Shown: piece after piece, positions 1-64,000 of the stretch | How the letters are laid out: the number at the start of each line of letters is the position of its first letter | Position numbering within the stretch: position 1 is the stretch's first letter | Assembly: GCA_900320975.1 (NCBI GenBank) | Contig: ONUE01000001.1 | Location: forward strand, 862 to 64,861 | DNA: 64,000 nucleotides | Origin: an uncultured Bacteroidales bacterium | GTDB taxonomy: Bacteria > Bacteroidota > Bacteroidia > Bacteroidales > P3 | Reading direction: 5' to 3' | The notes under the pieces: model-generated | The model's input: the letters and a program-made list of their open reading frames with translations, nothing else | Told to the model about the DNA's origin: nothing | The model's database searches: none | Translations under genes and position numbers: made by a program

Positions 1-9
1 CGACAAGCA

Positions 10-555
10 ATGGAACAGCAGGAGAAAAAATGGTATGTCGTCAGGGCAATCAGCGGTAAGGAGAAGAAAGCCAAGGAGTACATCGAGAGCGAAATGGCCA
101 AGCGTGGCTGGAGCAACGATGTGCCCACGGTGCTGATACCTACCGAGCAGGTGGTGGCTATACGCAACGGTAAGAAAGTTATCAAAGAGCGTAACTTCTT
201 CCCGGGCTATGTCATCATTGAAGCTAACCTGCGCGACGAAATCATCCCCGTCATCCAGAATCTGCCCAATGTTCTCGACTTCCTCCGCGAACGCGAGGGC
301 AAGCCGATACCGATGCGCCAGAATGAAATCAACCGCATCCTCGGCAAGATGGACGAGAGCCTGGACAGCAACGAGATGATGGATCGTTTCATTGTCGGCG
401 AGAACGTGAAGGTCATCGACGGCCCCTTCAACAGCTTTGTCGGAGTGGTCGAAGAAATCAACGAGGACAAGAAGAAATTGAAAGTTACGGTCAAGATCTT
501 CGGTCGCAAGACCCCCCTCGAACTGAACTTCTCGCAGGTTGAGAAAGACCAGTAA
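10..555 (+). CDS. nusG: Transcription termination/antitermination factor NusG
   Basis: 181-aa ORF. NGN-type N-terminus (KKWYVVRAISGKEKKA) and KOW-type C-terminus (GENVKVIDGPFNSFVGVVEEI). Lies immediately upstream of rplKAJL-rpoBC. Confidence 0.95.
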   Translation: MEQQEKKWYVVRAISGKEKKAKEYIESEMAKRGWSNDVPTVLIPTEQVVAIRNGKKVIKERNFFPGYVIIEANLRDEIIPVIQNLPNVLDFLREREGKPIPMRQNEINRILGKMDESLDSNEMMDRFIVGENVKVIDGPFNSFVGVVEEINEDKKKLKVTVKIFGRKTPLELNFSQVEKDQ

Positions 556-589
556 CCTAAAATAACTAACCTATTAAAACAGTAAATCA

Positions 590-1033
590 ATGGCAAAAGA
601 AGTTGCAGGATTGATTAAGCTGCAAATCAAAGGCGCTGCTGCCAACCCCGCACCCCCAGTGGGACCCGCCCTTGGTGCCAAGGGTGTGAACATCATGGAG
701 TTCTGCAAGCAGTTCAATGCCCGTACCCAGGATCAGGCCGGCAAGGTTGTGCCCGTCATCATCACTGTGTACACCGACAAGTCCTTTGACTTTGTTCTTA
801 AGACTCCTCCTGTTGCTGTCCAGCTGAAAGAGATGTCCAAGGCGCAGAAAGGCTCCGGCGAGCCCAACCGCGTGAAGGTCGCCTCCGTCACCTGGGAGCA
901 GGTGCGCCAGATTGCCGAGGCCAAAATGCCCGACCTCAATTGCTTCACTATTGAGAGCGCTATGAGCATGGTGGCTGGCACTGCCCGCAGCATGGGTATC
1001 ACCGTTACGGGTGAGAATCCCTTGAACAAGTAA
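590..1033 (+). CDS. rplK: 50S ribosomal protein uL11
   Basis: 147 aa. Canonical uL11 N-terminus ([36 protein letters not shown]). Conserved gene order. Confidence 0.96.
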
Positions 1034-1101
1034 AAAAGTTAGTAACAGTGGTAGCATAAGTAGCGCGAGCGAAAGTGCGTTGACCACAAAAACAGAAAGA
1101 A

Positions 1102-1797
1102 ATGGCAAAACTTACCAAGAAACAGAAAGAGGCTGTTGCCAAATTCGACGGCAGCAAAGTCTATTCCCTTGAAGAGGCTGTCAGCATCGTGAAGAACATT
1201 ACCTTCACCAAGTTTGACGCTTCTGTTGACATTGATGTGCGCCTTGGTGTTGACCCCCGCAAGGCCAACCAGATGGTGCGTGGTAGCGTGACCCTGCCTC
1301 ACGGCACGGGTAAGACTATCCGCGTCCTCGTGCTCTGCACTCCCGACAAGGAGGAAGAGGCAAAGGCAGCCGGTGCCGATTACTACGGCCTCGACGAGTA
1401 CATCACCAAGATCAAGGGTGGCTGGACCGACGTGGATGTCATCATCACCATGCCGAGCTGCATGCCTAAGATCGGTGCCCTCGGACGCATCCTCGGCCCC
1501 CGCGGCTTGATGCCCAACCCCAAGACTGGCACTGTTACGATGGAAGTTGGCAAGGCTGTTCAGGAAGCCAAGGCCGGTAAGATCGACTTCAAGGTCGACA
1601 AATTCGGTATCATCCATACCGCCGTGGCCAAATGCTCCTTCGACGACCAGAAGATCGTTGAGAATGCCAAGGAAGTGCTCCAGATGATCATGAAGCTCAA
1701 ACCGAGTGCCGCCAAGGGTACCTATGTGAAGAGCATCGCCATCAGCAGCACCATGAGCCCTGGCGTGAAGGTGGACACCAAAGCCGCTACTCTGTAA
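1102..1797 (+). CDS. rplA: 50S ribosomal protein uL1
   Basis: 231 aa. uL1 motifs ([44 protein letters not shown]). Follows rplK. Confidence 0.96.
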
Positions 1798-1819
1798 TCT
1801 TTAAAACGTAAGAAACATT

Positions 1820-2350
1820 ATGAGAAAAGAACTGAAAGACCAGCACATCGACGCTCTGTGCGAAGAGATCAAGGCCTATCCCAATCTCTATATTGCAGAC
1901 ATTGGAGGCTTGAACTCGGTGCAGACCAGCAAACTGCGTCGTGCCGCCTTCCGCAACGAGGTGAAGCTGGAGGTTGTAAAGAACACTCTTCTCATCAAGG
2001 CTCTCGAGAAGTCGGGCTTCGACTATTCCGAGTTGTTCCCTGTGATCAAGGGTGAAACCGCCATAATGCTTTCGAACACCAACAATGCACCCGCCAAGCT
2101 CATCAAGAGCTTCCGCGCCGCCGAGAAGACCGCTGAGAAGCCCATTCTCAAAGGCGCCTATGTCGAAGAGTGCTTCTATATCGGACACGAGAACCTCGAC
2201 GCCTTGGTCAACATCAAGTCCAAGAACGAGCTCATCGCCGATGTGGTTGCCCTGCTGCAGTCGCCCATCAAGAACGTCATGTCGCAGGTTCAGTCGGCTG
2301 GCAATACCATTACCGGTGTGCTGAAAACTTTGGAGGAGCGCCAGGCCTAA
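1820..2350 (+). CDS. rplJ: 50S ribosomal protein uL10
   Basis: 176 aa, located between rplA and rplL. uL10-like sequence (LRRAAFRNEVKLEVVKNTL). Confidence 0.93.
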   Translation: MRKELKDQHIDALCEEIKAYPNLYIADIGGLNSVQTSKLRRAAFRNEVKLEVVKNTLLIKALEKSGFDYSELFPVIKGETAIMLSNTNNAPAKLIKSFRAAEKTAEKPILKGAYVEECFYIGHENLDALVNIKSKNELIADVVALLQSPIKNVMSQVQSAGNTITGVLKTLEERQA

Positions 2351-2440
2351 AGCCGAGCGCAAGAGGCCTGGCCAGCCTTTAGAAAGGGCCAATAAACAAA
2401 AACAATTAACAAAAAGTAAAACATTTAAAATTAAATAGTC

Positions 2441-2758
2441 ATGGCAGACATTAAAGCTATCGCTGAAGAACTGGTTAACCTTACCGTTAAGGAAGTTAAA
2501 GAACTCGCTGACGTCCTGAAAGAGGAGTACGCTGAGGAGAAGACCTCCTTCGACGTAATCCTGAAGGGTGTTCCCGATCAGACCAAGAAGCTTGCCGTTG
2601 TGAAGGCTGTTAAGGATATGGCCTCCCTCGGTCTGAAAGAGTCCAAGGAACTGGTTGACAACGCCCCCAAGCCCGTTAAGGAAGGCGTCTCCAAGGACGA
2701 GGCTGAGAGCCTGAAGAAAGCCCTCGAAGAGGCTGGTGCCGAAGTCGAGGTTAAGTAA
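2441..2758 (+). CDS. rplL: 50S ribosomal protein bL12 (L7/L12), unusually short with no visible hinge
   Basis: 105 aa. The bL12 N-terminal dimerisation helix ([30 protein letters not shown]) is joined to the C-terminal domain (TSFDVILK...[43 protein letters not shown]) by only AEEK. Confidence 0.9.
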
Positions 2759-2784
2759 GGTCACCCAACCTTCTCATACCTACG

Positions 2785-2850
2785 AGGAATAGGGCCTCCG
2801 GCATAGTCCGGAGTGCCTATTCCTTGTTGCTGTGGAAAAAAGATTCCACA
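2785..2850 (+). terminator. Two hairpins in the rplL-rpoB spacer (candidate partial terminator/attenuator)
   Basis: AGGAATAGG..CTCCGG-loop-CCGGAG..CCTATTCCT at 2785-2824 (9+6 bp with a 2-nt internal mismatch), followed by TTGTTG. Second hairpin TGTGGAA-aaaaga-TTCCACA at 2831-2850. The position matches the known E. coli rplL-rpoB attenuator. Confidence 0.45.
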
Positions 2851-2935
2851 GTTGTCGACCCCTCCAACACCCTTAATTGGGGCACTCTTTTATCAGCTGC
2901 GATAAGTAATAGAAAAAGATAAATTATTCAGTCCC

Positions 2936-5900
2936 TTGGCAAAAAAAGAACCCACAGTAGTAAATTTCGCGTCGGTACGCAAATTTGATTACCCGGATTT
3001 TCTCGATATTCAGGTCAAGTCGTTCAAAGACTTCTTCCAAATAGAGACCAACCCCGACAATCGTCTTGATGAGGGTTTGTTCAAGGTCTTCAAGGAGAAT
3101 TTCCCCATCACGGATGCGCGAAATAATTTTGAACTCGAATTCTTGGATTATTACATTGATCCTCCCCGCTACACCATCGAGGAGTGCATCGAGCGCGGTC
3201 TCACGTACAGTGTGCCGTTGAAAGCCAAGATGAAGCTCAGTTGCAAGGATCCCGAGAACGAGGATTTCCAGACCATAGAGCAGCACGTGTATCTCGGAAT
3301 GATACCGTATATGACCCCGAAGGGTACCTTCGTTATCAATGGCGCCGAGCGTGTCGTTGTTTCGCAGTTGCACCGTTCGCCGGGCGTGTTCTTCGGTACT
3401 CAGTTCCACTCCAACGGTACACAGCTCTATTCGGCTCGTATCATCCCGTTCAAGGGTTCGTGGATGGAGTTCACCACCGATATAAACAACGTGATGTATG
3501 CTTATATCGACCGTAAGAAGAAACTCCCCATCACCACGCTGCTCCGCGCCATCGGCTTTGAGTCGGACAAGGATATCCTTGATATCTTTGAGTTGGCCGA
3601 AGAAGTGAAGGTTACCCGCAACAACCTCAAGAAGTTCATCGGCAAGCAGCTTGCCGCTCGTGTGGTGGAAACTTGGACTGAGGACTTCGTGGATGAGGAC
3701 ACCGGCGAGGTGGTCTCCATGGAGCGCACTGAGGTTGTCATTGAGCGTGATGTTGAGCTCACCGAAGAGCATATAGAGAAGATACTGTCGCTGGATGTCA
3801 AGTCTATCCTTATCAAGACTGACGACAAAGATGGCATCGACTATTCGGTGATTTACAATACCCTCAAGAAAGACACCGCAAACAATGCCAAGGAAGCCTG
3901 TGAGTATATCTACAGGCAATTGCGCAATGCCGAGCCGCCAGATGAAGAGACGGCCCGTAGCATTATCGAAAAGCTCTTCTTCTCGGAGAAGCGCTACGAC
4001 TTGGGTGATGTAGGACGCTACAGAATCAATACCAAGCTTAACCTTGATGTACCGGACAATGTCCGTGTGCTCACCAAGGAGGACATCACCTCTATCATCA
4101 AGTATTTGGTTGAACTTATCAACCAGAAGGCCGAGGTGGACGATATCGACCACCTGTCGAACCGTCGTATCCGCACCGTCGGAGAGCAGCTCTCCAACCA
4201 GTTCGGCGTCGGTCTGGCCCGCATGTCGCGCACCATACGTGAGCGTATGAATGTGCGTGATAATGAGTTGTTCACTCCTACGGAGTTGATCAACGCTAAA
4301 ACTTTGTCTTCGGTCATCAACTCGTTCTTCGGTACCAACCAGTTGAGCCAGTTCATGGACCAGACCAACCCTCTGGCAGAGTTGACTCACAAGCGCCGTA
4401 TCTCGGCACTTGGTCCTGGAGGTCTGTCGCGTGAGCGTGCAGGTTTCGAGGTGCGTGACGTTCACTATACGCACTATGGTCGTCTCTGCACCATTGAGAC
4501 CCCTGAAGGCCCGAATATCGGTCTTATCTCTTCGCTGTGTGTCTATGCTAAGATTAACGAGCTTGGCTTCATAGAGACTCCCTATCAGCGTGTCGTCAAC
4601 GGTCAGGTGCAGTTGGATGAGCCTCCTGTGTACCTGTCTGCAGAGGCCGAGGAGAACAAGACGGTTGCGCAGGCTACCACTCCGCAGGACGAGAAGGGCA
4701 ACATCACCGTACCGCGTGTCAAGGCTCGTCGTCAGGCCGACTTCCCCATTGTCGCTCCTGAGGAGATTGACCTTATTGACATTGCTTCTAACCAGATTGC
4801 ATCTATAGCTGCATCGCTCATCCCGTTCCTGGAGCATGATGATGCTAACCGAGCCCTGATGGGATCGAACATGATGCGTCAGGCTGTGCCTCTGCTCAAC
4901 CCCGAGATACCCATTGTTGGTACCGGTATTGAGGAGGCTGTGGCTCATGACAGCCGTGTGCTGCTGAATGCAGAAGCCGACGGCGTTGTAGAGTATGTCG
5001 ACTCTACAAAGATTGTCATTCGCCACAACCGTACCGAGAAGGACCGTCTGGTATCCTTCGACGACGATATCAAAGAATATATACTCACTAAATATCAGCG
5101 CACCAACCACTCCACTGCCATCAACCTGCGTCCTATTGTCAAGAAAGGCGACAAGGTCAAGAAAGGCCAGGTGCTGTGTGAGGGTTATGCCACTCAGGGT
5201 GGTGAACTGGCCCTTGGCCGCAACATGATGGTTGCATTCATGCCTTGGAAGGGTTATAACTTCGAGGATGCTGTGGTTATTTCTGAGCGTGTTGTACGTG
5301 AGGATATCTATACCTCAGTCCACGTTGAGGAATTCACCCTTGAGGTGCGCGAAACTAAGCGTGGTAATGAGGAGCTTACCCGCGATATTCCCAATGTGGG
5401 TAATGACGCCACCAAGGACCTTGACGAGAATGGTATCATCCGTATCGGTGCCGAGGTTAAGGAAGGCGATATCCTCATTGGTAAGATTACTCCGAAGGGT
5501 GAGTCTGATCCCACCCCGGAAGAGAAGCTGCTGCGTGCCATCTTCGGCGAGAAAGCAGGCGATGTGAAAGATGCTTCGTTGAAGGTTCCGCCTTCGATGC
5601 ACGGTGTTGTCATCGACAAGAAGCTCTTTGCTCGCGTCGTGCGTGACCGCAAAGCCCGCGCCAAGGAGAAAGAGTTGCTCGCAAAGCCGGAGGAGGAGTT
5701 CCGCTTTGAGTGCGAAGAGCTGAAAGAGAAGCTCATTGCCAAGCTGCTTGTCATTCTCAATGGTAAGGTGTCCAATGGTGTCTACACCAACCACCGCGAG
5801 GAGCTTATCCCCAAGAAGGTTAAGTTCACCGCAAAGACTCTCAAGTCTATTGACTATACCGAGGTCAGTCCCAACAAGTGGACCACCGACAAAGAGACCA

Positions 5901-6739
5901 ACGCTCTTATCAAGGAGTTGCTTAACAACTACAATATCAAGTTCCGCGAGATTAACGGACGTTTCACTCGTAACAAATTCGCCCTCACCGTTGGTGATGA
6001 CCTGCCGAGTGGTATAGTTCAGATGGCCAAAGTCTATATCGCAATGAAGCGCAAACTGCGTATCGGTGATAAGATGGCTGGTCGTCACGGTAATAAGGGT
6101 ATTGTGTCGAAGATCGTCCGCGCCGAGGACATGCCGTTCTTGGCAGACGGAACACCTGTCGACATAGTGCTGAACCCCCTCGGTGTGCCTTCGCGAATGA
6201 ACCTCGGTCAGATTTATGAGACCGTTCTGGGTTGGGCCGGTAAGAAACTCGGCAAGCGCTTTAAGACCCCCATTTTCGATGGTGCTACGCTGGAGCAGAT
6301 AAACGGCTATATGCGTGAGGCTGGTCTGCCTGAGAATGGCCGCACCTACCTCTACGATGGTGAAACTGGTGAGCGTTTTGACCAGCCGGCCACTGTGGGT
6401 TACATCTATTACCTCAAGCTGCACCACATGATTGACGATAAGATGCATGCTCGTTCCATTGGTCCTTACTCACTCATCACTCAGCAGCCTCTTGGCGGTA
6501 AAGCCAACTTCGGTGGTCAGCGTTTCGGTGAGATGGAGGTCTGGGCCCTTGAAGCCTACGGTGCATCGCATGTTCTGCAGGAGGTTCTTACTGTCAAGAG
6601 TGACGATGTTATGGGTCGTGCCAAAGCTTACGAGGCCATTGTCAAGGGTGACAATATGCCGGTGCCGGGCATTCCCGAGTCGTTCAACGTCCTTGTCCAC
6701 GAGTTGCGTGGCTTGGGTCTTGAGGTAACATTTGATTAA
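2936..6739 (+). CDS. rpoB: DNA-directed RNA polymerase subunit beta
   Basis: 1267 aa with conserved beta-subunit blocks ([53 protein letters not shown]). The ORF-track start is TTG at 2936 and I saw no upstream in-frame ATG, so the exact start is uncertain. Confidence 0.95.
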
Positions 6740-6769
6740 ATAGGTTCCAAATAGTTAAGTATAGAGAAC

Positions 6770-9700
6770 ATGGCTTTTAAACAAGAATCTCAGTTAAAAA
6801 CCGATTTCAACGCTATAACCATTAGCCTGGCGTCGCCCGAGTCCATCAAGCGTCGTTCCTATGGCGAGGTTACCAAGCCTGAAACCATAAACTACCGTAC
6901 GTACAAGCCCGAGCGTGACGGCTTGTTCTGCGAGCGCATCTTCGGCCCCACCCGTGACTGGGAGTGCCATTGCGGCAAATACAAGCGTATCCGTTATAAG
7001 GGTATTGTCTGTGACCGTTGCGGTGTCGAGGTTACCGAAAAGAAAGTGCGTCGTGAACGTATGGGACATATTGAGCTTGTCGTTCCCATTGCTCATATTT
7101 GGTTCTTCCGCTCCCTGCCCAACAAGATAGGCACTCTGCTGAATATTCCTTCGAAGAAACTTGACCAGGTCATCTATTATGAGAAATACATCGTTCTGCA
7201 GCCTGGTAAGGCTATGCTCAACGAGATGCCTGTCCAGAAACTTGACTTGCTCAGCGAAGAGGAGTACTATCTCATTCAGGATAGTCTTCCCGAAGATAAC
7301 GCCCAGTTGTCCGATAGCGACCCCAACAAGTTTATTGCTGGTATGGGCGCAGAGGCATTATATACGTTGCTTTCCGAGCTTGATCTCGATAAGTTGAGCT
7401 ATGAGCTGCGTGCCAAAGCATCACATGAGACTGCTGTGGCTCGTAAGCAGGATGCCCTCAAGCGTCTTAATGTTATCGAGTCGTTCCGTGAGTCGCAGCG
7501 CGCCATGCAGGAGCGTGGTATGGATAACCGTCCTGAGTGGATGATTATGAACATCATTCCAGTTATTCCTCCCGATCTGCGTCCTTTGGTGCCGCTGGAT
7601 GGTGGCCGCTTTGCCACCTCTGACATCAATGAACTTTACCGTCGCGTTATTATCCGCAACAACCGACTGAAACGCCTTGTCGAGATTAAGGCTCCTGAAG
7701 TCATCATGCGTAACGAGAAGCGCATGCTTCAAGAAGCAGTTGACTCGTTGTTTGATAACAGTCGCAAGGTCTCCAGTGTTAAGAGTGAGAGCAACCGAGC
7801 CCTCAAGTCACTCTCCGATGCCCTCAAGGGCAAGCAGGGTCGCTTCCGTCAGAACCTGCTCGGTAAGCGTGTCGACTACTCTGGCCGTTCGGTTATTGTT
7901 GTCGGACCTGAGTTGAAGATGCATGAGTGTGGTCTGCCTAAGGATATGGCCGCTGAGCTCTTCAAACCATACGTCATTCGCAAACTTCTTGAGCGTGGAT
8001 TGGTGAAGACAGTCAAGAGCGCAAAAAAGATTGTCGACCGTAAGGAACCCGTTGTGTGGGAAATCCTTGAGAACATACTGAAGGGTCACCCCATACTGCT
8101 CAACCGTGCTCCTACGCTGCACCGTCTCGGTATCCAGGCTTTCCAGCCCAAGCTTGTGGAAGGTAAGGCCATTCGTCTGCACCCCTTGGTGTGTACTGGC
8201 TTCAACGCTGACTTCGATGGTGACCAGATGGCCGTCCATGTGCCTATGGGCAATGCTGCTATTCTTGAGGCTCAGCTGCTGATGCTCTCCACACACAACA
8301 TCCTCAACCCCGCTAACGGTGCTCCTATTACCGTTCCGTCGCAGGATATGGTGCTTGGTCTGTATTACATGACCAAACCGCGTCGTACTACCGAGACTGA
8401 GGTTGTGAAGGGTGAAGGTCAGCGTTTCTATTCCGCAGAGGAGGTCATCATCGCCTACAACGAGAAGCGAGTCGATCTCAATGCCTGCATCAGTGTACAG
8501 ATGCCTGTCCCGGAAGGTCAGAACGAGTACAGCTATATTAAGACTGACAAGACCTTTATGGAGGTCATCAAAGATAAGAAAGGCAAAGTCCTTACCGATA
8601 TTGATTGCAATACTCCTGCCGAGGAGGCTATGCACAGCCGCACCGAGTATGAGGTGAAGCGCGACAAGGATGGTAATGTCATAGTGGACAAGAAGGGCCA
8701 CTATATCAAGACCAACCGCCTCCGCACTACTGTTGGTCGCGTCATTTTCAATCAGGTTGTGCCTAACCAGTATGGCTACATCAACCAGATTATGGGTAAG
8801 AAGTCTCTGCGTGACATCATCGGTGACATCTTCACCGAGTGTGGCAATGCAGTGACTGCAACCTTCCTTGATGACATTAAGAACATGGGTTATCGTCAGG
8901 CCTTCCGTGGTGGTCTTTCCTTCAACTTGGGCGATGTTATCATCCCTGCTGAGAAAGAACAGCTTATCGAAAAGGCCAACGAAGAGGTTGAGGAAGTTAT
9001 GGCCCAGTACGCCATGGGTCTTATCACCAATAACGAGCGTTATAACCACGTTATCGATATCTGGACCAACACCAACAACCAGCTCACAGAAACTCTGATG
9101 AAGCAGCTCAAGGCCGATAATCAGGGCTTCAACCCCATCTATATGATGTATGACTCTGGTGCTCGTGGTAGTAAGGAACAGATTCGTCAGCTCTCTGGTA
9201 TGCGTGGTCTTATGGCCAAGCCTCAGAAAGCTGGTAGCGCTGGCAATGAGATTATCGAGAACCCCATTGTGTCTAACTTTAAGGAAGGTCTTTCGGTTCT
9301 TGAGTACTTCATTTCCACTCACGGTGCTCGTAAGGGTCTTGCTGATACCGCTCTTAAGACGGCTGATGCTGGTTACCTCACCCGTCGTCTTGTTGATGTG
9401 GCGCACGATGTTATCATCACTGAAGAGGACTGCGGCACTCTGCGTGGTCTGCCCACTACGGCTCTTAAGAAGGGTGAGGATATTGTCCAGAGCCTTGGCG
9501 AGAAGATTCTTGGTCGCACCTCTGTGCACGATATCTATCATCCTCAGACCGGCGAACTTATTGCTCATGCCGGTGAGGAACTCACCGAAGAGATATGCAA
9601 GAAGATAGAAGAGTCTCCCATTGAGGAGGTCGAGATCCGTTCCGTGCTCACCTGCGAGTCCAAGCATGGCGTCTGCGCCAAGTGCTACGGCCGCAACCTT

Positions 9701-11245
9701 GCCACTGGCAAGATGGTACAGAAAGGTGAAGCCGTCGGCGTCATTGCCGCACAGGCTATCGGTGAGCCTGGTACGCAGCTGACCCTTCGTACCTTCCACG
9801 TTGGCGGTGTGGCCGGTGGCAATATCGGTACCACTTCTAGTCTGCAGGCTAAGTATGAAGGCCGTCTCATTATTGATGAGCTTCGTTCCATACCTTATAC
9901 TGACAACGAGGGCAACAGCTACCATATCGTCATGGGTCGTTCGGCTGAGATGCGCATCGTCGACAATCGTACAGATGTCACTCTCTTCTCCTCGCTTCTG
10001 CCTTATGGTGCCAAGTTGTATAAATCCTCTGGCGAACAGCTCCAGAAGGGAGACCTCATTGCCGAGTGGGATCCTTACAATGCAGTCATCATCTCCGATG
10101 TGGCCGGTAAGGTTGCCTTCGAGAACGTTATTGAAAACGTCACCTACCGTGTCGAGAGCGATGCTCAGACAGGACTTCAGGATAAGGTTGTCATTGAGAG
10201 CCGTCAGCGTACCAAGAACCCAACCCTCAACATTGTTGACAGCGAGGGCAATATTCTTAAGGTATACGATCTTCCTGTTGGTGCCCACATCGGTGTTGAC
10301 AAAGGTCAGGAGCTCAAGGCTGGTGATATCATGGTCAAGATTCCGCGTTCCTTTGGTAAGGCAGGTGATATCACGGGTGGTCTACCCCGCGTCACTGAGC
10401 TTTTCGAGGCCCGTAACCCGTCTGATCCTGCCATTGTGGCCGAGGTTGACGGTATCGTGTCCATCGCCAAGAAACTTAAGCGTGGTAACCGTGAAGTTAC
10501 CATTACCTCCAAGACTGGTGAACAGCGTTCATACCTTATCCCCACTTCCAAGCAGATTCTTGCTCAGGACAGCGATTATGTCAAGGCCGGTACGCCGCTT
10601 TCCGACGGTGCCATCACGCCTAGCGACATCCTCGCTATTAAGGGCCCGATGAAGGTTCAGGAGTACATCGTCAATGAGGTACAGGAAGTTTACCGTCTGC
10701 AGGGTGTGAAGATCAACGATAAGCATTTTGAGGTCATTGTGCGTCAGATGATGCGCAAGGTCGAGATTGAGGATCCGGGCGACACCCGCTTCCTTGAAGG
10801 CGACCTCGTCAATCGTCTTGACTTCAACGATGTTAACGACCGCATCTTCGGCATGAAGTATGTCGAGGATCCGGGCGACAGCACCACTCTCTTCGAGGGT
10901 CAGATTGTCACCGCACGCGAGCTTCGCGACGAGAACTCTGCCTTGCGTCGTCAAGACAAGAAACTTGTCTCTGTGCGCGACGCACGTCCGGCTACCTGCA
11001 AGCAGGTGCTGCAGGGTATCACCCGTGCTTCGTTGCAGACCAAATCCTTTATATCCGCAGCCTCCTTCCAGGAGACCACCAAGGTGCTCACCGAGGCCGC
11101 TATCAATGCCAAGCGCGACACTCTCTTGGGTATGAAGGAAAATGTTATCGTCGGTCACCTCATTCCCGCCGGTACTGGTCTTCGCGAATATCAGGACCTT
11201 GTGGTTGGCAATGCCTCGACTATGAGTGCTGATAAAGTGAAGTGA
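6770..11245 (+). CDS. rpoC: DNA-directed RNA polymerase subunit beta'
   Basis: 1491 aa. Zn-finger [23 protein letters not shown] and catalytic [12 protein letters not shown] are present. Trigger-loop region carries a sandwich-barrel insertion. Confidence 0.97.
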
Positions 11246-11270
11246 CACACTGATTGAACAATAACATTAC

Positions 11271-11303
11271 GGGGTCTCACGACATTGTCATGAGACCCCT
11301 TTT
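11271..11303 (+). terminator. Rho-independent terminator after rpoC
   Basis: GGGGTCTCA-loop-TGAGACCCC (9-bp GC-rich stem) followed by TTTT, 26 nt after the rpoC stop. Confidence 0.7.
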
Positions 11304-11320
11304 CAGAAAAAAAAATAGAT

Positions 11321-11638
11321 ATGGCAAATTCCAAAGAACAGCAGCAAAACCTTAAACTTAGCATTTCTCCAGAAGTGGCAGAAGGTACTTACAGCAACCT
11401 TGTTGTTATCAGCCACAACCCCACTGAGATTATTCTCGACTTTGCGCAGCTTCTTCCAGGCATAGAAGGAGCTTCCGTGCGCCGTCGCATCATTATGAGC
11501 CCCGTGCATGCCAAACGTACGCTTGCCGCTCTTAATGATAATATCAAGAAGTACGAACAGCAATTCGGCACAATTGAGGAACCTCGCATGCCAATGCAGG
11601 GAGATACTGTGCCTTACGACATTATTGGTAAGGCATGA
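11321..11638 (+). CDS. DUF3467-like small protein
   Basis: 105 aa. Recalled similarity to the DUF3467 family (YSNLVVISHNPTEIILDFAQLLPG...). As I recall, this family usually lies downstream of rpoC in Bacteroidetes. Confidence 0.7.
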   Translation: MANSKEQQQNLKLSISPEVAEGTYSNLVVISHNPTEIILDFAQLLPGIEGASVRRRIIMSPVHAKRTLAALNDNIKKYEQQFGTIEEPRMPMQGDTVPYDIIGKA

Positions 11639-12129
11639 TGCCAAAGTGGAGAGTTGAGAAAGGAGAGTGGAGAACGCTGGCGGAACAACGTGCAGCAGCC
11701 TACCGCCTGCTGGGAGAACTGGTGGGCGGTAGTATCACCGTTGAGCATGATGCTCATGGAGCTCCTTTCTTACCCTCTCATCCTGGTATTTATATAAGCA
11801 TAAGTCATTGTAGTGGTGCAGTTGCAGTGGCTGTGAGCAATGATGTTGTAGTCGGTATCGATATTGAGAGACGTCGCAAAGTAAGCGAAGGCCTTATGGA
11901 GCGAGTCTGTACACCGCAAGAACTTGAGTCAATACATTCCAGCGCTGATCCTACGATGCAGTTTCTTCGTTTCTGGACATGCAAAGAGGCTGTGCTTAAA
12001 ATGCGCCGTACAGGCATACGAGGTTTCGGCAGCATGATAGAAGCTTCCTCCTCCACCGATTGTACCGTGGAACAGATAGACTGTGGCAGCAACGATATTG
12101 TAGCTGCTGTGGCAATTGCTAAGATCTGA
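11635..12129 (+). CDS. 4'-phosphopantetheinyl transferase (Sfp-type)
   Basis: 164 aa. Motifs GAPFLP...ISISHC, VGIDIE and FWTCKEAVLKM are typical of the PPTase superfamily. Start ATG overlaps the DUF3467 stop (ATGA). Confidence 0.8.
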   Translation: MMPKWRVEKGEWRTLAEQRAAAYRLLGELVGGSITVEHDAHGAPFLPSHPGIYISISHCSGAVAVAVSNDVVVGIDIERRRKVSEGLMERVCTPQELESIHSSADPTMQFLRFWTCKEAVLKMRRTGIRGFGSMIEASSSTDCTVEQIDCGSNDIVAAVAIAKI

Positions 12130-12664
12130 TGATAGTTTGACTGCCGTCAATGTTGATTTTCACAATGCGGCTACCCTGTGTCTCACCGCTAAGGAATTCT
12201 TCCAATGGTGGCACACAATAATCAATACGTTTCTTTAATTCCTCATCTATTTCTGTGTAGCTGCAGGGTGATGGCTGGCCGGAAAAGTTTGCCGACGTGC
12301 TGACTATTGGTGCGCCGAGGCGACGTATTATTTCTCGGCAGAAATGATGGTTAGGAACCCGTATGCCCAAAGAACCGTCGGCAGCGGGTAGATTATCAGC
12401 AATGGCATTTCCAAGTAGAGGTTGCCATTTCTCGCGGGGTAGGATGTATGTTGTAGGCCTTTCGCCAAGTGCCACACTCCACGCCTCGTTTTCCACGAGC
12501 AGGAGCATGCTTTTGCTGTGGTCACGTTCTTTGATGGCATATATCCTTTCTACGGCAGCCCCATTGCGGGCGTCGCAACCAATGCCCCATATGGTGTCGG
12601 TGGGGTAGAGGATAGTTCCTCCCGAGAGCAATGTCGCTACAGCCGTATCTATGATATCTTTCAT
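12119..12664 (-). CDS. tsaC: L-threonylcarbamoyladenylate synthase (YrdC/Sua5 domain, TsaC-type)
   Basis: YrdC-domain motifs (GGTILYPTDTIWGIGCDA, IVSTSANFSGQPSP). Start trimmed from 12697 to the MKDIIDT methionine at 12664. 3' end overlaps the convergent PPTase gene by 11 nt. Confidence 0.85.
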   Translation of the reverse strand: MKDIIDTAVATLLSGGTILYPTDTIWGIGCDARNGAAVERIYAIKERDHSKSMLLLVENEAWSVALGERPTTYILPREKWQPLLGNAIADNLPAADGSLGIRVPNHHFCREIIRRLGAPIVSTSANFSGQPSPCSYTEIDEELKKRIDYCVPPLEEFLSGETQGSRIVKINIDGSQTIIRS

Positions 12665-12724
12665 AATCAGGATGCAAAAATACAAAAAAAATACCACTTG
12701 CTTGGCAGTGTCAGTTTTTTTTTG

Positions 12725-12732
12725 TACCTTTG
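12725..12732 (+). promoter_or_regulatory. Bacteroidetes -7 promoter box (TACCTTTG) upstream of the POT transporter
   Basis: Matches the TAnnTTTG consensus of Bacteroidetes sigma-A promoters, ~70 nt upstream of the ATG at 12803. I saw no clean -33 TTTG. Confidence 0.4.
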
Positions 12733-12802
12733 CACATTAATTGTTCAATAGGGCTACTATTAAAATCAGTTAAATAATTTATAAATCAAAACATTACACA
12801 TT

Positions 12803-14404
12803 ATGTTCAAAGGACATCCTAAAGGTCTTATCGCAGCAGCATTGAGTAATATGGGTGAGCGTTTCGGCTACTATATTATGAATGCTGTTCTGCTGTTGTT
12901 CCTGTGCTCTAAGTTTGGCATCTCGGACAACGTCGCGGCCATTATTTATGCCGTGTTCTATTTTGCTATCTATGTACTGTCTCTGCCTGGCGGTATCATT
13001 GCCGACAAGATGCAGAATTACAAGGGTACTATCATGGCCGGTCTCCTGACCATGGCTGTGGGTTATGTAGTACTTTCCATTCCTTTGCTGGGCAATATCG
13101 TTGACCCGTCGGCAAAGACAGGTATCCTGGTGCTTACCTGCGTAGCCCTGTTTGTTATCGCCTTCGGTAATGGTCTGTTTAAGGGTAATCTCCAGGCTCT
13201 TGTGGGCCAGATGTACGACAACCTCGAAGCAGAGGCTGCCAAGAAGGGTCCTGAAGCTCTTGCTGAAGCCAAAAGCAAGCGTGATCCTGGCTTCCAGATT
13301 TTCTATGTGTTCATCAACATTGGTGGCGTCATTGCCCCGTTTGTGGCCCCCTCGCTGCGCCAGTGGTGGCTCGGCCTCAAGGGCATGACATACAATTCTG
13401 ACCTTCCCGCTCTTTGCCATCAGTACCTTGCCGATCCTGCCGCCATGACGACGGAGCAGATGGCCAGTCTCAACACCCTTATGGAACAGGTGAATCATGG
13501 TGGTCTTAATCTGGCTGACATGCAGGCCTCCTGCGTCAGCTACCTTGAGGTCTTCAACACCGGTGTTCACTACAGCTTCATCGCCTCTGTGGCTGCCATG
13601 CTCATCTCCCTCATCATCTTCCTCTGCACCAAGAAGGGCATGCCCGAACCTCAAAAGAAAGCTGCTGTCAGCACTGCCGACCACGAGAAGGCTGTCGACA
13701 ACATGAGTCGCGAGGAGCGCGAGGCTGCCGCCAAGGAAATCAAGCAGCGTATGGCCGGACTCTATGCTGTGCTTGGCGTCTGCGTCTTCTTCTGGATGGC
13801 TTTCCACCAGAATGGCCAGTCGCTCTCTCTGTTTGCCCGTAACTTTGTCAACTCTGACAGCGTGGCTCCCGAGGTGTGGCAGTTCCTCAACCCTGCCCTA
13901 GTCATCCTCCTCACGCCGGTCATCATGTGGCTCTTTGGCACACCCTGGGGCCGTAAGTTCAGCACCCCGCGCAAGATAGCCCTGGGTATGGGCTTTGTTG
14001 TCTGCGCCTACCTTTTCCTCACCATTCTCTGCGCCCTCATCGGCTACCCCAACGGCACCGACTATCTGGCACAGGATGTCAGCACGCGTTTGCCCAAGAG
14101 TGGCGCCTGGGTGCTCATTGTTACCTACTTCTTCCTCACTGTCGCCGAGCTCTTCATCAGCCCGCTGGGTCTGAGCTTCGTGTCCAAGATTGCCCCCAAA
14201 CATATCCAGGGTATTTGCCAGGGCTTGTGGCTCAGCGCTACTGCCATCGGCAACCTGCTTATCATGGTTGGCCCGTTCCTTTTCAACACTCTGCCCAACC
14301 TGTGGATGTGCTGGCTGGTCTTCATGATCATCTCTTTGGTGGCCATGCTCATCATGTTTGGCATGCTCAAATGGCTTGAGAAGATCACTGCCGAGAAGCA
14401 GTAA
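12803..14404 (+). CDS. Proton-dependent oligopeptide transporter (POT/PTR2 family MFS)
   Basis: 533 aa, multi-pass hydrophobic. N-terminal GHPKGL...MGERFGYYIMNAVLLLFL is the POT signature region. Confidence 0.88.
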   Translation: MFKGHPKGLIAAALSNMGERFGYYIMNAVLLLFLCSKFGISDNVAAIIYAVFYFAIYVLSLPGGIIADKMQNYKGTIMAGLLTMAVGYVVLSIPLLGNIVDPSAKTGILVLTCVALFVIAFGNGLFKGNLQALVGQMYDNLEAEAAKKGPEALAEAKSKRDPGFQIFYVFINIGGVIAPFVAPSLRQWWLGLKGMTYNSDLPALCHQYLADPAAMTTEQMASLNTLMEQVNHGGLNLADMQASCVSYLEVFNTGVHYSFIASVAAMLISLIIFLCTKKGMPEPQKKAAVSTADHEKAVDNMSREEREAAAKEIKQRMAGLYAVLGVCVFFWMAFHQNGQSLSLFARNFVNSDSVAPEVWQFLNPALVILLTPVIMWLFGTPWGRKFSTPRKIALGMGFVVCAYLFLTILCALIGYPNGTDYLAQDVSTRLPKSGAWVLIVTYFFLTVAELFISPLGLSFVSKIAPKHIQGICQGLWLSATAIGNLLIMVGPFLFNTLPNLWMCWLVFMIISLVAMLIMFGMLKWLEKITAEKQ

Positions 14405-14420
14405 TGCGACATGCATAGCA

Positions 14421-14460
14421 AAAGAGAAGCCCCGAGCGATTGCTCGGGGCTTCTCTTTTT
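14421..14460. terminator. Bidirectional terminator hairpin between the POT gene and rpsU
   Basis: AAAGAGAAGCCCCGAGC-gatt-GCTCGGGGCTTCTCTTT, a perfect long stem flanked by A and T runs, between convergent genes. Confidence 0.8.
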
Positions 14461-14501
14461 CAATGGCGTTGCTCCGTGTTCGGAACTCTCAGGCTCGTGG
14501 A

Positions 14502-14699
14502 TTACATGTCGAGCTCTTGCTGACGCAGGTGCTGCACGTAGATGGCCTTGAGGCGCTTCTCGCGGTTAATGACGCTGGGTTTGGTGAACTGCTGACGACG
14601 ACGCATCTCTTTCACCACACCGGTCTTGTCGAATTTGCGCTTCAGTTTCTTAAGAGCTCTCTCAAGGTTCTCACCTTCTTTGATAGGAACTACGATCAT
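14502..14699 (-). CDS. rpsU: 30S ribosomal protein bS21
   Basis: 65 aa, basic. LERALKKLKRKFDKTGVVKEMRRRQQFTKPS is typical of S21. Confidence 0.93.
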   Translation of the reverse strand: MIVVPIKEGENLERALKKLKRKFDKTGVVKEMRRRQQFTKPSVINREKRLKAIYVQHLRQQELDM

Positions 14700-14761
14700 T
14701 GCTAATACCTCTTTCTTTGTTAAAGGTTAATAATTGATTTATTTAAGACTCTTTGTCTTCT

Positions 14762-15001
14762 TTAGAACATCAGGTGTCCCTGGGCGGCGGCGTCATTCAG
14801 AGCGGCGATGATACCTTTCTTGTTGATAATGCGCATACCTTTGGCGGACACTTTCAGGGTAATCCACATATCCTCTTCGGGAATGTAGAATTTCTTGGTC
14901 TGCAGGTTGGGGGCGAAGGTGCGTTTGGTGTGGATTCGGGAGTGCGACACATTGTTGCCCACGATTACTTTCTTACCGGTGATTTCACATTTCTTTGACA
15001 T
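14762..15001 (-). CDS. rpmB: 50S ribosomal protein bL28
   Basis: 79 aa. The MSKKCEITGKKVIVGNNVSHSRIHTKRTFAPNL pattern is the L28 N-terminus. Confidence 0.9.
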   Translation of the reverse strand: MSKKCEITGKKVIVGNNVSHSRIHTKRTFAPNLQTKKFYIPEEDMWITLKVSAKGMRIINKKGIIAALNDAAAQGHLMF

Positions 15002-15066
15002 TTCTCTATATTTTTTTGTTGTTATTTACTTGTTTTATTCCACCCACCTTTGGGCGAAAACGGGTG

Positions 15067-15074
15067 CAAAAGTA
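15067..15074 (-). promoter_or_regulatory. -7 promoter box (TACTTTTG on the minus strand) upstream of rpmB-rpsU
   Basis: Plus-strand CAAAAGTA is the reverse complement of TAnnTTTG, ~65 nt upstream of the rpmB ATG. Confidence 0.4.
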
Positions 15075-15325
15075 CTACCTTTTTCCAATATGGCAAAATG
15101 TTTCGTTGTTCAAAAACATCGTTTTAAGTTTATTTAACATTCTTGTATTTGTATTATATTGTATGTCAATCCTATATCAATATTATACTTTTGTCATTTA
15201 ACATACTTTTCCCAGTCACTTATGTGTTCAAAAATGGCGTTTGTGAATATCTTTATTTGGCCATTTTTGCGTTTTTTAGTATTTTCGCACTCCGTTTTTG
15301 AATTGACATCAACATTTATTAGATT

Positions 15326-15757
15326 ATGACTGGAGTAAACAAAGTTATCCTTGTAGGTAATGTAGGTAAGAATCCCGATGTGGTGACATTCCCATCCGAA
15401 GGCGCGGCCCCCGTGAAGAAAGCTTCTTTCCCTTTGGCAACTACCGAGTACCGCCGCAGTCGCGACAACGAGCGCGTTGAAATCACTGAATGGCACAATG
15501 TGGTGTGCTGGCGCGGCTTGGCCGATGTGGCCGAGCGCATCCTCGCCAAAGGTGCCCAGATATATGTTGAAGGACGACTGCAGAGCCGTACTTGGGAGGA
15601 CAAGGAAGGCAACAAGCGTCACGTTACCGAGGTGGTGGCCGACAATCTCCTTCTGCTCTCAAACCGCCAACGCCCCGAAGGCGAGAACAATCGCAACAAC
15701 CCCCTTATCGACATCCTGAACCAGGACACCGAGCCCGTCGGCGACCTCCCGTTCTAG
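15326..15757 (+). CDS. ssb: Single-stranded DNA-binding protein
   Basis: 143 aa. OB-fold N-terminus (NKVILVGNVGKNPDV...TEWHNVVCWRGLAD...IYVEGRLQSRTWEDKEGNKR) and acidic C-terminal tip ending DLPF. Confidence 0.93.
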   Translation: MTGVNKVILVGNVGKNPDVVTFPSEGAAPVKKASFPLATTEYRRSRDNERVEITEWHNVVCWRGLADVAERILAKGAQIYVEGRLQSRTWEDKEGNKRHVTEVVADNLLLLSNRQRPEGENNRNNPLIDILNQDTEPVGDLPF

Positions 15758-15777
15758 TTGTCTGCAGCCGCTCTGTA

Positions 15778-17085
15778 TTAGAAGCCAGGCTTGCCGAGTA
15801 GGTGGAACATGTTCTTCTTGTATGCCTCTACTCCTGGCTGGTCAAATGGGTTGATACCGAGTGTATAGCCGCTTACGCCACAGGCGAACTCAAAGAAATA
15901 GATGAGTTGGCCTATGGTGTATTCATCTATCTTTGGCACTGTAATCTCAACCACGGGGACACCTCCCGAAACGTGTGCCGCTATGGTACCTTCTGCCGCA
16001 CAGTCGTTGATCTCGGTCAATGATTTGCTGGTAAGGTAGTTTATGCCGTCCAGGTTGCGCTCATCAGTGGGCACAGGCACAGTGGCGTTAGGTTTGCTCA
16101 CACGCAGCATGGTCTCCATCATCATGCGTTCGCCATCCTGCACATACTGGCCCATTGAGTGAAGGTCGGTAGTGATGGTGATGCTGTGCGGCAGCAGTCC
16201 TTTGTGCTCTTTGCCTTCGCTCTCGCCGTAGAGCTGTTTCCACCACTCTGCCACATAGCGCATATTGAGCTGGCATCCAACAAGCATCTCCACCTTGATA
16301 CCTTTACGGTAAAGGGCGTTGCGTACTGCGGCGTACAGCAGTGTGGGGTTACCTTCGAGGGTGTTGTCCTCAAGGCATACGCGGCGCATGTCGCGTGCAC
16401 CTTGCAGCAGGCGGTCGATATCGTATCCGGCCATGGCGATAGGCAGCAGTCCCACCGGGGTGAGCACAGAGTAGCGGCCACCCACATTGTCGGGTATCAC
16501 ATACATGGGATATCCCTCCTGCATGGCAATCTCGTGCAGCGCGCCACGCTTGGCATCGGTGATGGCCACAATGCGCTTCTGTGCTTCGTCGTGACCGTAT
16601 TTCTTCTCCATGTGTGCTTTTACAATGCGGAAAGCCACGGCAGGCTCTGTCGTGGTGCCACTCTTCGAGATGACGCAGGTGGTGTAGTCTACTTTGTCAA
16701 GCAGACTCAACAGCTGTGCGTAGTAGTCCTCGCCCAGCGTGTGGCCGGCATAGACAATGAAAGGTTTGTCGCCGAGGTTCATGGCGGCAAACTCGGACTG
16801 CAGGGCCTCGATGACCATGCGGGCGCCGAGGTATGAGCCGCCGATGCCCACAACCACCATCACTTTGCTTTTCTTCTGCAGTCGCTGCACATCTTCTTTC
16901 AGGCGGCGCAGCATCTCTCCGTCTATCTCTTCGGGCAGGTTCACCCAGCCGAGGAAGTCGTTTCCAGCGGCATCACCCTTCGCCAGATGCTCACGTGCCG
17001 CTAAAACCTCGGGCAGCAGGGCGTCGATATCACCCTTTTTCATGTAGTTGAATACATGTTCGACATTAACTTTCAGAGTGTCCAT
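15778..17085 (-). CDS. pgi: Glucose-6-phosphate isomerase
   Basis: PGI motifs (VVVGIGGSYLGARMV, ISKSGTTTEP, GGRYSVL). Start trimmed to the MDTLKVN methionine at 17085. Confidence 0.93.
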   Translation of the reverse strand: MDTLKVNVEHVFNYMKKGDIDALLPEVLAAREHLAKGDAAGNDFLGWVNLPEEIDGEMLRRLKEDVQRLQKKSKVMVVVGIGGSYLGARMVIEALQSEFAAMNLGDKPFIVYAGHTLGEDYYAQLLSLLDKVDYTTCVISKSGTTTEPAVAFRIVKAHMEKKYGHDEAQKRIVAITDAKRGALHEIAMQEGYPMYVIPDNVGGRYSVLTPVGLLPIAMAGYDIDRLLQGARDMRRVCLEDNTLEGNPTLLYAAVRNALYRKGIKVEMLVGCQLNMRYVAEWWKQLYGESEGKEHKGLLPHSITITTDLHSMGQYVQDGERMMMETMLRVSKPNATVPVPTDERNLDGINYLTSKSLTEINDCAAEGTIAAHVSGGVPVVEITVPKIDEYTIGQLIYFFEFACGVSGYTLGINPFDQPGVEAYKKNMFHLLGKPGF

Positions 17086-17231
17086 TTTTATTGCTTTTGT
17101 GTTGATATTTTGTTGATATTTTGGTATTAAAATCATGCTTTTCTATGGAAATATTACATCGTAAGTGCAATATTTTCTTCATATTAACGCAAATGTTAGA
17201 AAAATATTTTTCATAAATGAGAAATTATTCG

Positions 17232-17239
17232 TAATTTTG
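17232..17239 (+). promoter_or_regulatory. -7 promoter box (TAATTTTG) upstream of the OmpA-family gene
   Basis: Exact TAnnTTTG match, ~55 nt upstream of the ATG at 17295. Confidence 0.45.
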
Positions 17240-17294
17240 CAATTCGTTAATGCATAGGAATATCATAAAGAATAATAAATAAACACGTACTGAT

Positions 17295-18557
17295 ATGATG
17301 AAGAACTTTATCAAAGTTGCAATGGTTATGTCGCTCATCGTGACATCCATGAATGCATTTGCCCAGAACAACGGCAAGCCGGAGTATCCGCGCTATGGCT
17401 TCTGGAGCAACTGGTCGATCGGTGCATCGATTGACCTCAACAATCAGGCCCGTATGGGCGGTTTCAGTTTCGGCGACAAGTGGCTCGTTTCCACCAACGC
17501 CGGTATGGACATCTTCGCTCAGCAGAAGCTGAACCACGCCTTTGACTGGCGTATCCGTTTCGGCTTCCCCAGCTTTGGCACTCCTCACTGGGGTGATGTC
17601 AAGGGTGCTGAGAATACCACGTATGCCATGGATCGCCATGCTACGCTGACTCTCGACATTCTGTGGTCCATCAACAACTCTATTCTGGGCTACGATCCTG
17701 ATCGCCGTCTCAACCTCTACATCTTCGCAGGTGGTGGCCTCGGCTTCAGCTTCAACGAGAAAGAGTCTGTCACCAACTACGGTGTTGTCGGAATCACCCT
17801 CGACGGTGGTCTCGGTGTGAGCTACCGCCTCGGCGATCCTCACCACATCTTCTTCGAGTATGGTTACGACATCAATGGTGACGCTCCCGCTCCCAGCACT
17901 TTCTTCAAGACCGACCTTCACCACACCAACCGTATCTTCCGCCTCGGTTACTACTACTGCTTCGGTGTGACCGCTGCCGACCAGGCCGTTGCCGCACAGA
18001 AGGCCATGCTGACCCAGGAGAACTTCGGTGCCCTGAACACTCAGGTCAACAACCTCGAGAACCAGGTCATCGCCACCCGCAACAACGAGAAGAAACTTGA
18101 GAATCGCATCGCCGAGCTCGAGGATCAGCTCGCCGAGGCTATGGCTAAGCAGGGCAAGGGCAACGGTGCTGCCGCTGACAGCCTCCAGGCCGTCATCGAC
18201 CAGATCAAGGCCGACCAGCTCACCTTCTACGCCATGCCTTTCTCCGTCCTCTATGCTGTCGACGACTGGAAGGTCTCTGACGAAGAGATGGAAAAGGTCA
18301 AAGCTGTCGCCCGTGTGCTGAAAGACAACAGCGATGTTAAGATCATGGTGGTTGGTTTCGCTGACTACAGCGGTAGCGACCAGTACAACATGAAGCTCTC
18401 CGAGAAGCGTGCCAACGAGGTGAAGCGCCTCCTCGTCAAGAAGTATGGCATCGCCGAGAGCCGCATCTCCACCGACTATAAGGGCAAGAGCATTGCCTTC
18501 GGCGACATCCAGTTCGGTCTTAACCGTCGCGTTAGCTTCTACCGTGTGATTGAATAG
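17295..18557 (+). CDS. OmpA-family outer membrane protein (barrel + coiled-coil linker + OmpA_C domain)
   Basis: 420 aa. Signal peptide ends NAFAQ. Aromatic-rich barrel region, coiled-coil (LENQVIATRNNEKKLENRIAELEDQLAEA), and C-terminal OmpA domain (GFADYSGSDQYNMKLSEKRANEV...NRRV). Confidence 0.88.
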   Translation: MMKNFIKVAMVMSLIVTSMNAFAQNNGKPEYPRYGFWSNWSIGASIDLNNQARMGGFSFGDKWLVSTNAGMDIFAQQKLNHAFDWRIRFGFPSFGTPHWGDVKGAENTTYAMDRHATLTLDILWSINNSILGYDPDRRLNLYIFAGGGLGFSFNEKESVTNYGVVGITLDGGLGVSYRLGDPHHIFFEYGYDINGDAPAPSTFFKTDLHHTNRIFRLGYYYCFGVTAADQAVAAQKAMLTQENFGALNTQVNNLENQVIATRNNEKKLENRIAELEDQLAEAMAKQGKGNGAAADSLQAVIDQIKADQLTFYAMPFSVLYAVDDWKVSDEEMEKVKAVARVLKDNSDVKIMVVGFADYSGSDQYNMKLSEKRANEVKRLLVKKYGIAESRISTDYKGKSIAFGDIQFGLNRRVSFYRVIE

Positions 18558-18578
18558 TATTAGTAAAACGACATAAGC

Positions 18579-18610
18579 AAAGGGGCTCCCAATCGGGGGC
18601 CCCTTTATTT
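18579..18610. terminator. Bidirectional terminator between convergent OmpA-family genes
   Basis: AAAGGGGC...GCCCCTTT hairpin followed by a T-run (TATTTT). Confidence 0.65.
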
Positions 18611-18628
18611 TATTGTATATATATAATA

Positions 18629-19774
18629 TCAGTCTGCCAGCACGCGGTATTCCACGCGGCGGTTGCGGCTGCGCCCTTCTGGCGTGTCGTTGCTCTCCAC
18701 CGGCATCGTCTTGCCGAAGCCTTTCGTCGTGAGCCGCTGCGGTTCTATGCCTTTGCCTATCAGGTATTCAGCCACTGCTCTGGCACGGGCCTCCGACAGC
18801 TTCATATTGAAGTCTGCGGTGCCTTGGTTGTCGGTGTGTCCGCGCAACTCTATGCGCATCTCCGGGTATGCCTGGAGGGTCTCCAGCAGGCGCTGCAGCT
18901 CGTTGTGCGACTGGGGAAGGATATCACTCTTGCTCGAGGCGAAGTATATGCCATACATCGTCCTCACCTCGCCGGCTTTGGGTGCGGCCTTTTTTATCGG
19001 GGATACGGCGGTTTCTGTCCGGTCGAGGGCCACCACGCTGACGTCATCAATATAGTAATAAGCCCCTTGCAGCACGGCGTTGGGGCTGTCGGTGTTCGTT
19101 ACGGCGCTGTGGTTGAAGTCGGCGAAGTTGCCTATCGTAAGGAACCGTTCGCCGCCCTCGGCTACAAATTCCCCACTCACTTCGTACCATATTTTGCTGT
19201 TTGCCAGTATGCTGTCTTTGGGATTTACTATCTGGGGCTGCAGGTATGTGGCTATGGCGACCTGCTCATTGCCCTCGTTCTCAAGGGTCTCGCGGTCCAT
19301 CAGTATATCCCACGATGTCGTGTCGGCGATCATCTCTTTTGTGAAGAGCGCCCCGATGGTAGCCACAGCATGCGGTGCCTTGTCGGCCAGACTGACCCAG
19401 AAGCTCACACGGTAGCGGCGACCGGCCTCCAGCGGCTGCTTTAATTCGGTTTGCAAGTATTCGCGGTAGTTGGCTTGCGAGCAGTATATACCGCAGTAAG
19501 CCTGGCCGTTATGTGCTGCCTGGTGCCCCATCTTGTTGCGCGGCACCGTGCAGTCGCGCGAGCCGCAGGCGTTGAAGTAGTCGCTGCTGCCCTTGGTGGG
19601 CTGCCACCAGGCCTCCACGTCTGTCATCACTCCCAGGGCGTCAATCTTCTGCGGACAGCGGAAATGCTCCTCGAATGAGGGGTTATACACCATGTTATCA
19701 GGTGCTTGTGCCTTGAGCGAGCCGCAGTGAAGCAGCATTGTCAAGGCCGCAACGGTTGTCCAACGTCGTATCAT
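18629..19774 (-). CDS. OmpA-domain protein with a non-barrel N-terminal domain
   Basis: C-terminal OmpA domain (LRGHTDNQGTADFNMKLSEARARAVAEYL...NRRVEYRV). Signal peptide MIRRWTTVAALTMLLHCGSLKAQA. Start placed at 19774, where ATGA overlaps the upstream glycosyltransferase stop. Confidence 0.8.
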   Translation of the reverse strand: MIRRWTTVAALTMLLHCGSLKAQAPDNMVYNPSFEEHFRCPQKIDALGVMTDVEAWWQPTKGSSDYFNACGSRDCTVPRNKMGHQAAHNGQAYCGIYCSQANYREYLQTELKQPLEAGRRYRVSFWVSLADKAPHAVATIGALFTKEMIADTTSWDILMDRETLENEGNEQVAIATYLQPQIVNPKDSILANSKIWYEVSGEFVAEGGERFLTIGNFADFNHSAVTNTDSPNAVLQGAYYYIDDVSVVALDRTETAVSPIKKAAPKAGEVRTMYGIYFASSKSDILPQSHNELQRLLETLQAYPEMRIELRGHTDNQGTADFNMKLSEARARAVAEYLIGKGIEPQRLTTKGFGKTMPVESNDTPEGRSRNRRVEYRVLAD

Positions 19775-20898
19775 TCTTGTCCTATGGTATGCATCATACT
19801 TGTCCACAGTAGGTTAGCAGTCCTGTCCCAACTGTAGAGTGTACGCTGTTTGCGCCCCTTCTCTATCAGCTCCTCACGCACGCCAGACTGCTGTATGTGT
19901 CTGATAGCATGTGCTATGTCATCTGCTGAGGTGGGGTCTATGTAAAGTACCGCATCGCCACCTACCTCGGGCATCGAGGTGGTGTTGGAGCAGATGACGG
20001 CTGTTTCGGCATACATAGCCTCCAGTATTGGGATGCCAAAGCCCTCAAAGTATGATGGATAGACTAGTGCTTCGGCTGCCGACATCAGGGCTGCAAGCTC
20101 GTCGGCATCCACGTGGCCGGGCATTATAACGTCTTCTTTATGCGCCATTTTGTCGTATGCTTCGGCCAATTCGTCCTGCCACCACACACGGCTACCCACC
20201 ACGATGAGCTTCAGAGTGCCTGGTTCCATGGTTTTTACGCGGTCGAATGCCGTGAGCAGGTTGGCCAGGTTCTTGCGCTTGAGGATGGTGCTTACGAAGA
20301 TGATGTAGTGGCATCCCTGCGCGAAGCGCTGCCGTGTCGCGGCCTTCTCATCCTCACTGTGGGGGCGGTAGCATGGGTGGGAGCCGTCGTACACCACATC
20401 GATCTTCTCCGGATTCACGCCGTAGGTCTCGGCGATGTCCTGTTTCGAGTATTCCGACACGGTGGCTACGCGTGTCGCGTTCTGCGCAAAGCGTCTGAAC
20501 CAGTGTGTCATGTACTTCTGGTGCGAGCCTTTGAGGTTGCCCGTGGCGTGCTCGAAGTTCAGGTCGTGTATTACCGTCAGTGTCGGCACCTTGGGGTGCA
20601 GCGGCATCATGCCGTCTGGCGACACGTAAAGGTCTATTCTATATTTCTTTAGCGCATAGGGTACGGCCCACTCGAAGAACATGTACCACAGTACTGGATG
20701 GCGCGCCTGCGGGCAGAGTACCACGGGCACTACATTGGGGCCGAAGAGGAACTCGGGGGCGGGCTTTCGGTCGAAGAGGAAATAGAAGGTGTGTTCGGGG
20801 TGCGCACACACTATGCGACGCATGGACTCCGCTGTGAACCAGCCTATTCCGTCCATTTTGCCCTTCAGCAGCAGGCGTGTGTTTACGGCGATGCGCAT
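19771..20898 (-). CDS. Glycosyltransferase, family 4-like (GT-B fold)
   Basis: 375 aa. The C-terminal EGFGIPILEAMYAETAVICSNTTSMPEVGGDA block is the GT1/GT4 'glycos_transf_1' signature. Confidence 0.85.
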   Translation of the reverse strand: MRIAVNTRLLLKGKMDGIGWFTAESMRRIVCAHPEHTFYFLFDRKPAPEFLFGPNVVPVVLCPQARHPVLWYMFFEWAVPYALKKYRIDLYVSPDGMMPLHPKVPTLTVIHDLNFEHATGNLKGSHQKYMTHWFRRFAQNATRVATVSEYSKQDIAETYGVNPEKIDVVYDGSHPCYRPHSEDEKAATRQRFAQGCHYIIFVSTILKRKNLANLLTAFDRVKTMEPGTLKLIVVGSRVWWQDELAEAYDKMAHKEDVIMPGHVDADELAALMSAAEALVYPSYFEGFGIPILEAMYAETAVICSNTTSMPEVGGDAVLYIDPTSADDIAHAIRHIQQSGVREELIEKGRKQRTLYSWDRTANLLWTSMMHTIGQE

Positions 20899-20901
20899 GA
20901 G

Positions 20902-21480
20902 TTAGCGGGCGTGTATGGTGCGGTCTATCACGCGAGGAAAATACTCCTTCTCCAGCAGGTGTATCTTGGCTGCCAGAGTGTCCGGTGTGTCGTCGGGAGT
21001 AACGCTGCAATGTGCTTGTTCCAAGATAGTTCCACGGTCGTAGTTTTCGTCCACGATATGGATGGTGATGCCGCTCTCGGTCTCGCCGGCGGCCACCACG
21101 GCCTCGTGCACATGGTGTCCGTACATGCCCTTGCCGCCGTATTTGGGCAGCAGGGCCGGGTGGATATTTATGACGCGTTGCGGATAGGCGTCGAGCATAG
21201 CCTGAGGCACCAGCCAGAGGAATCCGGCCAGGATGACCCAGTCGGCCTGCTTCTCGTGCAGGTAGTCGAGCACGGCATTGTTCTCGTAGAAGTCCTTGCG
21301 TCCGAAGTAGCGGGCCTCGATTCCGAGGTTATGCGCGCGCTGCGCAATGTATGCGTCCTTTACATTATATATAATACAGACAACCTGCACGTCGTCCCTT
21401 CCGGCGAAGTATTCGCTGATCTGTTGTGCATTTGTTCCGTTGCCAGAGCCGAGGATGGCCAGTCGTATAGGTTTGCTCAT
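20902..21480 (-). CDS. purN: Phosphoribosylglycinamide formyltransferase
   Basis: 192 aa from MSKPIRLAILGSGNGTNAQ. Motifs VILAGFLWLVP, INIHPALLPKYGG, GITIHIVDENYDRGTIL. The longer ORF-track N-terminus reads through the repeat element and was rejected. Confidence 0.92.
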   Translation of the reverse strand: MSKPIRLAILGSGNGTNAQQISEYFAGRDDVQVVCIIYNVKDAYIAQRAHNLGIEARYFGRKDFYENNAVLDYLHEKQADWVILAGFLWLVPQAMLDAYPQRVINIHPALLPKYGGKGMYGHHVHEAVVAAGETESGITIHIVDENYDRGTILEQAHCSVTPDDTPDTLAAKIHLLEKEYFPRVIDRTIHAR

Positions 21481-21509
21481 TTGGTGGAGACTGTTTTGTT
21501 TTTGGATTG

Positions 21510-21542
21510 CAAAAGTACGCATTATTTTCGACATGACGCAAA
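21510..21542 (-). promoter_or_regulatory. Predicted purN promoter (-7 TACTTTTG, -33 TTTG)
   Basis: Plus-strand CAAAAGTA at 21510-21517 and CAAA at 21539-21542, spacing 21 nt. ATG at 21480. Confidence 0.5.
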
Positions 21543-21554
21543 AAAAGTGACATC

Positions 21555-21662
21555 GCTCCGTCTCCCCTCCGTCCCCTCTCCGTCCCCCCTCCGACCAAAA
21601 ACCGTTAAACAACCGGTGAACAGTCGGAGCGGGGTCGGAGCGGGGACGGAGAGGGAGGGGCG
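21555..21662. repeat. Intergenic hairpin/G-tract repeat element, copy 1 (palindromic form)
   Basis: C-rich arm GCTCCGTCTCCCCTCCGTCCCCTCTCCGTCCCCCCTCCGAC, core CAAAAACCGTTAAACAACCGGTGAACA, G-rich arm GTCGGAGCGGGGTCGGAGCGGGGACGGAGAGGGAGGGG. Shares the core and G-arm with the copies at 40021 and 56869. Confidence 0.85.
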
Positions 21663-21862
21663 TGAGATGAGGGTTGAGGGGAGGGTGGGGGTATGGAGAG
21701 GGTGAGAATGGTAATGTGTTGTATGTCAGGGAGAAAATGGTGTAATGTGGGGTTGGTGGTGAGAATTTGTGTGACAAGGGGGGTAAAAAGGGTGTAAAAA
21801 AGAGGTGGTGGGGGCAAAAAAAAGAGGTGTTGTTAATGGAAAAGTTAAATTTTTTTAAAATA
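21662..21862 (+). other. C-depleted G/T/A tract with a canonical G-quadruplex motif
   Basis: By hand count only 3 C in 201 nt (21727, 21775, 21815). GGGttgaGGGGaGGGtGGGGG lies at 21671-21691. Degenerate direct repeats (GGTGAGAAT..., AATGGT(GT)AATGTG). Confidence 0.8.
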
Positions 21863-21983
21863 CAGGCTCTTTTGTATCAGCGTCTTAACAACGGGGTGTT
21901 AAAAAATGAATGTTAAAAACAATTTCTATGTCGGAAAATTTTTGTTTCTTTGCAGCCGATTTAACTTTAAAAAATTAAAGAAA

Positions 21984-22220
21984 ATGTCAGAAATTGCAAC
22001 CAAAGTTACGAGTATCATCACCGATAAACTGGGTGTTGAAGAAAGTCAAGTTGTTCCCGAAGCCAGCTTCACCAACGACCTTGGTGCTGACTCTCTGGAC
22101 ACTGTCGAGCTGATCATGGAGCTTGAGAAAGAGTTTGACCTTTCCATTCCCGATGAGGAAGCCGAGAAGATCGTCACCGTTGGCGACGCCATCGCTTTCA
22201 TTGAGAACGCAAAGAAGTAA
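21984..22220 (+). CDS. acpP: Acyl carrier protein
   Basis: 78 aa from MSEIATKV. Contains the phosphopantetheine attachment motif [16 protein letters not shown]. The ORF-track N-terminal extension was rejected. Confidence 0.95.
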
Positions 22221-22331
22221 CTCTTCTTATCATTATTGGAATGTTGAGACGATGGAGCGCGGCGCATGCCGAGTTCCACCGTTTCAACCTTTCAGTATTG
22301 TTAACCTATCCAACAACCAACCCCAAAGCTT

Positions 22332-23576
22332 ATGGAGTTGAAGCGTGTGGTTGTTACCGGCCTCGGTGCATTGACACCTATCGGAAACAACGTTAGTGAA
22401 TTGTGGGAGAACCTCATCGCCGGCGCCAGCGGTGCAGGTATGATTACGCATTTTGACGCCACCAAGTTCAAGTGCCGCATTGCTGCGGAACTCAAGGGTT
22501 TCGACCCGCTGAACTACTTTGACAAGAAGGAAATGCGCCTGCTCGACGGTTACACCGTTTACGGGCTGGTGAGTGTCGACGAGGCCATGCGCGACGCCGG
22601 TCTCGCTGACGAGAATATAGACAAGTCGCGCTTCGGCGTGGTGTGGGGCTCCGGCATGGGCGGTGTCACCTCTCTGCAGGATGAGATCATCGAGTATGCC
22701 TCCAACGGCCGCACGCCGCGTTTCAGCCCTTACTGGGTGCCTAAAGTCATCACCGACATCTGTGCCGGCCAGATAGCTATCCGCTACGGCCTGCGCGGAC
22801 CCAACTACTGTACCGTGGCGGCTTGTGCCTCCTCGGCGGCAGCCATCAGCGACGCCTTCAATCTGATACGTCTCGGCAAGGCCAGCGTGATGGTCGCCGG
22901 CGGCAGCGAATGTGCTGTTACAGAGGTGGGTATCGGCGGTTTCGGCAACATGAGGGCACTCTCCACCCGCAACGATGACCCATGGACTGCATCGCGTCCT
23001 TTCGACCTCGACCGCGACGGCTTCGTGCTTGGCGAGGGCGCCGGTACATTGGTGCTTGAGGAGATGGAGCATGCTGTGGCGCGCGGAGCAAAGATTTACG
23101 CCGAGTTGACAGGCGCGGGTCTCTCTGCCGACGCTTATCATATCACCGCCTCGCACCCTGAGGGTCTCGGAGTCATCGACGCTATGCGCCAGGCTGTTAC
23201 CGAGTCGGGTATGGAGATTACCGATGTTGACCACATCAACACCCATGGCACGTCGACGCCGATAGGTGACATCTCCGAGCCCAAGGCCATTATGGGCCTC
23301 TTCGGTGACCATGCCTATAAGATGGCCCTCAACTCGACCAAGTCGATGACTGGCCACTTGTTGGGCGCCGCCGGTGCGGTGGAGGCTATAGCCACCATCC
23401 TCACCATCAAGAACGGCATGGTGCCTCCGACTATCAACCACTTCAACGACGACCCCCAGATACCGAATCTCGACTTCACCTTCAACCACGCCAAGAAGCG
23501 TGATGTGAAGTTCGCCTTGAGCAATGCCTTCGGCTTCGGTGGTCATAACGTCTGTCTTGCTTTCAGAAAATACTAA
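22332..23576 (+). CDS. fabF: 3-oxoacyl-ACP synthase II
   Basis: 414 aa. Active-site region NYCTVAACASSAAAI, plus HINTHGTSTP and NAFGFGGHN. Directly downstream of acpP. Confidence 0.95.
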   Translation: MELKRVVVTGLGALTPIGNNVSELWENLIAGASGAGMITHFDATKFKCRIAAELKGFDPLNYFDKKEMRLLDGYTVYGLVSVDEAMRDAGLADENIDKSRFGVVWGSGMGGVTSLQDEIIEYASNGRTPRFSPYWVPKVITDICAGQIAIRYGLRGPNYCTVAACASSAAAISDAFNLIRLGKASVMVAGGSECAVTEVGIGGFGNMRALSTRNDDPWTASRPFDLDRDGFVLGEGAGTLVLEEMEHAVARGAKIYAELTGAGLSADAYHITASHPEGLGVIDAMRQAVTESGMEITDVDHINTHGTSTPIGDISEPKAIMGLFGDHAYKMALNSTKSMTGHLLGAAGAVEAIATILTIKNGMVPPTINHFNDDPQIPNLDFTFNHAKKRDVKFALSNAFGFGGHNVCLAFRKY

Positions 23577-23579
23577 ACC

Positions 23580-24326
23580 GTGTTGCTGTTCGCCAAGAAG
23601 AAAGAAAGACCAGAATTCTATCGTTTTTTTAAGAACGTGCTGGGTTTCACGCCCCGACGCACGGAATTGTACCATACGGCGTTCATCCACCGCTCTATGT
23701 CGGCTATGACCGAAGGTCACCGCACCAACAACGAGCGTCTGGAATACCTCGGCGATGCCATCTTGGGCTCTGTGGTGGCGGAGTATCTGTACAAGAAATA
23801 CCCCCTCAAGGGCGAGGGCTTCCTCACCGAGATGCGCTCTAAGATAGTGAGCCGTAAGAGCCTCGGGCAGCTGGCCCGCAAGATAGGTATGATGGAACTC
23901 ATCGAGCACCAGCGTGGTTCGGAAGGCGCCTTCAAGTCGCTCGGTGGCGACGCTTTCGAGGCCCTGATAGGTGCCATATACCTGGAGCGAGGCTACCGCT
24001 TCACGCGCAAGGTCATCATAAACAAGCTGCTGTGTACGTATATTGACATCGACGAGGTGGCGAATACCGACTGGAACTTCAAGAGCAAGCTCATCGACTG
24101 GGGCCAGAAGAACCACAAGAAGGTGACCTTCGAGATAGTGCGCAGCTTTGTGCGTGGCCATGCGGGCCGTCGTGAGTACGAATGCCGCGTGGACCTCGAC
24201 GGAGAGCCTCAGCAGTCGGCTATAGAATACACCATCAAGGCCGCCGAGCAGCTTGCTGCCGAGAAGACCTACAAAGCATTGTTGAAGGCCGGTAAGGTGG
24301 TAACCGAGACTGCGGAGCAGGCCTAA
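23580..24326 (+). CDS. rnc: Ribonuclease III
   Basis: 248 aa (GTG start in the ORF track). RNase III signature NERLEYLGDAILG and a C-terminal dsRBD. fabF-rnc adjacency fits my recollection of Bacteroidetes gene order. Confidence 0.92.
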   Translation: MLLFAKKKERPEFYRFFKNVLGFTPRRTELYHTAFIHRSMSAMTEGHRTNNERLEYLGDAILGSVVAEYLYKKYPLKGEGFLTEMRSKIVSRKSLGQLARKIGMMELIEHQRGSEGAFKSLGGDAFEALIGAIYLERGYRFTRKVIINKLLCTYIDIDEVANTDWNFKSKLIDWGQKNHKKVTFEIVRSFVRGHAGRREYECRVDLDGEPQQSAIEYTIKAAEQLAAEKTYKALLKAGKVVTETAEQA

Positions 24327-24349
24327 TTTAGCATCTTTTAACACTTTAT

Positions 24350-24380
24350 TTTGTTTTTATTGAAATAATTTGTATCTTTG
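24350..24380 (+). promoter_or_regulatory. Predicted promoter (-33 TTTG, -7 TATCTTTG) for the 24447 operon
   Basis: TTTG at 24350-24353 and TATCTTTG at 24373-24380, 19-nt spacing. ATG at 24447. Confidence 0.6.
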
Positions 24381-24446
24381 CAATAAGAATACATTAGCAG
24401 TATTATACCCAAAAGAAACAATATCAATCATTTAAATTGAAATATT

Positions 24447-25220
24447 ATGAAAAAGAAATTCCTCGTTATCGCCACAGCAGTGGCTTGTATGTTTGGTTTT
24501 ACAGCTTGTGACCAAGACACTTCGGCCCTCCAGGATGCTGCTCATCAGCTTGCGGGTCAGAATATGCTCGGTCACATCTATCTGGTGCCCTCCGATCATC
24601 AGAGTGGCACGATGTTCATGACTAACCATGCTGCCGTGAATGTTGACACTATGAAGTTCAAATCAGCAGTGTGCAACGCTCGCTTCACCTATGAAGGTAA
24701 TCTCAGCGATTCGAATGTCGCTGTGAATGCCGGCGCCCTTTTTGTGGGTACCTATTCCGACATGCTGGCTGAGGCCACTGGCGAGATTAACTTCCCGATG
24801 GTCGGCATGAACCTGCGCGACACGGTCCCCGGCGATTATGCAATCTCCGATGTTACCGGCGACTTCTCTTTCGTCAGCAACCTCAACGACAACAACTGGA
24901 AATACTACCTCACCCACAATGACGTTCAGTATGGCAACATCATGATTGTCGCTGTCAGCGAGACCGACTACTATGTCTGCTATGAGGGCAATATCCACAT
25001 TGCCAAGTTCGATGCCATCGGCTCCATCGTCGAGGGTGCCGTCCAGAACGCCAAGGCCTACTATGTCACCAAGGATCAGCTCCAGATACTCCTCGCCCTT
25101 CCCCAGGCCCAGCGTGACTACCTCTACAACCTCCTGCCGCACGTCACCTTCAACGGTGAGATCTCGAGCCGTCGCGCCAATATCAACGACGTAATCAACG
25201 CACTTGAGGAGGCGGAATAA
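24447..25220 (+). CDS. Hypothetical lipoprotein
   Basis: 257 aa. Lipoprotein signal MKKKFLVIATAVACMFGFTAC. I recognise no family. Confidence 0.7.
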   Translation: MKKKFLVIATAVACMFGFTACDQDTSALQDAAHQLAGQNMLGHIYLVPSDHQSGTMFMTNHAAVNVDTMKFKSAVCNARFTYEGNLSDSNVAVNAGALFVGTYSDMLAEATGEINFPMVGMNLRDTVPGDYAISDVTGDFSFVSNLNDNNWKYYLTHNDVQYGNIMIVAVSETDYYVCYEGNIHIAKFDAIGSIVEGAVQNAKAYYVTKDQLQILLALPQAQRDYLYNLLPHVTFNGEISSRRANINDVINALEEAE

Positions 25221-25971
25221 TGTCGCGTGGGTAGTGCTTGTGGTGGCGTTGATGGCGCCGAGTAGCATTGCCTATGGACAACAATACCCAAACACCGCCC
25301 ATAGCGCCCGTAGCAGCGCTATGGGCGGTTGTGTTATGCCCGACGATACGGCTGGGCGCCTGACGGTGGACTACCGCTGCCCTTATATGCTGGCGGAGAT
25401 GCCAGACAAGGGTGTCGAGGCGGTGTTTCCGACTGGACGTACAGGAGTGGTGGGCGCCGCCTACCGTCACAGTGGCGGCAGCACCTACCATGAGCAGAAT
25501 GCCACGGCTGGCTATGCCATGCGTGTGACGCCATGGCTCAAGGTCGGCGTGGCGGCACATTACCTGAATATTGGCACATCGGACGCCTACTACGAGCCGC
25601 GACAATGGCTCGCCGCTGCAGCGGCAATGCAGGCGGCGGTGGGTGAGAGGGTGAGTCTCACGCTCATAGGTGGCACCCGACCATGGGACAGCACCCGTCC
25701 GTGGCGCGCACATCTGCAGATGGCATACAGGCCGATGACGCAGGTGCTTACCCTGCTGGAATTTGAGAGCGAGGAGCGCATGAGGCTGCGCTTCGGCATG
25801 GAATACCACTATCATGGGATGCTTTTCTTCCGCGCCGGTTTGGCGACGAACCCGCTGACGGCGGCCTTCGGCGTGGGAGTCAGGTACCGCAGGATAGGCA
25901 TTGATATAGGGGCTGAGACCCACAGGGTACTTGGCATAACCCCGCAGACATCATTGACGATATGGTTGTAA
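25204..25971 (+). CDS. Putative outer-membrane beta-barrel protein (PorV/FadL-like N-terminal motif)
   Basis: 255 aa. Signal ends SIAYGQQ. The ARSSAMGG motif resembles the N-terminal plug motif of PorV/FadL-like barrels. Alternating aromatic pattern, C-terminal ...SLTIWL. TTG start is uncertain. Overlaps both neighbouring genes. Confidence 0.55.
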   Translation: MRRRNNVAWVVLVVALMAPSSIAYGQQYPNTAHSARSSAMGGCVMPDDTAGRLTVDYRCPYMLAEMPDKGVEAVFPTGRTGVVGAAYRHSGGSTYHEQNATAGYAMRVTPWLKVGVAAHYLNIGTSDAYYEPRQWLAAAAAMQAAVGERVSLTLIGGTRPWDSTRPWRAHLQMAYRPMTQVLTLLEFESEERMRLRFGMEYHYHGMLFFRAGLATNPLTAAFGVGVRYRRIGIDIGAETHRVLGITPQTSLTIWL

Positions 25972-27821
25972 GACGGTGGCTTATAATGTTGCTGGCATTG
26001 GTGCCCTTGTGTGCGACGGCACAGGTGGACGACGCCATAGAGCAGTGGATGCAGGAGGATGTGCCAGAAGAGCAGGCCGCCGCTGCCGTCGACATGCTGA
26101 TGCAGCTGAACTATGAGCCGGTGAGTATCAACGATACCGCAGCAGTGCGCGAGCTGCCGCTCATGACACCATTCCGTTACCGTGCATTGTGCAACTACAT
26201 AACGCTCTACGGGCAGCTGCTCTCTACCAAAGAGTTGGCCTTGATACCGGGCTTTGACAGCGTGACGGTGGCGTTGCTGTCGTCGATGACCACGGCAGAG
26301 CCTTACAATGGACGGACAAAGCTGCGGTGGTGGCAGGGACACCACAACGTGGTGACAGGAATAGGTGGCACCGTGGAGCAGGCGGCAGGATATCGCGATG
26401 GCCGTTATGAGGGCGACAACCTTCATGCGCTGTTCTGCTATAACTACAAATACCGTAACAATATCAGTGTGCGGCTGGTGGCCGACAAAGATCCCGGCGA
26501 GGCCTGGGGTAAAAGCAATTTCTATGGCTATCATGTGATGCTCAGCAATATCGGCCGTCTGGATAAACTTATCGTAGGCCGTTACGGGCTGCAGTTCGGG
26601 CAGGGGCTTACGCTGTGGACGGGTTTCAAGCCGTTCAGCATAATGGGTGGCACTCCCGAACGCTTCGGCACTGGCGTGCGGCAGGCCAGCACATTCTACG
26701 AGATAGACTATCTGGAGGGCGCTGCAGCAACGGTGCGGTTGTGGCAGGGACTGCACCTCTCGGCTTTCGCGTCGAGGGTGCAGGGCGAGACCCTGGCGGG
26801 TGGCCATGCGGAATGGCGCAGCGGCAACCTTGTGGCGGGAGTCACAGTGGCCGCCACGCGCCTTGACGACAGCTTGGCGGTGCGAGACTATGTGTACAAC
26901 CAGACGCGCTTCCGTGGACAGCGGCTGCTCAACGGTGGTGTGGATGTCACATGGCAATGGCGCCGCTTGACGCTCTATGGTGAGGCTTCTCTCGATGGCG
27001 AAGGGCATCCGGCGGCTATTGCTGGTGCCACGCTGACGCCATCGTCAGTCAATCGCTTTGGCGTCAGCTACCGCTACTATCATCCGCTCTATTATAACCT
27101 TCATGCCCAGGGCTATGCCATAGGAACTACGCAAGGAGAGAAAGGCGTTACGCTTGACGCTGCCACACAGCTGCCGTGGGGCTTCACCATGCTGGCGAGT
27201 GTTGACCTGCACCACTTTGAGTCGCTGCGCTACGGCAGCTATAGTCCATCGTCGGGGGCATGGCTGCGACTGCAGGTTAGTAGGCATATAGGACAAAGGA
27301 TGCAGGCCACGGTGCGCTATGCCGACAGGCTGAAGGAACGCAATATCCCGAACATAGACAGTACGTTGTATCTTGGCGAGCAGACGTTGAGGCGGCAGCT
27401 GCAGGGTGAGTTGAGGACGAAGCTGGGCTTATGGATGCTGACCACAAGAGCTATGTATGCGCATTTCGGCAGTGAGAATGTAGACGCACAGGAGGGTTGG
27501 CTGGTGGCGCAAACGGCTCGCTATGCTAAAGGTCCACTGCAAGTTACGGCAGGCTTGGCATACTTCGACGTGGGCGGATATTACGCACGCCTATATCTGA
27601 GTGAGAGTTGCTTGCAGTATGCATGGAGCATACCGATGTTTTATGGCAAAGGATTGAGATCCCATGTGGTAGTGCGGTGGAGCATAAACGAGAACATCTC
27701 GTTGGCTGCTAAATACGGTGTTACGCGGTATCTTGACCGCGATAGCGTAGGCAGTGGCGCCGCTGAGACAGAAGGACCAGCACGTCAGACGTGGTTCGTG
27801 CAGTTGCGCTTGAAGATGTAG
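25962..27821 (+). CDS. Helix-hairpin-helix domain protein with a large C-terminal beta-rich (barrel-like) region
   Basis: 619 aa with a signal peptide. Two ComEA-like HhH segments (VSINDTAAVRELPLMTPFRYRALCNYI; STKELALIPGFDSVTVALL), then ~500 aa with alternating aromatic/Gly/Arg strand-like pattern. Confidence 0.65.
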   Translation: MVVRRWLIMLLALVPLCATAQVDDAIEQWMQEDVPEEQAAAAVDMLMQLNYEPVSINDTAAVRELPLMTPFRYRALCNYITLYGQLLSTKELALIPGFDSVTVALLSSMTTAEPYNGRTKLRWWQGHHNVVTGIGGTVEQAAGYRDGRYEGDNLHALFCYNYKYRNNISVRLVADKDPGEAWGKSNFYGYHVMLSNIGRLDKLIVGRYGLQFGQGLTLWTGFKPFSIMGGTPERFGTGVRQASTFYEIDYLEGAAATVRLWQGLHLSAFASRVQGETLAGGHAEWRSGNLVAGVTVAATRLDDSLAVRDYVYNQTRFRGQRLLNGGVDVTWQWRRLTLYGEASLDGEGHPAAIAGATLTPSSVNRFGVSYRYYHPLYYNLHAQGYAIGTTQGEKGVTLDAATQLPWGFTMLASVDLHHFESLRYGSYSPSSGAWLRLQVSRHIGQRMQATVRYADRLKERNIPNIDSTLYLGEQTLRRQLQGELRTKLGLWMLTTRAMYAHFGSENVDAQEGWLVAQTARYAKGPLQVTAGLAYFDVGGYYARLYLSESCLQYAWSIPMFYGKGLRSHVVVRWSINENISLAAKYGVTRYLDRDSVGSGAAETEGPARQTWFVQLRLKM

Positions 27822-27885
27822 ATGGTGCTTGGCACAAATAATTAGGCCGGTACAATAAATAAAGGCGGAAGGCGTTAATAATAAC

Positions 27886-28869
27886 ATGAAAGTGCTTCTG
27901 CTTGGAGCCACGGGCCTTTTGGGCCACAATGTGCTACAACGCTTGATGGCGGAAGGGCATGCTGTGGTTGCGTTGGTACGCCGCCCGGGAAGCATTAAAT
28001 TGCGAGGGGAAGGATGGCAGGAGATAGTGGGGTCCCCGGTTGATTATGAGAGTCTGAGCAGTGCCGCTGAGAGTTGCGAGGCTGTGATTAACTGTGCCGG
28101 TGTCACCGATATGTCGCTCCGTAGACTTGAGGACTATTTGCTGGTGAACCGAGACCTTGCACAGATGATAGAGAGGGTGATGGAAGAGCATGGAATCAGG
28201 AGGTTAGTGCATATCTCGACGGTTAATACCATAGGTCATGGATATGCCGTACGCCCAGCCGATGAGACTATGCCGATGAGGGAACCGTTCGTCAACAGTC
28301 TCTACGCCGTGAGCAAGAAGATGGGGGAACAGGCTGTGATTGAGGCAGCAAGAAGGCATCCTGACTGGCATGCTGTGGTGATAAATCCTGGCTTTATGCT
28401 CGGCGCGTGGGATGTGAAGCCTTCATCGGGAAGAATACTGCAACTGGCATACAACAAGAGAGTTGCCTTCGCACCGAGAGGAGGTAAAGCCTTTGTGGCG
28501 GTGCAGGATGTGGCGGAGGCTGCGGTGAATGCTTTAACGAAAGGTGAGAACGGTGAGAGGTATATCGCCACTAATAGTAAAGGATGTCTGTCGGTCAAGG
28601 AATTATACCAATTGCAGGCGAGGGTGATGGGTTATCGCCAGAGTGTTGTGGTGATGCCTGATTGGGTGCTGGCAATGGCCGGTAGGGTGGGGGATATGCT
28701 GCGGTGCATGGGGGTGAAGACCGACGTGTCGACATGCAATGTGAAGCAGCTTATGGTGAGAGAGTACTATGACAACAGTCATGGAACAAGTGCTTTAGAC
28801 TACCATGAAACCCCAATAGAGGACGCTATTGTACAGTTCCACCGATGGATAGAAGAGAATGCCCAATAA
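27886..28869 (+). CDS. NAD-dependent epimerase/dehydratase family (extended SDR)
   Basis: 327 aa. Rossmann motif LLGATGLLG and catalytic YAVSKKMGE. Confidence 0.85.
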   Translation: MKVLLLGATGLLGHNVLQRLMAEGHAVVALVRRPGSIKLRGEGWQEIVGSPVDYESLSSAAESCEAVINCAGVTDMSLRRLEDYLLVNRDLAQMIERVMEEHGIRRLVHISTVNTIGHGYAVRPADETMPMREPFVNSLYAVSKKMGEQAVIEAARRHPDWHAVVINPGFMLGAWDVKPSSGRILQLAYNKRVAFAPRGGKAFVAVQDVAEAAVNALTKGENGERYIATNSKGCLSVKELYQLQARVMGYRQSVVVMPDWVLAMAGRVGDMLRCMGVKTDVSTCNVKQLMVREYYDNSHGTSALDYHETPIEDAIVQFHRWIEENAQ

Positions 28870-28881
28870 AAAACACAATAT

Positions 28882-29883
28882 ATGAAACAGTTACATGCAA
28901 TAATGCTGCTGGCCGTCGTGTTGTTGGCTGGCTGTAATAGTCCGGAGAACAAGGCGCTTAGCAAGCGTAGTTCGTCTGGTAAGACCTGCGAGGTGCTCAT
29001 TGCCGCCGACAAAGGCTTGTACACCGGTGCCACGCAGGCGCTATTATACTCCATCTTCCGTGCTCCGCAGGAAGGTCTGCCCCAGGATGAGCCGCGTTTT
29101 GATGTGGTCAATGTTCCGGTATCATCATTGCACAACACTCAGATGTTCAAGATGCACCGCAATGTGGTTATCTGTGATGTCCAAGGGGATAATCCGGACA
29201 AGTTTTACATCCATCATGACCAGTGGGCAGAGCCGCAGACTGTGATAGATATCGCCGCCAGCAGTGAGGCATCGCTGTGTGAGATGCTACGCAAGCATGC
29301 TGGACGTATCGTCGAAGAGATATACAAGGACGAATACCGCCGCATGGACAATGCCTTCTACAAAGACCGCAATGTGGAGTTGATGCAGAGGGTGCAGGAG
29401 AAGTACGGCTTCTCCCTGACGTTGCCCAAGGAGTTCTCGTGGGCAAAGGAAGACGGTGACTTCGTGTGGTTGCGTAAGGAGACCAAGGACTTCGGATTGG
29501 GTGTTTTAGTACAGGTCATGCCATACAATGACGAGCGTCAATTCGATACGACGAAGATATGGAACCGTTTGGATACAATGATGAGGCGAGAGGTTCCGGG
29601 ACCCGCTGACGGCAGCTATATGGGTACCGAGCGACGTGTGGCACTGGAGAGCCGTGTGGTGGACTTCGAGGGTGCTAAATACTGCATAGAGACCCGCGGT
29701 CTATGGCGTCTGTTCGGAGACTTTATGGGAGGCCCCTTCGTGAGTTATTGCCTGCTGTCGCCCGATGGCAAGCAGATAGTAGAACTCACTGGATATGTTT
29801 ACTGTCCGCGCTTCAAAAAACGCGACTATTTGATGCAGGTGGACGGCATCTGCCGTTCTATAAAGTGGCCAAAAGGTGAGTAA
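28882..29883 (+). CDS. DUF4837-like lipoprotein
   Basis: 333 aa. Lipobox LLAGC. Family assignment is from memory of Bacteroidales genes upstream of uppS/bamA. Confidence 0.6.
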   Translation: MKQLHAIMLLAVVLLAGCNSPENKALSKRSSSGKTCEVLIAADKGLYTGATQALLYSIFRAPQEGLPQDEPRFDVVNVPVSSLHNTQMFKMHRNVVICDVQGDNPDKFYIHHDQWAEPQTVIDIAASSEASLCEMLRKHAGRIVEEIYKDEYRRMDNAFYKDRNVELMQRVQEKYGFSLTLPKEFSWAKEDGDFVWLRKETKDFGLGVLVQVMPYNDERQFDTTKIWNRLDTMMRREVPGPADGSYMGTERRVALESRVVDFEGAKYCIETRGLWRLFGDFMGGPFVSYCLLSPDGKQIVELTGYVYCPRFKKRDYLMQVDGICRSIKWPKGE

Positions 29884-30739
29884 GAACCTGCACATATTGT
29901 TGGCAACCTTGTTGTTGTCGATGGGGGCTACCGCACAGGGCATTGATTTCTTGCGACAGAGTGAGATTGTGCTCGGCGGGGGAACTATGAACTATATTGG
30001 CGACCTTAACAATCAATCTGCTTTCTCAACGCTGCATGGCGCCGCCGGGATGGGATTAAGGACCCGTCTGGACAACAGGTGGGCTGTGAGGGTGGAGGCT
30101 GCATACGGAAGTATATCCTGTGAGAAAGACTATATTGTAAGGCGCAATCTGAGCTTTAAGAGTAAAATATTTGAAGTGGCTGTTTTGGCGGAGTTCAATT
30201 TTCGCCCCTTCGGACCAGGTGCTACGGAAAGTGCATGGACGCCATACCTCTTTGGGGGCATCGGCGTATTCCATTACAACCCCATGGCACAGTATACCGA
30301 CAATGACGGAAATGCTCAGTGGATTGCATTGCAGCCTCTTCATACAGAGGGGCAAGGTACGTCGGTGTATCCGGAGCGCCGTCCGTATGGCTTAGTGCAG
30401 ATATGTATGCCCTTTGGCGTGGGAGTGAAGGTGCGGTTCAACAAGACCTTCTCGCTTACGGCTGAATATGGCTTCCGTAAGACATGGACTGACTATCTTG
30501 ACGATGTTAGCACCACATACGTTGACAGAGCATTGCTTGAAACCGAAGTACTTGAAGGTGCTATGGCGGCGCGTATGGCAGACCGTAGCGGTGAGGTGGA
30601 GTCTGGGTATGTGAATACCCCGGGCATTAAGAGAGGCGACGATGCGTTGAAAGACTGGTATGCGTTCATGCGGGTTTCGATAGGCGTGAACCTGGAGACC
30701 TTGTTGGGGTGGACGCGCTCAAAACGTTGTAAACTATAG
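29876..30739 (+). CDS. DUF6089-like outer-membrane beta-barrel protein
   Basis: 287 aa with a signal peptide ending ATAQG. GTG start overlaps the previous gene by 8 nt. The position upstream of uppS matches the Bacteroidales arrangement as I recall it. Confidence 0.6.
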   Translation: MSKNLHILLATLLLSMGATAQGIDFLRQSEIVLGGGTMNYIGDLNNQSAFSTLHGAAGMGLRTRLDNRWAVRVEAAYGSISCEKDYIVRRNLSFKSKIFEVAVLAEFNFRPFGPGATESAWTPYLFGGIGVFHYNPMAQYTDNDGNAQWIALQPLHTEGQGTSVYPERRPYGLVQICMPFGVGVKVRFNKTFSLTAEYGFRKTWTDYLDDVSTTYVDRALLETEVLEGAMAARMADRSGEVESGYVNTPGIKRGDDALKDWYAFMRVSIGVNLETLLGWTRSKRCKL

Positions 30740-30744
30740 ACGAT

Positions 30745-31482
30745 ATGACAATAAGAGAACAAATAGACATGAGCCGTGTGCCTCAGCATGTGGCAATCAT
30801 TATGGACGGGAATGGCCGCTGGGCTATGAAGCAGAAGCATGAGCGCATCTTTGGGCACAACAATGCCATCACTGCTGTGCGGCATGCCGTCGAGGCTGCC
30901 GTAGAGTTGGGTGTGAAATACCTGACACTCTATACGTTCAGCACTGAGAACTGGAACCGTCCGCAGGCCGAGGTCGATGGGCTTATGGAGTTACTTATCA
31001 AGGCAGTTAACGATGAGACAAAGACTCTCATGGACAATAATGTTCGCTTGATGACCATAGGCGATATGCAACGCATACCGGAGCGGTCACGCAAGGTACT
31101 GCAGGGTTGTATAGACAAGACGGCTGCCAATAGTGGCACCACCTTGATACTGGCCTTGAGCTATAGCGCACGGTGGGAGATCGCAGAAGCTTTGAGACAG
31201 ATTTGCCGAGAAGGACTGAAGCCTGAGAGTGTTGACGAAGAGACTTTGCGCCGCTACCTGTCCACGCGCGACTATCCGGATCCCGACCTGCTGATACGTA
31301 CCGGCGGCGAATTGCGTATAAGTAATTTCCTGCTGTGGCAGATGGCATACACAGAGCTTTATTTCAGCGATTTGCTATGGCCAGACTTCCGTCATGAGGA
31401 CTTCTATGCTGCGGTGGTAGACTTTCAAGGGCGGCAACGCCGTTTCGGGAAGACAGAAGCCCAAGTGGAAGAAAAAAAATAA
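30745..31482 (+). CDS. uppS: Isoprenyl transferase (undecaprenyl-diphosphate synthase)
   Basis: 245 aa. HVAIIMDGNGRWA, TLYTFSTENWNRP and RTGGELRISNFLLWQMAYTELYF are cis-prenyltransferase signatures. Confidence 0.95.
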   Translation: MTIREQIDMSRVPQHVAIIMDGNGRWAMKQKHERIFGHNNAITAVRHAVEAAVELGVKYLTLYTFSTENWNRPQAEVDGLMELLIKAVNDETKTLMDNNVRLMTIGDMQRIPERSRKVLQGCIDKTAANSGTTLILALSYSARWEIAEALRQICREGLKPESVDEETLRRYLSTRDYPDPDLLIRTGGELRISNFLLWQMAYTELYFSDLLWPDFRHEDFYAAVVDFQGRQRRFGKTEAQVEEKK

Positions 31483-31570
31483 AAATCTCTTCGCGTAATA
31501 TAATAAAACACCAAGAAGCGAGTTATTATATGGTTGTCGGGTAGTCTGACAACGGGCCAAACTATAGAAG

Positions 31571-34108
31571 ATGAAACAAACAAAAAGACTGCTGCTGCTT
31601 GCGATGCTGCTGTTGTTCAACGCTAATGTGCTGAGGGCACAGACTGTGGTGGGCGGTAACGAAGGATACGACCTCGACTATCTTACTCCCAAGACATATG
31701 AAATCGGCGGCATAAGCTTCGAGGGTGCCGACAATTTCGATACTCGTGTGGTGCAGCTGGTGGCTGGCCTTCAGGTTGGTGACCGTATCAAGGTACCAGG
31801 TGACAAAATCTCCGCTTCTGTGGAGAACCTTTGGATGCAGGGCATGTTCGAGGATGTGCAGATACGCGTGAGCCGCATACAGGGTAATATCATCTTCCTC
31901 AAGATTGTTCTGAAGGAGCGTCCCAGAATGGACAAATTCGCGTTCACCGGTGTGAAAAAAGGCGAGGCGGACAAACTGCGCGAGGAAATAAAGATAGCCA
32001 ACGGCGAGGTAGTTACTGAGAATATGCTCCGCACCTCGGTAAACAAAATCAAGGGTTATTACATCGACAAGGGCTATACCCGAGTGGAGGTTGAGCCTAC
32101 CCAAGAACTTGATTCCAATGGTCGTGTGACCGTGACCTTCAATGTGAAGCGTGGCAAGATAGTCAAGATTGACAGCCTTATATTCGAGGGCAATGAGAAT
32201 ATAAAGACCATCACGCTGCAGAGCAAAATGGAGAAGACCCACGACGTTCACTATTTTTGGAAACTGCGCTTCTGGACCAAGTCTTTCTGGAAGAAGAGCC
32301 GCTACATAGAGAGTGACTTCCGCGAGGATTTGGATAAGGTTATAGCCTACTATAACGAGCAGGGTTTCCGCGATGCCCGCATTGTCTACGATACCGTTTG
32401 GGATGTGCAGCAGGAAGTAGCCAAAGGCAAGACACCCAAGCAGGAACTTGTCAAGGTGAAGGTGAATGTATACGAGGGTCAGCGCTTCTTTTTCCGCAAC
32501 ATCACGTTCTCCGGCAACACTGTCTATAGTGATGAGCTGTTGCACAGGGCTTTGCGCATCAACAAGGGCGACCCCTACAACAAGAAAGTGTTGGACATGA
32601 ACATAAGCTACAATCCATCGGGCACAGACATCACGTCGCTCTATATGGATAATGGCTACCTGTTCTTCCGTACCACTCCTGTGGAGATTGCCGTGGATGG
32701 TGACTCTATAGACATCGAGATTCGTATTATCGAGGACAAGCAGGCCCGTATACGCAACGTTACGGTTGAAGGTAACACCATCACTAACGATAAGGTTATC
32801 ATGCGCGAGTTGCATACACGCCCGGGCGACCTCTTCAGCCGCGATGCCGTTATCCGCAGCCATCGTGAGCTTGTCACACTTGGCTACTTCAAGGAAGATA
32901 AAGTCAAACCGGATTACAAGCCCAATCCCGAGGATGGTACTGTGGATATCATCTACAGGGTTGAGGAGGGCTCCACCAGCCAGATTAATATCCAAGGTGG
33001 CTATGGCGGTGGTATGGTAATCGGCCAGGTTGGTTTGCAGCTCAACAACTTCAGCGTCCGTAATATCTTCAACAAGGATGCTTGGGCACCGCTGCCTGCC
33101 GGCGATGGTCAGAAGCTTGGTCTCAATGCAGTTACCAACGGTACGCATTACTACTCCCTCAGCGCCTCGTTCACGGAACCGTGGCTGGGTGGCCATCAGG
33201 CACAGTCGCTGACTGGTTCCATTTATCATAACCTTTACAGCAACGGCTTCTACTATGGACGCGACAACGCCAACTACTATAGCCTTCAGATTACCGGCGC
33301 CGGCGTGAGCTTCTCCAAGCGTTTGAAATGGCCCGACGATTACTTCATTGTTAGTCATGGCATCAGCTACAAGCACTATACATTGGTCAACTATAGCCTC
33401 ACTTCCGACATCTTCACCGATGGTGAGGCCCATGATTTGAGCTATGGTTTCACCTTGAGCCGCAACTCGCTCGACTCTCCCATCTATGCCCGCAGCGGTT
33501 CTGAGGTGTCTGTGAGTGCATTTCTCACCCCTCCGTACTCTATCATTAGTGGCAAGAAAGAATTTGCCACCAAACAGGAGAAATACCGCTGGATTGAATA
33601 CTACAAGGTCAATATGCGTGGCTCGTGGATGCTTAACCTTGTCGGTGATGTGGTGCTCAATGCCCGCTTCCGCTTTGGCTTCATGAGCTACTATAACGAT
33701 AAGATAGGTCTCTCGCCATTCGGCCGTTACTTCGTTGGTGGCGATGGTCTCTCGTCGTGGATGCTCGACGGCCGTGAGGTCATCCCTCTGCGCGGTTACC
33801 AGAACAACTCCATCGGTGCCAGTACCACTGGCGGCGGTGCGGTGTTCGACCGCTTCACCCTTGAGCTGCGCCAGCCCATCATCGAGAACGGTACTGCCAC
33901 AATCTGGCTGGCAGGTTTCGTCGAGGGCGGCAACTGCTGGAGCGACATCAGTGAGTTCCAACCCTTCAAGATGTATAACGCCGCCGGTATTGGTGTGCGC
34001 TTATTCATGCCCATGTTCGGCATCATCGGTATCGATTGGGGCTATGGTTTCGACGGCGCTTCCGGCGGCAGTCAGTTCCACTTCTCCCTCGGTCAAAGTC
34101 TTGATTAA
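31571..34108 (+). CDS. bamA: Outer membrane protein assembly factor BamA
   Basis: 845 aa. Signal peptide, POTRA-like repeats and a C-terminal Omp85 barrel. uppS-bamA-skp synteny. Confidence 0.92.
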   Translation: MKQTKRLLLLAMLLLFNANVLRAQTVVGGNEGYDLDYLTPKTYEIGGISFEGADNFDTRVVQLVAGLQVGDRIKVPGDKISASVENLWMQGMFEDVQIRVSRIQGNIIFLKIVLKERPRMDKFAFTGVKKGEADKLREEIKIANGEVVTENMLRTSVNKIKGYYIDKGYTRVEVEPTQELDSNGRVTVTFNVKRGKIVKIDSLIFEGNENIKTITLQSKMEKTHDVHYFWKLRFWTKSFWKKSRYIESDFREDLDKVIAYYNEQGFRDARIVYDTVWDVQQEVAKGKTPKQELVKVKVNVYEGQRFFFRNITFSGNTVYSDELLHRALRINKGDPYNKKVLDMNISYNPSGTDITSLYMDNGYLFFRTTPVEIAVDGDSIDIEIRIIEDKQARIRNVTVEGNTITNDKVIMRELHTRPGDLFSRDAVIRSHRELVTLGYFKEDKVKPDYKPNPEDGTVDIIYRVEEGSTSQINIQGGYGGGMVIGQVGLQLNNFSVRNIFNKDAWAPLPAGDGQKLGLNAVTNGTHYYSLSASFTEPWLGGHQAQSLTGSIYHNLYSNGFYYGRDNANYYSLQITGAGVSFSKRLKWPDDYFIVSHGISYKHYTLVNYSLTSDIFTDGEAHDLSYGFTLSRNSLDSPIYARSGSEVSVSAFLTPPYSIISGKKEFATKQEKYRWIEYYKVNMRGSWMLNLVGDVVLNARFRFGFMSYYNDKIGLSPFGRYFVGGDGLSSWMLDGREVIPLRGYQNNSIGASTTGGGAVFDRFTLELRQPIIENGTATIWLAGFVEGGNCWSDISEFQPFKMYNAAGIGVRLFMPMFGIIGIDWGYGFDGASGGSQFHFSLGQSLD

Positions 34109-34110
34109 CC

Positions 34111-34812
34111 ATGAAGCGTAGTTTGTTCATCCTCTTGCTGATACTTGCCGTTGCTCCTATGGCGATGGCGCAGAAGTATGCATGCGTCAATACCGACTAT
34201 GTCCTCAAGTCTCTGCCCGACTATGCCAATGCACAGAAGAGGCTCGACCGTTATGTCACCGACTGGCAGAAGGAGCTCGCCGACAAGGCTGCTGAGCTGG
34301 ATGCTATGCGGGCTGACTATGAGCAGGAGAGCTACCTCCTGCCGGAGAACCTCAAGAAACGCCGTCAGGAGGAGATACGTGCCAAGGAGCAGGAGATACG
34401 TGATCTCCAGCAGCAACATTTCGGTGCTGGCGGTGACCTCGAAAGGCACCGCGCAGAGCTCTTGAAGCCTGTGCAGGACCGTGTCTTCAGCGTCATTGAG
34501 CGCATCGCTAATGAGAAGAACTACGCCTTTGTGTTCGACAAAGCCGGCAGTCCTACGGTCTTGTATGCCAACAAGAAATACGACATCAGCGACGAGGTGC
34601 TTGAGCAACTTGGCGTAAAGCCCAACGCCGCCGCAGCATCGTCGCCTTCTACAGAGAGCACCAGCAGTCCTGACAAGAAGGGCTTGCCGAAAGATGGCAA
34701 GGAAATCAAGAAGCCCCTTAACCCGGAGATGCGCAGTCCGTCCCAGTTAAAATCGCAACCTCGCAACACGCATACTCCGCTTGGTAATACCATGGACGTG
34801 AAAAAACGATAA
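34111..34812 (+). CDS. OmpH/Skp-family periplasmic chaperone (with a long S/P/K-rich tail)
   Basis: 233 aa. Signal peptide and a coiled-coil OmpH core (KRLDRYVTDWQKELADKAAELDAMRADYEQE). The last ~65 aa are low-complexity. Confidence 0.85.
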   Translation: MKRSLFILLLILAVAPMAMAQKYACVNTDYVLKSLPDYANAQKRLDRYVTDWQKELADKAAELDAMRADYEQESYLLPENLKKRRQEEIRAKEQEIRDLQQQHFGAGGDLERHRAELLKPVQDRVFSVIERIANEKNYAFVFDKAGSPTVLYANKKYDISDEVLEQLGVKPNAAAASSPSTESTSSPDKKGLPKDGKEIKKPLNPEMRSPSQLKSQPRNTHTPLGNTMDVKKR

Positions 34813-34830
34813 AATAAACAATTATAAACA

Positions 34831-35343
34831 ATGAAAAAGAGCTTAATTGCAATCATGGTTTGCCTGCTCGCCTTCGGTGGCAGCGCCATGGCCCAGAAGA
34901 ACACCAAAATCGGACACATCAACTCTAACGACCTGATGCAGATCATGCCGGGCCGCGACTCTGCACAGACTGTGCTGCAGGGCGAGGTCGCCGAGCTTGA
35001 GGAGACCCTCAAGTCCATGCAAGCCGAAGCCGAGAAGCGTTACAATGATTATGTCGCCAATCAGGCCGGTTGGACCGAGCTTATCCGTCAGACCAAACAG
35101 CGTGAAATCCAGGATATGGCTGCCCGTATCGAGGAGTTCCAGCAGAATGCCCAGAAACAGCTTCAAGATCGCGAGGCTGAGCTGCTGAAGCCCATCATCG
35201 ACCGTGCCAAGAAGGCTATCGCCGAAGTCGCCAAAGAGGGTGGCTACACCTATATCCTCGACGCCGGTACTGCCGCAATCCTCTACGATGAGGGTGGCGA
35301 TGACATCATGCCTCTTGTCAAGAAGAAACTTGGCTTGAAATAG
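34831..35343 (+). CDS. OmpH/Skp-family periplasmic chaperone
   Basis: 170 aa, signal peptide, OmpH coiled-coil pattern. Second skp paralog after bamA. Confidence 0.88.
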   Translation: MKKSLIAIMVCLLAFGGSAMAQKNTKIGHINSNDLMQIMPGRDSAQTVLQGEVAELEETLKSMQAEAEKRYNDYVANQAGWTELIRQTKQREIQDMAARIEEFQQNAQKQLQDREAELLKPIIDRAKKAIAEVAKEGGYTYILDAGTAAILYDEGGDDIMPLVKKKLGLK

Positions 35344-35962
35344 TTTGTTTGAAGCGCTGGTTGGCGGCGCACAGTGCATCGTCGGCATTGATGCCGTGAC
35401 AGCGCGCCCAGTCGACCAGAGCAAACAGCAAATCGCCGAACTCCGCTTCGGAACAATCCTCTGCCGGTTGGCAATTACCTAATGGTATATTGGCGACCGG
35501 CTTCTTTTTGTCTTCTCTCATGCCGGCAACCTTCTCCTGCATCCTCACGGCCTTGACGAGTGCCGGAAGCGACTCAGGCACCCCTTCCAGCACGTCTTTG
35601 CGACCTTCGCGCATCTTCAGCTGTTCCCAGCTCTCCCCGTGATATTCATCCTTGCGGTAGATAAAGGGGTGTCTGTCTATCAGCTTGTCGCAGATGGCGT
35701 TGTACACGTCCTCCGTGGTGAACAGCCCCTGTTCCTCGGCTATCTTGCAGTAGAACAGTATGTGCATGGCCACGTCGCCGAGCTCCTTCTTCAGGTCGTC
35801 GGCGTTGCCGGAAACTATTGCCTCGCTGAGTTCGTGCACCTCCTCGATAGTCAGGTAGCGCAGGCTTTTCATGGTCTGCACCTTGTCCCACGGGCACTCC
35901 TTGCGCAGAGTGTCCAGTATGCCGCTCAGTCGTTCAAATGCGGTGCACGTCTTCGATTCCAT
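35318..35962 (-). CDS. mazG: Nucleoside triphosphate pyrophosphohydrolase MazG
   Basis: 214 aa. MazG motifs CPWDKVQTMKSLRYLTIEEVHELSEAI and ELGDVAMHILFY. Start lies 29 nt inside the 3' end of the RelA/SpoT gene. Confidence 0.85.
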   Translation of the reverse strand: MESKTCTAFERLSGILDTLRKECPWDKVQTMKSLRYLTIEEVHELSEAIVSGNADDLKKELGDVAMHILFYCKIAEEQGLFTTEDVYNAICDKLIDRHPFIYRKDEYHGESWEQLKMREGRKDVLEGVPESLPALVKAVRMQEKVAGMREDKKKPVANIPLGNCQPAEDCSEAEFGDLLFALVDWARCHGINADDALCAANQRFKQTISSQVSS

Positions 35963-38174
35963 CGATTTTCTTCAGTTTGTCTATCAGGCCGTTCAGGCTG
36001 TCCACATCGTTCACATACAGCATTATGATGCCCTGAGCCACGCCCTCCGACGCCTCCAGCGTGATGGCACGCATATTCAGGTCGAGCTCTTCCGAGATGC
36101 TGCGTGTAATCTCCTGTAGCAGGCCTTTCTTGTCTATTGCCGTGAGCGCAATACCTGTGAGCAGCGACAACTGCTCCCCTGGGCGCCATCTGGCACGCAC
36201 GATGTGGTTCTCGTGGTTGGCCATCTCGTCCATCGCTTCGCGGCAATTGGTGCGGTGTACCATTATCTTGCCATCCTGCACGATACCAATCACCTGGTCG
36301 CCAGGTACTGGCTTGCAACAAGATGCTGTCTCTGTGGGGTAGTTGGCATAGCCTTTCTCGAGAAGGAACGGGTGTGACCTCAGGTCTGTTGACGACGGTG
36401 TTGACAGCTGTGAGGTGTCGCTGCCGAAAAGCTCTTTATACCTGTCGAGGAAGAACAGCTTAGGTGTCGGGCGCGCCTTACCGAAGCATTCGCTAATCTG
36501 GTGCTCCGTGATGGCTCCGATGGCTATGTCGTAGTAGATGTCCACGTCGCTCTTCTGGTTGAAGTAGCGCTTTATCTGTCCGAAGTTCTGCGGGTTGTCC
36601 TTAAGGCGCAGCTTCTCGTAGTAGCCTGCCAGGCGCTTCTGGCCCTCAGCGATATACTCTTTCTTTTGCTGCCGCAGGAAGTCCTTGATGGCCTCCTTGG
36701 CACGCGGAGTCTGGCACTCGTCGAGCCATTCTGGTAGCGGCAAGGTCTTCTTCGAGGTGAGCACCTGCACCTGGTCGCCGGTATGCAGGCGGTGGCCTAT
36801 GGCCGCCGGACGGGCGTTCACCTTGGCACCTATGCAGTGCATTCCCAGTGCGGTATGTATGGCGTATGCGAAGTCGAGCACCGTGCTTCTGCTGGGCAGC
36901 ACTACGGTCTTGCCGGTGGGGGTGAAGAGGTATATCTCCTTGGTATACAGGGTCTCCTTGAACTCCTCTACCAGGTCCAGCGCGCTCTTGTCGCTGTTCT
37001 CCAGCGAGGCGCGTATCTGTTGTAGCCACTCCTCCACGGGGTTGTTCTCTATCTGCTCCTCGGGGTGCGCCTCTTTGTAGAGGAAGTGTGCCGCCATACC
37101 TTTCTCGGCTATGGTGTCCATGCGCTCCGTGCGTATCTGCACCTCCACCCAGCGCCCTATGGGCGTCATCACGGTGGTCTGCAGGCTCTCGTAGCCGTTG
37201 TTCTTCGGGTGTGTTATCCAGTCGCGGAAGCGCGAGGGGTTCGTCGGGAACTGGCCCGAGATGAGGGCGTAGACCTTGAAGCATTCCTCTTTCTCTTTGT
37301 CGCGTGGCACATCCTTGAGGATGATGCGCATGGCATAGAGGTCGAATATCTCGTCGAAGTCAACGTGCTTGTTCTCAATCTTCTTCCAGCAGCTGTAGAC
37401 GCTCTTTACTCTTGTCTTCAGGCTGTATTTGTAGTTCTGCTCGTCAAGGAGTCCTCTCACCGGTTCCACGAGGCATTTCTCCAGCTTCTCGCTGGTGCCT
37501 GCGGTGGCGGCAATCTTGGCCTCAATCTCGGCGTATTTGTCGGGGTTGGTATAGCGCATCACCAGCTCCTCGAGCTCGGTCTTTATGTTGTATAGACCCA
37601 GGCGGTGCGCCAGCGGTATGTAGAGGTACGACGTCTCGCTCGCTATGGCCAGCTTCTTGGTGTCCTTCATCGAGCCCAGCGTGCGCATGTTGTGCAGCCT
37701 GTCGCAGAGCTTGAGGAAGATGACGTAGGCGTCGTTGCACATCGAGAGCAGTATCTTGCGGTAGTTTTCCGCCTGTTTGCTGTCGGTCTGCTGTATCACC
37801 ATGACGTCGTTTATCTTCGTCACGCCGTCCACTATGGTGGCCACCCTGTCGCCAAACACCATACGCAGTTCGTCGAGGGTTATCTCGGTGTCTTCCACCA
37901 CGTCGTGCAGCAGCGCGCACACCACGGCTATCGGGCCCAAGCCCACCTCCTTGACGGCAATCAGAGCCACCGCCAGCGGATGGAAGATATAGGGCTCGCC
38001 GCTCTTGCGGCGGGTGCCGGCATGAGCTTTCTTGGCTATCTGGTAGGCACGCAGTATCTGGGCACTCTCCTCGGCGGTGAGGGGCTTCAGCTCGCGGCAG
38101 GCGGCCACAAGCTCGTCATATTTGGCCCGTATCTCGCGTTCTTCGCGTTCTTCGTCTATAACGTACTCTGCCAT
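35934..38174 (-). CDS. Bifunctional RelA/SpoT-family (p)ppGpp synthetase/hydrolase
   Basis: 746 aa. HD hydrolase motif (HPLAVA...LLHDVVEDT), synthetase domain (YAMRIILK...YESLQTTV), TGS (YLFTPTGKTVVLP) and a C-terminal ACT-like domain. Confidence 0.93.
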   Translation of the reverse strand: MAEYVIDEEREEREIRAKYDELVAACRELKPLTAEESAQILRAYQIAKKAHAGTRRKSGEPYIFHPLAVALIAVKEVGLGPIAVVCALLHDVVEDTEITLDELRMVFGDRVATIVDGVTKINDVMVIQQTDSKQAENYRKILLSMCNDAYVIFLKLCDRLHNMRTLGSMKDTKKLAIASETSYLYIPLAHRLGLYNIKTELEELVMRYTNPDKYAEIEAKIAATAGTSEKLEKCLVEPVRGLLDEQNYKYSLKTRVKSVYSCWKKIENKHVDFDEIFDLYAMRIILKDVPRDKEKEECFKVYALISGQFPTNPSRFRDWITHPKNNGYESLQTTVMTPIGRWVEVQIRTERMDTIAEKGMAAHFLYKEAHPEEQIENNPVEEWLQQIRASLENSDKSALDLVEEFKETLYTKEIYLFTPTGKTVVLPSRSTVLDFAYAIHTALGMHCIGAKVNARPAAIGHRLHTGDQVQVLTSKKTLPLPEWLDECQTPRAKEAIKDFLRQQKKEYIAEGQKRLAGYYEKLRLKDNPQNFGQIKRYFNQKSDVDIYYDIAIGAITEHQISECFGKARPTPKLFFLDRYKELFGSDTSQLSTPSSTDLRSHPFLLEKGYANYPTETASCCKPVPGDQVIGIVQDGKIMVHRTNCREAMDEMANHENHIVRARWRPGEQLSLLTGIALTAIDKKGLLQEITRSISEELDLNMRAITLEASEGVAQGIIMLYVNDVDSLNGLIDKLKKIDGIEDVHRI

Positions 38175-38177
38175 CTC

Positions 38178-38849
38178 TTACCAGAATAAAAATGCTGCCA
38201 GCGACGATGCAAGCATCAGGTCGAGGCTTGCGCCGAAGGTCACGAATCCATGTCCGCCGTAGTTGGCGTAGCCTGCCGACAGCGACGTCCAGCAGAACTC
38301 ACTACTGCTTTTCCTCACGGCCATACGCACTCCTATCTCGCCACCCAGGTGATGTCCGCCACCGCCCACGCCGCCATAGAGCTGCCAGTCGAGGATTGAC
38401 TCATAGCCCGACAGGCGCAGGGCGGCGCCGAGGCTCAGGTACGAGTGTCGTCTGCCGGCAAGCACCGAGGTGTAGAAGCCCCACCGCTTGGGCAGGTAGG
38501 TGAAGTTGGCGCCGATGGCATTGTCGTGACTGCCGGTGAGCAGTTCACCTTCAAGGAAGAAGGTGTGGTATCGCGAGTCCAAATTGTTGAGATAGTGATG
38601 TTTCGGGCGGTGGTAGACGGACGTGTCGTTGCTGGTGCCTTCCACGTTGCCGTAGATGTCATAGTATACCGGCGCACCCAGTATGTTGGGCTCTTTCTTC
38701 TCACCCCTTTTCTTGGGCTGCGGTTTGGCGCCTATGACGTTCTCTTCGGTGTCCGTGGTGTCCACAGCCACGCTGTCGCGCACCACATCCTGTGCCCATA
38801 CCATGCCGCTCACCGTGAGCAGCAATGCTATCACTATCAGTCTTTTCAT
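38178..38849 (-). CDS. Hypothetical secreted/outer-membrane protein
   Basis: 223 aa from [20 protein letters not shown]. Gly/His-rich patch GGVGGGGHHLGGEIG. Start ATG shares one base with the recA stop (TAATG). The N-terminal extension in the ORF track was rejected. Confidence 0.65.
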   Translation of the reverse strand: MKRLIVIALLLTVSGMVWAQDVVRDSVAVDTTDTEENVIGAKPQPKKRGEKKEPNILGAPVYYDIYGNVEGTSNDTSVYHRPKHHYLNNLDSRYHTFFLEGELLTGSHDNAIGANFTYLPKRWGFYTSVLAGRRHSYLSLGAALRLSGYESILDWQLYGGVGGGGHHLGGEIGVRMAVRKSSSEFCWTSLSAGYANYGGHGFVTFGASLDLMLASSLAAFLFW

Positions 38850-39883
38850 TATTCTTCGCTGTTGGCTTTCTCTTTCAATGCGGCGCGTATCTTGCCCTCC
38901 AGCTCGTCGCAGAGCTCGGGGTTGTCGCGCAGCAGCTGCTTGAGGGCTTCGCGGCCCTGGGCAAGTTTGCTCTCGCCGTAGCTGAACCACGAACCGCTCT
39001 TGTGTACTATGTCGAGGTCCACGCCCAGGTCGATAATCTCGCCCAGCTTGGAGATGCCCTCGCCGAATATCATGTCGAACTCGCAGGTGCGGAAGGGAGG
39101 TGCCACTTTGTTCTTCACTATTCTCACCTTCACGCGGTTACCGATGTTCTGGTCGCCGTCCTTGATGGCCTGCGTGCGGCGTATGTCGATACGCACCGAG
39201 GCGTAGAACTTCAGGGCGTTGCCGCCGGTGGTCGTCTCGGGGTTGCCGAAGAGGACGCCGATCTTCTCGCGCAGCTGGTTGATGAAGATGCAGCAGCAGT
39301 TGGTCTTGCTGATGGTGGCGGTGAGCTTGCGCATGGCCTGGCTCATCAGGCGTGCCTGGAGACCCACCTTCGAGTCGCCCATGTCGCCGTCGATCTCGGC
39401 TTTGGGCGTCAGGGCTGCCACCGAGTCGATGACTATGATGTCGATGGCGCCAGAGCGTATCAGGTTGTCGGCAATCTCGAGGGCCTGCTCGCCGTTGTCG
39501 GGCTGCGAGACGAGGAGGTTGTCGATGTCCACACCCAACTTCTTGGCATAGAAGCTGTCGAAGGCATGCTCGGCGTCGATGAAGGCCGCTATGCCGCCTT
39601 GCTTCTGGCACTCGGCGATGGCGTGCGTGGCCAGGGTGGTTTTGCCGCTCGACTCGGGGCCGTAGATCTCTATGACCCTGCCTTTGGGGAAGCCGCCGAC
39701 ACCCAGCGCTGCGTCGAGGCTGATGCTGCCCGTCGAGATGACGTCCATCTCCTCCACGGGACGGTCACCGAGTTTCATGATGGAACCCTTGCCGTAGTTC
39801 TTCTCTATCTTGTCCAGCGTGCTCTGGAGTATCTTCAGTTTTTCCAGCTTCTGGGCTGCAGCGTCGTTCACTTCTTTTGCCAT
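38849..39883 (-). CDS. recA: Recombinase RecA
   Basis: 344 aa from [14 protein letters not shown]. Walker [10 protein letters not shown]. Further conserved RecA blocks [10 protein letters not shown] and [23 protein letters not shown]. Confidence 0.96.
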
Positions 39884-39927
39884 ATTTTTCAGATGTTTAT
39901 ATTGTTGTGGTGTTTTATTTATTGTGG

Positions 39928-39935
39928 CAAAGATA
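39928..39935 (-). promoter_or_regulatory. -7 promoter box (TATCTTTG on the minus strand) upstream of recA
   Basis: Plus-strand CAAAGATA, 45 nt upstream of the recA ATG at 39883. The -33 is weak (GTTG). Confidence 0.5.
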
Positions 39936-40020
39936 CGTCTTTTTCGCGACATGTGCAACTTTTATTTGATAACAGATATCGAGTTTTTGATTATCAGTCT
40001 GTTGGCGTACGCGCTACCTA

Positions 40021-40129
40021 CCCCCTCCGACCCCTCACCGTCGTTTCTCCGAGGTTTTTCCTACTAAAAACCGTTAAACAGTCGGAGCGGGGACGGAGGG
40101 GGGACGGAGAGGGGACGGAGCGGCAGGGG
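40021..40129 (+). repeat. Intergenic hairpin/G-tract repeat element, copy 2
   Basis: CTCCGACCCCTCACCG...TTCTCCGAGG...CAGTCGGAGCGGGGACGGAGGGGGGACGGAGAGGGGACGGAG. By hand count, 80/96 identical without gaps to the reverse complement of 56869-56964. Four G-runs at 40089-40129. Confidence 0.88.
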
Positions 40130-40141
40130 TGAAAATATTAT

Positions 40142-40172
40142 TTTGTCGGGTTGGAAATTTTTCGTAATTTTG
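40142..40172 (+). promoter_or_regulatory. Predicted aminotransferase promoter (-33 TTTG, -7 TAATTTTG)
   Basis: TTTG at 40142-40145 and TAATTTTG at 40165-40172, 19-nt spacing. ATG at 40194. Confidence 0.6.
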
Positions 40173-40193
40173 CACTTTCAAAACCCAACGATA

Positions 40194-41396
40194 ATGGAAA
40201 TACTTTCTAACAGAATCCTCAATATGGCTGAGAGTGAGACTCTCGCCATGACCGCCAAGGCCCGCGAGCTCAAGGCTCAGGGCAAAGATGTCATCAGCCT
40301 CTCCATCGGCGAGCCCGACTTCAACACCCCCGAGGTGGTGAAGGAGGCCGCCAAGAAGGCCATCGACGACAATTTCACCCACTATCCTCCCGTGCCGGGC
40401 TATCCCGACCTCAAGGAGGCCATCTGCACCAAGCTGAAACGCGACAACGGCCTGGAGTACAAGCCCGAGCAGATTGTCGTCAGCACCGGTGCCAAGCAGA
40501 GCCTGTTTCAGGTGGTGCAGTGCCTCATCAACCCGGGCGACGAGGTGATCATCCCCACCCCCTTCTGGGTCTCCTACAAGGAGTTCGTCCGTCTGGCCGA
40601 GGGTAAGTGCGTCTTCGTGAAGACCAAGCTCGAGAACGACTTCAAGGTCACGCCCGAGCAGCTCGAGGCCGCCATCACGCCCCGCACCAAGCTCATCATG
40701 TTCAGCAGCCCCAGCAACCCCACCGGCATGCTCTACACCAAGGAGGAGCTGAAGGGTATCGCCGAGGTGGTGGCCCGTCATGAGAACATCTTCGTGATGG
40801 CCGACGAGATCTATGAGCACATCAACTTCGTGGGCAAGCACGAGAGCATAGCCCAGTTCCCCGAGGTGAAGGAGCGCGTCATCACCGTCAACGGCGTCGC
40901 CAAGGGCTTTGCCATGACCGGTTGGCGTATCGGCTTCATCGCCGCCCCCACGGTCATCGCCAAGGCCGCCAACAAGTTGCAGGGCCAGGTGACCAGCGCC
41001 ACTTGCTCCATAGCCCAGAAGGCCACCGTCTGTGCCATGCTGATGGACCCCAAGACCTCGAAGGATATCATCGATATGCGCAACATCTTCCAGATGCGCC
41101 GCGACATGGTCTACAAGCTGCTGTGCGACATCCCCGGCCTGAAGGTGCGCCTGCCCCAGGGTGCTTTCTACTTCTTCCCCGACTGCAGCTCCTACTACGG
41201 CAAGAGCTACAACGGCACCAAGATTGAGAACAGCACCGACATGGCCTTCTACCTGCTCAACGAAGCCGGCGTGGCCACCGTGATGGGCTCCGCCTTCGGC
41301 GACGACAGCTGCATCCGCCTCAGCTACGCCACCAGCGAGGACCTCCTCCGCGAAGCCCTCCGCCGCATGAAAGAGGCACTGGCCAAGCTGCAATAA
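40194..41396 (+). CDS. Class I/II PLP-dependent aminotransferase (aspartate aminotransferase-like)
   Basis: 400 aa from MEILSNRILNM. Motifs SLSIGEPDFNTP and the PLP-lysine region VNGVAKGFAMTGWRIG. Confidence 0.9.
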   Translation: MEILSNRILNMAESETLAMTAKARELKAQGKDVISLSIGEPDFNTPEVVKEAAKKAIDDNFTHYPPVPGYPDLKEAICTKLKRDNGLEYKPEQIVVSTGAKQSLFQVVQCLINPGDEVIIPTPFWVSYKEFVRLAEGKCVFVKTKLENDFKVTPEQLEAAITPRTKLIMFSSPSNPTGMLYTKEELKGIAEVVARHENIFVMADEIYEHINFVGKHESIAQFPEVKERVITVNGVAKGFAMTGWRIGFIAAPTVIAKAANKLQGQVTSATCSIAQKATVCAMLMDPKTSKDIIDMRNIFQMRRDMVYKLLCDIPGLKVRLPQGAFYFFPDCSSYYGKSYNGTKIENSTDMAFYLLNEAGVATVMGSAFGDDSCIRLSYATSEDLLREALRRMKEALAKLQ

Positions 41397-41415
41397 ATCA
41401 AACGGCAATAAAGAG

Positions 41416-41445
41416 AAAAGCCCCGATTTCGTCGGGGCTTTTTTT
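41416..41445. terminator. Bidirectional terminator between the aminotransferase gene and the giant-protein operon
   Basis: AAAAGCCCCGA-tttcg-TCGGGGCTTTTTTT between convergent stops (41396 and 41453). Confidence 0.8.
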
Positions 41446-41452
41446 ATGGTAC

Positions 41453-43765
41453 CTATAATATTCGTAGTATAGGAGGGGTGCTCGCGTTGGGCTGTGTCCA
41501 AAGGTAGCCGCCCGATGGGCGGTTCGTGTTGAGCGAGGTGGTGAGGGTAGCGAGGTCCGACTGTCTCATGCTGGTGGTAGTGACGTGTGTCTGGCTGCCG
41601 CCGAAAAGATAGCAGTTGGTGTAAGTGATGCTTTTCGAGGCACCGTAGAATACGCGGCTACTTTCATTGGAGTAGCAGTTCGTGATGGCGCCTCCTGTGA
41701 CTTTGCCTACGAAACCGCCCATGAGGTCGGAGGCGTCGCGGCGGGTTATGAACATGTTGTTGACGAAGCTGTTGGCTATGGTGCCGCCAGTCATGACGGC
41801 CACGAGGCCACCAACGATGCTGGAAGTGCCGTTGTGGGTGAGGATAGCCATGGCATCGCTGCTGTTCACGTAGCAGTTGATGATGATGCCCGCCGAGCTG
41901 TCGGCTATGGAGCCCAGGGATGTGCCTTGCAGCGAGGACTCACTCCAGCAGTAGTTGATTTTGCCGGTGGCGGCGTTGGTGTGTACGATGCCACCCACGC
42001 TGCCGCTGCAGAGGATGCTCGCGGTGCTGCTTATGTAGCAGCGGTCCACGGTGCCTTCGTTGTTATATACTATGCCGCCCCAGTTCACGGTGCTGGCGGT
42101 GTTGGTGATGCGGCTGGCGAAGTAGCAGTCTTTGACTTTGCCGGAGTTGCCGTTGATGTAGGCTATGCCGGCGGCGTTGGCTGCCGACGGCACCGTCATA
42201 GGCGAGGCCGACATGCATCCTTGTATTGTGCCGGTGTTGTTGTAGCAGATGCCTGCCACGACCTTGCCGTCGAAGAGGGCGGAGAGCGATGCCGAGCAGC
42301 GGCAGCCTTTGACGGTGCCGTTGTTGTTGACGACGATACCCGCCAGGTTGGCCAATCCCGAGGAGATACCTGTGGTCGAGGTGATGGCACAGTCTTCCAA
42401 GGTGCCGCTGTTTCGCAGACAGAGGGGGGAGAAATCGGCACTACCGGAGTGGTTGGTGTTGGATTTGACGGTGAGCCCCTTAACCTCGCCTCCGGAGAGG
42501 ATGCTCTCGAAGAGCGCAATGCTGCTGTTGTTGGTGATGCCCGGCGTGTTGCTGGCGGCAACGCAGGTGAGCTTGCCCACGAAGTTGGCGATACCGCGTG
42601 ACCAGTTTTCGGCATTGAGCACGATGTCGGAGCGCATGATGCGTATGTGGGTGTTAGCGGTGATGGGCTGCCCGTTGATGTAGCGGATGGCGGGCGGTGT
42701 GGCAGCGTTGTAGCAGTCGCGCAGGTACTGCAGGTCCTGGATGGTATAGACCTTGAAGGGGCGTGTGGAGGTGCCGCAGCCCGAGAGGCCTATATTGGTG
42801 GGGGTGGTGTTCCAGGCGTCGATGGAGAGGGCCTGCATATTGGTGATACCGTTGCGGCGTGTGGGTACGCGCATGGTGCGTGTGCAACTGCCGAGGTTGC
42901 TGTTGACGGTCATCTCGAGGGTGTAGGTGGTGGTGACTTCGCGCCCGCCGAGGGCCGGCAGCACGAGGTAGAAGGTCACCAGCGACTTGTCGTTGAAGGT
43001 GGGGCCGTAGTCGGTGAAGTCGAGTGTGACGGTGCGGTTGCTGGAGTTGTCGGTAGCCGCGAGGTAGGGGTTGTTGGTGTTGTAGTCGCGGACGTTAAAG
43101 AGGCCCACAAGCTGTTTGCTGTCGGAGGTGAAGGTGATGTTGTTGATGGTGGCCGCCGCTCCGGTGGAGTTGAAGAGTTGCACGCGCACTATGGCGCCCA
43201 GCGAGTGGAAGTCGAGGTTGAAGGGGGTTTGTTCCCATTCGCCGCCGTACCAGGCCACCATGGGGAACACCTGCTTGTCGAAGGTGCTGTCGTTGCGGTA
43301 GGTCTGGTTGGCAGGCAGGTAGATGGAGGAGGTGAAGGAGGTACCGCCGGCAGAGGCTATGACGTTGTTCCTGCTGCAGGGGTGCAGGCCGAGGAAGTAC
43401 TTGGAGTCTTCCGGCAGGGTGGTGAGGAAGACGCCATTGTAGTCGGCGAAGTCGTCGCCAGGGTCCATGGCGCCGTTGTAGTGGAGCCATGCCACATACT
43501 TCTCGCTGCTGTTGCTGGTGTTGCTGCCTATGCTGATGGAGTCGTCGTATTCCCATATGATGGCACGCTCGTTCTGGAGAAATACTTTGCTGTTCTCTCC
43601 CGCGTCATTGGCCAGGCGCTCGGTGGTGGCTGTGAACTGGAAAGTGGTGTCGCTAAACACTTTCTCTTTGCGACAGGCTGTGACCATCAAGGCCATGCAT
43701 GCCGCTATGACGACGGCGATGTGGCAGGGCCGCAGGTGGCTGTATGGATGTTTCATTATTCCCAT
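41453..43765 (-). CDS. Lipoprotein with a fimbrillin-like N-terminal domain and a GLUG-type repeat C-terminal half (gene D)
   Basis: 770 aa. Lipobox LMVTAC. After ~aa 330, GTSTRPFKVYTIQDLQYL is followed by repeats of the form GG(I/L/F)V....G.(I/V).(N/D/R)CY (GGIVYNNEGTVDRCY, GGIVHTNAATGKINYCW, GGLVAVMTGGTIANSF, GGFVGKVTGGAITNCY). An alternative start at 43756 gives a TAATG overlap with gene C. Confidence 0.8.
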   Translation of the reverse strand: MGIMKHPYSHLRPCHIAVVIAACMALMVTACRKEKVFSDTTFQFTATTERLANDAGENSKVFLQNERAIIWEYDDSISIGSNTSNSSEKYVAWLHYNGAMDPGDDFADYNGVFLTTLPEDSKYFLGLHPCSRNNVIASAGGTSFTSSIYLPANQTYRNDSTFDKQVFPMVAWYGGEWEQTPFNLDFHSLGAIVRVQLFNSTGAAATINNITFTSDSKQLVGLFNVRDYNTNNPYLAATDNSSNRTVTLDFTDYGPTFNDKSLVTFYLVLPALGGREVTTTYTLEMTVNSNLGSCTRTMRVPTRRNGITNMQALSIDAWNTTPTNIGLSGCGTSTRPFKVYTIQDLQYLRDCYNAATPPAIRYINGQPITANTHIRIMRSDIVLNAENWSRGIANFVGKLTCVAASNTPGITNNSSIALFESILSGGEVKGLTVKSNTNHSGSADFSPLCLRNSGTLEDCAITSTTGISSGLANLAGIVVNNNGTVKGCRCSASLSALFDGKVVAGICYNNTGTIQGCMSASPMTVPSAANAAGIAYINGNSGKVKDCYFASRITNTASTVNWGGIVYNNEGTVDRCYISSTASILCSGSVGGIVHTNAATGKINYCWSESSLQGTSLGSIADSSAGIIINCYVNSSDAMAILTHNGTSSIVGGLVAVMTGGTIANSFVNNMFITRRDASDLMGGFVGKVTGGAITNCYSNESSRVFYGASKSITYTNCYLFGGSQTHVTTTSMRQSDLATLTTSLNTNRPSGGYLWTQPNASTPPILRIL

Positions 43766-43953
43766 AATCCAATCTGGTATTCACCGCTGTTGTCGGTGTA
43801 TTCTGTTACCTCTTCCGACGCGCGCAGGGTGCGGTGGTCGGTTTGTCCCTCGATGAGCACATAGTCCTTGTCAAGGGCTATGGTCACACTGTAGCCTTTC
43901 TCCGGTGCGTAGCGGTAGACTTCAAGGGCCGGTTTTATGTATTGTTTCTTCAC
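43756..43953 (-). CDS. 65-aa acidic hypothetical protein (gene C), coupled between genes B and D
   Basis: GTG start overlaps the gene B stop (GTGA). Its TAA stop overlaps an ATG of gene D (TAATG). Third-position GC-rich codons resemble the neighbouring genes. No signal peptide, no Cys, no internal Met. Confidence 0.55.
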   Translation of the reverse strand: MKKQYIKPALEVYRYAPEKGYSVTIALDKDYVLIEGQTDHRTLRASEEVTEYTDNSGEYQIGLWE

Positions 43954-46900
43954 TGCTTGATTAGTTTTTGTATTGTCACGTTGTCCCCCGCATGGATGCG
44001 CAGGTAGTAGATGCCTGTGGAGCGGTTGGCGACGTTAATGGTTATGGTTTCGTTGCCGTTGGCGTCGTAGTCCTCAAGTTTGCGGCCCTCGTTGTCGTAG
44101 AGTTCCACATGCTGCAGGCTGGCGGCCTCGATAGTGACATAGTTGAGCGTCGGGTTGGGGTAGGCTCTGATGTCGCTCGGCGAGGTGCTGGCGGGCTCGG
44201 GCTGGTTGACGATGGTGTCGTGGAAGATGAGGGTGAGCGACACTATGCTGTCGCAGCCGTAGACGCTCTGGACGGTGTCGGTAAGCACGATGGTGACTTG
44301 GCCGAGGCTGTCGAGGTTGTTGCGCAGCAGCTCGCTCTCTTCCTGGCTCATGGTGAAGCCGTAGCCTTCGTAGGCCTCGCCAAGGATGGTGCTGTCGGAG
44401 AGGTTGACCACGCTGCCGTAGTGCAGCACGAAGCGTATGTGCATAGTGCTGTCGATCATCTCCACGTTGTCGATGACGCGGCGCGAGATGGTGTCACCGT
44501 CGTTATAGGCTATGCCTTCCCACTCGACGCTGTCGCAGCCGTAGACGGTCATGCTGTCGCGCACCGGTATCATGTCGGGCGTGCCGTAGATGGGATAGCC
44601 GTTGTTGACGGTCTCGAGGTCGCTGCGCCAGGTCTTGTAGTTGCCACCCTGGGCGTTCTGCTGGCGTACCCAGGCATTGAGGACGCGGGTCAGGTTGTTG
44701 ACGCCGCCCACGGGGTTACTGATGGACACTTGGTTGCCCTTGCCCTTGAAGGTGGCGGTATTGGTGAGGGAGGTGCTGCCCGTAGTGTTGCCGACGGCCT
44801 GCTTTGAAGCGTCTTCGGCGTAGTAGTTGCGGTCGGCCTTGGCGTTGTTGGCCATGGTGGCGGCCACACCGCCGGCGTTGTTCTCGCCGATGACTTCACC
44901 GTATACATAGTTGTTCTCCAACACGGTGTTCTGGGCATAGCCTACCAAGCCGCCCACGCGGTTGGAGTGGCCGTTGCTTACCAGCATGACGTAGTTGTTG
45001 GCAATGTGCGAGGGTTTGCCGGCGGCTTTGCTCTTCGAGCCGAAGAGGCGCTTCAGACCACTGAAGGCTTTTTGGTTGTCGTCGCCGGTGCTGTAACCCA
45101 CCAGACCGCCGACATAGATGCCGTTCATGCGGTTGTCGTTGCGCGCCACGCTGTTGTGCAACGTGTCGGCATTGCCGTAGCCTATCATACCGCCACTGTA
45201 GACGGCATCGCCAATATACTTGGCATACGACGTGGAGTTGGTTATCTTGTCGTTGTTAGACTGGCCGATAAGACCGCCGCTGACATAGTGGGTGGTGAGG
45301 ATGGTGGTGGTGTTAATCAGCGCACCCTCTTCGTTGGTGGTCACGGCCACATTGTCAACCTTGGCATCGCGCGAAGCGGCGGCCAAGGCACCCACATACT
45401 GGGCGCCGCGGGCGAAGACTCCCTGCAGCTCGATGCCGCTGATGCGGGCAGTGTCGAGGTTGCCGAAGAAGCCTGTGTATTCCATCTCGGGCTCGTTGAC
45501 GATGATGTTCTTGACGATGACCTTGTCGTAGATGGTGTCCACGGTGCCAGGCTCCATTCCGTTCGGGTCAAGCACTATTGCGTGTGTTGAGTGGTTCTCG
45601 TAATGGTGCAGAGGTTCGGTATCGGTGTCGCCGCTGCCCACGCCGATGAACCAGCCGCGGAAGGGCTGATGCTCTGTACCGACCGGGGTCCACAGGTAGT
45701 CTTTCATGTTGTAGCCTTCGGCCTTGTCGTGCAGGTATACCTTGTTGAAGTAGAACTGACGTGCCTGTACGCCGTTGAGGCCGTTGACCACACTGATGAA
45801 CCATGCCAAGCCTTCCTCATTATATATATGCACGTCGCCGTGGTAGGAGGTGGCATAGTTAGCACCGGCAGGACGCTGGTAGTAATAGTGGTCGTCGTAT
45901 TCGGCGTGTGCCTCGGCGGTGGTGTGGATATGCTCGTGCCAGTAGCTATTGGGGCCGAAGTAGGCAATGACGTCGGACTCATGCGGCGGCACCACATAGG
46001 CGGCGGGGTTCTTGTAGTAGGGGTCGAAGTCCCACATCAGGAAGTGGGTATTGGGCGTCACGCTGGTGTAGGGCTCGCGGGCCTTGAGGACCACGATGTC
46101 GCCTTCGCAGAAGTAGAGGTTGCTCAGCTCATGACGCTCGCTCTCGCTGACATATTCGTACACATGGTCGTTGTCGTCACCGGCCACCATGGCGGAGATG
46201 GTACCGGAGTTGCGGTCTACCCAGACATAGGGGACGACATGGATGGCCTTGTAGTTGCGGCTACCGTAGGCTATCTTGGCGCGGGCCGTGTCGGTCCAGC
46301 CATCGGTGGGTGTAAGCGACCAGTTGTTAGTGTCGGCTCTCTGCTCCGCAGTGGAAGTGCTGGCGAAGTAGGTGATGGGCGACGGCGTGTTGTCGAAGCT
46401 GCGGTTGATAGTAAGGTTGATGTCTTTGTAGAGGGTGCACTCACCCGTAGCGTCGGTGGCGGTAACGCGGATTGTGTGAGAGAGTTGTGCCTGGTCGGTG
46501 GATAGCTTGATGTAGGGCAGATAGAGCGTGTCGGCAATGGAGGCGAGGTATTTCTCCAGGCGCTGCTCATTGGTGAGGGTGACGTCGAGGAGTTCATTCT
46601 GCACCACTGCGTTGGCATAGGGTGTCTCTGCGGTCCTAAAGGGATCTGTGAAGTCGGGATCAGTCCACGTATAGGTGTAGGGTGCGAAACCACCCTGCAG
46701 GCGGTAGATGATACTGTCGCCGCCCAGCGGGCAGGAGTTCTCTATGTAGCCAAAATGCAGCGGGCTGCTGGACTTGATTTCCTCTGCCGTGAAGTCGGGA
46801 GTGTCGTCGCCATTGGCGTCAATTACGGCCAGCGGGTCGATGGTAGTATGTGTGCCGGAGGCATACCACTGGTGCTTGAAGGTGGCGCAGCGGAAGAGGT

Positions 46901-49900
46901 AGGCATACATGCTGTTGACCTTGGTGTTGTAGAAGATGCGCTCGTTGTCGTCGCTGGTGAAGACACCGTTGTAGACAGCATCGCTGAGGATGGAGTTGTC
47001 GCCGCCCTCGAAGGTGGCGAAGGCCATGGTGTCACGCATGGTGACGCCCGGGAACCACTTGCGCACGCCGATGCTGCTGGTGTTGCTCTGCGTACCGGAC
47101 ACCAGTATAAGGTCGCTCTTCACGTCGCCCATAGTGTCTTTGACGACGTTGCCGGTAGAGGTCTGTGTACGCGTCAGGTAGACGTTGGCCTTGGGCCAGT
47201 CGGCATACTTTGCTGGGTTCACTTCCCAGCGGGTGGCGGTTGCGGGATTATCCGGGTCGGGGTAGTAGGTCCACCAGCGGATGGCCTCTCTCGTGGCAGG
47301 ATCGCTGCTGTGGATGCCGGGGTTCATCAGGTGGTTCTCTGCAATCAGGATGGATGACAGGGGGCTCGACTCTTCAAGCTCCAGGATACCACCGTCGATG
47401 TATATTGTGCCGTTGCCCGGTTTGTGTGCGTCGTAGAGGGGATCTGCTGTGGAGTCGACGGGCATGGTGTGGACGAAGTTGTCCAAGAAGGTCACGTTGT
47501 TCTGCAGCTTGAGGATACCGCCGTTGGTGAGGCTCACGGCACCCATGTCGCGCGGCCGGCTGGAGATGCCGGCGGTGCGCTCCGAGGCACGTACGCCATA
47601 GCCGTTCCAGTTGTGTCTCACCGAGGTACCGTCGCTCAATGTCACGGTGCCGCTATCCATAATCTGCAGGATAGGTGCATAGGCAACATTGGTGTCGGGT
47701 TTGGCAATGCCGACGGCCAGCGGCACATAATACTGTGTGGTGGTCGGAGCGCCAGTAACCTCAGTGTCATTGGTGACTACTGAGCTGTACTGAGGCACAT
47801 CTGCTACGCGTTTGCAGGGCTTGATATGTCCACAGGCACCGCCGTGGAAGGCTATGTTGCGTGCCGAGAAGGTGGCTGAGGAGCCAGCCACCTGCACCAT
47901 CGGGCCGCGGTAGACGCAGCTGTCGCCCGGGAGGTCATGGTGGTGGCCTTCATAGCGTATCACCTCGATGGCAGGTCCTGTGGCGCCCTGGATAAAGACG
48001 TTTTGGCCATTGCCAATCTTCACGGTGTCTATGATACACAGCACGTCGCCCTCCTGGTAGACGCCTGTGGCCAGGGCCTGCTGGAAGTTGTTGACGTAGC
48101 ATCCGGGTGATTTGCCCAGGATGACTTTATCTCTGAGCAATTCTCCAACTTCGGCATGTGTGTATCTATAACTATACTTGTAGGGGAAGACCTTGACGCC
48201 GCCACGCTCCACATAGTCTGGATTCGAGGCTATGTAGATGGTGTCGCCGTGCTCACGTGTCTTCACGTTGACGGTGAGGTTGAATGTGCCGCGCTCTTCG
48301 TCGTTGTGGATGCTCTTGAAGGTCAGCACCACCTTGCCAACGTAGCCCTTGCCATTTATACCGTCGTAGGTACGGTTACCGTCGAAGTTGAGGCTCACGT
48401 TGAGCACCGTCGAGCCACGTCCGTTGAGCGTACCTATCATCAGGCCGTTGGCACCGTAAGGTTGGGTTGCACCGGCGGGGGTGAATCCCGGCAGGCTCTT
48501 CGAGAGCATTGTGTCGGTACTCCAAGTGCCGACGCCCTCAATGACTCCAGTACCTGTGGAGTCAATCAGGCGATAGACATTGATGGTATCCACACGGAGG
48601 CTGTTCCATCCGATAACGGCGTTGAGGTCGGTGGAGATGTTCTCGCCGGGCACTATGCTCATGGCAAAGCGGTTGTGCGAGCTGTGGTCGGTATGGCTTG
48701 TCCACGGCTCGGTAGTGCGTGGGTAGTTGGGATCCGTGCTGGTGACAGCGGTCTCGTCGGGTACCATGTAGAAGTGGTCCGTAGTATAACTAACAGTACT
48801 CGGGTTTATCTCCTCACCATTGCCGGTGGTAGCGTTGGTGGGCACCCACTTGACGGCTGTGAGGTAGAGGTCGCGCTCCTCCATCACTGCCGGCAGCATC
48901 ACCTTACGGGTGAAGGTGTTGGTGCGGCCGTTGTTATATATGGCGATGACGTCCTCTTCCATATCCTTGAAGTCCTCAACAATGGTCGAGATGTATACCT
49001 TCACCTCCACTTTGCCCACTTCGATGTCGCCTGCTGTGCCCTCTGCGCCGGCGGGCTTCATTTCCTTCATCACGAAGGAGACGGTGCCGAGGAAGGCCGA
49101 GGTGAAGTTGGTGTCATAGGTGAGGTAGAAGCGCATCTTGGGGCGTATCTGCGAGCCTTCGGCCACCTGTGGCGAACGGTAGATGCCCGCGGCGTTGACA
49201 TACGAGTTACCCGACACTACCAGACTGGCCGACGGGGTACCCTCGTCAGGATATATTGGTGTAGATGACGGGAATTCACCTGTTGTTGTCACAGGCACCA
49301 TCACCAGGCCGAAGGTGTTTTCTGGCGAGCGCTGTATTTCCGATACGCCGGTCTTCAGGCTCTCCGACGAGAGTGCAGCCTGATCCCACTTGCCGTGGGG
49401 ACCACCGTTGGCGGTCTCATCCTCATATACGTCGGTATTGTTGGCATGGTGAGAGCGTATGGAGTTGTCGCCATTGACGCCGCCGGAATAGCTGGTGAGC
49501 CAAGCCGAGTCCACCAGGTTCAGGGGTGCATTCTCACCCGATATGGAGAAGCCGCTAGTGCCGTCGAGCAGGTAGTAGTTGCCGCCATCGGTAGCCGGCA
49601 GGGTAATCTCGGCTTCGGCAATGGCGAGCTTCAGGGCTCCTTCCTTGAAGAGCACCGCCACATCGCTGTTAGGCAGCGAGTCGGGCACGGTGTGGGCCAG
49701 GATAGTGGTCTCGCGCTTACGTAAGCCGTCACCGGCACGCCACACACGGTAGTTTTTGGAGTTATAGTTGGTAAAGACGTGCTCGGCATCATCATCGGTA
49801 CGGTCACTCCATGTGATGTTGTCAGCAAGACGGTCGTCAGCCACTTTGTTAGAGTCTTGGCAGGTGGCCACGAAGCCGTCGTCGGTACTGTTGTTCTGGA

Positions 49901-52900
49901 CGTTCTTACCCACGATGGTCGAGCTGAAGCCGTTATTGGCTGCCACATAGCTGTAGCCATGCACCTCGCCATAGGAGCTGTTGTCCTGCAGGGTTACGTC
50001 GACACCGTTGTTGAGCAGCAGCAGCGTATGTTGCTTGCCCGAGGCATAGGGGTCTACCAGATTCATCTTCGCGCAGTCGTCCTCACAACCGGTCGTGAGG
50101 GCGTCGTGTACCAGCGTGGCGTTATCCACCAACTGCAGCTGGCCTAACACGAGGGCGTCCTCATATACATTCAGTTCTCCGATATAGTCCACGATGGCGT
50201 CCATCTGTGCCACGTTGTATCCGCGGAAGTTCAGCACGCCGAGGTTCAGCATCGAATAGGGCTCGCTGACGAAGGCCGAGGCGGCATTGGTGCTGCCCGT
50301 GTACTCGATGGCGGTGTTGTGTATCGTCACCGAGTCGGCGCGCTGTATAGACTCGAGCTGCTTGGAGACGGCGCAGTTGTCGGTTTCGCCGTAGTTGCGC
50401 ACCTCTATTGTTGACACTATATCGCCGGCGAGTGCCGAGGTACCGGCGCCGATGATACTCTTGCGGATGTTCATGGCGGGATCGCTGCCGCCGCTCACGA
50501 TGGTGGTCTGGTAGTCCTTACCGTCGATGACCACACGGCTCTCGCCGCCGTGGTAGCCCTCCTTGGTGAACGAGGTGTTACCGGTATTGGTACCCCAGTT
50601 GGCACCTGTGTATATCGAGTGGTTGATGTAGAGGTCTTCGCTGTGCCCCATGGCATCCACCAGGCCGCTGTCCACGCCGGGCTTGAACCTGCTGTAGGCC
50701 GCCACGCTGTCGGCGATGGTGTTGCGGTAGGCGCGGCATGTGTCGAGGGCCGTGGTACCCACGTTGACGTAGGTGGAGCCGTAGACGTCACCCAAATATC
50801 CGCCACCGTAGAGGAAGCCGTTGACCGTGCCGCCCGTGATGTTCACAATCGACGAGGGGCGTTTGGTGGTCTGGTCAAACACTTTGGCGCCTGCCTGATG
50901 GTCGGTACACTCGGCCTTGTATCCGTCGTGCACGAACTCCGAGCCGCCGTAGAGGCTCTCGAAGATGTAGCCGCCGTCCATGTTGACGTTCTTCAGTCCG
51001 TAGACGATAGGTGTCTGCGTTGCATCCTGGTAGTCACCGCAGCCGCCGGCGAAGACGTTCTTCAATATCTGGCCGCCGTGCATGTTGAGGATGATATAGC
51101 TGTACTCTGCGGGGTCTTTGTGAGCTGTGAGCCAGGTGAGCGTGGTGTCGGGCACCTTGACGCTGGGTTCCGTCTCGCCTTCACGGGGCACAAGGTGATA
51201 GCTGCCGTTGCTGTTGCGCTCGTAGCGGAACACCGTACCCATTCTGCCGCCGCCGTAGACGCAGCTGTCCACCAGGCCGTCATGTATGTTCAGCTCCACA
51301 TACTCGTTGTTGGGGCGTGTGATGAACTTGTTGCCGGCATATACACCGGTATTGTATGCGCTTGCGGGGTAGGTACCGTTGCCGGCGCCATAGATGTTCT
51401 TGAACTTGCCCGAGTAGACGTTTATGACGCTTCGGTTCACGTTACCGGTGAAGTCGTTGCCGCCGTAGAGGTGGTACACGAGGTTGATGCCCTCGAAGTC
51501 GAGGTGCGCCGTGCCGCTGACGTCACTGCCCCAGCAGCCGCCATAGAGCTCGAGGAATGGCTTGTCCCAAGCCTGGTAGGTCTTGATGAAGGTCTCGGCC
51601 ACATCGCCGCCCTTGCCGCCGCCGTAGGCCTTGGCGTCGGAGATCTGCGCGGCGTGGTAGAGGTGCATGTGCGTAGCTTCCGTGACGTTGCCGCGGTGCT
51701 CGTTGTTGAGGTTCTCCCAGTCGCCCTCGCCGCCGGCGTATACCGAACCCGCGATGACGGCCGTGTCGGCACCGCCCAGCCTGTCGTCGATGACGACGCA
51801 GGTGGCGCGGCAGTCGGCCATAGAGCCGCCGCCGTAGACTGTCGTGTTGATGTCGCCGCCCCAGATGTTGACGTTCGACGAGTCGACGTCGGGTTTGCCG
51901 GCTATTGTTATCATGCGGCCCGCCGAGTCGGCAGGGTTGCCGGTCGTCGTGGAGCCGTAGGGGTATATCTTGTTCAGGTGGTTGCCGATGGGTATGAAGT
52001 CATAGCGTCCGTTCGAACCGCCCCAGATGTGGTGCACCGTGCCGCCGCTCACGTCGACACGCGTGTTGCCGCCGATAAGGCCGCTGATATCGTTGCCGCC
52101 ATACAGGTAGTTGATGCCGTTGTCATGGGTCTTGGTCACGTCGACATACGACATGCCCGCCACGTCACCCATGCGGCAGCCGCCGAAGACGGTATCGGTG
52201 ATATATACGTTTTCGCTGTTCACCTTCACATAGGTCGTCACACCCTTCACGTCTTTGTTGTTGGCATCCTTGAAGGTCTCGTGCCATCCCATACGGCCTG
52301 CGTTGGCGCCGCCGTAGACGTTCTTGGCGCTACCATTCGTCAGACGTATCTCAGGCACACAGGTGGCCATCTCGTCGTGGTTGTTGCCGCCGAAGATGGT
52401 GCCCACAAATATCTTCTTGCGGGCTTCCGCCAGGGCGTCGTCGCCGATGGGCCAGTGGTACATGCTCTCCTCGTCGGCGCTCCATTCGCCGCGGTGGTTC
52501 GTAGCGTCGACATTGTCTATCTTCGTGTTGTTGAGCAGCACAATCACCTTGTCCTGCACACCGGCGCCGTCGCCGCCGCCGTAGATGGTGTCTATGTAGC
52601 CGCCACTGGTGTGGATGTCGAGGAATGCCGACTTCTGGTGCGGGAGGTTGCCGAGGTCGGCGGCGCATATCGAGATATCGTCGTCAATGCTCTCGGTCTC
52701 GCCGGTGTAGTCCCACTCGCCGTTGCCCGAGCCGTAGAGGGTGTGTATGCGCACCGAGTCCTCCACCCGGACATACACCGAGTAGTTGGCCTCCCACTTG
52801 TTCTCCACCGAATTGTATTCGTTCAGCTGCTCGTCCAGCGAGTTGACATAGTTCGCGCAGTTGGTGTTGAACTTCTCCACGCTGTCAGCATGCGTGACGG

Positions 52901-55900
52901 CGCCGCTATAGTCTATCGTGCTGCTGTGGTAGCTGCCGAAGGAGGTTACCTGGCCCGCCACGTCGTTACCGGCGAACACGGTGTTGATGTGGGCGTTGCC
53001 CTTGATGTTCATGTAGGCGATACCGTAAATGGAGGCCATGAAGCCGCCACCGAACACCTGGCCTTGTATCTCGCCGCCGCTGATGGTGGTGTGCACCTCG
53101 CCCATCTTCACGCCGTCGGCGGGACGCAGTATCGAGGGGTTCTCCCAGGTCTCGCCCTGGTACTTGATGTGGCCGTTGCTGGCGAAGCCCACCGAGGCGT
53201 TGATACCGGCACTGTAGACGTTACCCATGATGAGGCCGCCCTTGATGTGCACGTTGGTGTTGTTGTGGGTCGGTATGAGCTTGCCCACATGCTCGTGGTA
53301 GGGGTCGTAGGCTACGCCCGTATAGGTGTCGTAGAGGTCTTCCTCGTTGTAGTAACCCGGCTTCTTGGGGTCGCTGCAGTGCAGGTAACCATCCGAGCCG
53401 CCATAGACGTCGCCGAAGACCACCACGTTACTGTCGCACACCACATAGGTGCCCTCGGCAGTGCCCTTGCGGATGGTGCCGCCGTGGCCGTCGGGAATGT
53501 CCACGCCGCCGTAGTTGCGTGCCACCGTGCTTCCCACGTCGCCGCTGACGTCGTTACCGCCGTTGATGTAGCCGAAAGCACCGCCTGCGGCATAGACACC
53601 GCACGAGTACTTCACGTTGGCCTGGCGGCAGCCGCCGTACACATATTCACAGATGATATTGGAGGTGTGCAGTGCCGTCACTATGGAACCAATCATGCCC
53701 GGCATGGGGCCGTCCCAGCCTGAATTATAGGGTGCTTCGTTCGGGCCAAGGGATTTCAGCAGCAGGTTGTTGTAGATGGAAGGCAGACCCACGCCGGAAT
53801 GGCCGTTGTTGTTCATATCGCCGGCATTGCCACCGCCGTAAATAGAGCACACGCCGCCCGAGTGCAGCTGCACCATGGACACAGTGCTCATAGTGGCAGC
53901 GTTGTTGCCGCCGAAGAGGCAGCGTATGTTGTAGCGTCCTTGGTCACCTTCCCACTCGTCGATGTTCGTGTTGCGGCAGTTGTCGGTGGTGTCGGTGGTG
54001 GGGTTGGTCCAGATGAAGTGGCCGTTGTGGCCGAAACGGTCTATCTCGCCGTTGCGCAAGCATTCCACAGTGCCGTAGGCCTGGGTCACGGTGGCGTTGT
54101 TGCCGCCGAGGAACACGGTGTCGCACATGCCGCCGAGGATTCTCACGTTGGCGTGCGAGCCGTCCACCAGGTTGCCGCCGCCGAAGAGGTGGCGTATGCC
54201 GAAGTCGCGTCCGTAGCCGCTGAGGAGGGTGTTCTCGATGTCCTCCTCGTCGGTGAGCTTGGTGTTGAAGACGTCGACGAACACCGTCGAGGTCGTGGCC
54301 ACCTGGCCGCCGTAGTTGTTGCCGCCGAAGACGGTCATCAGGGTGCCGCCGTTGATGTCGATGGTAACACCGTTGGCAGGCTCTTCCTCTGAAGCCGTCA
54401 CACCGATATAGGCGTTCTCGGCGCCGCCGAAGAGCGAGTCGATGAGGATATAGTCGTTGTGCAGGTAGTGGTAGTCGTCCACGGTGTCGCTCACGCCCAC
54501 GGTGATGTGGCTCGTGCGTATGTAGGGTATGGTGCCCGAGTAGATGGCGTCAGTATGGGTGCCCTGGCCCTTCTCGGCGTGGGTGAAGTTCGCCAAGTTG
54601 TCCGTGGGGTCGAAGCCGAAGGTGTGGTCCACCACGGGCGTGGCGCCAAGGGTTCCCGAGGTGCCCCAGGGGTACACTTTGCCCTCGAAGGCATAGTCGC
54701 CGCCGTAGATGCCGCGGCCGGAGAGCACGCTGTTGTCTCTCCAGCAGGCCGACTCCTCTCCTCCGGCGAGGCGCGCGGCGAGGTCATACAAGCCTCCGTA
54801 GCTGTAATATCCGCAGCCGCCGCCGTAGATATATCCGATGTGCACGGGGTGCTCCTCGCCGGTGAGTTCGGTGCCCAGCTGTATGGTGGCGCCCTTCTCG
54901 CCCTGCACCCAGCCGGCGATATCGTTGCCGCCGTAGAGAGCGTAGATGGTGTCGGCGCTGTGCACGGTGATGTGTGTGTTGCCGCCCACGATGTCGTTGG
55001 TCTCGCTGCCCACGGTGTTGTTGCCGTAGTCCCAGCCCACGTTGGCCACGCGGCCACCGCCGAAGACCATGCCGCCGATGGCGGGGCCTCGGCGCGCCTT
55101 CACGACGGTGCGTTCAGGGGTGTAGCTGATATAGAGGGTGTCTTTGTGCACCTGCGTGGTGCCGTTGCTGTAGTACACCGTGGTGGTCAGGTGTACGCTG
55201 TGGCGGCTAACGGGGGGCTCGCTGACGATGAACGACAACTCGTAGTTGTTGGCCTCATTGTTGCGGCTGTTGTCGAGGGTGAGGTAGCGGCTGGAACGGG
55301 GGTCGACGCCGAAGCGCACCGAGTCGATGGTGGTCTCGTCGTTGAGGGTGTCGGGCATCTGACGGTGCTTCTCGTAGGCGCCGCCGTGCGATTCGGGCCA
55401 GTAGTAGAGGGTGTCGCGTGTGGCCACACCGTTGCTGCCGTAGATCTCGTTTTCGCGATAGTCATAACTCAGCGATATACCGCGACGGTAGCTCTCCTCG
55501 ACGTACATGTTGTACTCCGGCACCACCTTCATGATGATTGTGTGGTCGCGGTTGTAGGTGATGTTGGGGTTCAGCACCAGAGTGTCCTCGTAGGTTAGCT
55601 CCAGGTTGTGGATTTCATAGGGGTCGACGTCCTGGCCTTTCTTCTTGCCCATCACATCCTGCAGACCCTTGCCGTCGACAATCTTGCCAATCTCGCGGTC
55701 GTTGTAGGTGGCCGTCACAGGCATCACTGTGGCCGGCATGCCGTGGGGGATGTTGTACCTCGTGTGGTCCACTGTGATGACGCGGTTGTCGTAGAAGGTT
55801 ACAGTAGGGGTGGGGAAGTAGCTTCGCTCTTCATCCAGTGTAGAGTAGGGAGGGTTGTAGTCATTGTTGTTGTAGGGGTTGTACATCAGCTCGTCGGGGC

Positions 55901-56747
55901 GCTGGTAGCTGTGGTTCGACAAGGTGTCCCATGTGCCGAGCATGATGTTGTCATGGTGACCAATGGTGTCGAACATAATCCAGTAGTAGCGGCTGCTGTT
56001 GTTCTCCGTCACCGTCACAGCGGCGCCGAAGTCCCAGTCGAACCATTCCGTCTCAATTTTCACGTTGTCGCCGACGGCAGTGGCGTCAACGCCTATCAGG
56101 TTGTTGCCCTCGGCGTCGGTATGGTGGTTCAAGCGGTAGATGTAGGTGTTGCCGTCGCGTTCGCAATACCACTCTTGGTAGTAGAAACCTGTCTGGCCGC
56201 CGGTGGTGGAGCTGCGCTCCCACAGGCAGAGCGGGTCGAAGCCCTGCGTAAGGTTGTTATAGAGGCCGTGTGTGCCGAAGCTGTTCACCTCGGCCACGCG
56301 CCAAGGCACCACCCTGCCCTCCATTTTTCCGGTGGTGGAGTTGTATATGGTGTCGAGCTTCAGGTATACCTCGCCCTGCGACACTATGAGGTTGGTGTTC
56401 TCCTCGGCATGGTGCCCCAAGGTTCTTATCTCGTCCCAGCTGCTCGTCTCGTCCCAGCCGCGCACATAGCGGTTGGCGGCATCCTGGTCCGCAGGCGGGT
56501 TGTCGCCGTCGATCCACCACAGGTTGCCGTTGGTGAGGGTATAGAAAGTCTTGGTCTCCGACTGTGCCTGGGCCGTCGGCATCATTCCTGCCATCGTCAG
56601 CAGGAACACCAGCAGGAACATCACTCTGTGGATGCCTTTCTCGTGTGCGCACGTTGCGCCCGTGTAATATTTATATTTTATAGTGCTCAGCATGGTATAT
56701 CTACAATCAAATAACCGGTCAACCCTATGCAACAGCCTGGTATACAT
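43950..56747 (-). CDS. Giant (4265-aa) T9SS-sorted cell-surface repeat protein (gene B)
   Basis: One uninterrupted ORF. Signal peptide ...MFLLVFLLTMAGMMPTAQA. ~1550-aa [F/Y]GGG glycine-rich repeat region, one SprB-like repeat, GLUG-type repeats, CDS-motif modules and a C-terminal T9SS sorting domain. Alternative starts at 56693 (M19) or 56621 (M43). Confidence 0.9.
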   Translation of the reverse strand: MYTRLLHRVDRLFDCRYTMLSTIKYKYYTGATCAHEKGIHRVMFLLVFLLTMAGMMPTAQAQSETKTFYTLTNGNLWWIDGDNPPADQDAANRYVRGWDETSSWDEIRTLGHHAEENTNLIVSQGEVYLKLDTIYNSTTGKMEGRVVPWRVAEVNSFGTHGLYNNLTQGFDPLCLWERSSTTGGQTGFYYQEWYCERDGNTYIYRLNHHTDAEGNNLIGVDATAVGDNVKIETEWFDWDFGAAVTVTENNSSRYYWIMFDTIGHHDNIMLGTWDTLSNHSYQRPDELMYNPYNNNDYNPPYSTLDEERSYFPTPTVTFYDNRVITVDHTRYNIPHGMPATVMPVTATYNDREIGKIVDGKGLQDVMGKKKGQDVDPYEIHNLELTYEDTLVLNPNITYNRDHTIIMKVVPEYNMYVEESYRRGISLSYDYRENEIYGSNGVATRDTLYYWPESHGGAYEKHRQMPDTLNDETTIDSVRFGVDPRSSRYLTLDNSRNNEANNYELSFIVSEPPVSRHSVHLTTTVYYSNGTTQVHKDTLYISYTPERTVVKARRGPAIGGMVFGGGRVANVGWDYGNNTVGSETNDIVGGNTHITVHSADTIYALYGGNDIAGWVQGEKGATIQLGTELTGEEHPVHIGYIYGGGCGYYSYGGLYDLAARLAGGEESACWRDNSVLSGRGIYGGDYAFEGKVYPWGTSGTLGATPVVDHTFGFDPTDNLANFTHAEKGQGTHTDAIYSGTIPYIRTSHITVGVSDTVDDYHYLHNDYILIDSLFGGAENAYIGVTASEEEPANGVTIDINGGTLMTVFGGNNYGGQVATTSTVFVDVFNTKLTDEEDIENTLLSGYGRDFGIRHLFGGGNLVDGSHANVRILGGMCDTVFLGGNNATVTQAYGTVECLRNGEIDRFGHNGHFIWTNPTTDTTDNCRNTNIDEWEGDQGRYNIRCLFGGNNAATMSTVSMVQLHSGGVCSIYGGGNAGDMNNNGHSGVGLPSIYNNLLLKSLGPNEAPYNSGWDGPMPGMIGSIVTALHTSNIICEYVYGGCRQANVKYSCGVYAAGGAFGYINGGNDVSGDVGSTVARNYGGVDIPDGHGGTIRKGTAEGTYVVCDSNVVVFGDVYGGSDGYLHCSDPKKPGYYNEEDLYDTYTGVAYDPYHEHVGKLIPTHNNTNVHIKGGLIMGNVYSAGINASVGFASNGHIKYQGETWENPSILRPADGVKMGEVHTTISGGEIQGQVFGGGFMASIYGIAYMNIKGNAHINTVFAGNDVAGQVTSFGSYHSSTIDYSGAVTHADSVEKFNTNCANYVNSLDEQLNEYNSVENKWEANYSVYVRVEDSVRIHTLYGSGNGEWDYTGETESIDDDISICAADLGNLPHQKSAFLDIHTSGGYIDTIYGGGDGAGVQDKVIVLLNNTKIDNVDATNHRGEWSADEESMYHWPIGDDALAEARKKIFVGTIFGGNNHDEMATCVPEIRLTNGSAKNVYGGANAGRMGWHETFKDANNKDVKGVTTYVKVNSENVYITDTVFGGCRMGDVAGMSYVDVTKTHDNGINYLYGGNDISGLIGGNTRVDVSGGTVHHIWGGSNGRYDFIPIGNHLNKIYPYGSTTTGNPADSAGRMITIAGKPDVDSSNVNIWGGDINTTVYGGGSMADCRATCVVIDDRLGGADTAVIAGSVYAGGEGDWENLNNEHRGNVTEATHMHLYHAAQISDAKAYGGGKGGDVAETFIKTYQAWDKPFLELYGGCWGSDVSGTAHLDFEGINLVYHLYGGNDFTGNVNRSVINVYSGKFKNIYGAGNGTYPASAYNTGVYAGNKFITRPNNEYVELNIHDGLVDSCVYGGGRMGTVFRYERNSNGSYHLVPREGETEPSVKVPDTTLTWLTAHKDPAEYSYIILNMHGGQILKNVFAGGCGDYQDATQTPIVYGLKNVNMDGGYIFESLYGGSEFVHDGYKAECTDHQAGAKVFDQTTKRPSSIVNITGGTVNGFLYGGGYLGDVYGSTYVNVGTTALDTCRAYRNTIADSVAAYSRFKPGVDSGLVDAMGHSEDLYINHSIYTGANWGTNTGNTSFTKEGYHGGESRVVIDGKDYQTTIVSGGSDPAMNIRKSIIGAGTSALAGDIVSTIEVRNYGETDNCAVSKQLESIQRADSVTIHNTAIEYTGSTNAASAFVSEPYSMLNLGVLNFRGYNVAQMDAIVDYIGELNVYEDALVLGQLQLVDNATLVHDALTTGCEDDCAKMNLVDPYASGKQHTLLLLNNGVDVTLQDNSSYGEVHGYSYVAANNGFSSTIVGKNVQNNSTDDGFVATCQDSNKVADDRLADNITWSDRTDDDAEHVFTNYNSKNYRVWRAGDGLRKRETTILAHTVPDSLPNSDVAVLFKEGALKLAIAEAEITLPATDGGNYYLLDGTSGFSISGENAPLNLVDSAWLTSYSGGVNGDNSIRSHHANNTDVYEDETANGGPHGKWDQAALSSESLKTGVSEIQRSPENTFGLVMVPVTTTGEFPSSTPIYPDEGTPSASLVVSGNSYVNAAGIYRSPQVAEGSQIRPKMRFYLTYDTNFTSAFLGTVSFVMKEMKPAGAEGTAGDIEVGKVEVKVYISTIVEDFKDMEEDVIAIYNNGRTNTFTRKVMLPAVMEERDLYLTAVKWVPTNATTGNGEEINPSTVSYTTDHFYMVPDETAVTSTDPNYPRTTEPWTSHTDHSSHNRFAMSIVPGENISTDLNAVIGWNSLRVDTINVYRLIDSTGTGVIEGVGTWSTDTMLSKSLPGFTPAGATQPYGANGLMIGTLNGRGSTVLNVSLNFDGNRTYDGINGKGYVGKVVLTFKSIHNDEERGTFNLTVNVKTREHGDTIYIASNPDYVERGGVKVFPYKYSYRYTHAEVGELLRDKVILGKSPGCYVNNFQQALATGVYQEGDVLCIIDTVKIGNGQNVFIQGATGPAIEVIRYEGHHHDLPGDSCVYRGPMVQVAGSSATFSARNIAFHGGACGHIKPCKRVADVPQYSSVVTNDTEVTGAPTTTQYYVPLAVGIAKPDTNVAYAPILQIMDSGTVTLSDGTSVRHNWNGYGVRASERTAGISSRPRDMGAVSLTNGGILKLQNNVTFLDNFVHTMPVDSTADPLYDAHKPGNGTIYIDGGILELEESSPLSSILIAENHLMNPGIHSSDPATREAIRWWTYYPDPDNPATATRWEVNPAKYADWPKANVYLTRTQTSTGNVVKDTMGDVKSDLILVSGTQSNTSSIGVRKWFPGVTMRDTMAFATFEGGDNSILSDAVYNGVFTSDDNERIFYNTKVNSMYAYLFRCATFKHQWYASGTHTTIDPLAVIDANGDDTPDFTAEEIKSSSPLHFGYIENSCPLGGDSIIYRLQGGFAPYTYTWTDPDFTDPFRTAETPYANAVVQNELLDVTLTNEQRLEKYLASIADTLYLPYIKLSTDQAQLSHTIRVTATDATGECTLYKDINLTINRSFDNTPSPITYFASTSTAEQRADTNNWSLTPTDGWTDTARAKIAYGSRNYKAIHVVPYVWVDRNSGTISAMVAGDDNDHVYEYVSESERHELSNLYFCEGDIVVLKAREPYTSVTPNTHFLMWDFDPYYKNPAAYVVPPHESDVIAYFGPNSYWHEHIHTTAEAHAEYDDHYYYQRPAGANYATSYHGDVHIYNEEGLAWFISVVNGLNGVQARQFYFNKVYLHDKAEGYNMKDYLWTPVGTEHQPFRGWFIGVGSGDTDTEPLHHYENHSTHAIVLDPNGMEPGTVDTIYDKVIVKNIIVNEPEMEYTGFFGNLDTARISGIELQGVFARGAQYVGALAAASRDAKVDNVAVTTNEEGALINTTTILTTHYVSGGLIGQSNNDKITNSTSYAKYIGDAVYSGGMIGYGNADTLHNSVARNDNRMNGIYVGGLVGYSTGDDNQKAFSGLKRLFGSKSKAAGKPSHIANNYVMLVSNGHSNRVGGLVGYAQNTVLENNYVYGEVIGENNAGGVAATMANNAKADRNYYAEDASKQAVGNTTGSTSLTNTATFKGKGNQVSISNPVGGVNNLTRVLNAWVRQQNAQGGNYKTWRSDLETVNNGYPIYGTPDMIPVRDSMTVYGCDSVEWEGIAYNDGDTISRRVIDNVEMIDSTMHIRFVLHYGSVVNLSDSTILGEAYEGYGFTMSQEESELLRNNLDSLGQVTIVLTDTVQSVYGCDSIVSLTLIFHDTIVNQPEPASTSPSDIRAYPNPTLNYVTIEAASLQHVELYDNEGRKLEDYDANGNETITINVANRSTGIYYLRIHAGDNVTIQKLIKQ
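43953..44177 (-). other. T9SS C-terminal sorting domain (type A CTD) of gene B
   Basis: AYPNPTLNYVTIEA...VELYDNEGRKL...INVANRSTGIYYLRIHAGDNVTIQKLIKQ matches the Por-secretion-tail pattern (YPNP, hydrophobic strands, G.Y.(L/V).(I/V), terminal K(L/V)(I/V)K). Confidence 0.85.
44793..45410 (-). repeat. GLUG-type repeat block in gene B
   Basis: Six units: YVGALAAASRDAKVDNV, VSGGLIGQSNNDKITNS, YSGGMIGYGNADTLHNS, YVGGLVGYSTGDDNQ, RVGGLVGYAQNTVLENN, NAGGVAATMANNAKADRN. Paralogous to the C-terminal half of gene D. Coordinates are approximate. Confidence 0.7.
46400..46750 (-). other. Single SprB-like repeat in gene B
   Basis: CPLGGDSIIYRLQGGFAPYTYTWTDP...IRVTATDATGECTLYKDINLTINR resembles the SprB repeat pattern (C..G......GG..PYTY.W......TD..GC). 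Coordinates are approximate. Confidence 0.5.
50400..55085 (-). repeat. Glycine-rich [F/Y]GGG repeat region of gene B (predicted beta-helix/solenoid)
   Basis: Dozens of irregularly spaced motifs (VFGGGRVANVG, LYGGNDIAG, IYGGGCGYY, LFGGGNLVDGS, IYGGGNAGD, VYGGCRQAN, VFGGGFMAS, IYGGGDGAG ... LYGGGYLGDVYG). Same motif family as gene A. Coordinates are approximate. Confidence 0.75.
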
Positions 56748-56759
56748 TTATGTATACCA
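56738..56759. promoter_or_regulatory. Perfect 9-bp inverted repeat (TGGTATACA-ttta-TGTATACCA) in the gene B leader
   Basis: Lies ~20-40 nt downstream of the predicted -7 box. The most upstream in-frame ATG (56747) straddles the stem/loop junction (C,A in the stem, T in the loop). Confidence 0.6.
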
Positions 56760-56783
56760 AACCGCATAGTCTTGTCCGTATTG

Positions 56784-56814
56784 CAAAGATACTAAAATAA
56801 TTCATTCCGACAAA
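56784..56814 (-). promoter_or_regulatory. Predicted gene B promoter (-33 TTTG, -7 TATCTTTG)
   Basis: Plus-strand CAAAGATA at 56784-56791 and CAAA at 56811-56814, exact 19-nt spacing. Matches the Bacteroidetes sigma-A consensus. Confidence 0.6.
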
Positions 56815-56868
56815 AAATTGTTCTCGCTTCGTTTTTTGTGCTTTTTTTCTCTCTCTAACTCCTTGTTT

Positions 56869-56975
56869 CTCCGTACCCTCTCCGTCCCCCCTCCGTCCCC
56901 GCTCCGACTGAACACCGGGAAAACGTAGTAAAATCCTCGGAGAAGTGCCGGTGAGGGGTCGGAGCGGCGGCGGAG
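56869..56975 (-). repeat. Intergenic hairpin/G-tract repeat element, copy 3 (minus orientation)
   Basis: The reverse complement reads CTCCGCCGCCGCTCCGACCCCTCACCGGCACTTCTCCGAGGATTTTACTACGTTTTCCCGGTGTTCAGTCGGAGCGGGGACGGAGGGGGGACGGAGAGGGTACGGAG. Begins 13 nt after the gene A stop and ends ~55 nt upstream of the gene B -33 box. Confidence 0.88.
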
Positions 56976-56987
56976 TTTATTCGTTGT

Positions 56988-64000: not shown

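Follow-up and report, generated by a model that had tools for sequence, protein, structure and literature searches.

A syntenic gene cassette of uncultured Bacteroidales may pair a giant T9SS cargo with a pilin-like lipoprotein at the cell surface

Uncultured Bacteroidales, mostly from ruminant guts, carry a compact gene cassette that may well encode a lineage-specific cell-surface adhesin, in which a giant protein, B, is displayed through the T9SS with a pilin-like lipoprotein, D, as its partner; we regard the chances of this reading as about evenly balanced. Here we document the gene structures, domains, predicted fold of D, synteny and conservation patterns of the cassette. From these we infer a surface location, adhesion, protein–protein contact and a role for a small third protein, C, while a physical complex of B and D with a further giant protein, A, would be pure inference. 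Uncultured Bacteroidales are major components of the rumen community, where plant particles, host surfaces and other microbes are among the surfaces to which they could attach. The species studied here commits about 11,600 codons to the four proteins, the bulk of whose sequence falls in no assigned family. Because of this investment, and because the cassette is intact across many species, it stands out as a strong candidate for a main organelle of attachment.

Organisation of the cassette

The window, by which we mean the whole 64,000-nucleotide stretch of DNA analysed, contains at 41453–64000 four co-oriented genes on the minus strand (A, B, C and D), and the ORF calls agree with the block described in the first-pass annotation. 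The promoter, leader hairpin, spacer repeat, start/stop overlaps and terminator proposed there were likewise all recovered.

41416–41442, minus strand: intrinsic terminator, an 11-bp stem, 6 of its pairs GC, lying between an A-run and a T-run
41453–43765, minus strand: gene D, ORF of 770 aa, lipoprotein
43756–43953, minus strand: gene C, 65 aa, GTG start; acidic product (pI 4.9), predicted all-β, no Cys
43950–56747, minus strand: gene B, ORF of 4265 aa, by sequence a giant T9SS type-A cargo
56717–56777, minus strand: leader stem-loop between promoter and B start, dG −33.5 kcal/mol, z −4.64
56784–56814, minus strand: Bacteroidetes-type promoter upstream of B, TTTG-N19-TAtcTTTG, from a pattern search
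56868–56906, no strand assigned: 11-nt unit TCTCCGTCCCC repeated in tandem 3.5 times in the A–B spacer (89% matches by Tandem Repeats Finder)
56988–64000, minus strand: 3′ part of gene A, frame open to the window end, 2337 codons, start off-window

The stop codon of B and the start codon of C overlap as GTGA, and the stop of C and start of D as TAATG, or by 10 nt if D begins at the upstream ATG. Judged by the N-termini of homologues, B probably starts at M19 (56693), giving 4247 aa, and D probably at MKH (43756), giving 767 aa. The promoter pattern TTTG/TAnnTTTG, used since a sigma-70 scan (9 found vs 6.4 expected) is uninformative for Bacteroidota, occurs five times in the window against 0.38 expected, and none of 100 shuffles reached five. 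None of 200 shuffles folded as well as the leader stem-loop, within which the first in-frame ATG (56747) is predicted to be buried. The terminator also serves a convergent aminotransferase gene. No Rfam family was found anywhere in the 64-kb window.

Housekeeping genes surround the cassette, with those for the Omp85 protein BamA and its OmpH partners nearby, and at least 12 assemblies of this species have the cassette intact, B being 4245–4247 aa long in them. On both counts the label of an accessory locus, given in the first-pass annotation, is doubtful. The T9SS core genes porK/L/M/N, sov and porU/V are absent from the window and from the ±10-kb loci.

Two giant repeat proteins

Five segments were delineated in B:

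56565–56693, minus strand: leader with Sec signal peptide, ending ...MFLLVFLLTMAGMMPTAQA before QSE, read from the translation and common to homologues
55086–56564, minus strand: N-terminal non-repetitive region (aa ~62–554), the most variable part of B
50418–55085, minus strand: Gly-rich repeat body (aa ~555–2110) of GGG/GGND units, placed by motif positions
44568–45860, minus strand: GLUG-like region (aa ~3630–4060), two stretches with a faint Peptidase_M26_N match
43953–44162, minus strand: type-A T9SS sorting domain (aa 4196–4265), PF18962 E 8e-12 and TIGR04183 E 1.2e-10

The sorting domain lies above both curated cut-offs (45.7 bits vs 27 and 41.2 vs 23), and T9SS C-terminal domains are the only PDB sequence matches of B at E ≤ 0.1. 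A homologue search with the whole of B returned six proteins, all six with PF18962, and broader sampling came from a metagenome scan; the NCBI relative MCR5589154.1 bears the name ‘T9SS type A sorting domain-containing protein’. The sequence thus marks B as a bona fide type-A T9SS cargo. Homologues are 4059–4349 aa long and conserved end to end, and about 90% of B has no Pfam match even at E ≤ 1.

Conservation is uneven along B. The N-terminal region is 29–33% identical to distant homologues, against 48–60% in the repeat body, and has no Pfam match even at E ≤ 1; differences between near species are concentrated in it, and those between strains fall mostly within the first ~1000 residues of B. 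Such variability is as expected for a distal binding tip, which this region is presumed to be. In the repeat body the GGG/GGN columns are invariant, and we presume from the pattern that it forms a β-solenoid stalk.

Gene A encodes a second giant Gly-rich [F/Y]GGG repeat protein of at least 2337 aa in the window; on the conspecific contig L006 its product reaches 6556 aa, with 96% identity over the common part. Its C-terminus is modular:

56991–58421, minus strand: six CHB_HEX_C_1/Fn3_assoc modules (aa ~1860–2336), Pfam E 1.9e-32 and 2.3e-30

Motif positions and BLAST self-comparison place the module starts near aa 1872, 1960, 2040, 2121, 2197 and 2276. A repeat body common to A and B had been claimed and is borne out, with 24 [FYW]GGG motifs in A and 10 in B, degenerate DNA repeat families in common and a weak BLAST similarity (E 1e-6). 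Repeat patterns suggest a β-solenoid fold for A as for B, and PDB sequence searches with A and the B profile gave only sorting-domain and Fn3-like matches. A further N-terminal domain common to B and some A-like proteins (‘Y.L..NG...FDP.C.W’, noticed by eye) was unsupported (BLAST E 0.44).

A has no T9SS C-terminal sorting domain. Complete A-like homologues also lack one; they have a Sec signal peptide, after which the repeats begin immediately, and the first 591 aa of the complete homologue in L008 have no Pfam match. Nothing accounts for the passage of A across the outer membrane. The sequence bore out the earlier statements that only B has a T9SS signal, that D is lipid-anchored and that A ends in six Fn3-associated modules. 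A gene call of 1121 aa for A in one strain (L005) proved to be an artefact, the caller having annotated antisense ORFs; the plus-strand ORF there matches the window’s A at 97%, interrupted by one stop.

B, C and D form a conserved core

Co-occurrence of B, C and D, which the first-pass annotation had proposed to survey, was confirmed: the three genes keep their synteny in 34 of the 35 species-level genomes, each from an uncultured member of the Bacteroidales, and also wherever a metagenome locus extends to the 3′ end of B, whereas the flanking genes differ. Spacing is tight. Of 81 loci, 31 have a distance of −4 nt between the stop of B and the start of C, and in nearly all this distance does not exceed 45 nt; C and D are separated by no more than about 60 nt in most.

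Of 28 informative loci, 24 have an A-like gene upstream of B. L056 and L057 lack one, and in L055, L064 and L067 it is duplicated; A is therefore a frequent but optional member, and B–C–D is the core. Of the multi-component surface structure envisaged at first, the recurrent B–C–D linkage, the T9SS cargo B and the lipoprotein D stand, but C drops out as a structural part and A is optional.

The products could nevertheless be functionally independent, with A, B and D as separate surface proteins whose operon serves co-regulation only and C as a cytoplasmic regulator or an unrelated protein. In favour of this, a separate promoter and leader precede B, A is an optional gene of variable copy number, B and D are not significantly related in sequence, and anchoring of a type-A T9SS cargo needs no dedicated partner. 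We nonetheless consider independence rather unlikely. The order and spacing of B–C–D hold strictly down to 27–38% B identity while the flanks change, which argues that the neighbourhood is not accidental; C and D never occur outside the cassette in the 35 genomes; and the start/stop overlaps suggest coupled stoichiometry.

D combines a predicted pilin module with a β-helix

D has more than 200 homologues, and among the 120 matches listed all are full-length and 41–100% identical. The lipobox L-x-[ST]-A-C includes a Cys (C31) that is invariant in 30 of 30 homologues. From this Cys onwards the family reads C-[ER]-K-E, similar to C-X-K-(D/E)2, the signal for surface export in Bacteroidetes (PMC5080379); the C-R-K-E-K of the window’s D is a poorer match to that signal than the family consensus. 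The AF2 model divides the remainder into two halves:

42791–43648, minus strand: N-terminal module (aa ~40–325), double β-sandwich with a type V pilin fold, AF2 mean pLDDT 84.8
41561–42778, minus strand: C-terminal right-handed β-helix (aa ~330–735; about 440 aa), AF2 pLDDT mostly >90

Foldseek matched the module to 3t2l, 3ufi, 4h40, 4k4k and 4qdg with probabilities of 0.98–1.00 (best E 3.9e-6); for the first four the probability was 1.00, with target-normalised TM-scores of 0.35–0.48. Matches to Mfa3 (5nf4, 0.98) and Mfa4 (5dhm, 0.92) were weaker. In this model the first half of D thus adopts the fold of type V pilins, although for aa 31–330 no fimbrillin family model matched in Pfam at E ≤ 1 or in NCBIfam. 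The C-terminal half is modelled as an IgA1-protease-type β-helix of GLUG-type repeats with conserved Cys, with Foldseek matches to the IgA1 proteases 6xjb (E 4.2e-4, probability 0.98) and 7uvk (E 1e-3). With these two predictions, the earlier view that no function can be assigned to any of the four proteins goes too far where D is concerned. Domain searches of A, B and D nevertheless recognised no adhesin or lectin.

GLUG blocks had also been described as common to B and D. This holds at motif level, with Pfam GLUG (PF07581) scores of 18.7 bits in B and 17.4–18.3 in D, both under the 20.5 cut-off. Homology of the two regions was rejected: BLASTP gave no match, hhalign only a 26% regional probability, and the whole-profile comparison just a 9% match elsewhere.

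The predicted pilin fold raises the prospect of a hybrid assembly resembling a type V pilus, in which D would be a tip or adaptor pilin. Cleavage after K60 would remove its lipidated anchor strand and open a groove, which would take up a donor strand from another protein of the cassette and so tether a giant fibre that has no T9SS anchor. In type V pilins an anchor strand is followed by the protease site (PMC13655056); D has a predicted β-strand at aa 42–46 and then a variable, low-confidence loop in which K60 alone is invariant, an arrangement that would fit. Like tip pilins, the module has no C-terminal donor strand, the β-helix coming next instead. The A-like proteins lack a sorting domain, yet their extreme C-terminus is conserved; several of them have no Fn3-type modules and end in ‘...VIIGDYE’, and this end, for example, would serve as the donor strand. 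In the window and in L066, L079 and L083, however, the ‘GDY’ motif lies within the protein, with Fn3_assoc modules after it, and the cassette does without A in L056 and L057. No locus has other pilin-like genes (stalk or anchor) and D has no Pfam fimbrillin match. Such an assembly appears improbable. Without a donor strand in D or stalk and anchor pilins beside it, only a tip- or accessory-like role would be compatible.

It is also quite unlikely that B, D or both are carbohydrate-active β-helix lyases or hydrolases, secreted by the T9SS for degradation of plant cell walls or glycans. The D model does match the GH87 enzyme 6k0v (E 1.9e-4), the fucoidan lyase 7xz9 and phage depolymerases, the terminal modules of A are of a chitobiase/hexosaminidase-associated type, and rumen Bacteroidetes are known to link CAZymes with the T9SS (PMC5831590). 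The enzyme matches, however, are weaker than those to pilins and IgA1 proteases and of the kind that generic β-helix similarity usually gives. No CAZyme or lyase family was found in Pfam even at E ≤ 1, SusC/D genes of PULs are absent near the cassette in the window and related loci, and the sizes and repeat architecture are fibre-like.

C is small, highly conserved and probably cytoplasmic

An intact ORF of 61–74 aa separates B and D in all 81 loci. C is the best conserved gene of the cassette, with 51–83% identity in most of the 35 genome loci (B, 27–46%) and 20 invariant columns among 25 sequences; identity is 37–40% in the three most distant loci, and C was not found in L044. Such identity and invariant columns indicate that C is under strong purifying selection. 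Some 30 representatives were found among 1.84 billion proteins, and no relative was detectable outside the cassette. Pfam gave nothing even at E ≤ 10, the AF2 model reached a pLDDT of only 59, and Foldseek returned nothing at E < 2.

Having no signal peptide, C is excluded as a structural component of any surface fibre, and any coupling that it provides would be cytoplasmic. Three other origins were rejected. C is not a sorting domain supplied to A in trans (hhalign against the B domain, 0.3%; no signal peptide), nor a duplicated segment of A, B or D, since a C HMM run against the six-frame window matched C alone. Readthrough or frameshift extension of B is rejected because, depending on the locus, C lies in the same frame as B, overlaps it or follows a spacer, and because in 79 of the 81 loci it begins with an ATG or GTG of its own.

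A polymorphic toxin and immunity pair, in which B would carry the toxic domain and C would protect against it, is highly improbable. A small gene for an acidic, cytoplasmic protein does directly follow that of a giant secreted protein. Far from being variable, however, C is conserved above every other gene of the cassette. The last third of B is conserved as well and has the sorting domain at its end instead of a variable toxin tip, no toxin family was matched in Pfam at E ≤ 1, and D is always present as a third partner.

Proposed function

In the adhesin cassette that we favour, B would cross the inner membrane by Sec, and the T9SS would recognise its type-A C-terminal domain, which would then be cleaved as B is joined covalently to anionic LPS. 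B would project as a roughly 4200-residue stalk of several β-solenoid and β-sandwich segments, its variable N-terminus forming the distal, ligand-binding end. D would arrive at the outer membrane as a lipoprotein, its pilin module and β-helix sitting where B is rooted and serving B as a partner, an accessory adhesin or an organiser. C would remain in the cytoplasm, made in step with B and D by translational coupling, and most likely be a factor dedicated to the assembly, holding or regulation of these two. A would be a paralogous, Sec-exported giant repeat protein whose surface display probably depends on B and/or D.

A bolder extension, to which we give only a slim chance, is that A is captured through pilin-type strand complementation and displayed by the B stalk with D, while C pilots or meters the giant substrates. 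In that event the cassette would represent a previously unrecognised mode of fibre building that merges the two surface pathways specific to Bacteroidota. For the biology of the T9SS and type V pili the cassette poses three puzzles: a pilin fold fused to a β-helix, a giant Sec-exported protein A with no known outer-membrane route, and a tiny, strongly conserved cytoplasmic protein encoded between two exported ones.

Comparison with known systems

The first-pass annotation knew of no characterised system of this composition, and we found none in Pfam, NCBIfam, PDB sequences or the literature searched; nor did literature searches return a description of the cassette. Partial likenesses are nonetheless apparent. 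A and B resemble TpsA (FHA-like) and polymorphic membrane proteins as giant, Gly-rich, Sec-exported proteins with presumed β-solenoid repeats. In the window and in the complete A-like homologues, however, no TPS domain, TpsB partner or autotransporter barrel was recognised; the proteins match no Pfam family of two-partner secretion or autotransporter adhesins, and the sole nearby Omp85 protein is the housekeeping BamA rather than a TpsB.

The D β-helix has its best non-pilin structural matches in streptococcal IgA1 metalloproteases (ZmpA family; 6xjb, 7uvk), and Peptidase_M26_N and GLUG give sub-threshold matches in B and D. The cassette differs from these enzymes in having no M26 protease domain, the helix being fused to a pilin-fold lipoprotein module in D or presumably embedded in a T9SS cargo in B.

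With SprB and RemA of Flavobacterium johnsoniae the cassette shares a repetitive T9SS surface protein of several thousand residues and dedicated accessory genes. SprB is encoded in the sprCDBF operon with accessory genes; it has a type-B sorting domain and requires an adjacent PorP/SprF-like outer-membrane protein. The sorting domain of B, in contrast, is type A, no PorP-like neighbour or relative of SprC or SprD was found at the loci, and the repeat family differs, the SprB repeat giving a single sub-threshold match at aa 3351–3365 of B (18.6–19.3 bits vs a cut-off of 28).

The closest precedent is the Mfa1 type V pilus set of Porphyromonas gingivalis, in which the T9SS cargo Mfa5 acts with the lipoprotein pilins Mfa3 and Mfa4 (PMC7835359; PMC13655056). 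Both place in one operon a T9SS-sorted protein and one or more lipoproteins of type V pilin fold without a donor strand. The differences are several. The cassette lacks a stalk pilin (Mfa1/FimA) and an anchor pilin (Mfa2/FimB), and B is a 4265-aa repeat fibre without a vWA domain. D carries a β-helix after its pilin module, matches no Pfam fimbrillin family and is itself matched better in its N-terminal half by Bacteroides ‘putative cell adhesion’ pilins than by Mfa3 (5nf4) or Mfa4 (5dhm). A conserved 65-aa cytoplasmic protein is encoded between the T9SS cargo and the lipoprotein. If the parts do interact, the cassette would be the second case, after Mfa5, of cross-talk between the T9SS and lipoprotein pilins.

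Organisation of the cassette

With about even confidence, we read the cassette as encoding a giant adhesin displayed through the T9SS, with a pilin-type lipoprotein as its accessory. Four consecutive minus-strand ORFs make it up at 41453-64000, in full agreement with the first-pass annotation:

41453-43765 (-), D, lipoprotein, 770 aa
43756-43953 (-), C, small protein, 65 aa, GTG start
43950-56747 (-), B, predicted giant T9SS type-A cargo, 4265 aa
56988 to window end (-), A, giant glycine-rich repeat protein, open, 2337 codons without a stop

The stop codon of B shares GTGA with the start codon of C, and that of C shares TAATG with the start codon of D. Comparison with homologues places the likely start of B at M19 and that of D at MKH, yielding proteins of 4247 and 767 aa. 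The A-B spacer contains the three elements previously described there, namely a repeat (3.5 copies of an 11-nt unit), a promoter of the Bacteroidetes type (TTTG-N19-TAtcTTTG) and a leader stem-loop ahead of B at 56717-56777 (-) (-33.5 kcal/mol, z -4.6). The first in-frame ATG of B falls inside this unusually stable stem-loop. Likewise, the terminator reported after D is present as an 11-bp element between D and a convergent aminotransferase gene.

The promoter pattern TTTG-N17-21-TAnnTTTG occurs five times in the window, where 0.38 matches would be expected. The other four exact matches lie at 15067-15097 (-), 21510-21542 (-), 24350-24380 (+) and 40142-40172 (+). The match at 40142 falls where the aminotransferase ORF is annotated to begin, so the true start of that gene is probably further downstream; in L005, a homologous locus from another genome, the aminotransferase is called as 400 aa.

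Linkage of B, C and D across genomes

More than 200 homologues of D were found, and among the 120 listed all are full-length (736-810 aa). A species-level scan, using one genome per species, yielded 35 loci, all of them in uncultured Bacteroidales MAGs, most labelled rumen or ruminant gut. A C homologue and the 3' end of a B homologue precede D in 34 of the 35. Using a B alignment as query, a metagenome scan added 43 further loci; C is present in every one that reaches the B 3' end, and D comes next whenever the contig extends far enough. The co-occurrence of B, C and D, on which the earlier proposal of a T9SS surface-fibre system depended, was thus borne out in both scans. The genes flanking the cassette vary between lineages, so inheritance of the surrounding gene order does not account for the linkage. 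C starts 4 nt before the end of B (gap -4 nt) in 31 of 81 loci, very few loci have a gap above 45 nt, and C measures 61-74 aa in all 81. The B-C spacing is identical in loci L048 and L074.

The presence of A was scored in the 28 loci holding more than 1 kb upstream of B, and an A-like giant repeat gene was found in 24. Two copies occur in L055, L064 and L067, and in L074 an interval of 4.4 kb lies between it and B. L056 and L057, each covered for 9 kb upstream of B, lack it. This pattern indicates a B-C-D core, with A as a frequent but optional companion. That these genes encode independent surface proteins, merely co-regulated, is the alternative we take most seriously, although we consider it improbable.

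The tandem A-like pairs upstream of B lie at 1189-13304 in L055, 2092-14385 in L067 and 1-9183 in L064. In the L055 and L067 pairs, the first protein has a non-repetitive N-terminal region; in the second, the repeats begin immediately behind the signal peptide. The interval in L074 (5553-9986) is filled with ORFs lacking a Pfam match.

Protein B is a predicted giant T9SS cargo

The classical signal peptide and the terminal type-A T9SS sorting domain attributed to B were both recovered, the latter passing both curated cut-offs (PF18962, E 8e-12; TIGR04183, E 1.2e-10). The layout read from the sequence is as follows:

signal peptide
aa ~62-554, non-repetitive N-terminal region
aa ~555-2110, glycine-rich GGG/GGND repeat body
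long middle region
aa ~3630-4060, GLUG-like region (18.7 bits, sub-threshold)
C-terminal sorting domain

For some 90% of the protein Pfam returns nothing, even at E ≤ 1, and PDB sequence matches to the B profile at E ≤ 0.1 are confined to the sorting domain. B is conserved over its whole length in homologues of 4059-4349 aa. Exact-sequence matches assign the window to an uncultured ‘Bacteroidales bacterium’ lineage of MAGs that has been assembled repeatedly, and at least 12 assemblies encode B uninterrupted at 4245-4247 aa. Between species, conservation is lowest in the N-terminal region (29-33% identity vs 48-60% in the repeat body), and differences between near-identical strains fall mostly within the first ~1000 residues. 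In NCBI, ‘T9SS type A sorting domain-containing protein’ is the only name given to the B relative, while the D relative is entered as ‘hypothetical’.

Protein D combines a predicted pilin fold with a β-helix

D was modelled with AlphaFold2 on 30 homologues (mean pLDDT 84.8). In this model, the N-terminal part (aa ~40-325) forms a double β-sandwich, whose best PDB matches are Bacteroides ‘putative cell adhesion proteins’ (3t2l, 3ufi, 4h40, 4k4k and 4qdg; probability 0.98-1.00), with weaker matches to the P. gingivalis fimbrial proteins Mfa3 (0.98) and Mfa4 (0.92). As modelled, this part is a type V pilin fold. The lipobox Cys is invariant among homologues. With the residues behind it (C-E-K-E as the consensus, C-R-K-E-K in the window), it is similar to C-X-K-(D/E)2, the export signal of surface lipoproteins in Bacteroidetes (PMC5080379). 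A short predicted strand and a variable loop ending at the invariant Lys60 recall how type V pilins combine an anchor strand with a protease site (PMC13655056).

These features raise the alternative that D is a true pilus-like tether working by strand exchange. The pilin module, however, has no C-terminal donor strand, fimbrillin family models do not match D, and the cassette loci contain no stalk or anchor pilin genes, in which respects the cassette differs from type V pili. We therefore do not class D as a pilin family member. A strand-exchange tether through D is regarded as unlikely.

The C-terminal part (aa ~330-735) is predicted to be a right-handed β-helix, with streptococcal IgA1 proteases as its best structural matches. 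Pfam GLUG matches in this part are sub-threshold, and the cassette thus falls short of the Pfam score for GLUG proteins. Foldseek also returned GH87, fucoidan lyase and phage depolymerases, as would be expected if the β-helix proteins were carbohydrate-active enzymes, but these matches are weaker and generic, and are accompanied by neither a CAZyme family match nor a PUL context; we judge an enzymatic role similarly doubtful.

Protein C is the most conserved component

C is acidic (pI 4.9) and predicted to be all-β, with neither signal peptide nor Cys. Its identity is 51-83% in most loci, against 27-46% for B, and its alignment has 20 invariant columns. Searching its profile against 1.84 billion representative proteins gave only ~30 relatives, nearly all stand-alone and of 48-74 aa; Pfam, Foldseek and the window itself yielded none. 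Kinship with the T9SS sorting domain was considered, and comparison of the two found no relationship. A toxin-immunity pair is very improbable, being contradicted by the high conservation of C, and the cassette does not qualify as such a system.

Protein A is a companion lacking a sorting domain

A conspecific contig encodes A as a protein of 6556 aa. The six C-terminal Fn3-associated modules proposed earlier were found (CHB_HEX_C_1/Fn3_assoc), and the [F/Y]GGG repeat style said to be shared with B was confirmed (24 motifs in A vs 10 in B; BLAST E 1e-6). Complete A-like homologues carry Sec signal peptides and end in ‘...VIIGDYE’ or Fn3_assoc modules, never in a T9SS domain. Within A (60884-62996), DNA segments of 130-153 nt recur every ~1440-1620 nt at 70-75% identity, a periodicity that suggests an ancient ~500-aa super-repeat rather than recent expansion.

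Long antisense plus-strand ORFs of up to 1057 aa cross A and B, for example at 50550-53723 (+) and 61791-63617 (+); they are a by-product of the GC-rich glycine-codon repeats. In L005 (1-6185), the gene caller placed six antisense ‘genes’ over a copy of A broken by a single stop, and the 1121-aa A called there was rejected as a gene-calling artefact of that internal stop.

Proposed function and comparison with known systems

In the adhesin reading, Sec would export B, the T9SS would recognise its type-A domain, and B would become covalently linked to anionic LPS. Its C-terminal GLUG-like region would then sit at the membrane, and its variable N-terminal region would form the distal end of a very long stalk. 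D, probably delivered to the outer face as a lipoprotein, could serve as partner or accessory adhesin at the base. C, whose translation would keep pace with that of B and D, may act in the cytoplasm as a factor for assembly, holding or regulation. A would be a second fibre protein without outer-membrane targeting of its own, its display probably depending on the others.

The best precedent is the P. gingivalis Mfa pilus, into which Mfa5, a T9SS cargo, is built along with Mfa3 and Mfa4, both derived from lipoproteins (PMC7835359; PMC13655056). The cassette differs from SprB-type systems in that the sorting domain of B is type-A rather than type-B, and a PorP-like partner is absent. The papers searched contain no description of the cassette. 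Giant T9SS adhesins are common; what is unusual here is how strictly B, C and D are linked, how highly the 65-aa cytoplasmic protein is conserved, that D joins a pilin fold to a β-helix, and that a 6556-aa companion has no sorting domain.

Genomic surroundings

The remainder of the window is chromosomal core, including rpoB, rpoC, pgi, fabF, bamA, two ompH, mazG and relA. Synteny with L005 also identified recA and, after it, a 223-aa protein that matches no Pfam family:

38849-39958 (-) and 38178-38990 (-), minus-strand ORFs of the recA region
38825-40132 (+), overlapping ORF of 435 aa without a family match, probably not a gene

In L007 (GCA_017964365.1), PqqD-like, ScmC-like (weak) and S26 peptidase/VanZ genes directly follow D (17123-19019); this set resembles peptide maturation and was not seen beside the cassette in the other loci with examined gene tables. 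Two different lineages carry a Beta_elim_lyase (tryptophanase-like) gene close to the cassette (L008, 1-1025; L057, 7886-9427), upstream of the A-like gene in one and directly upstream of an A-less B in the other.
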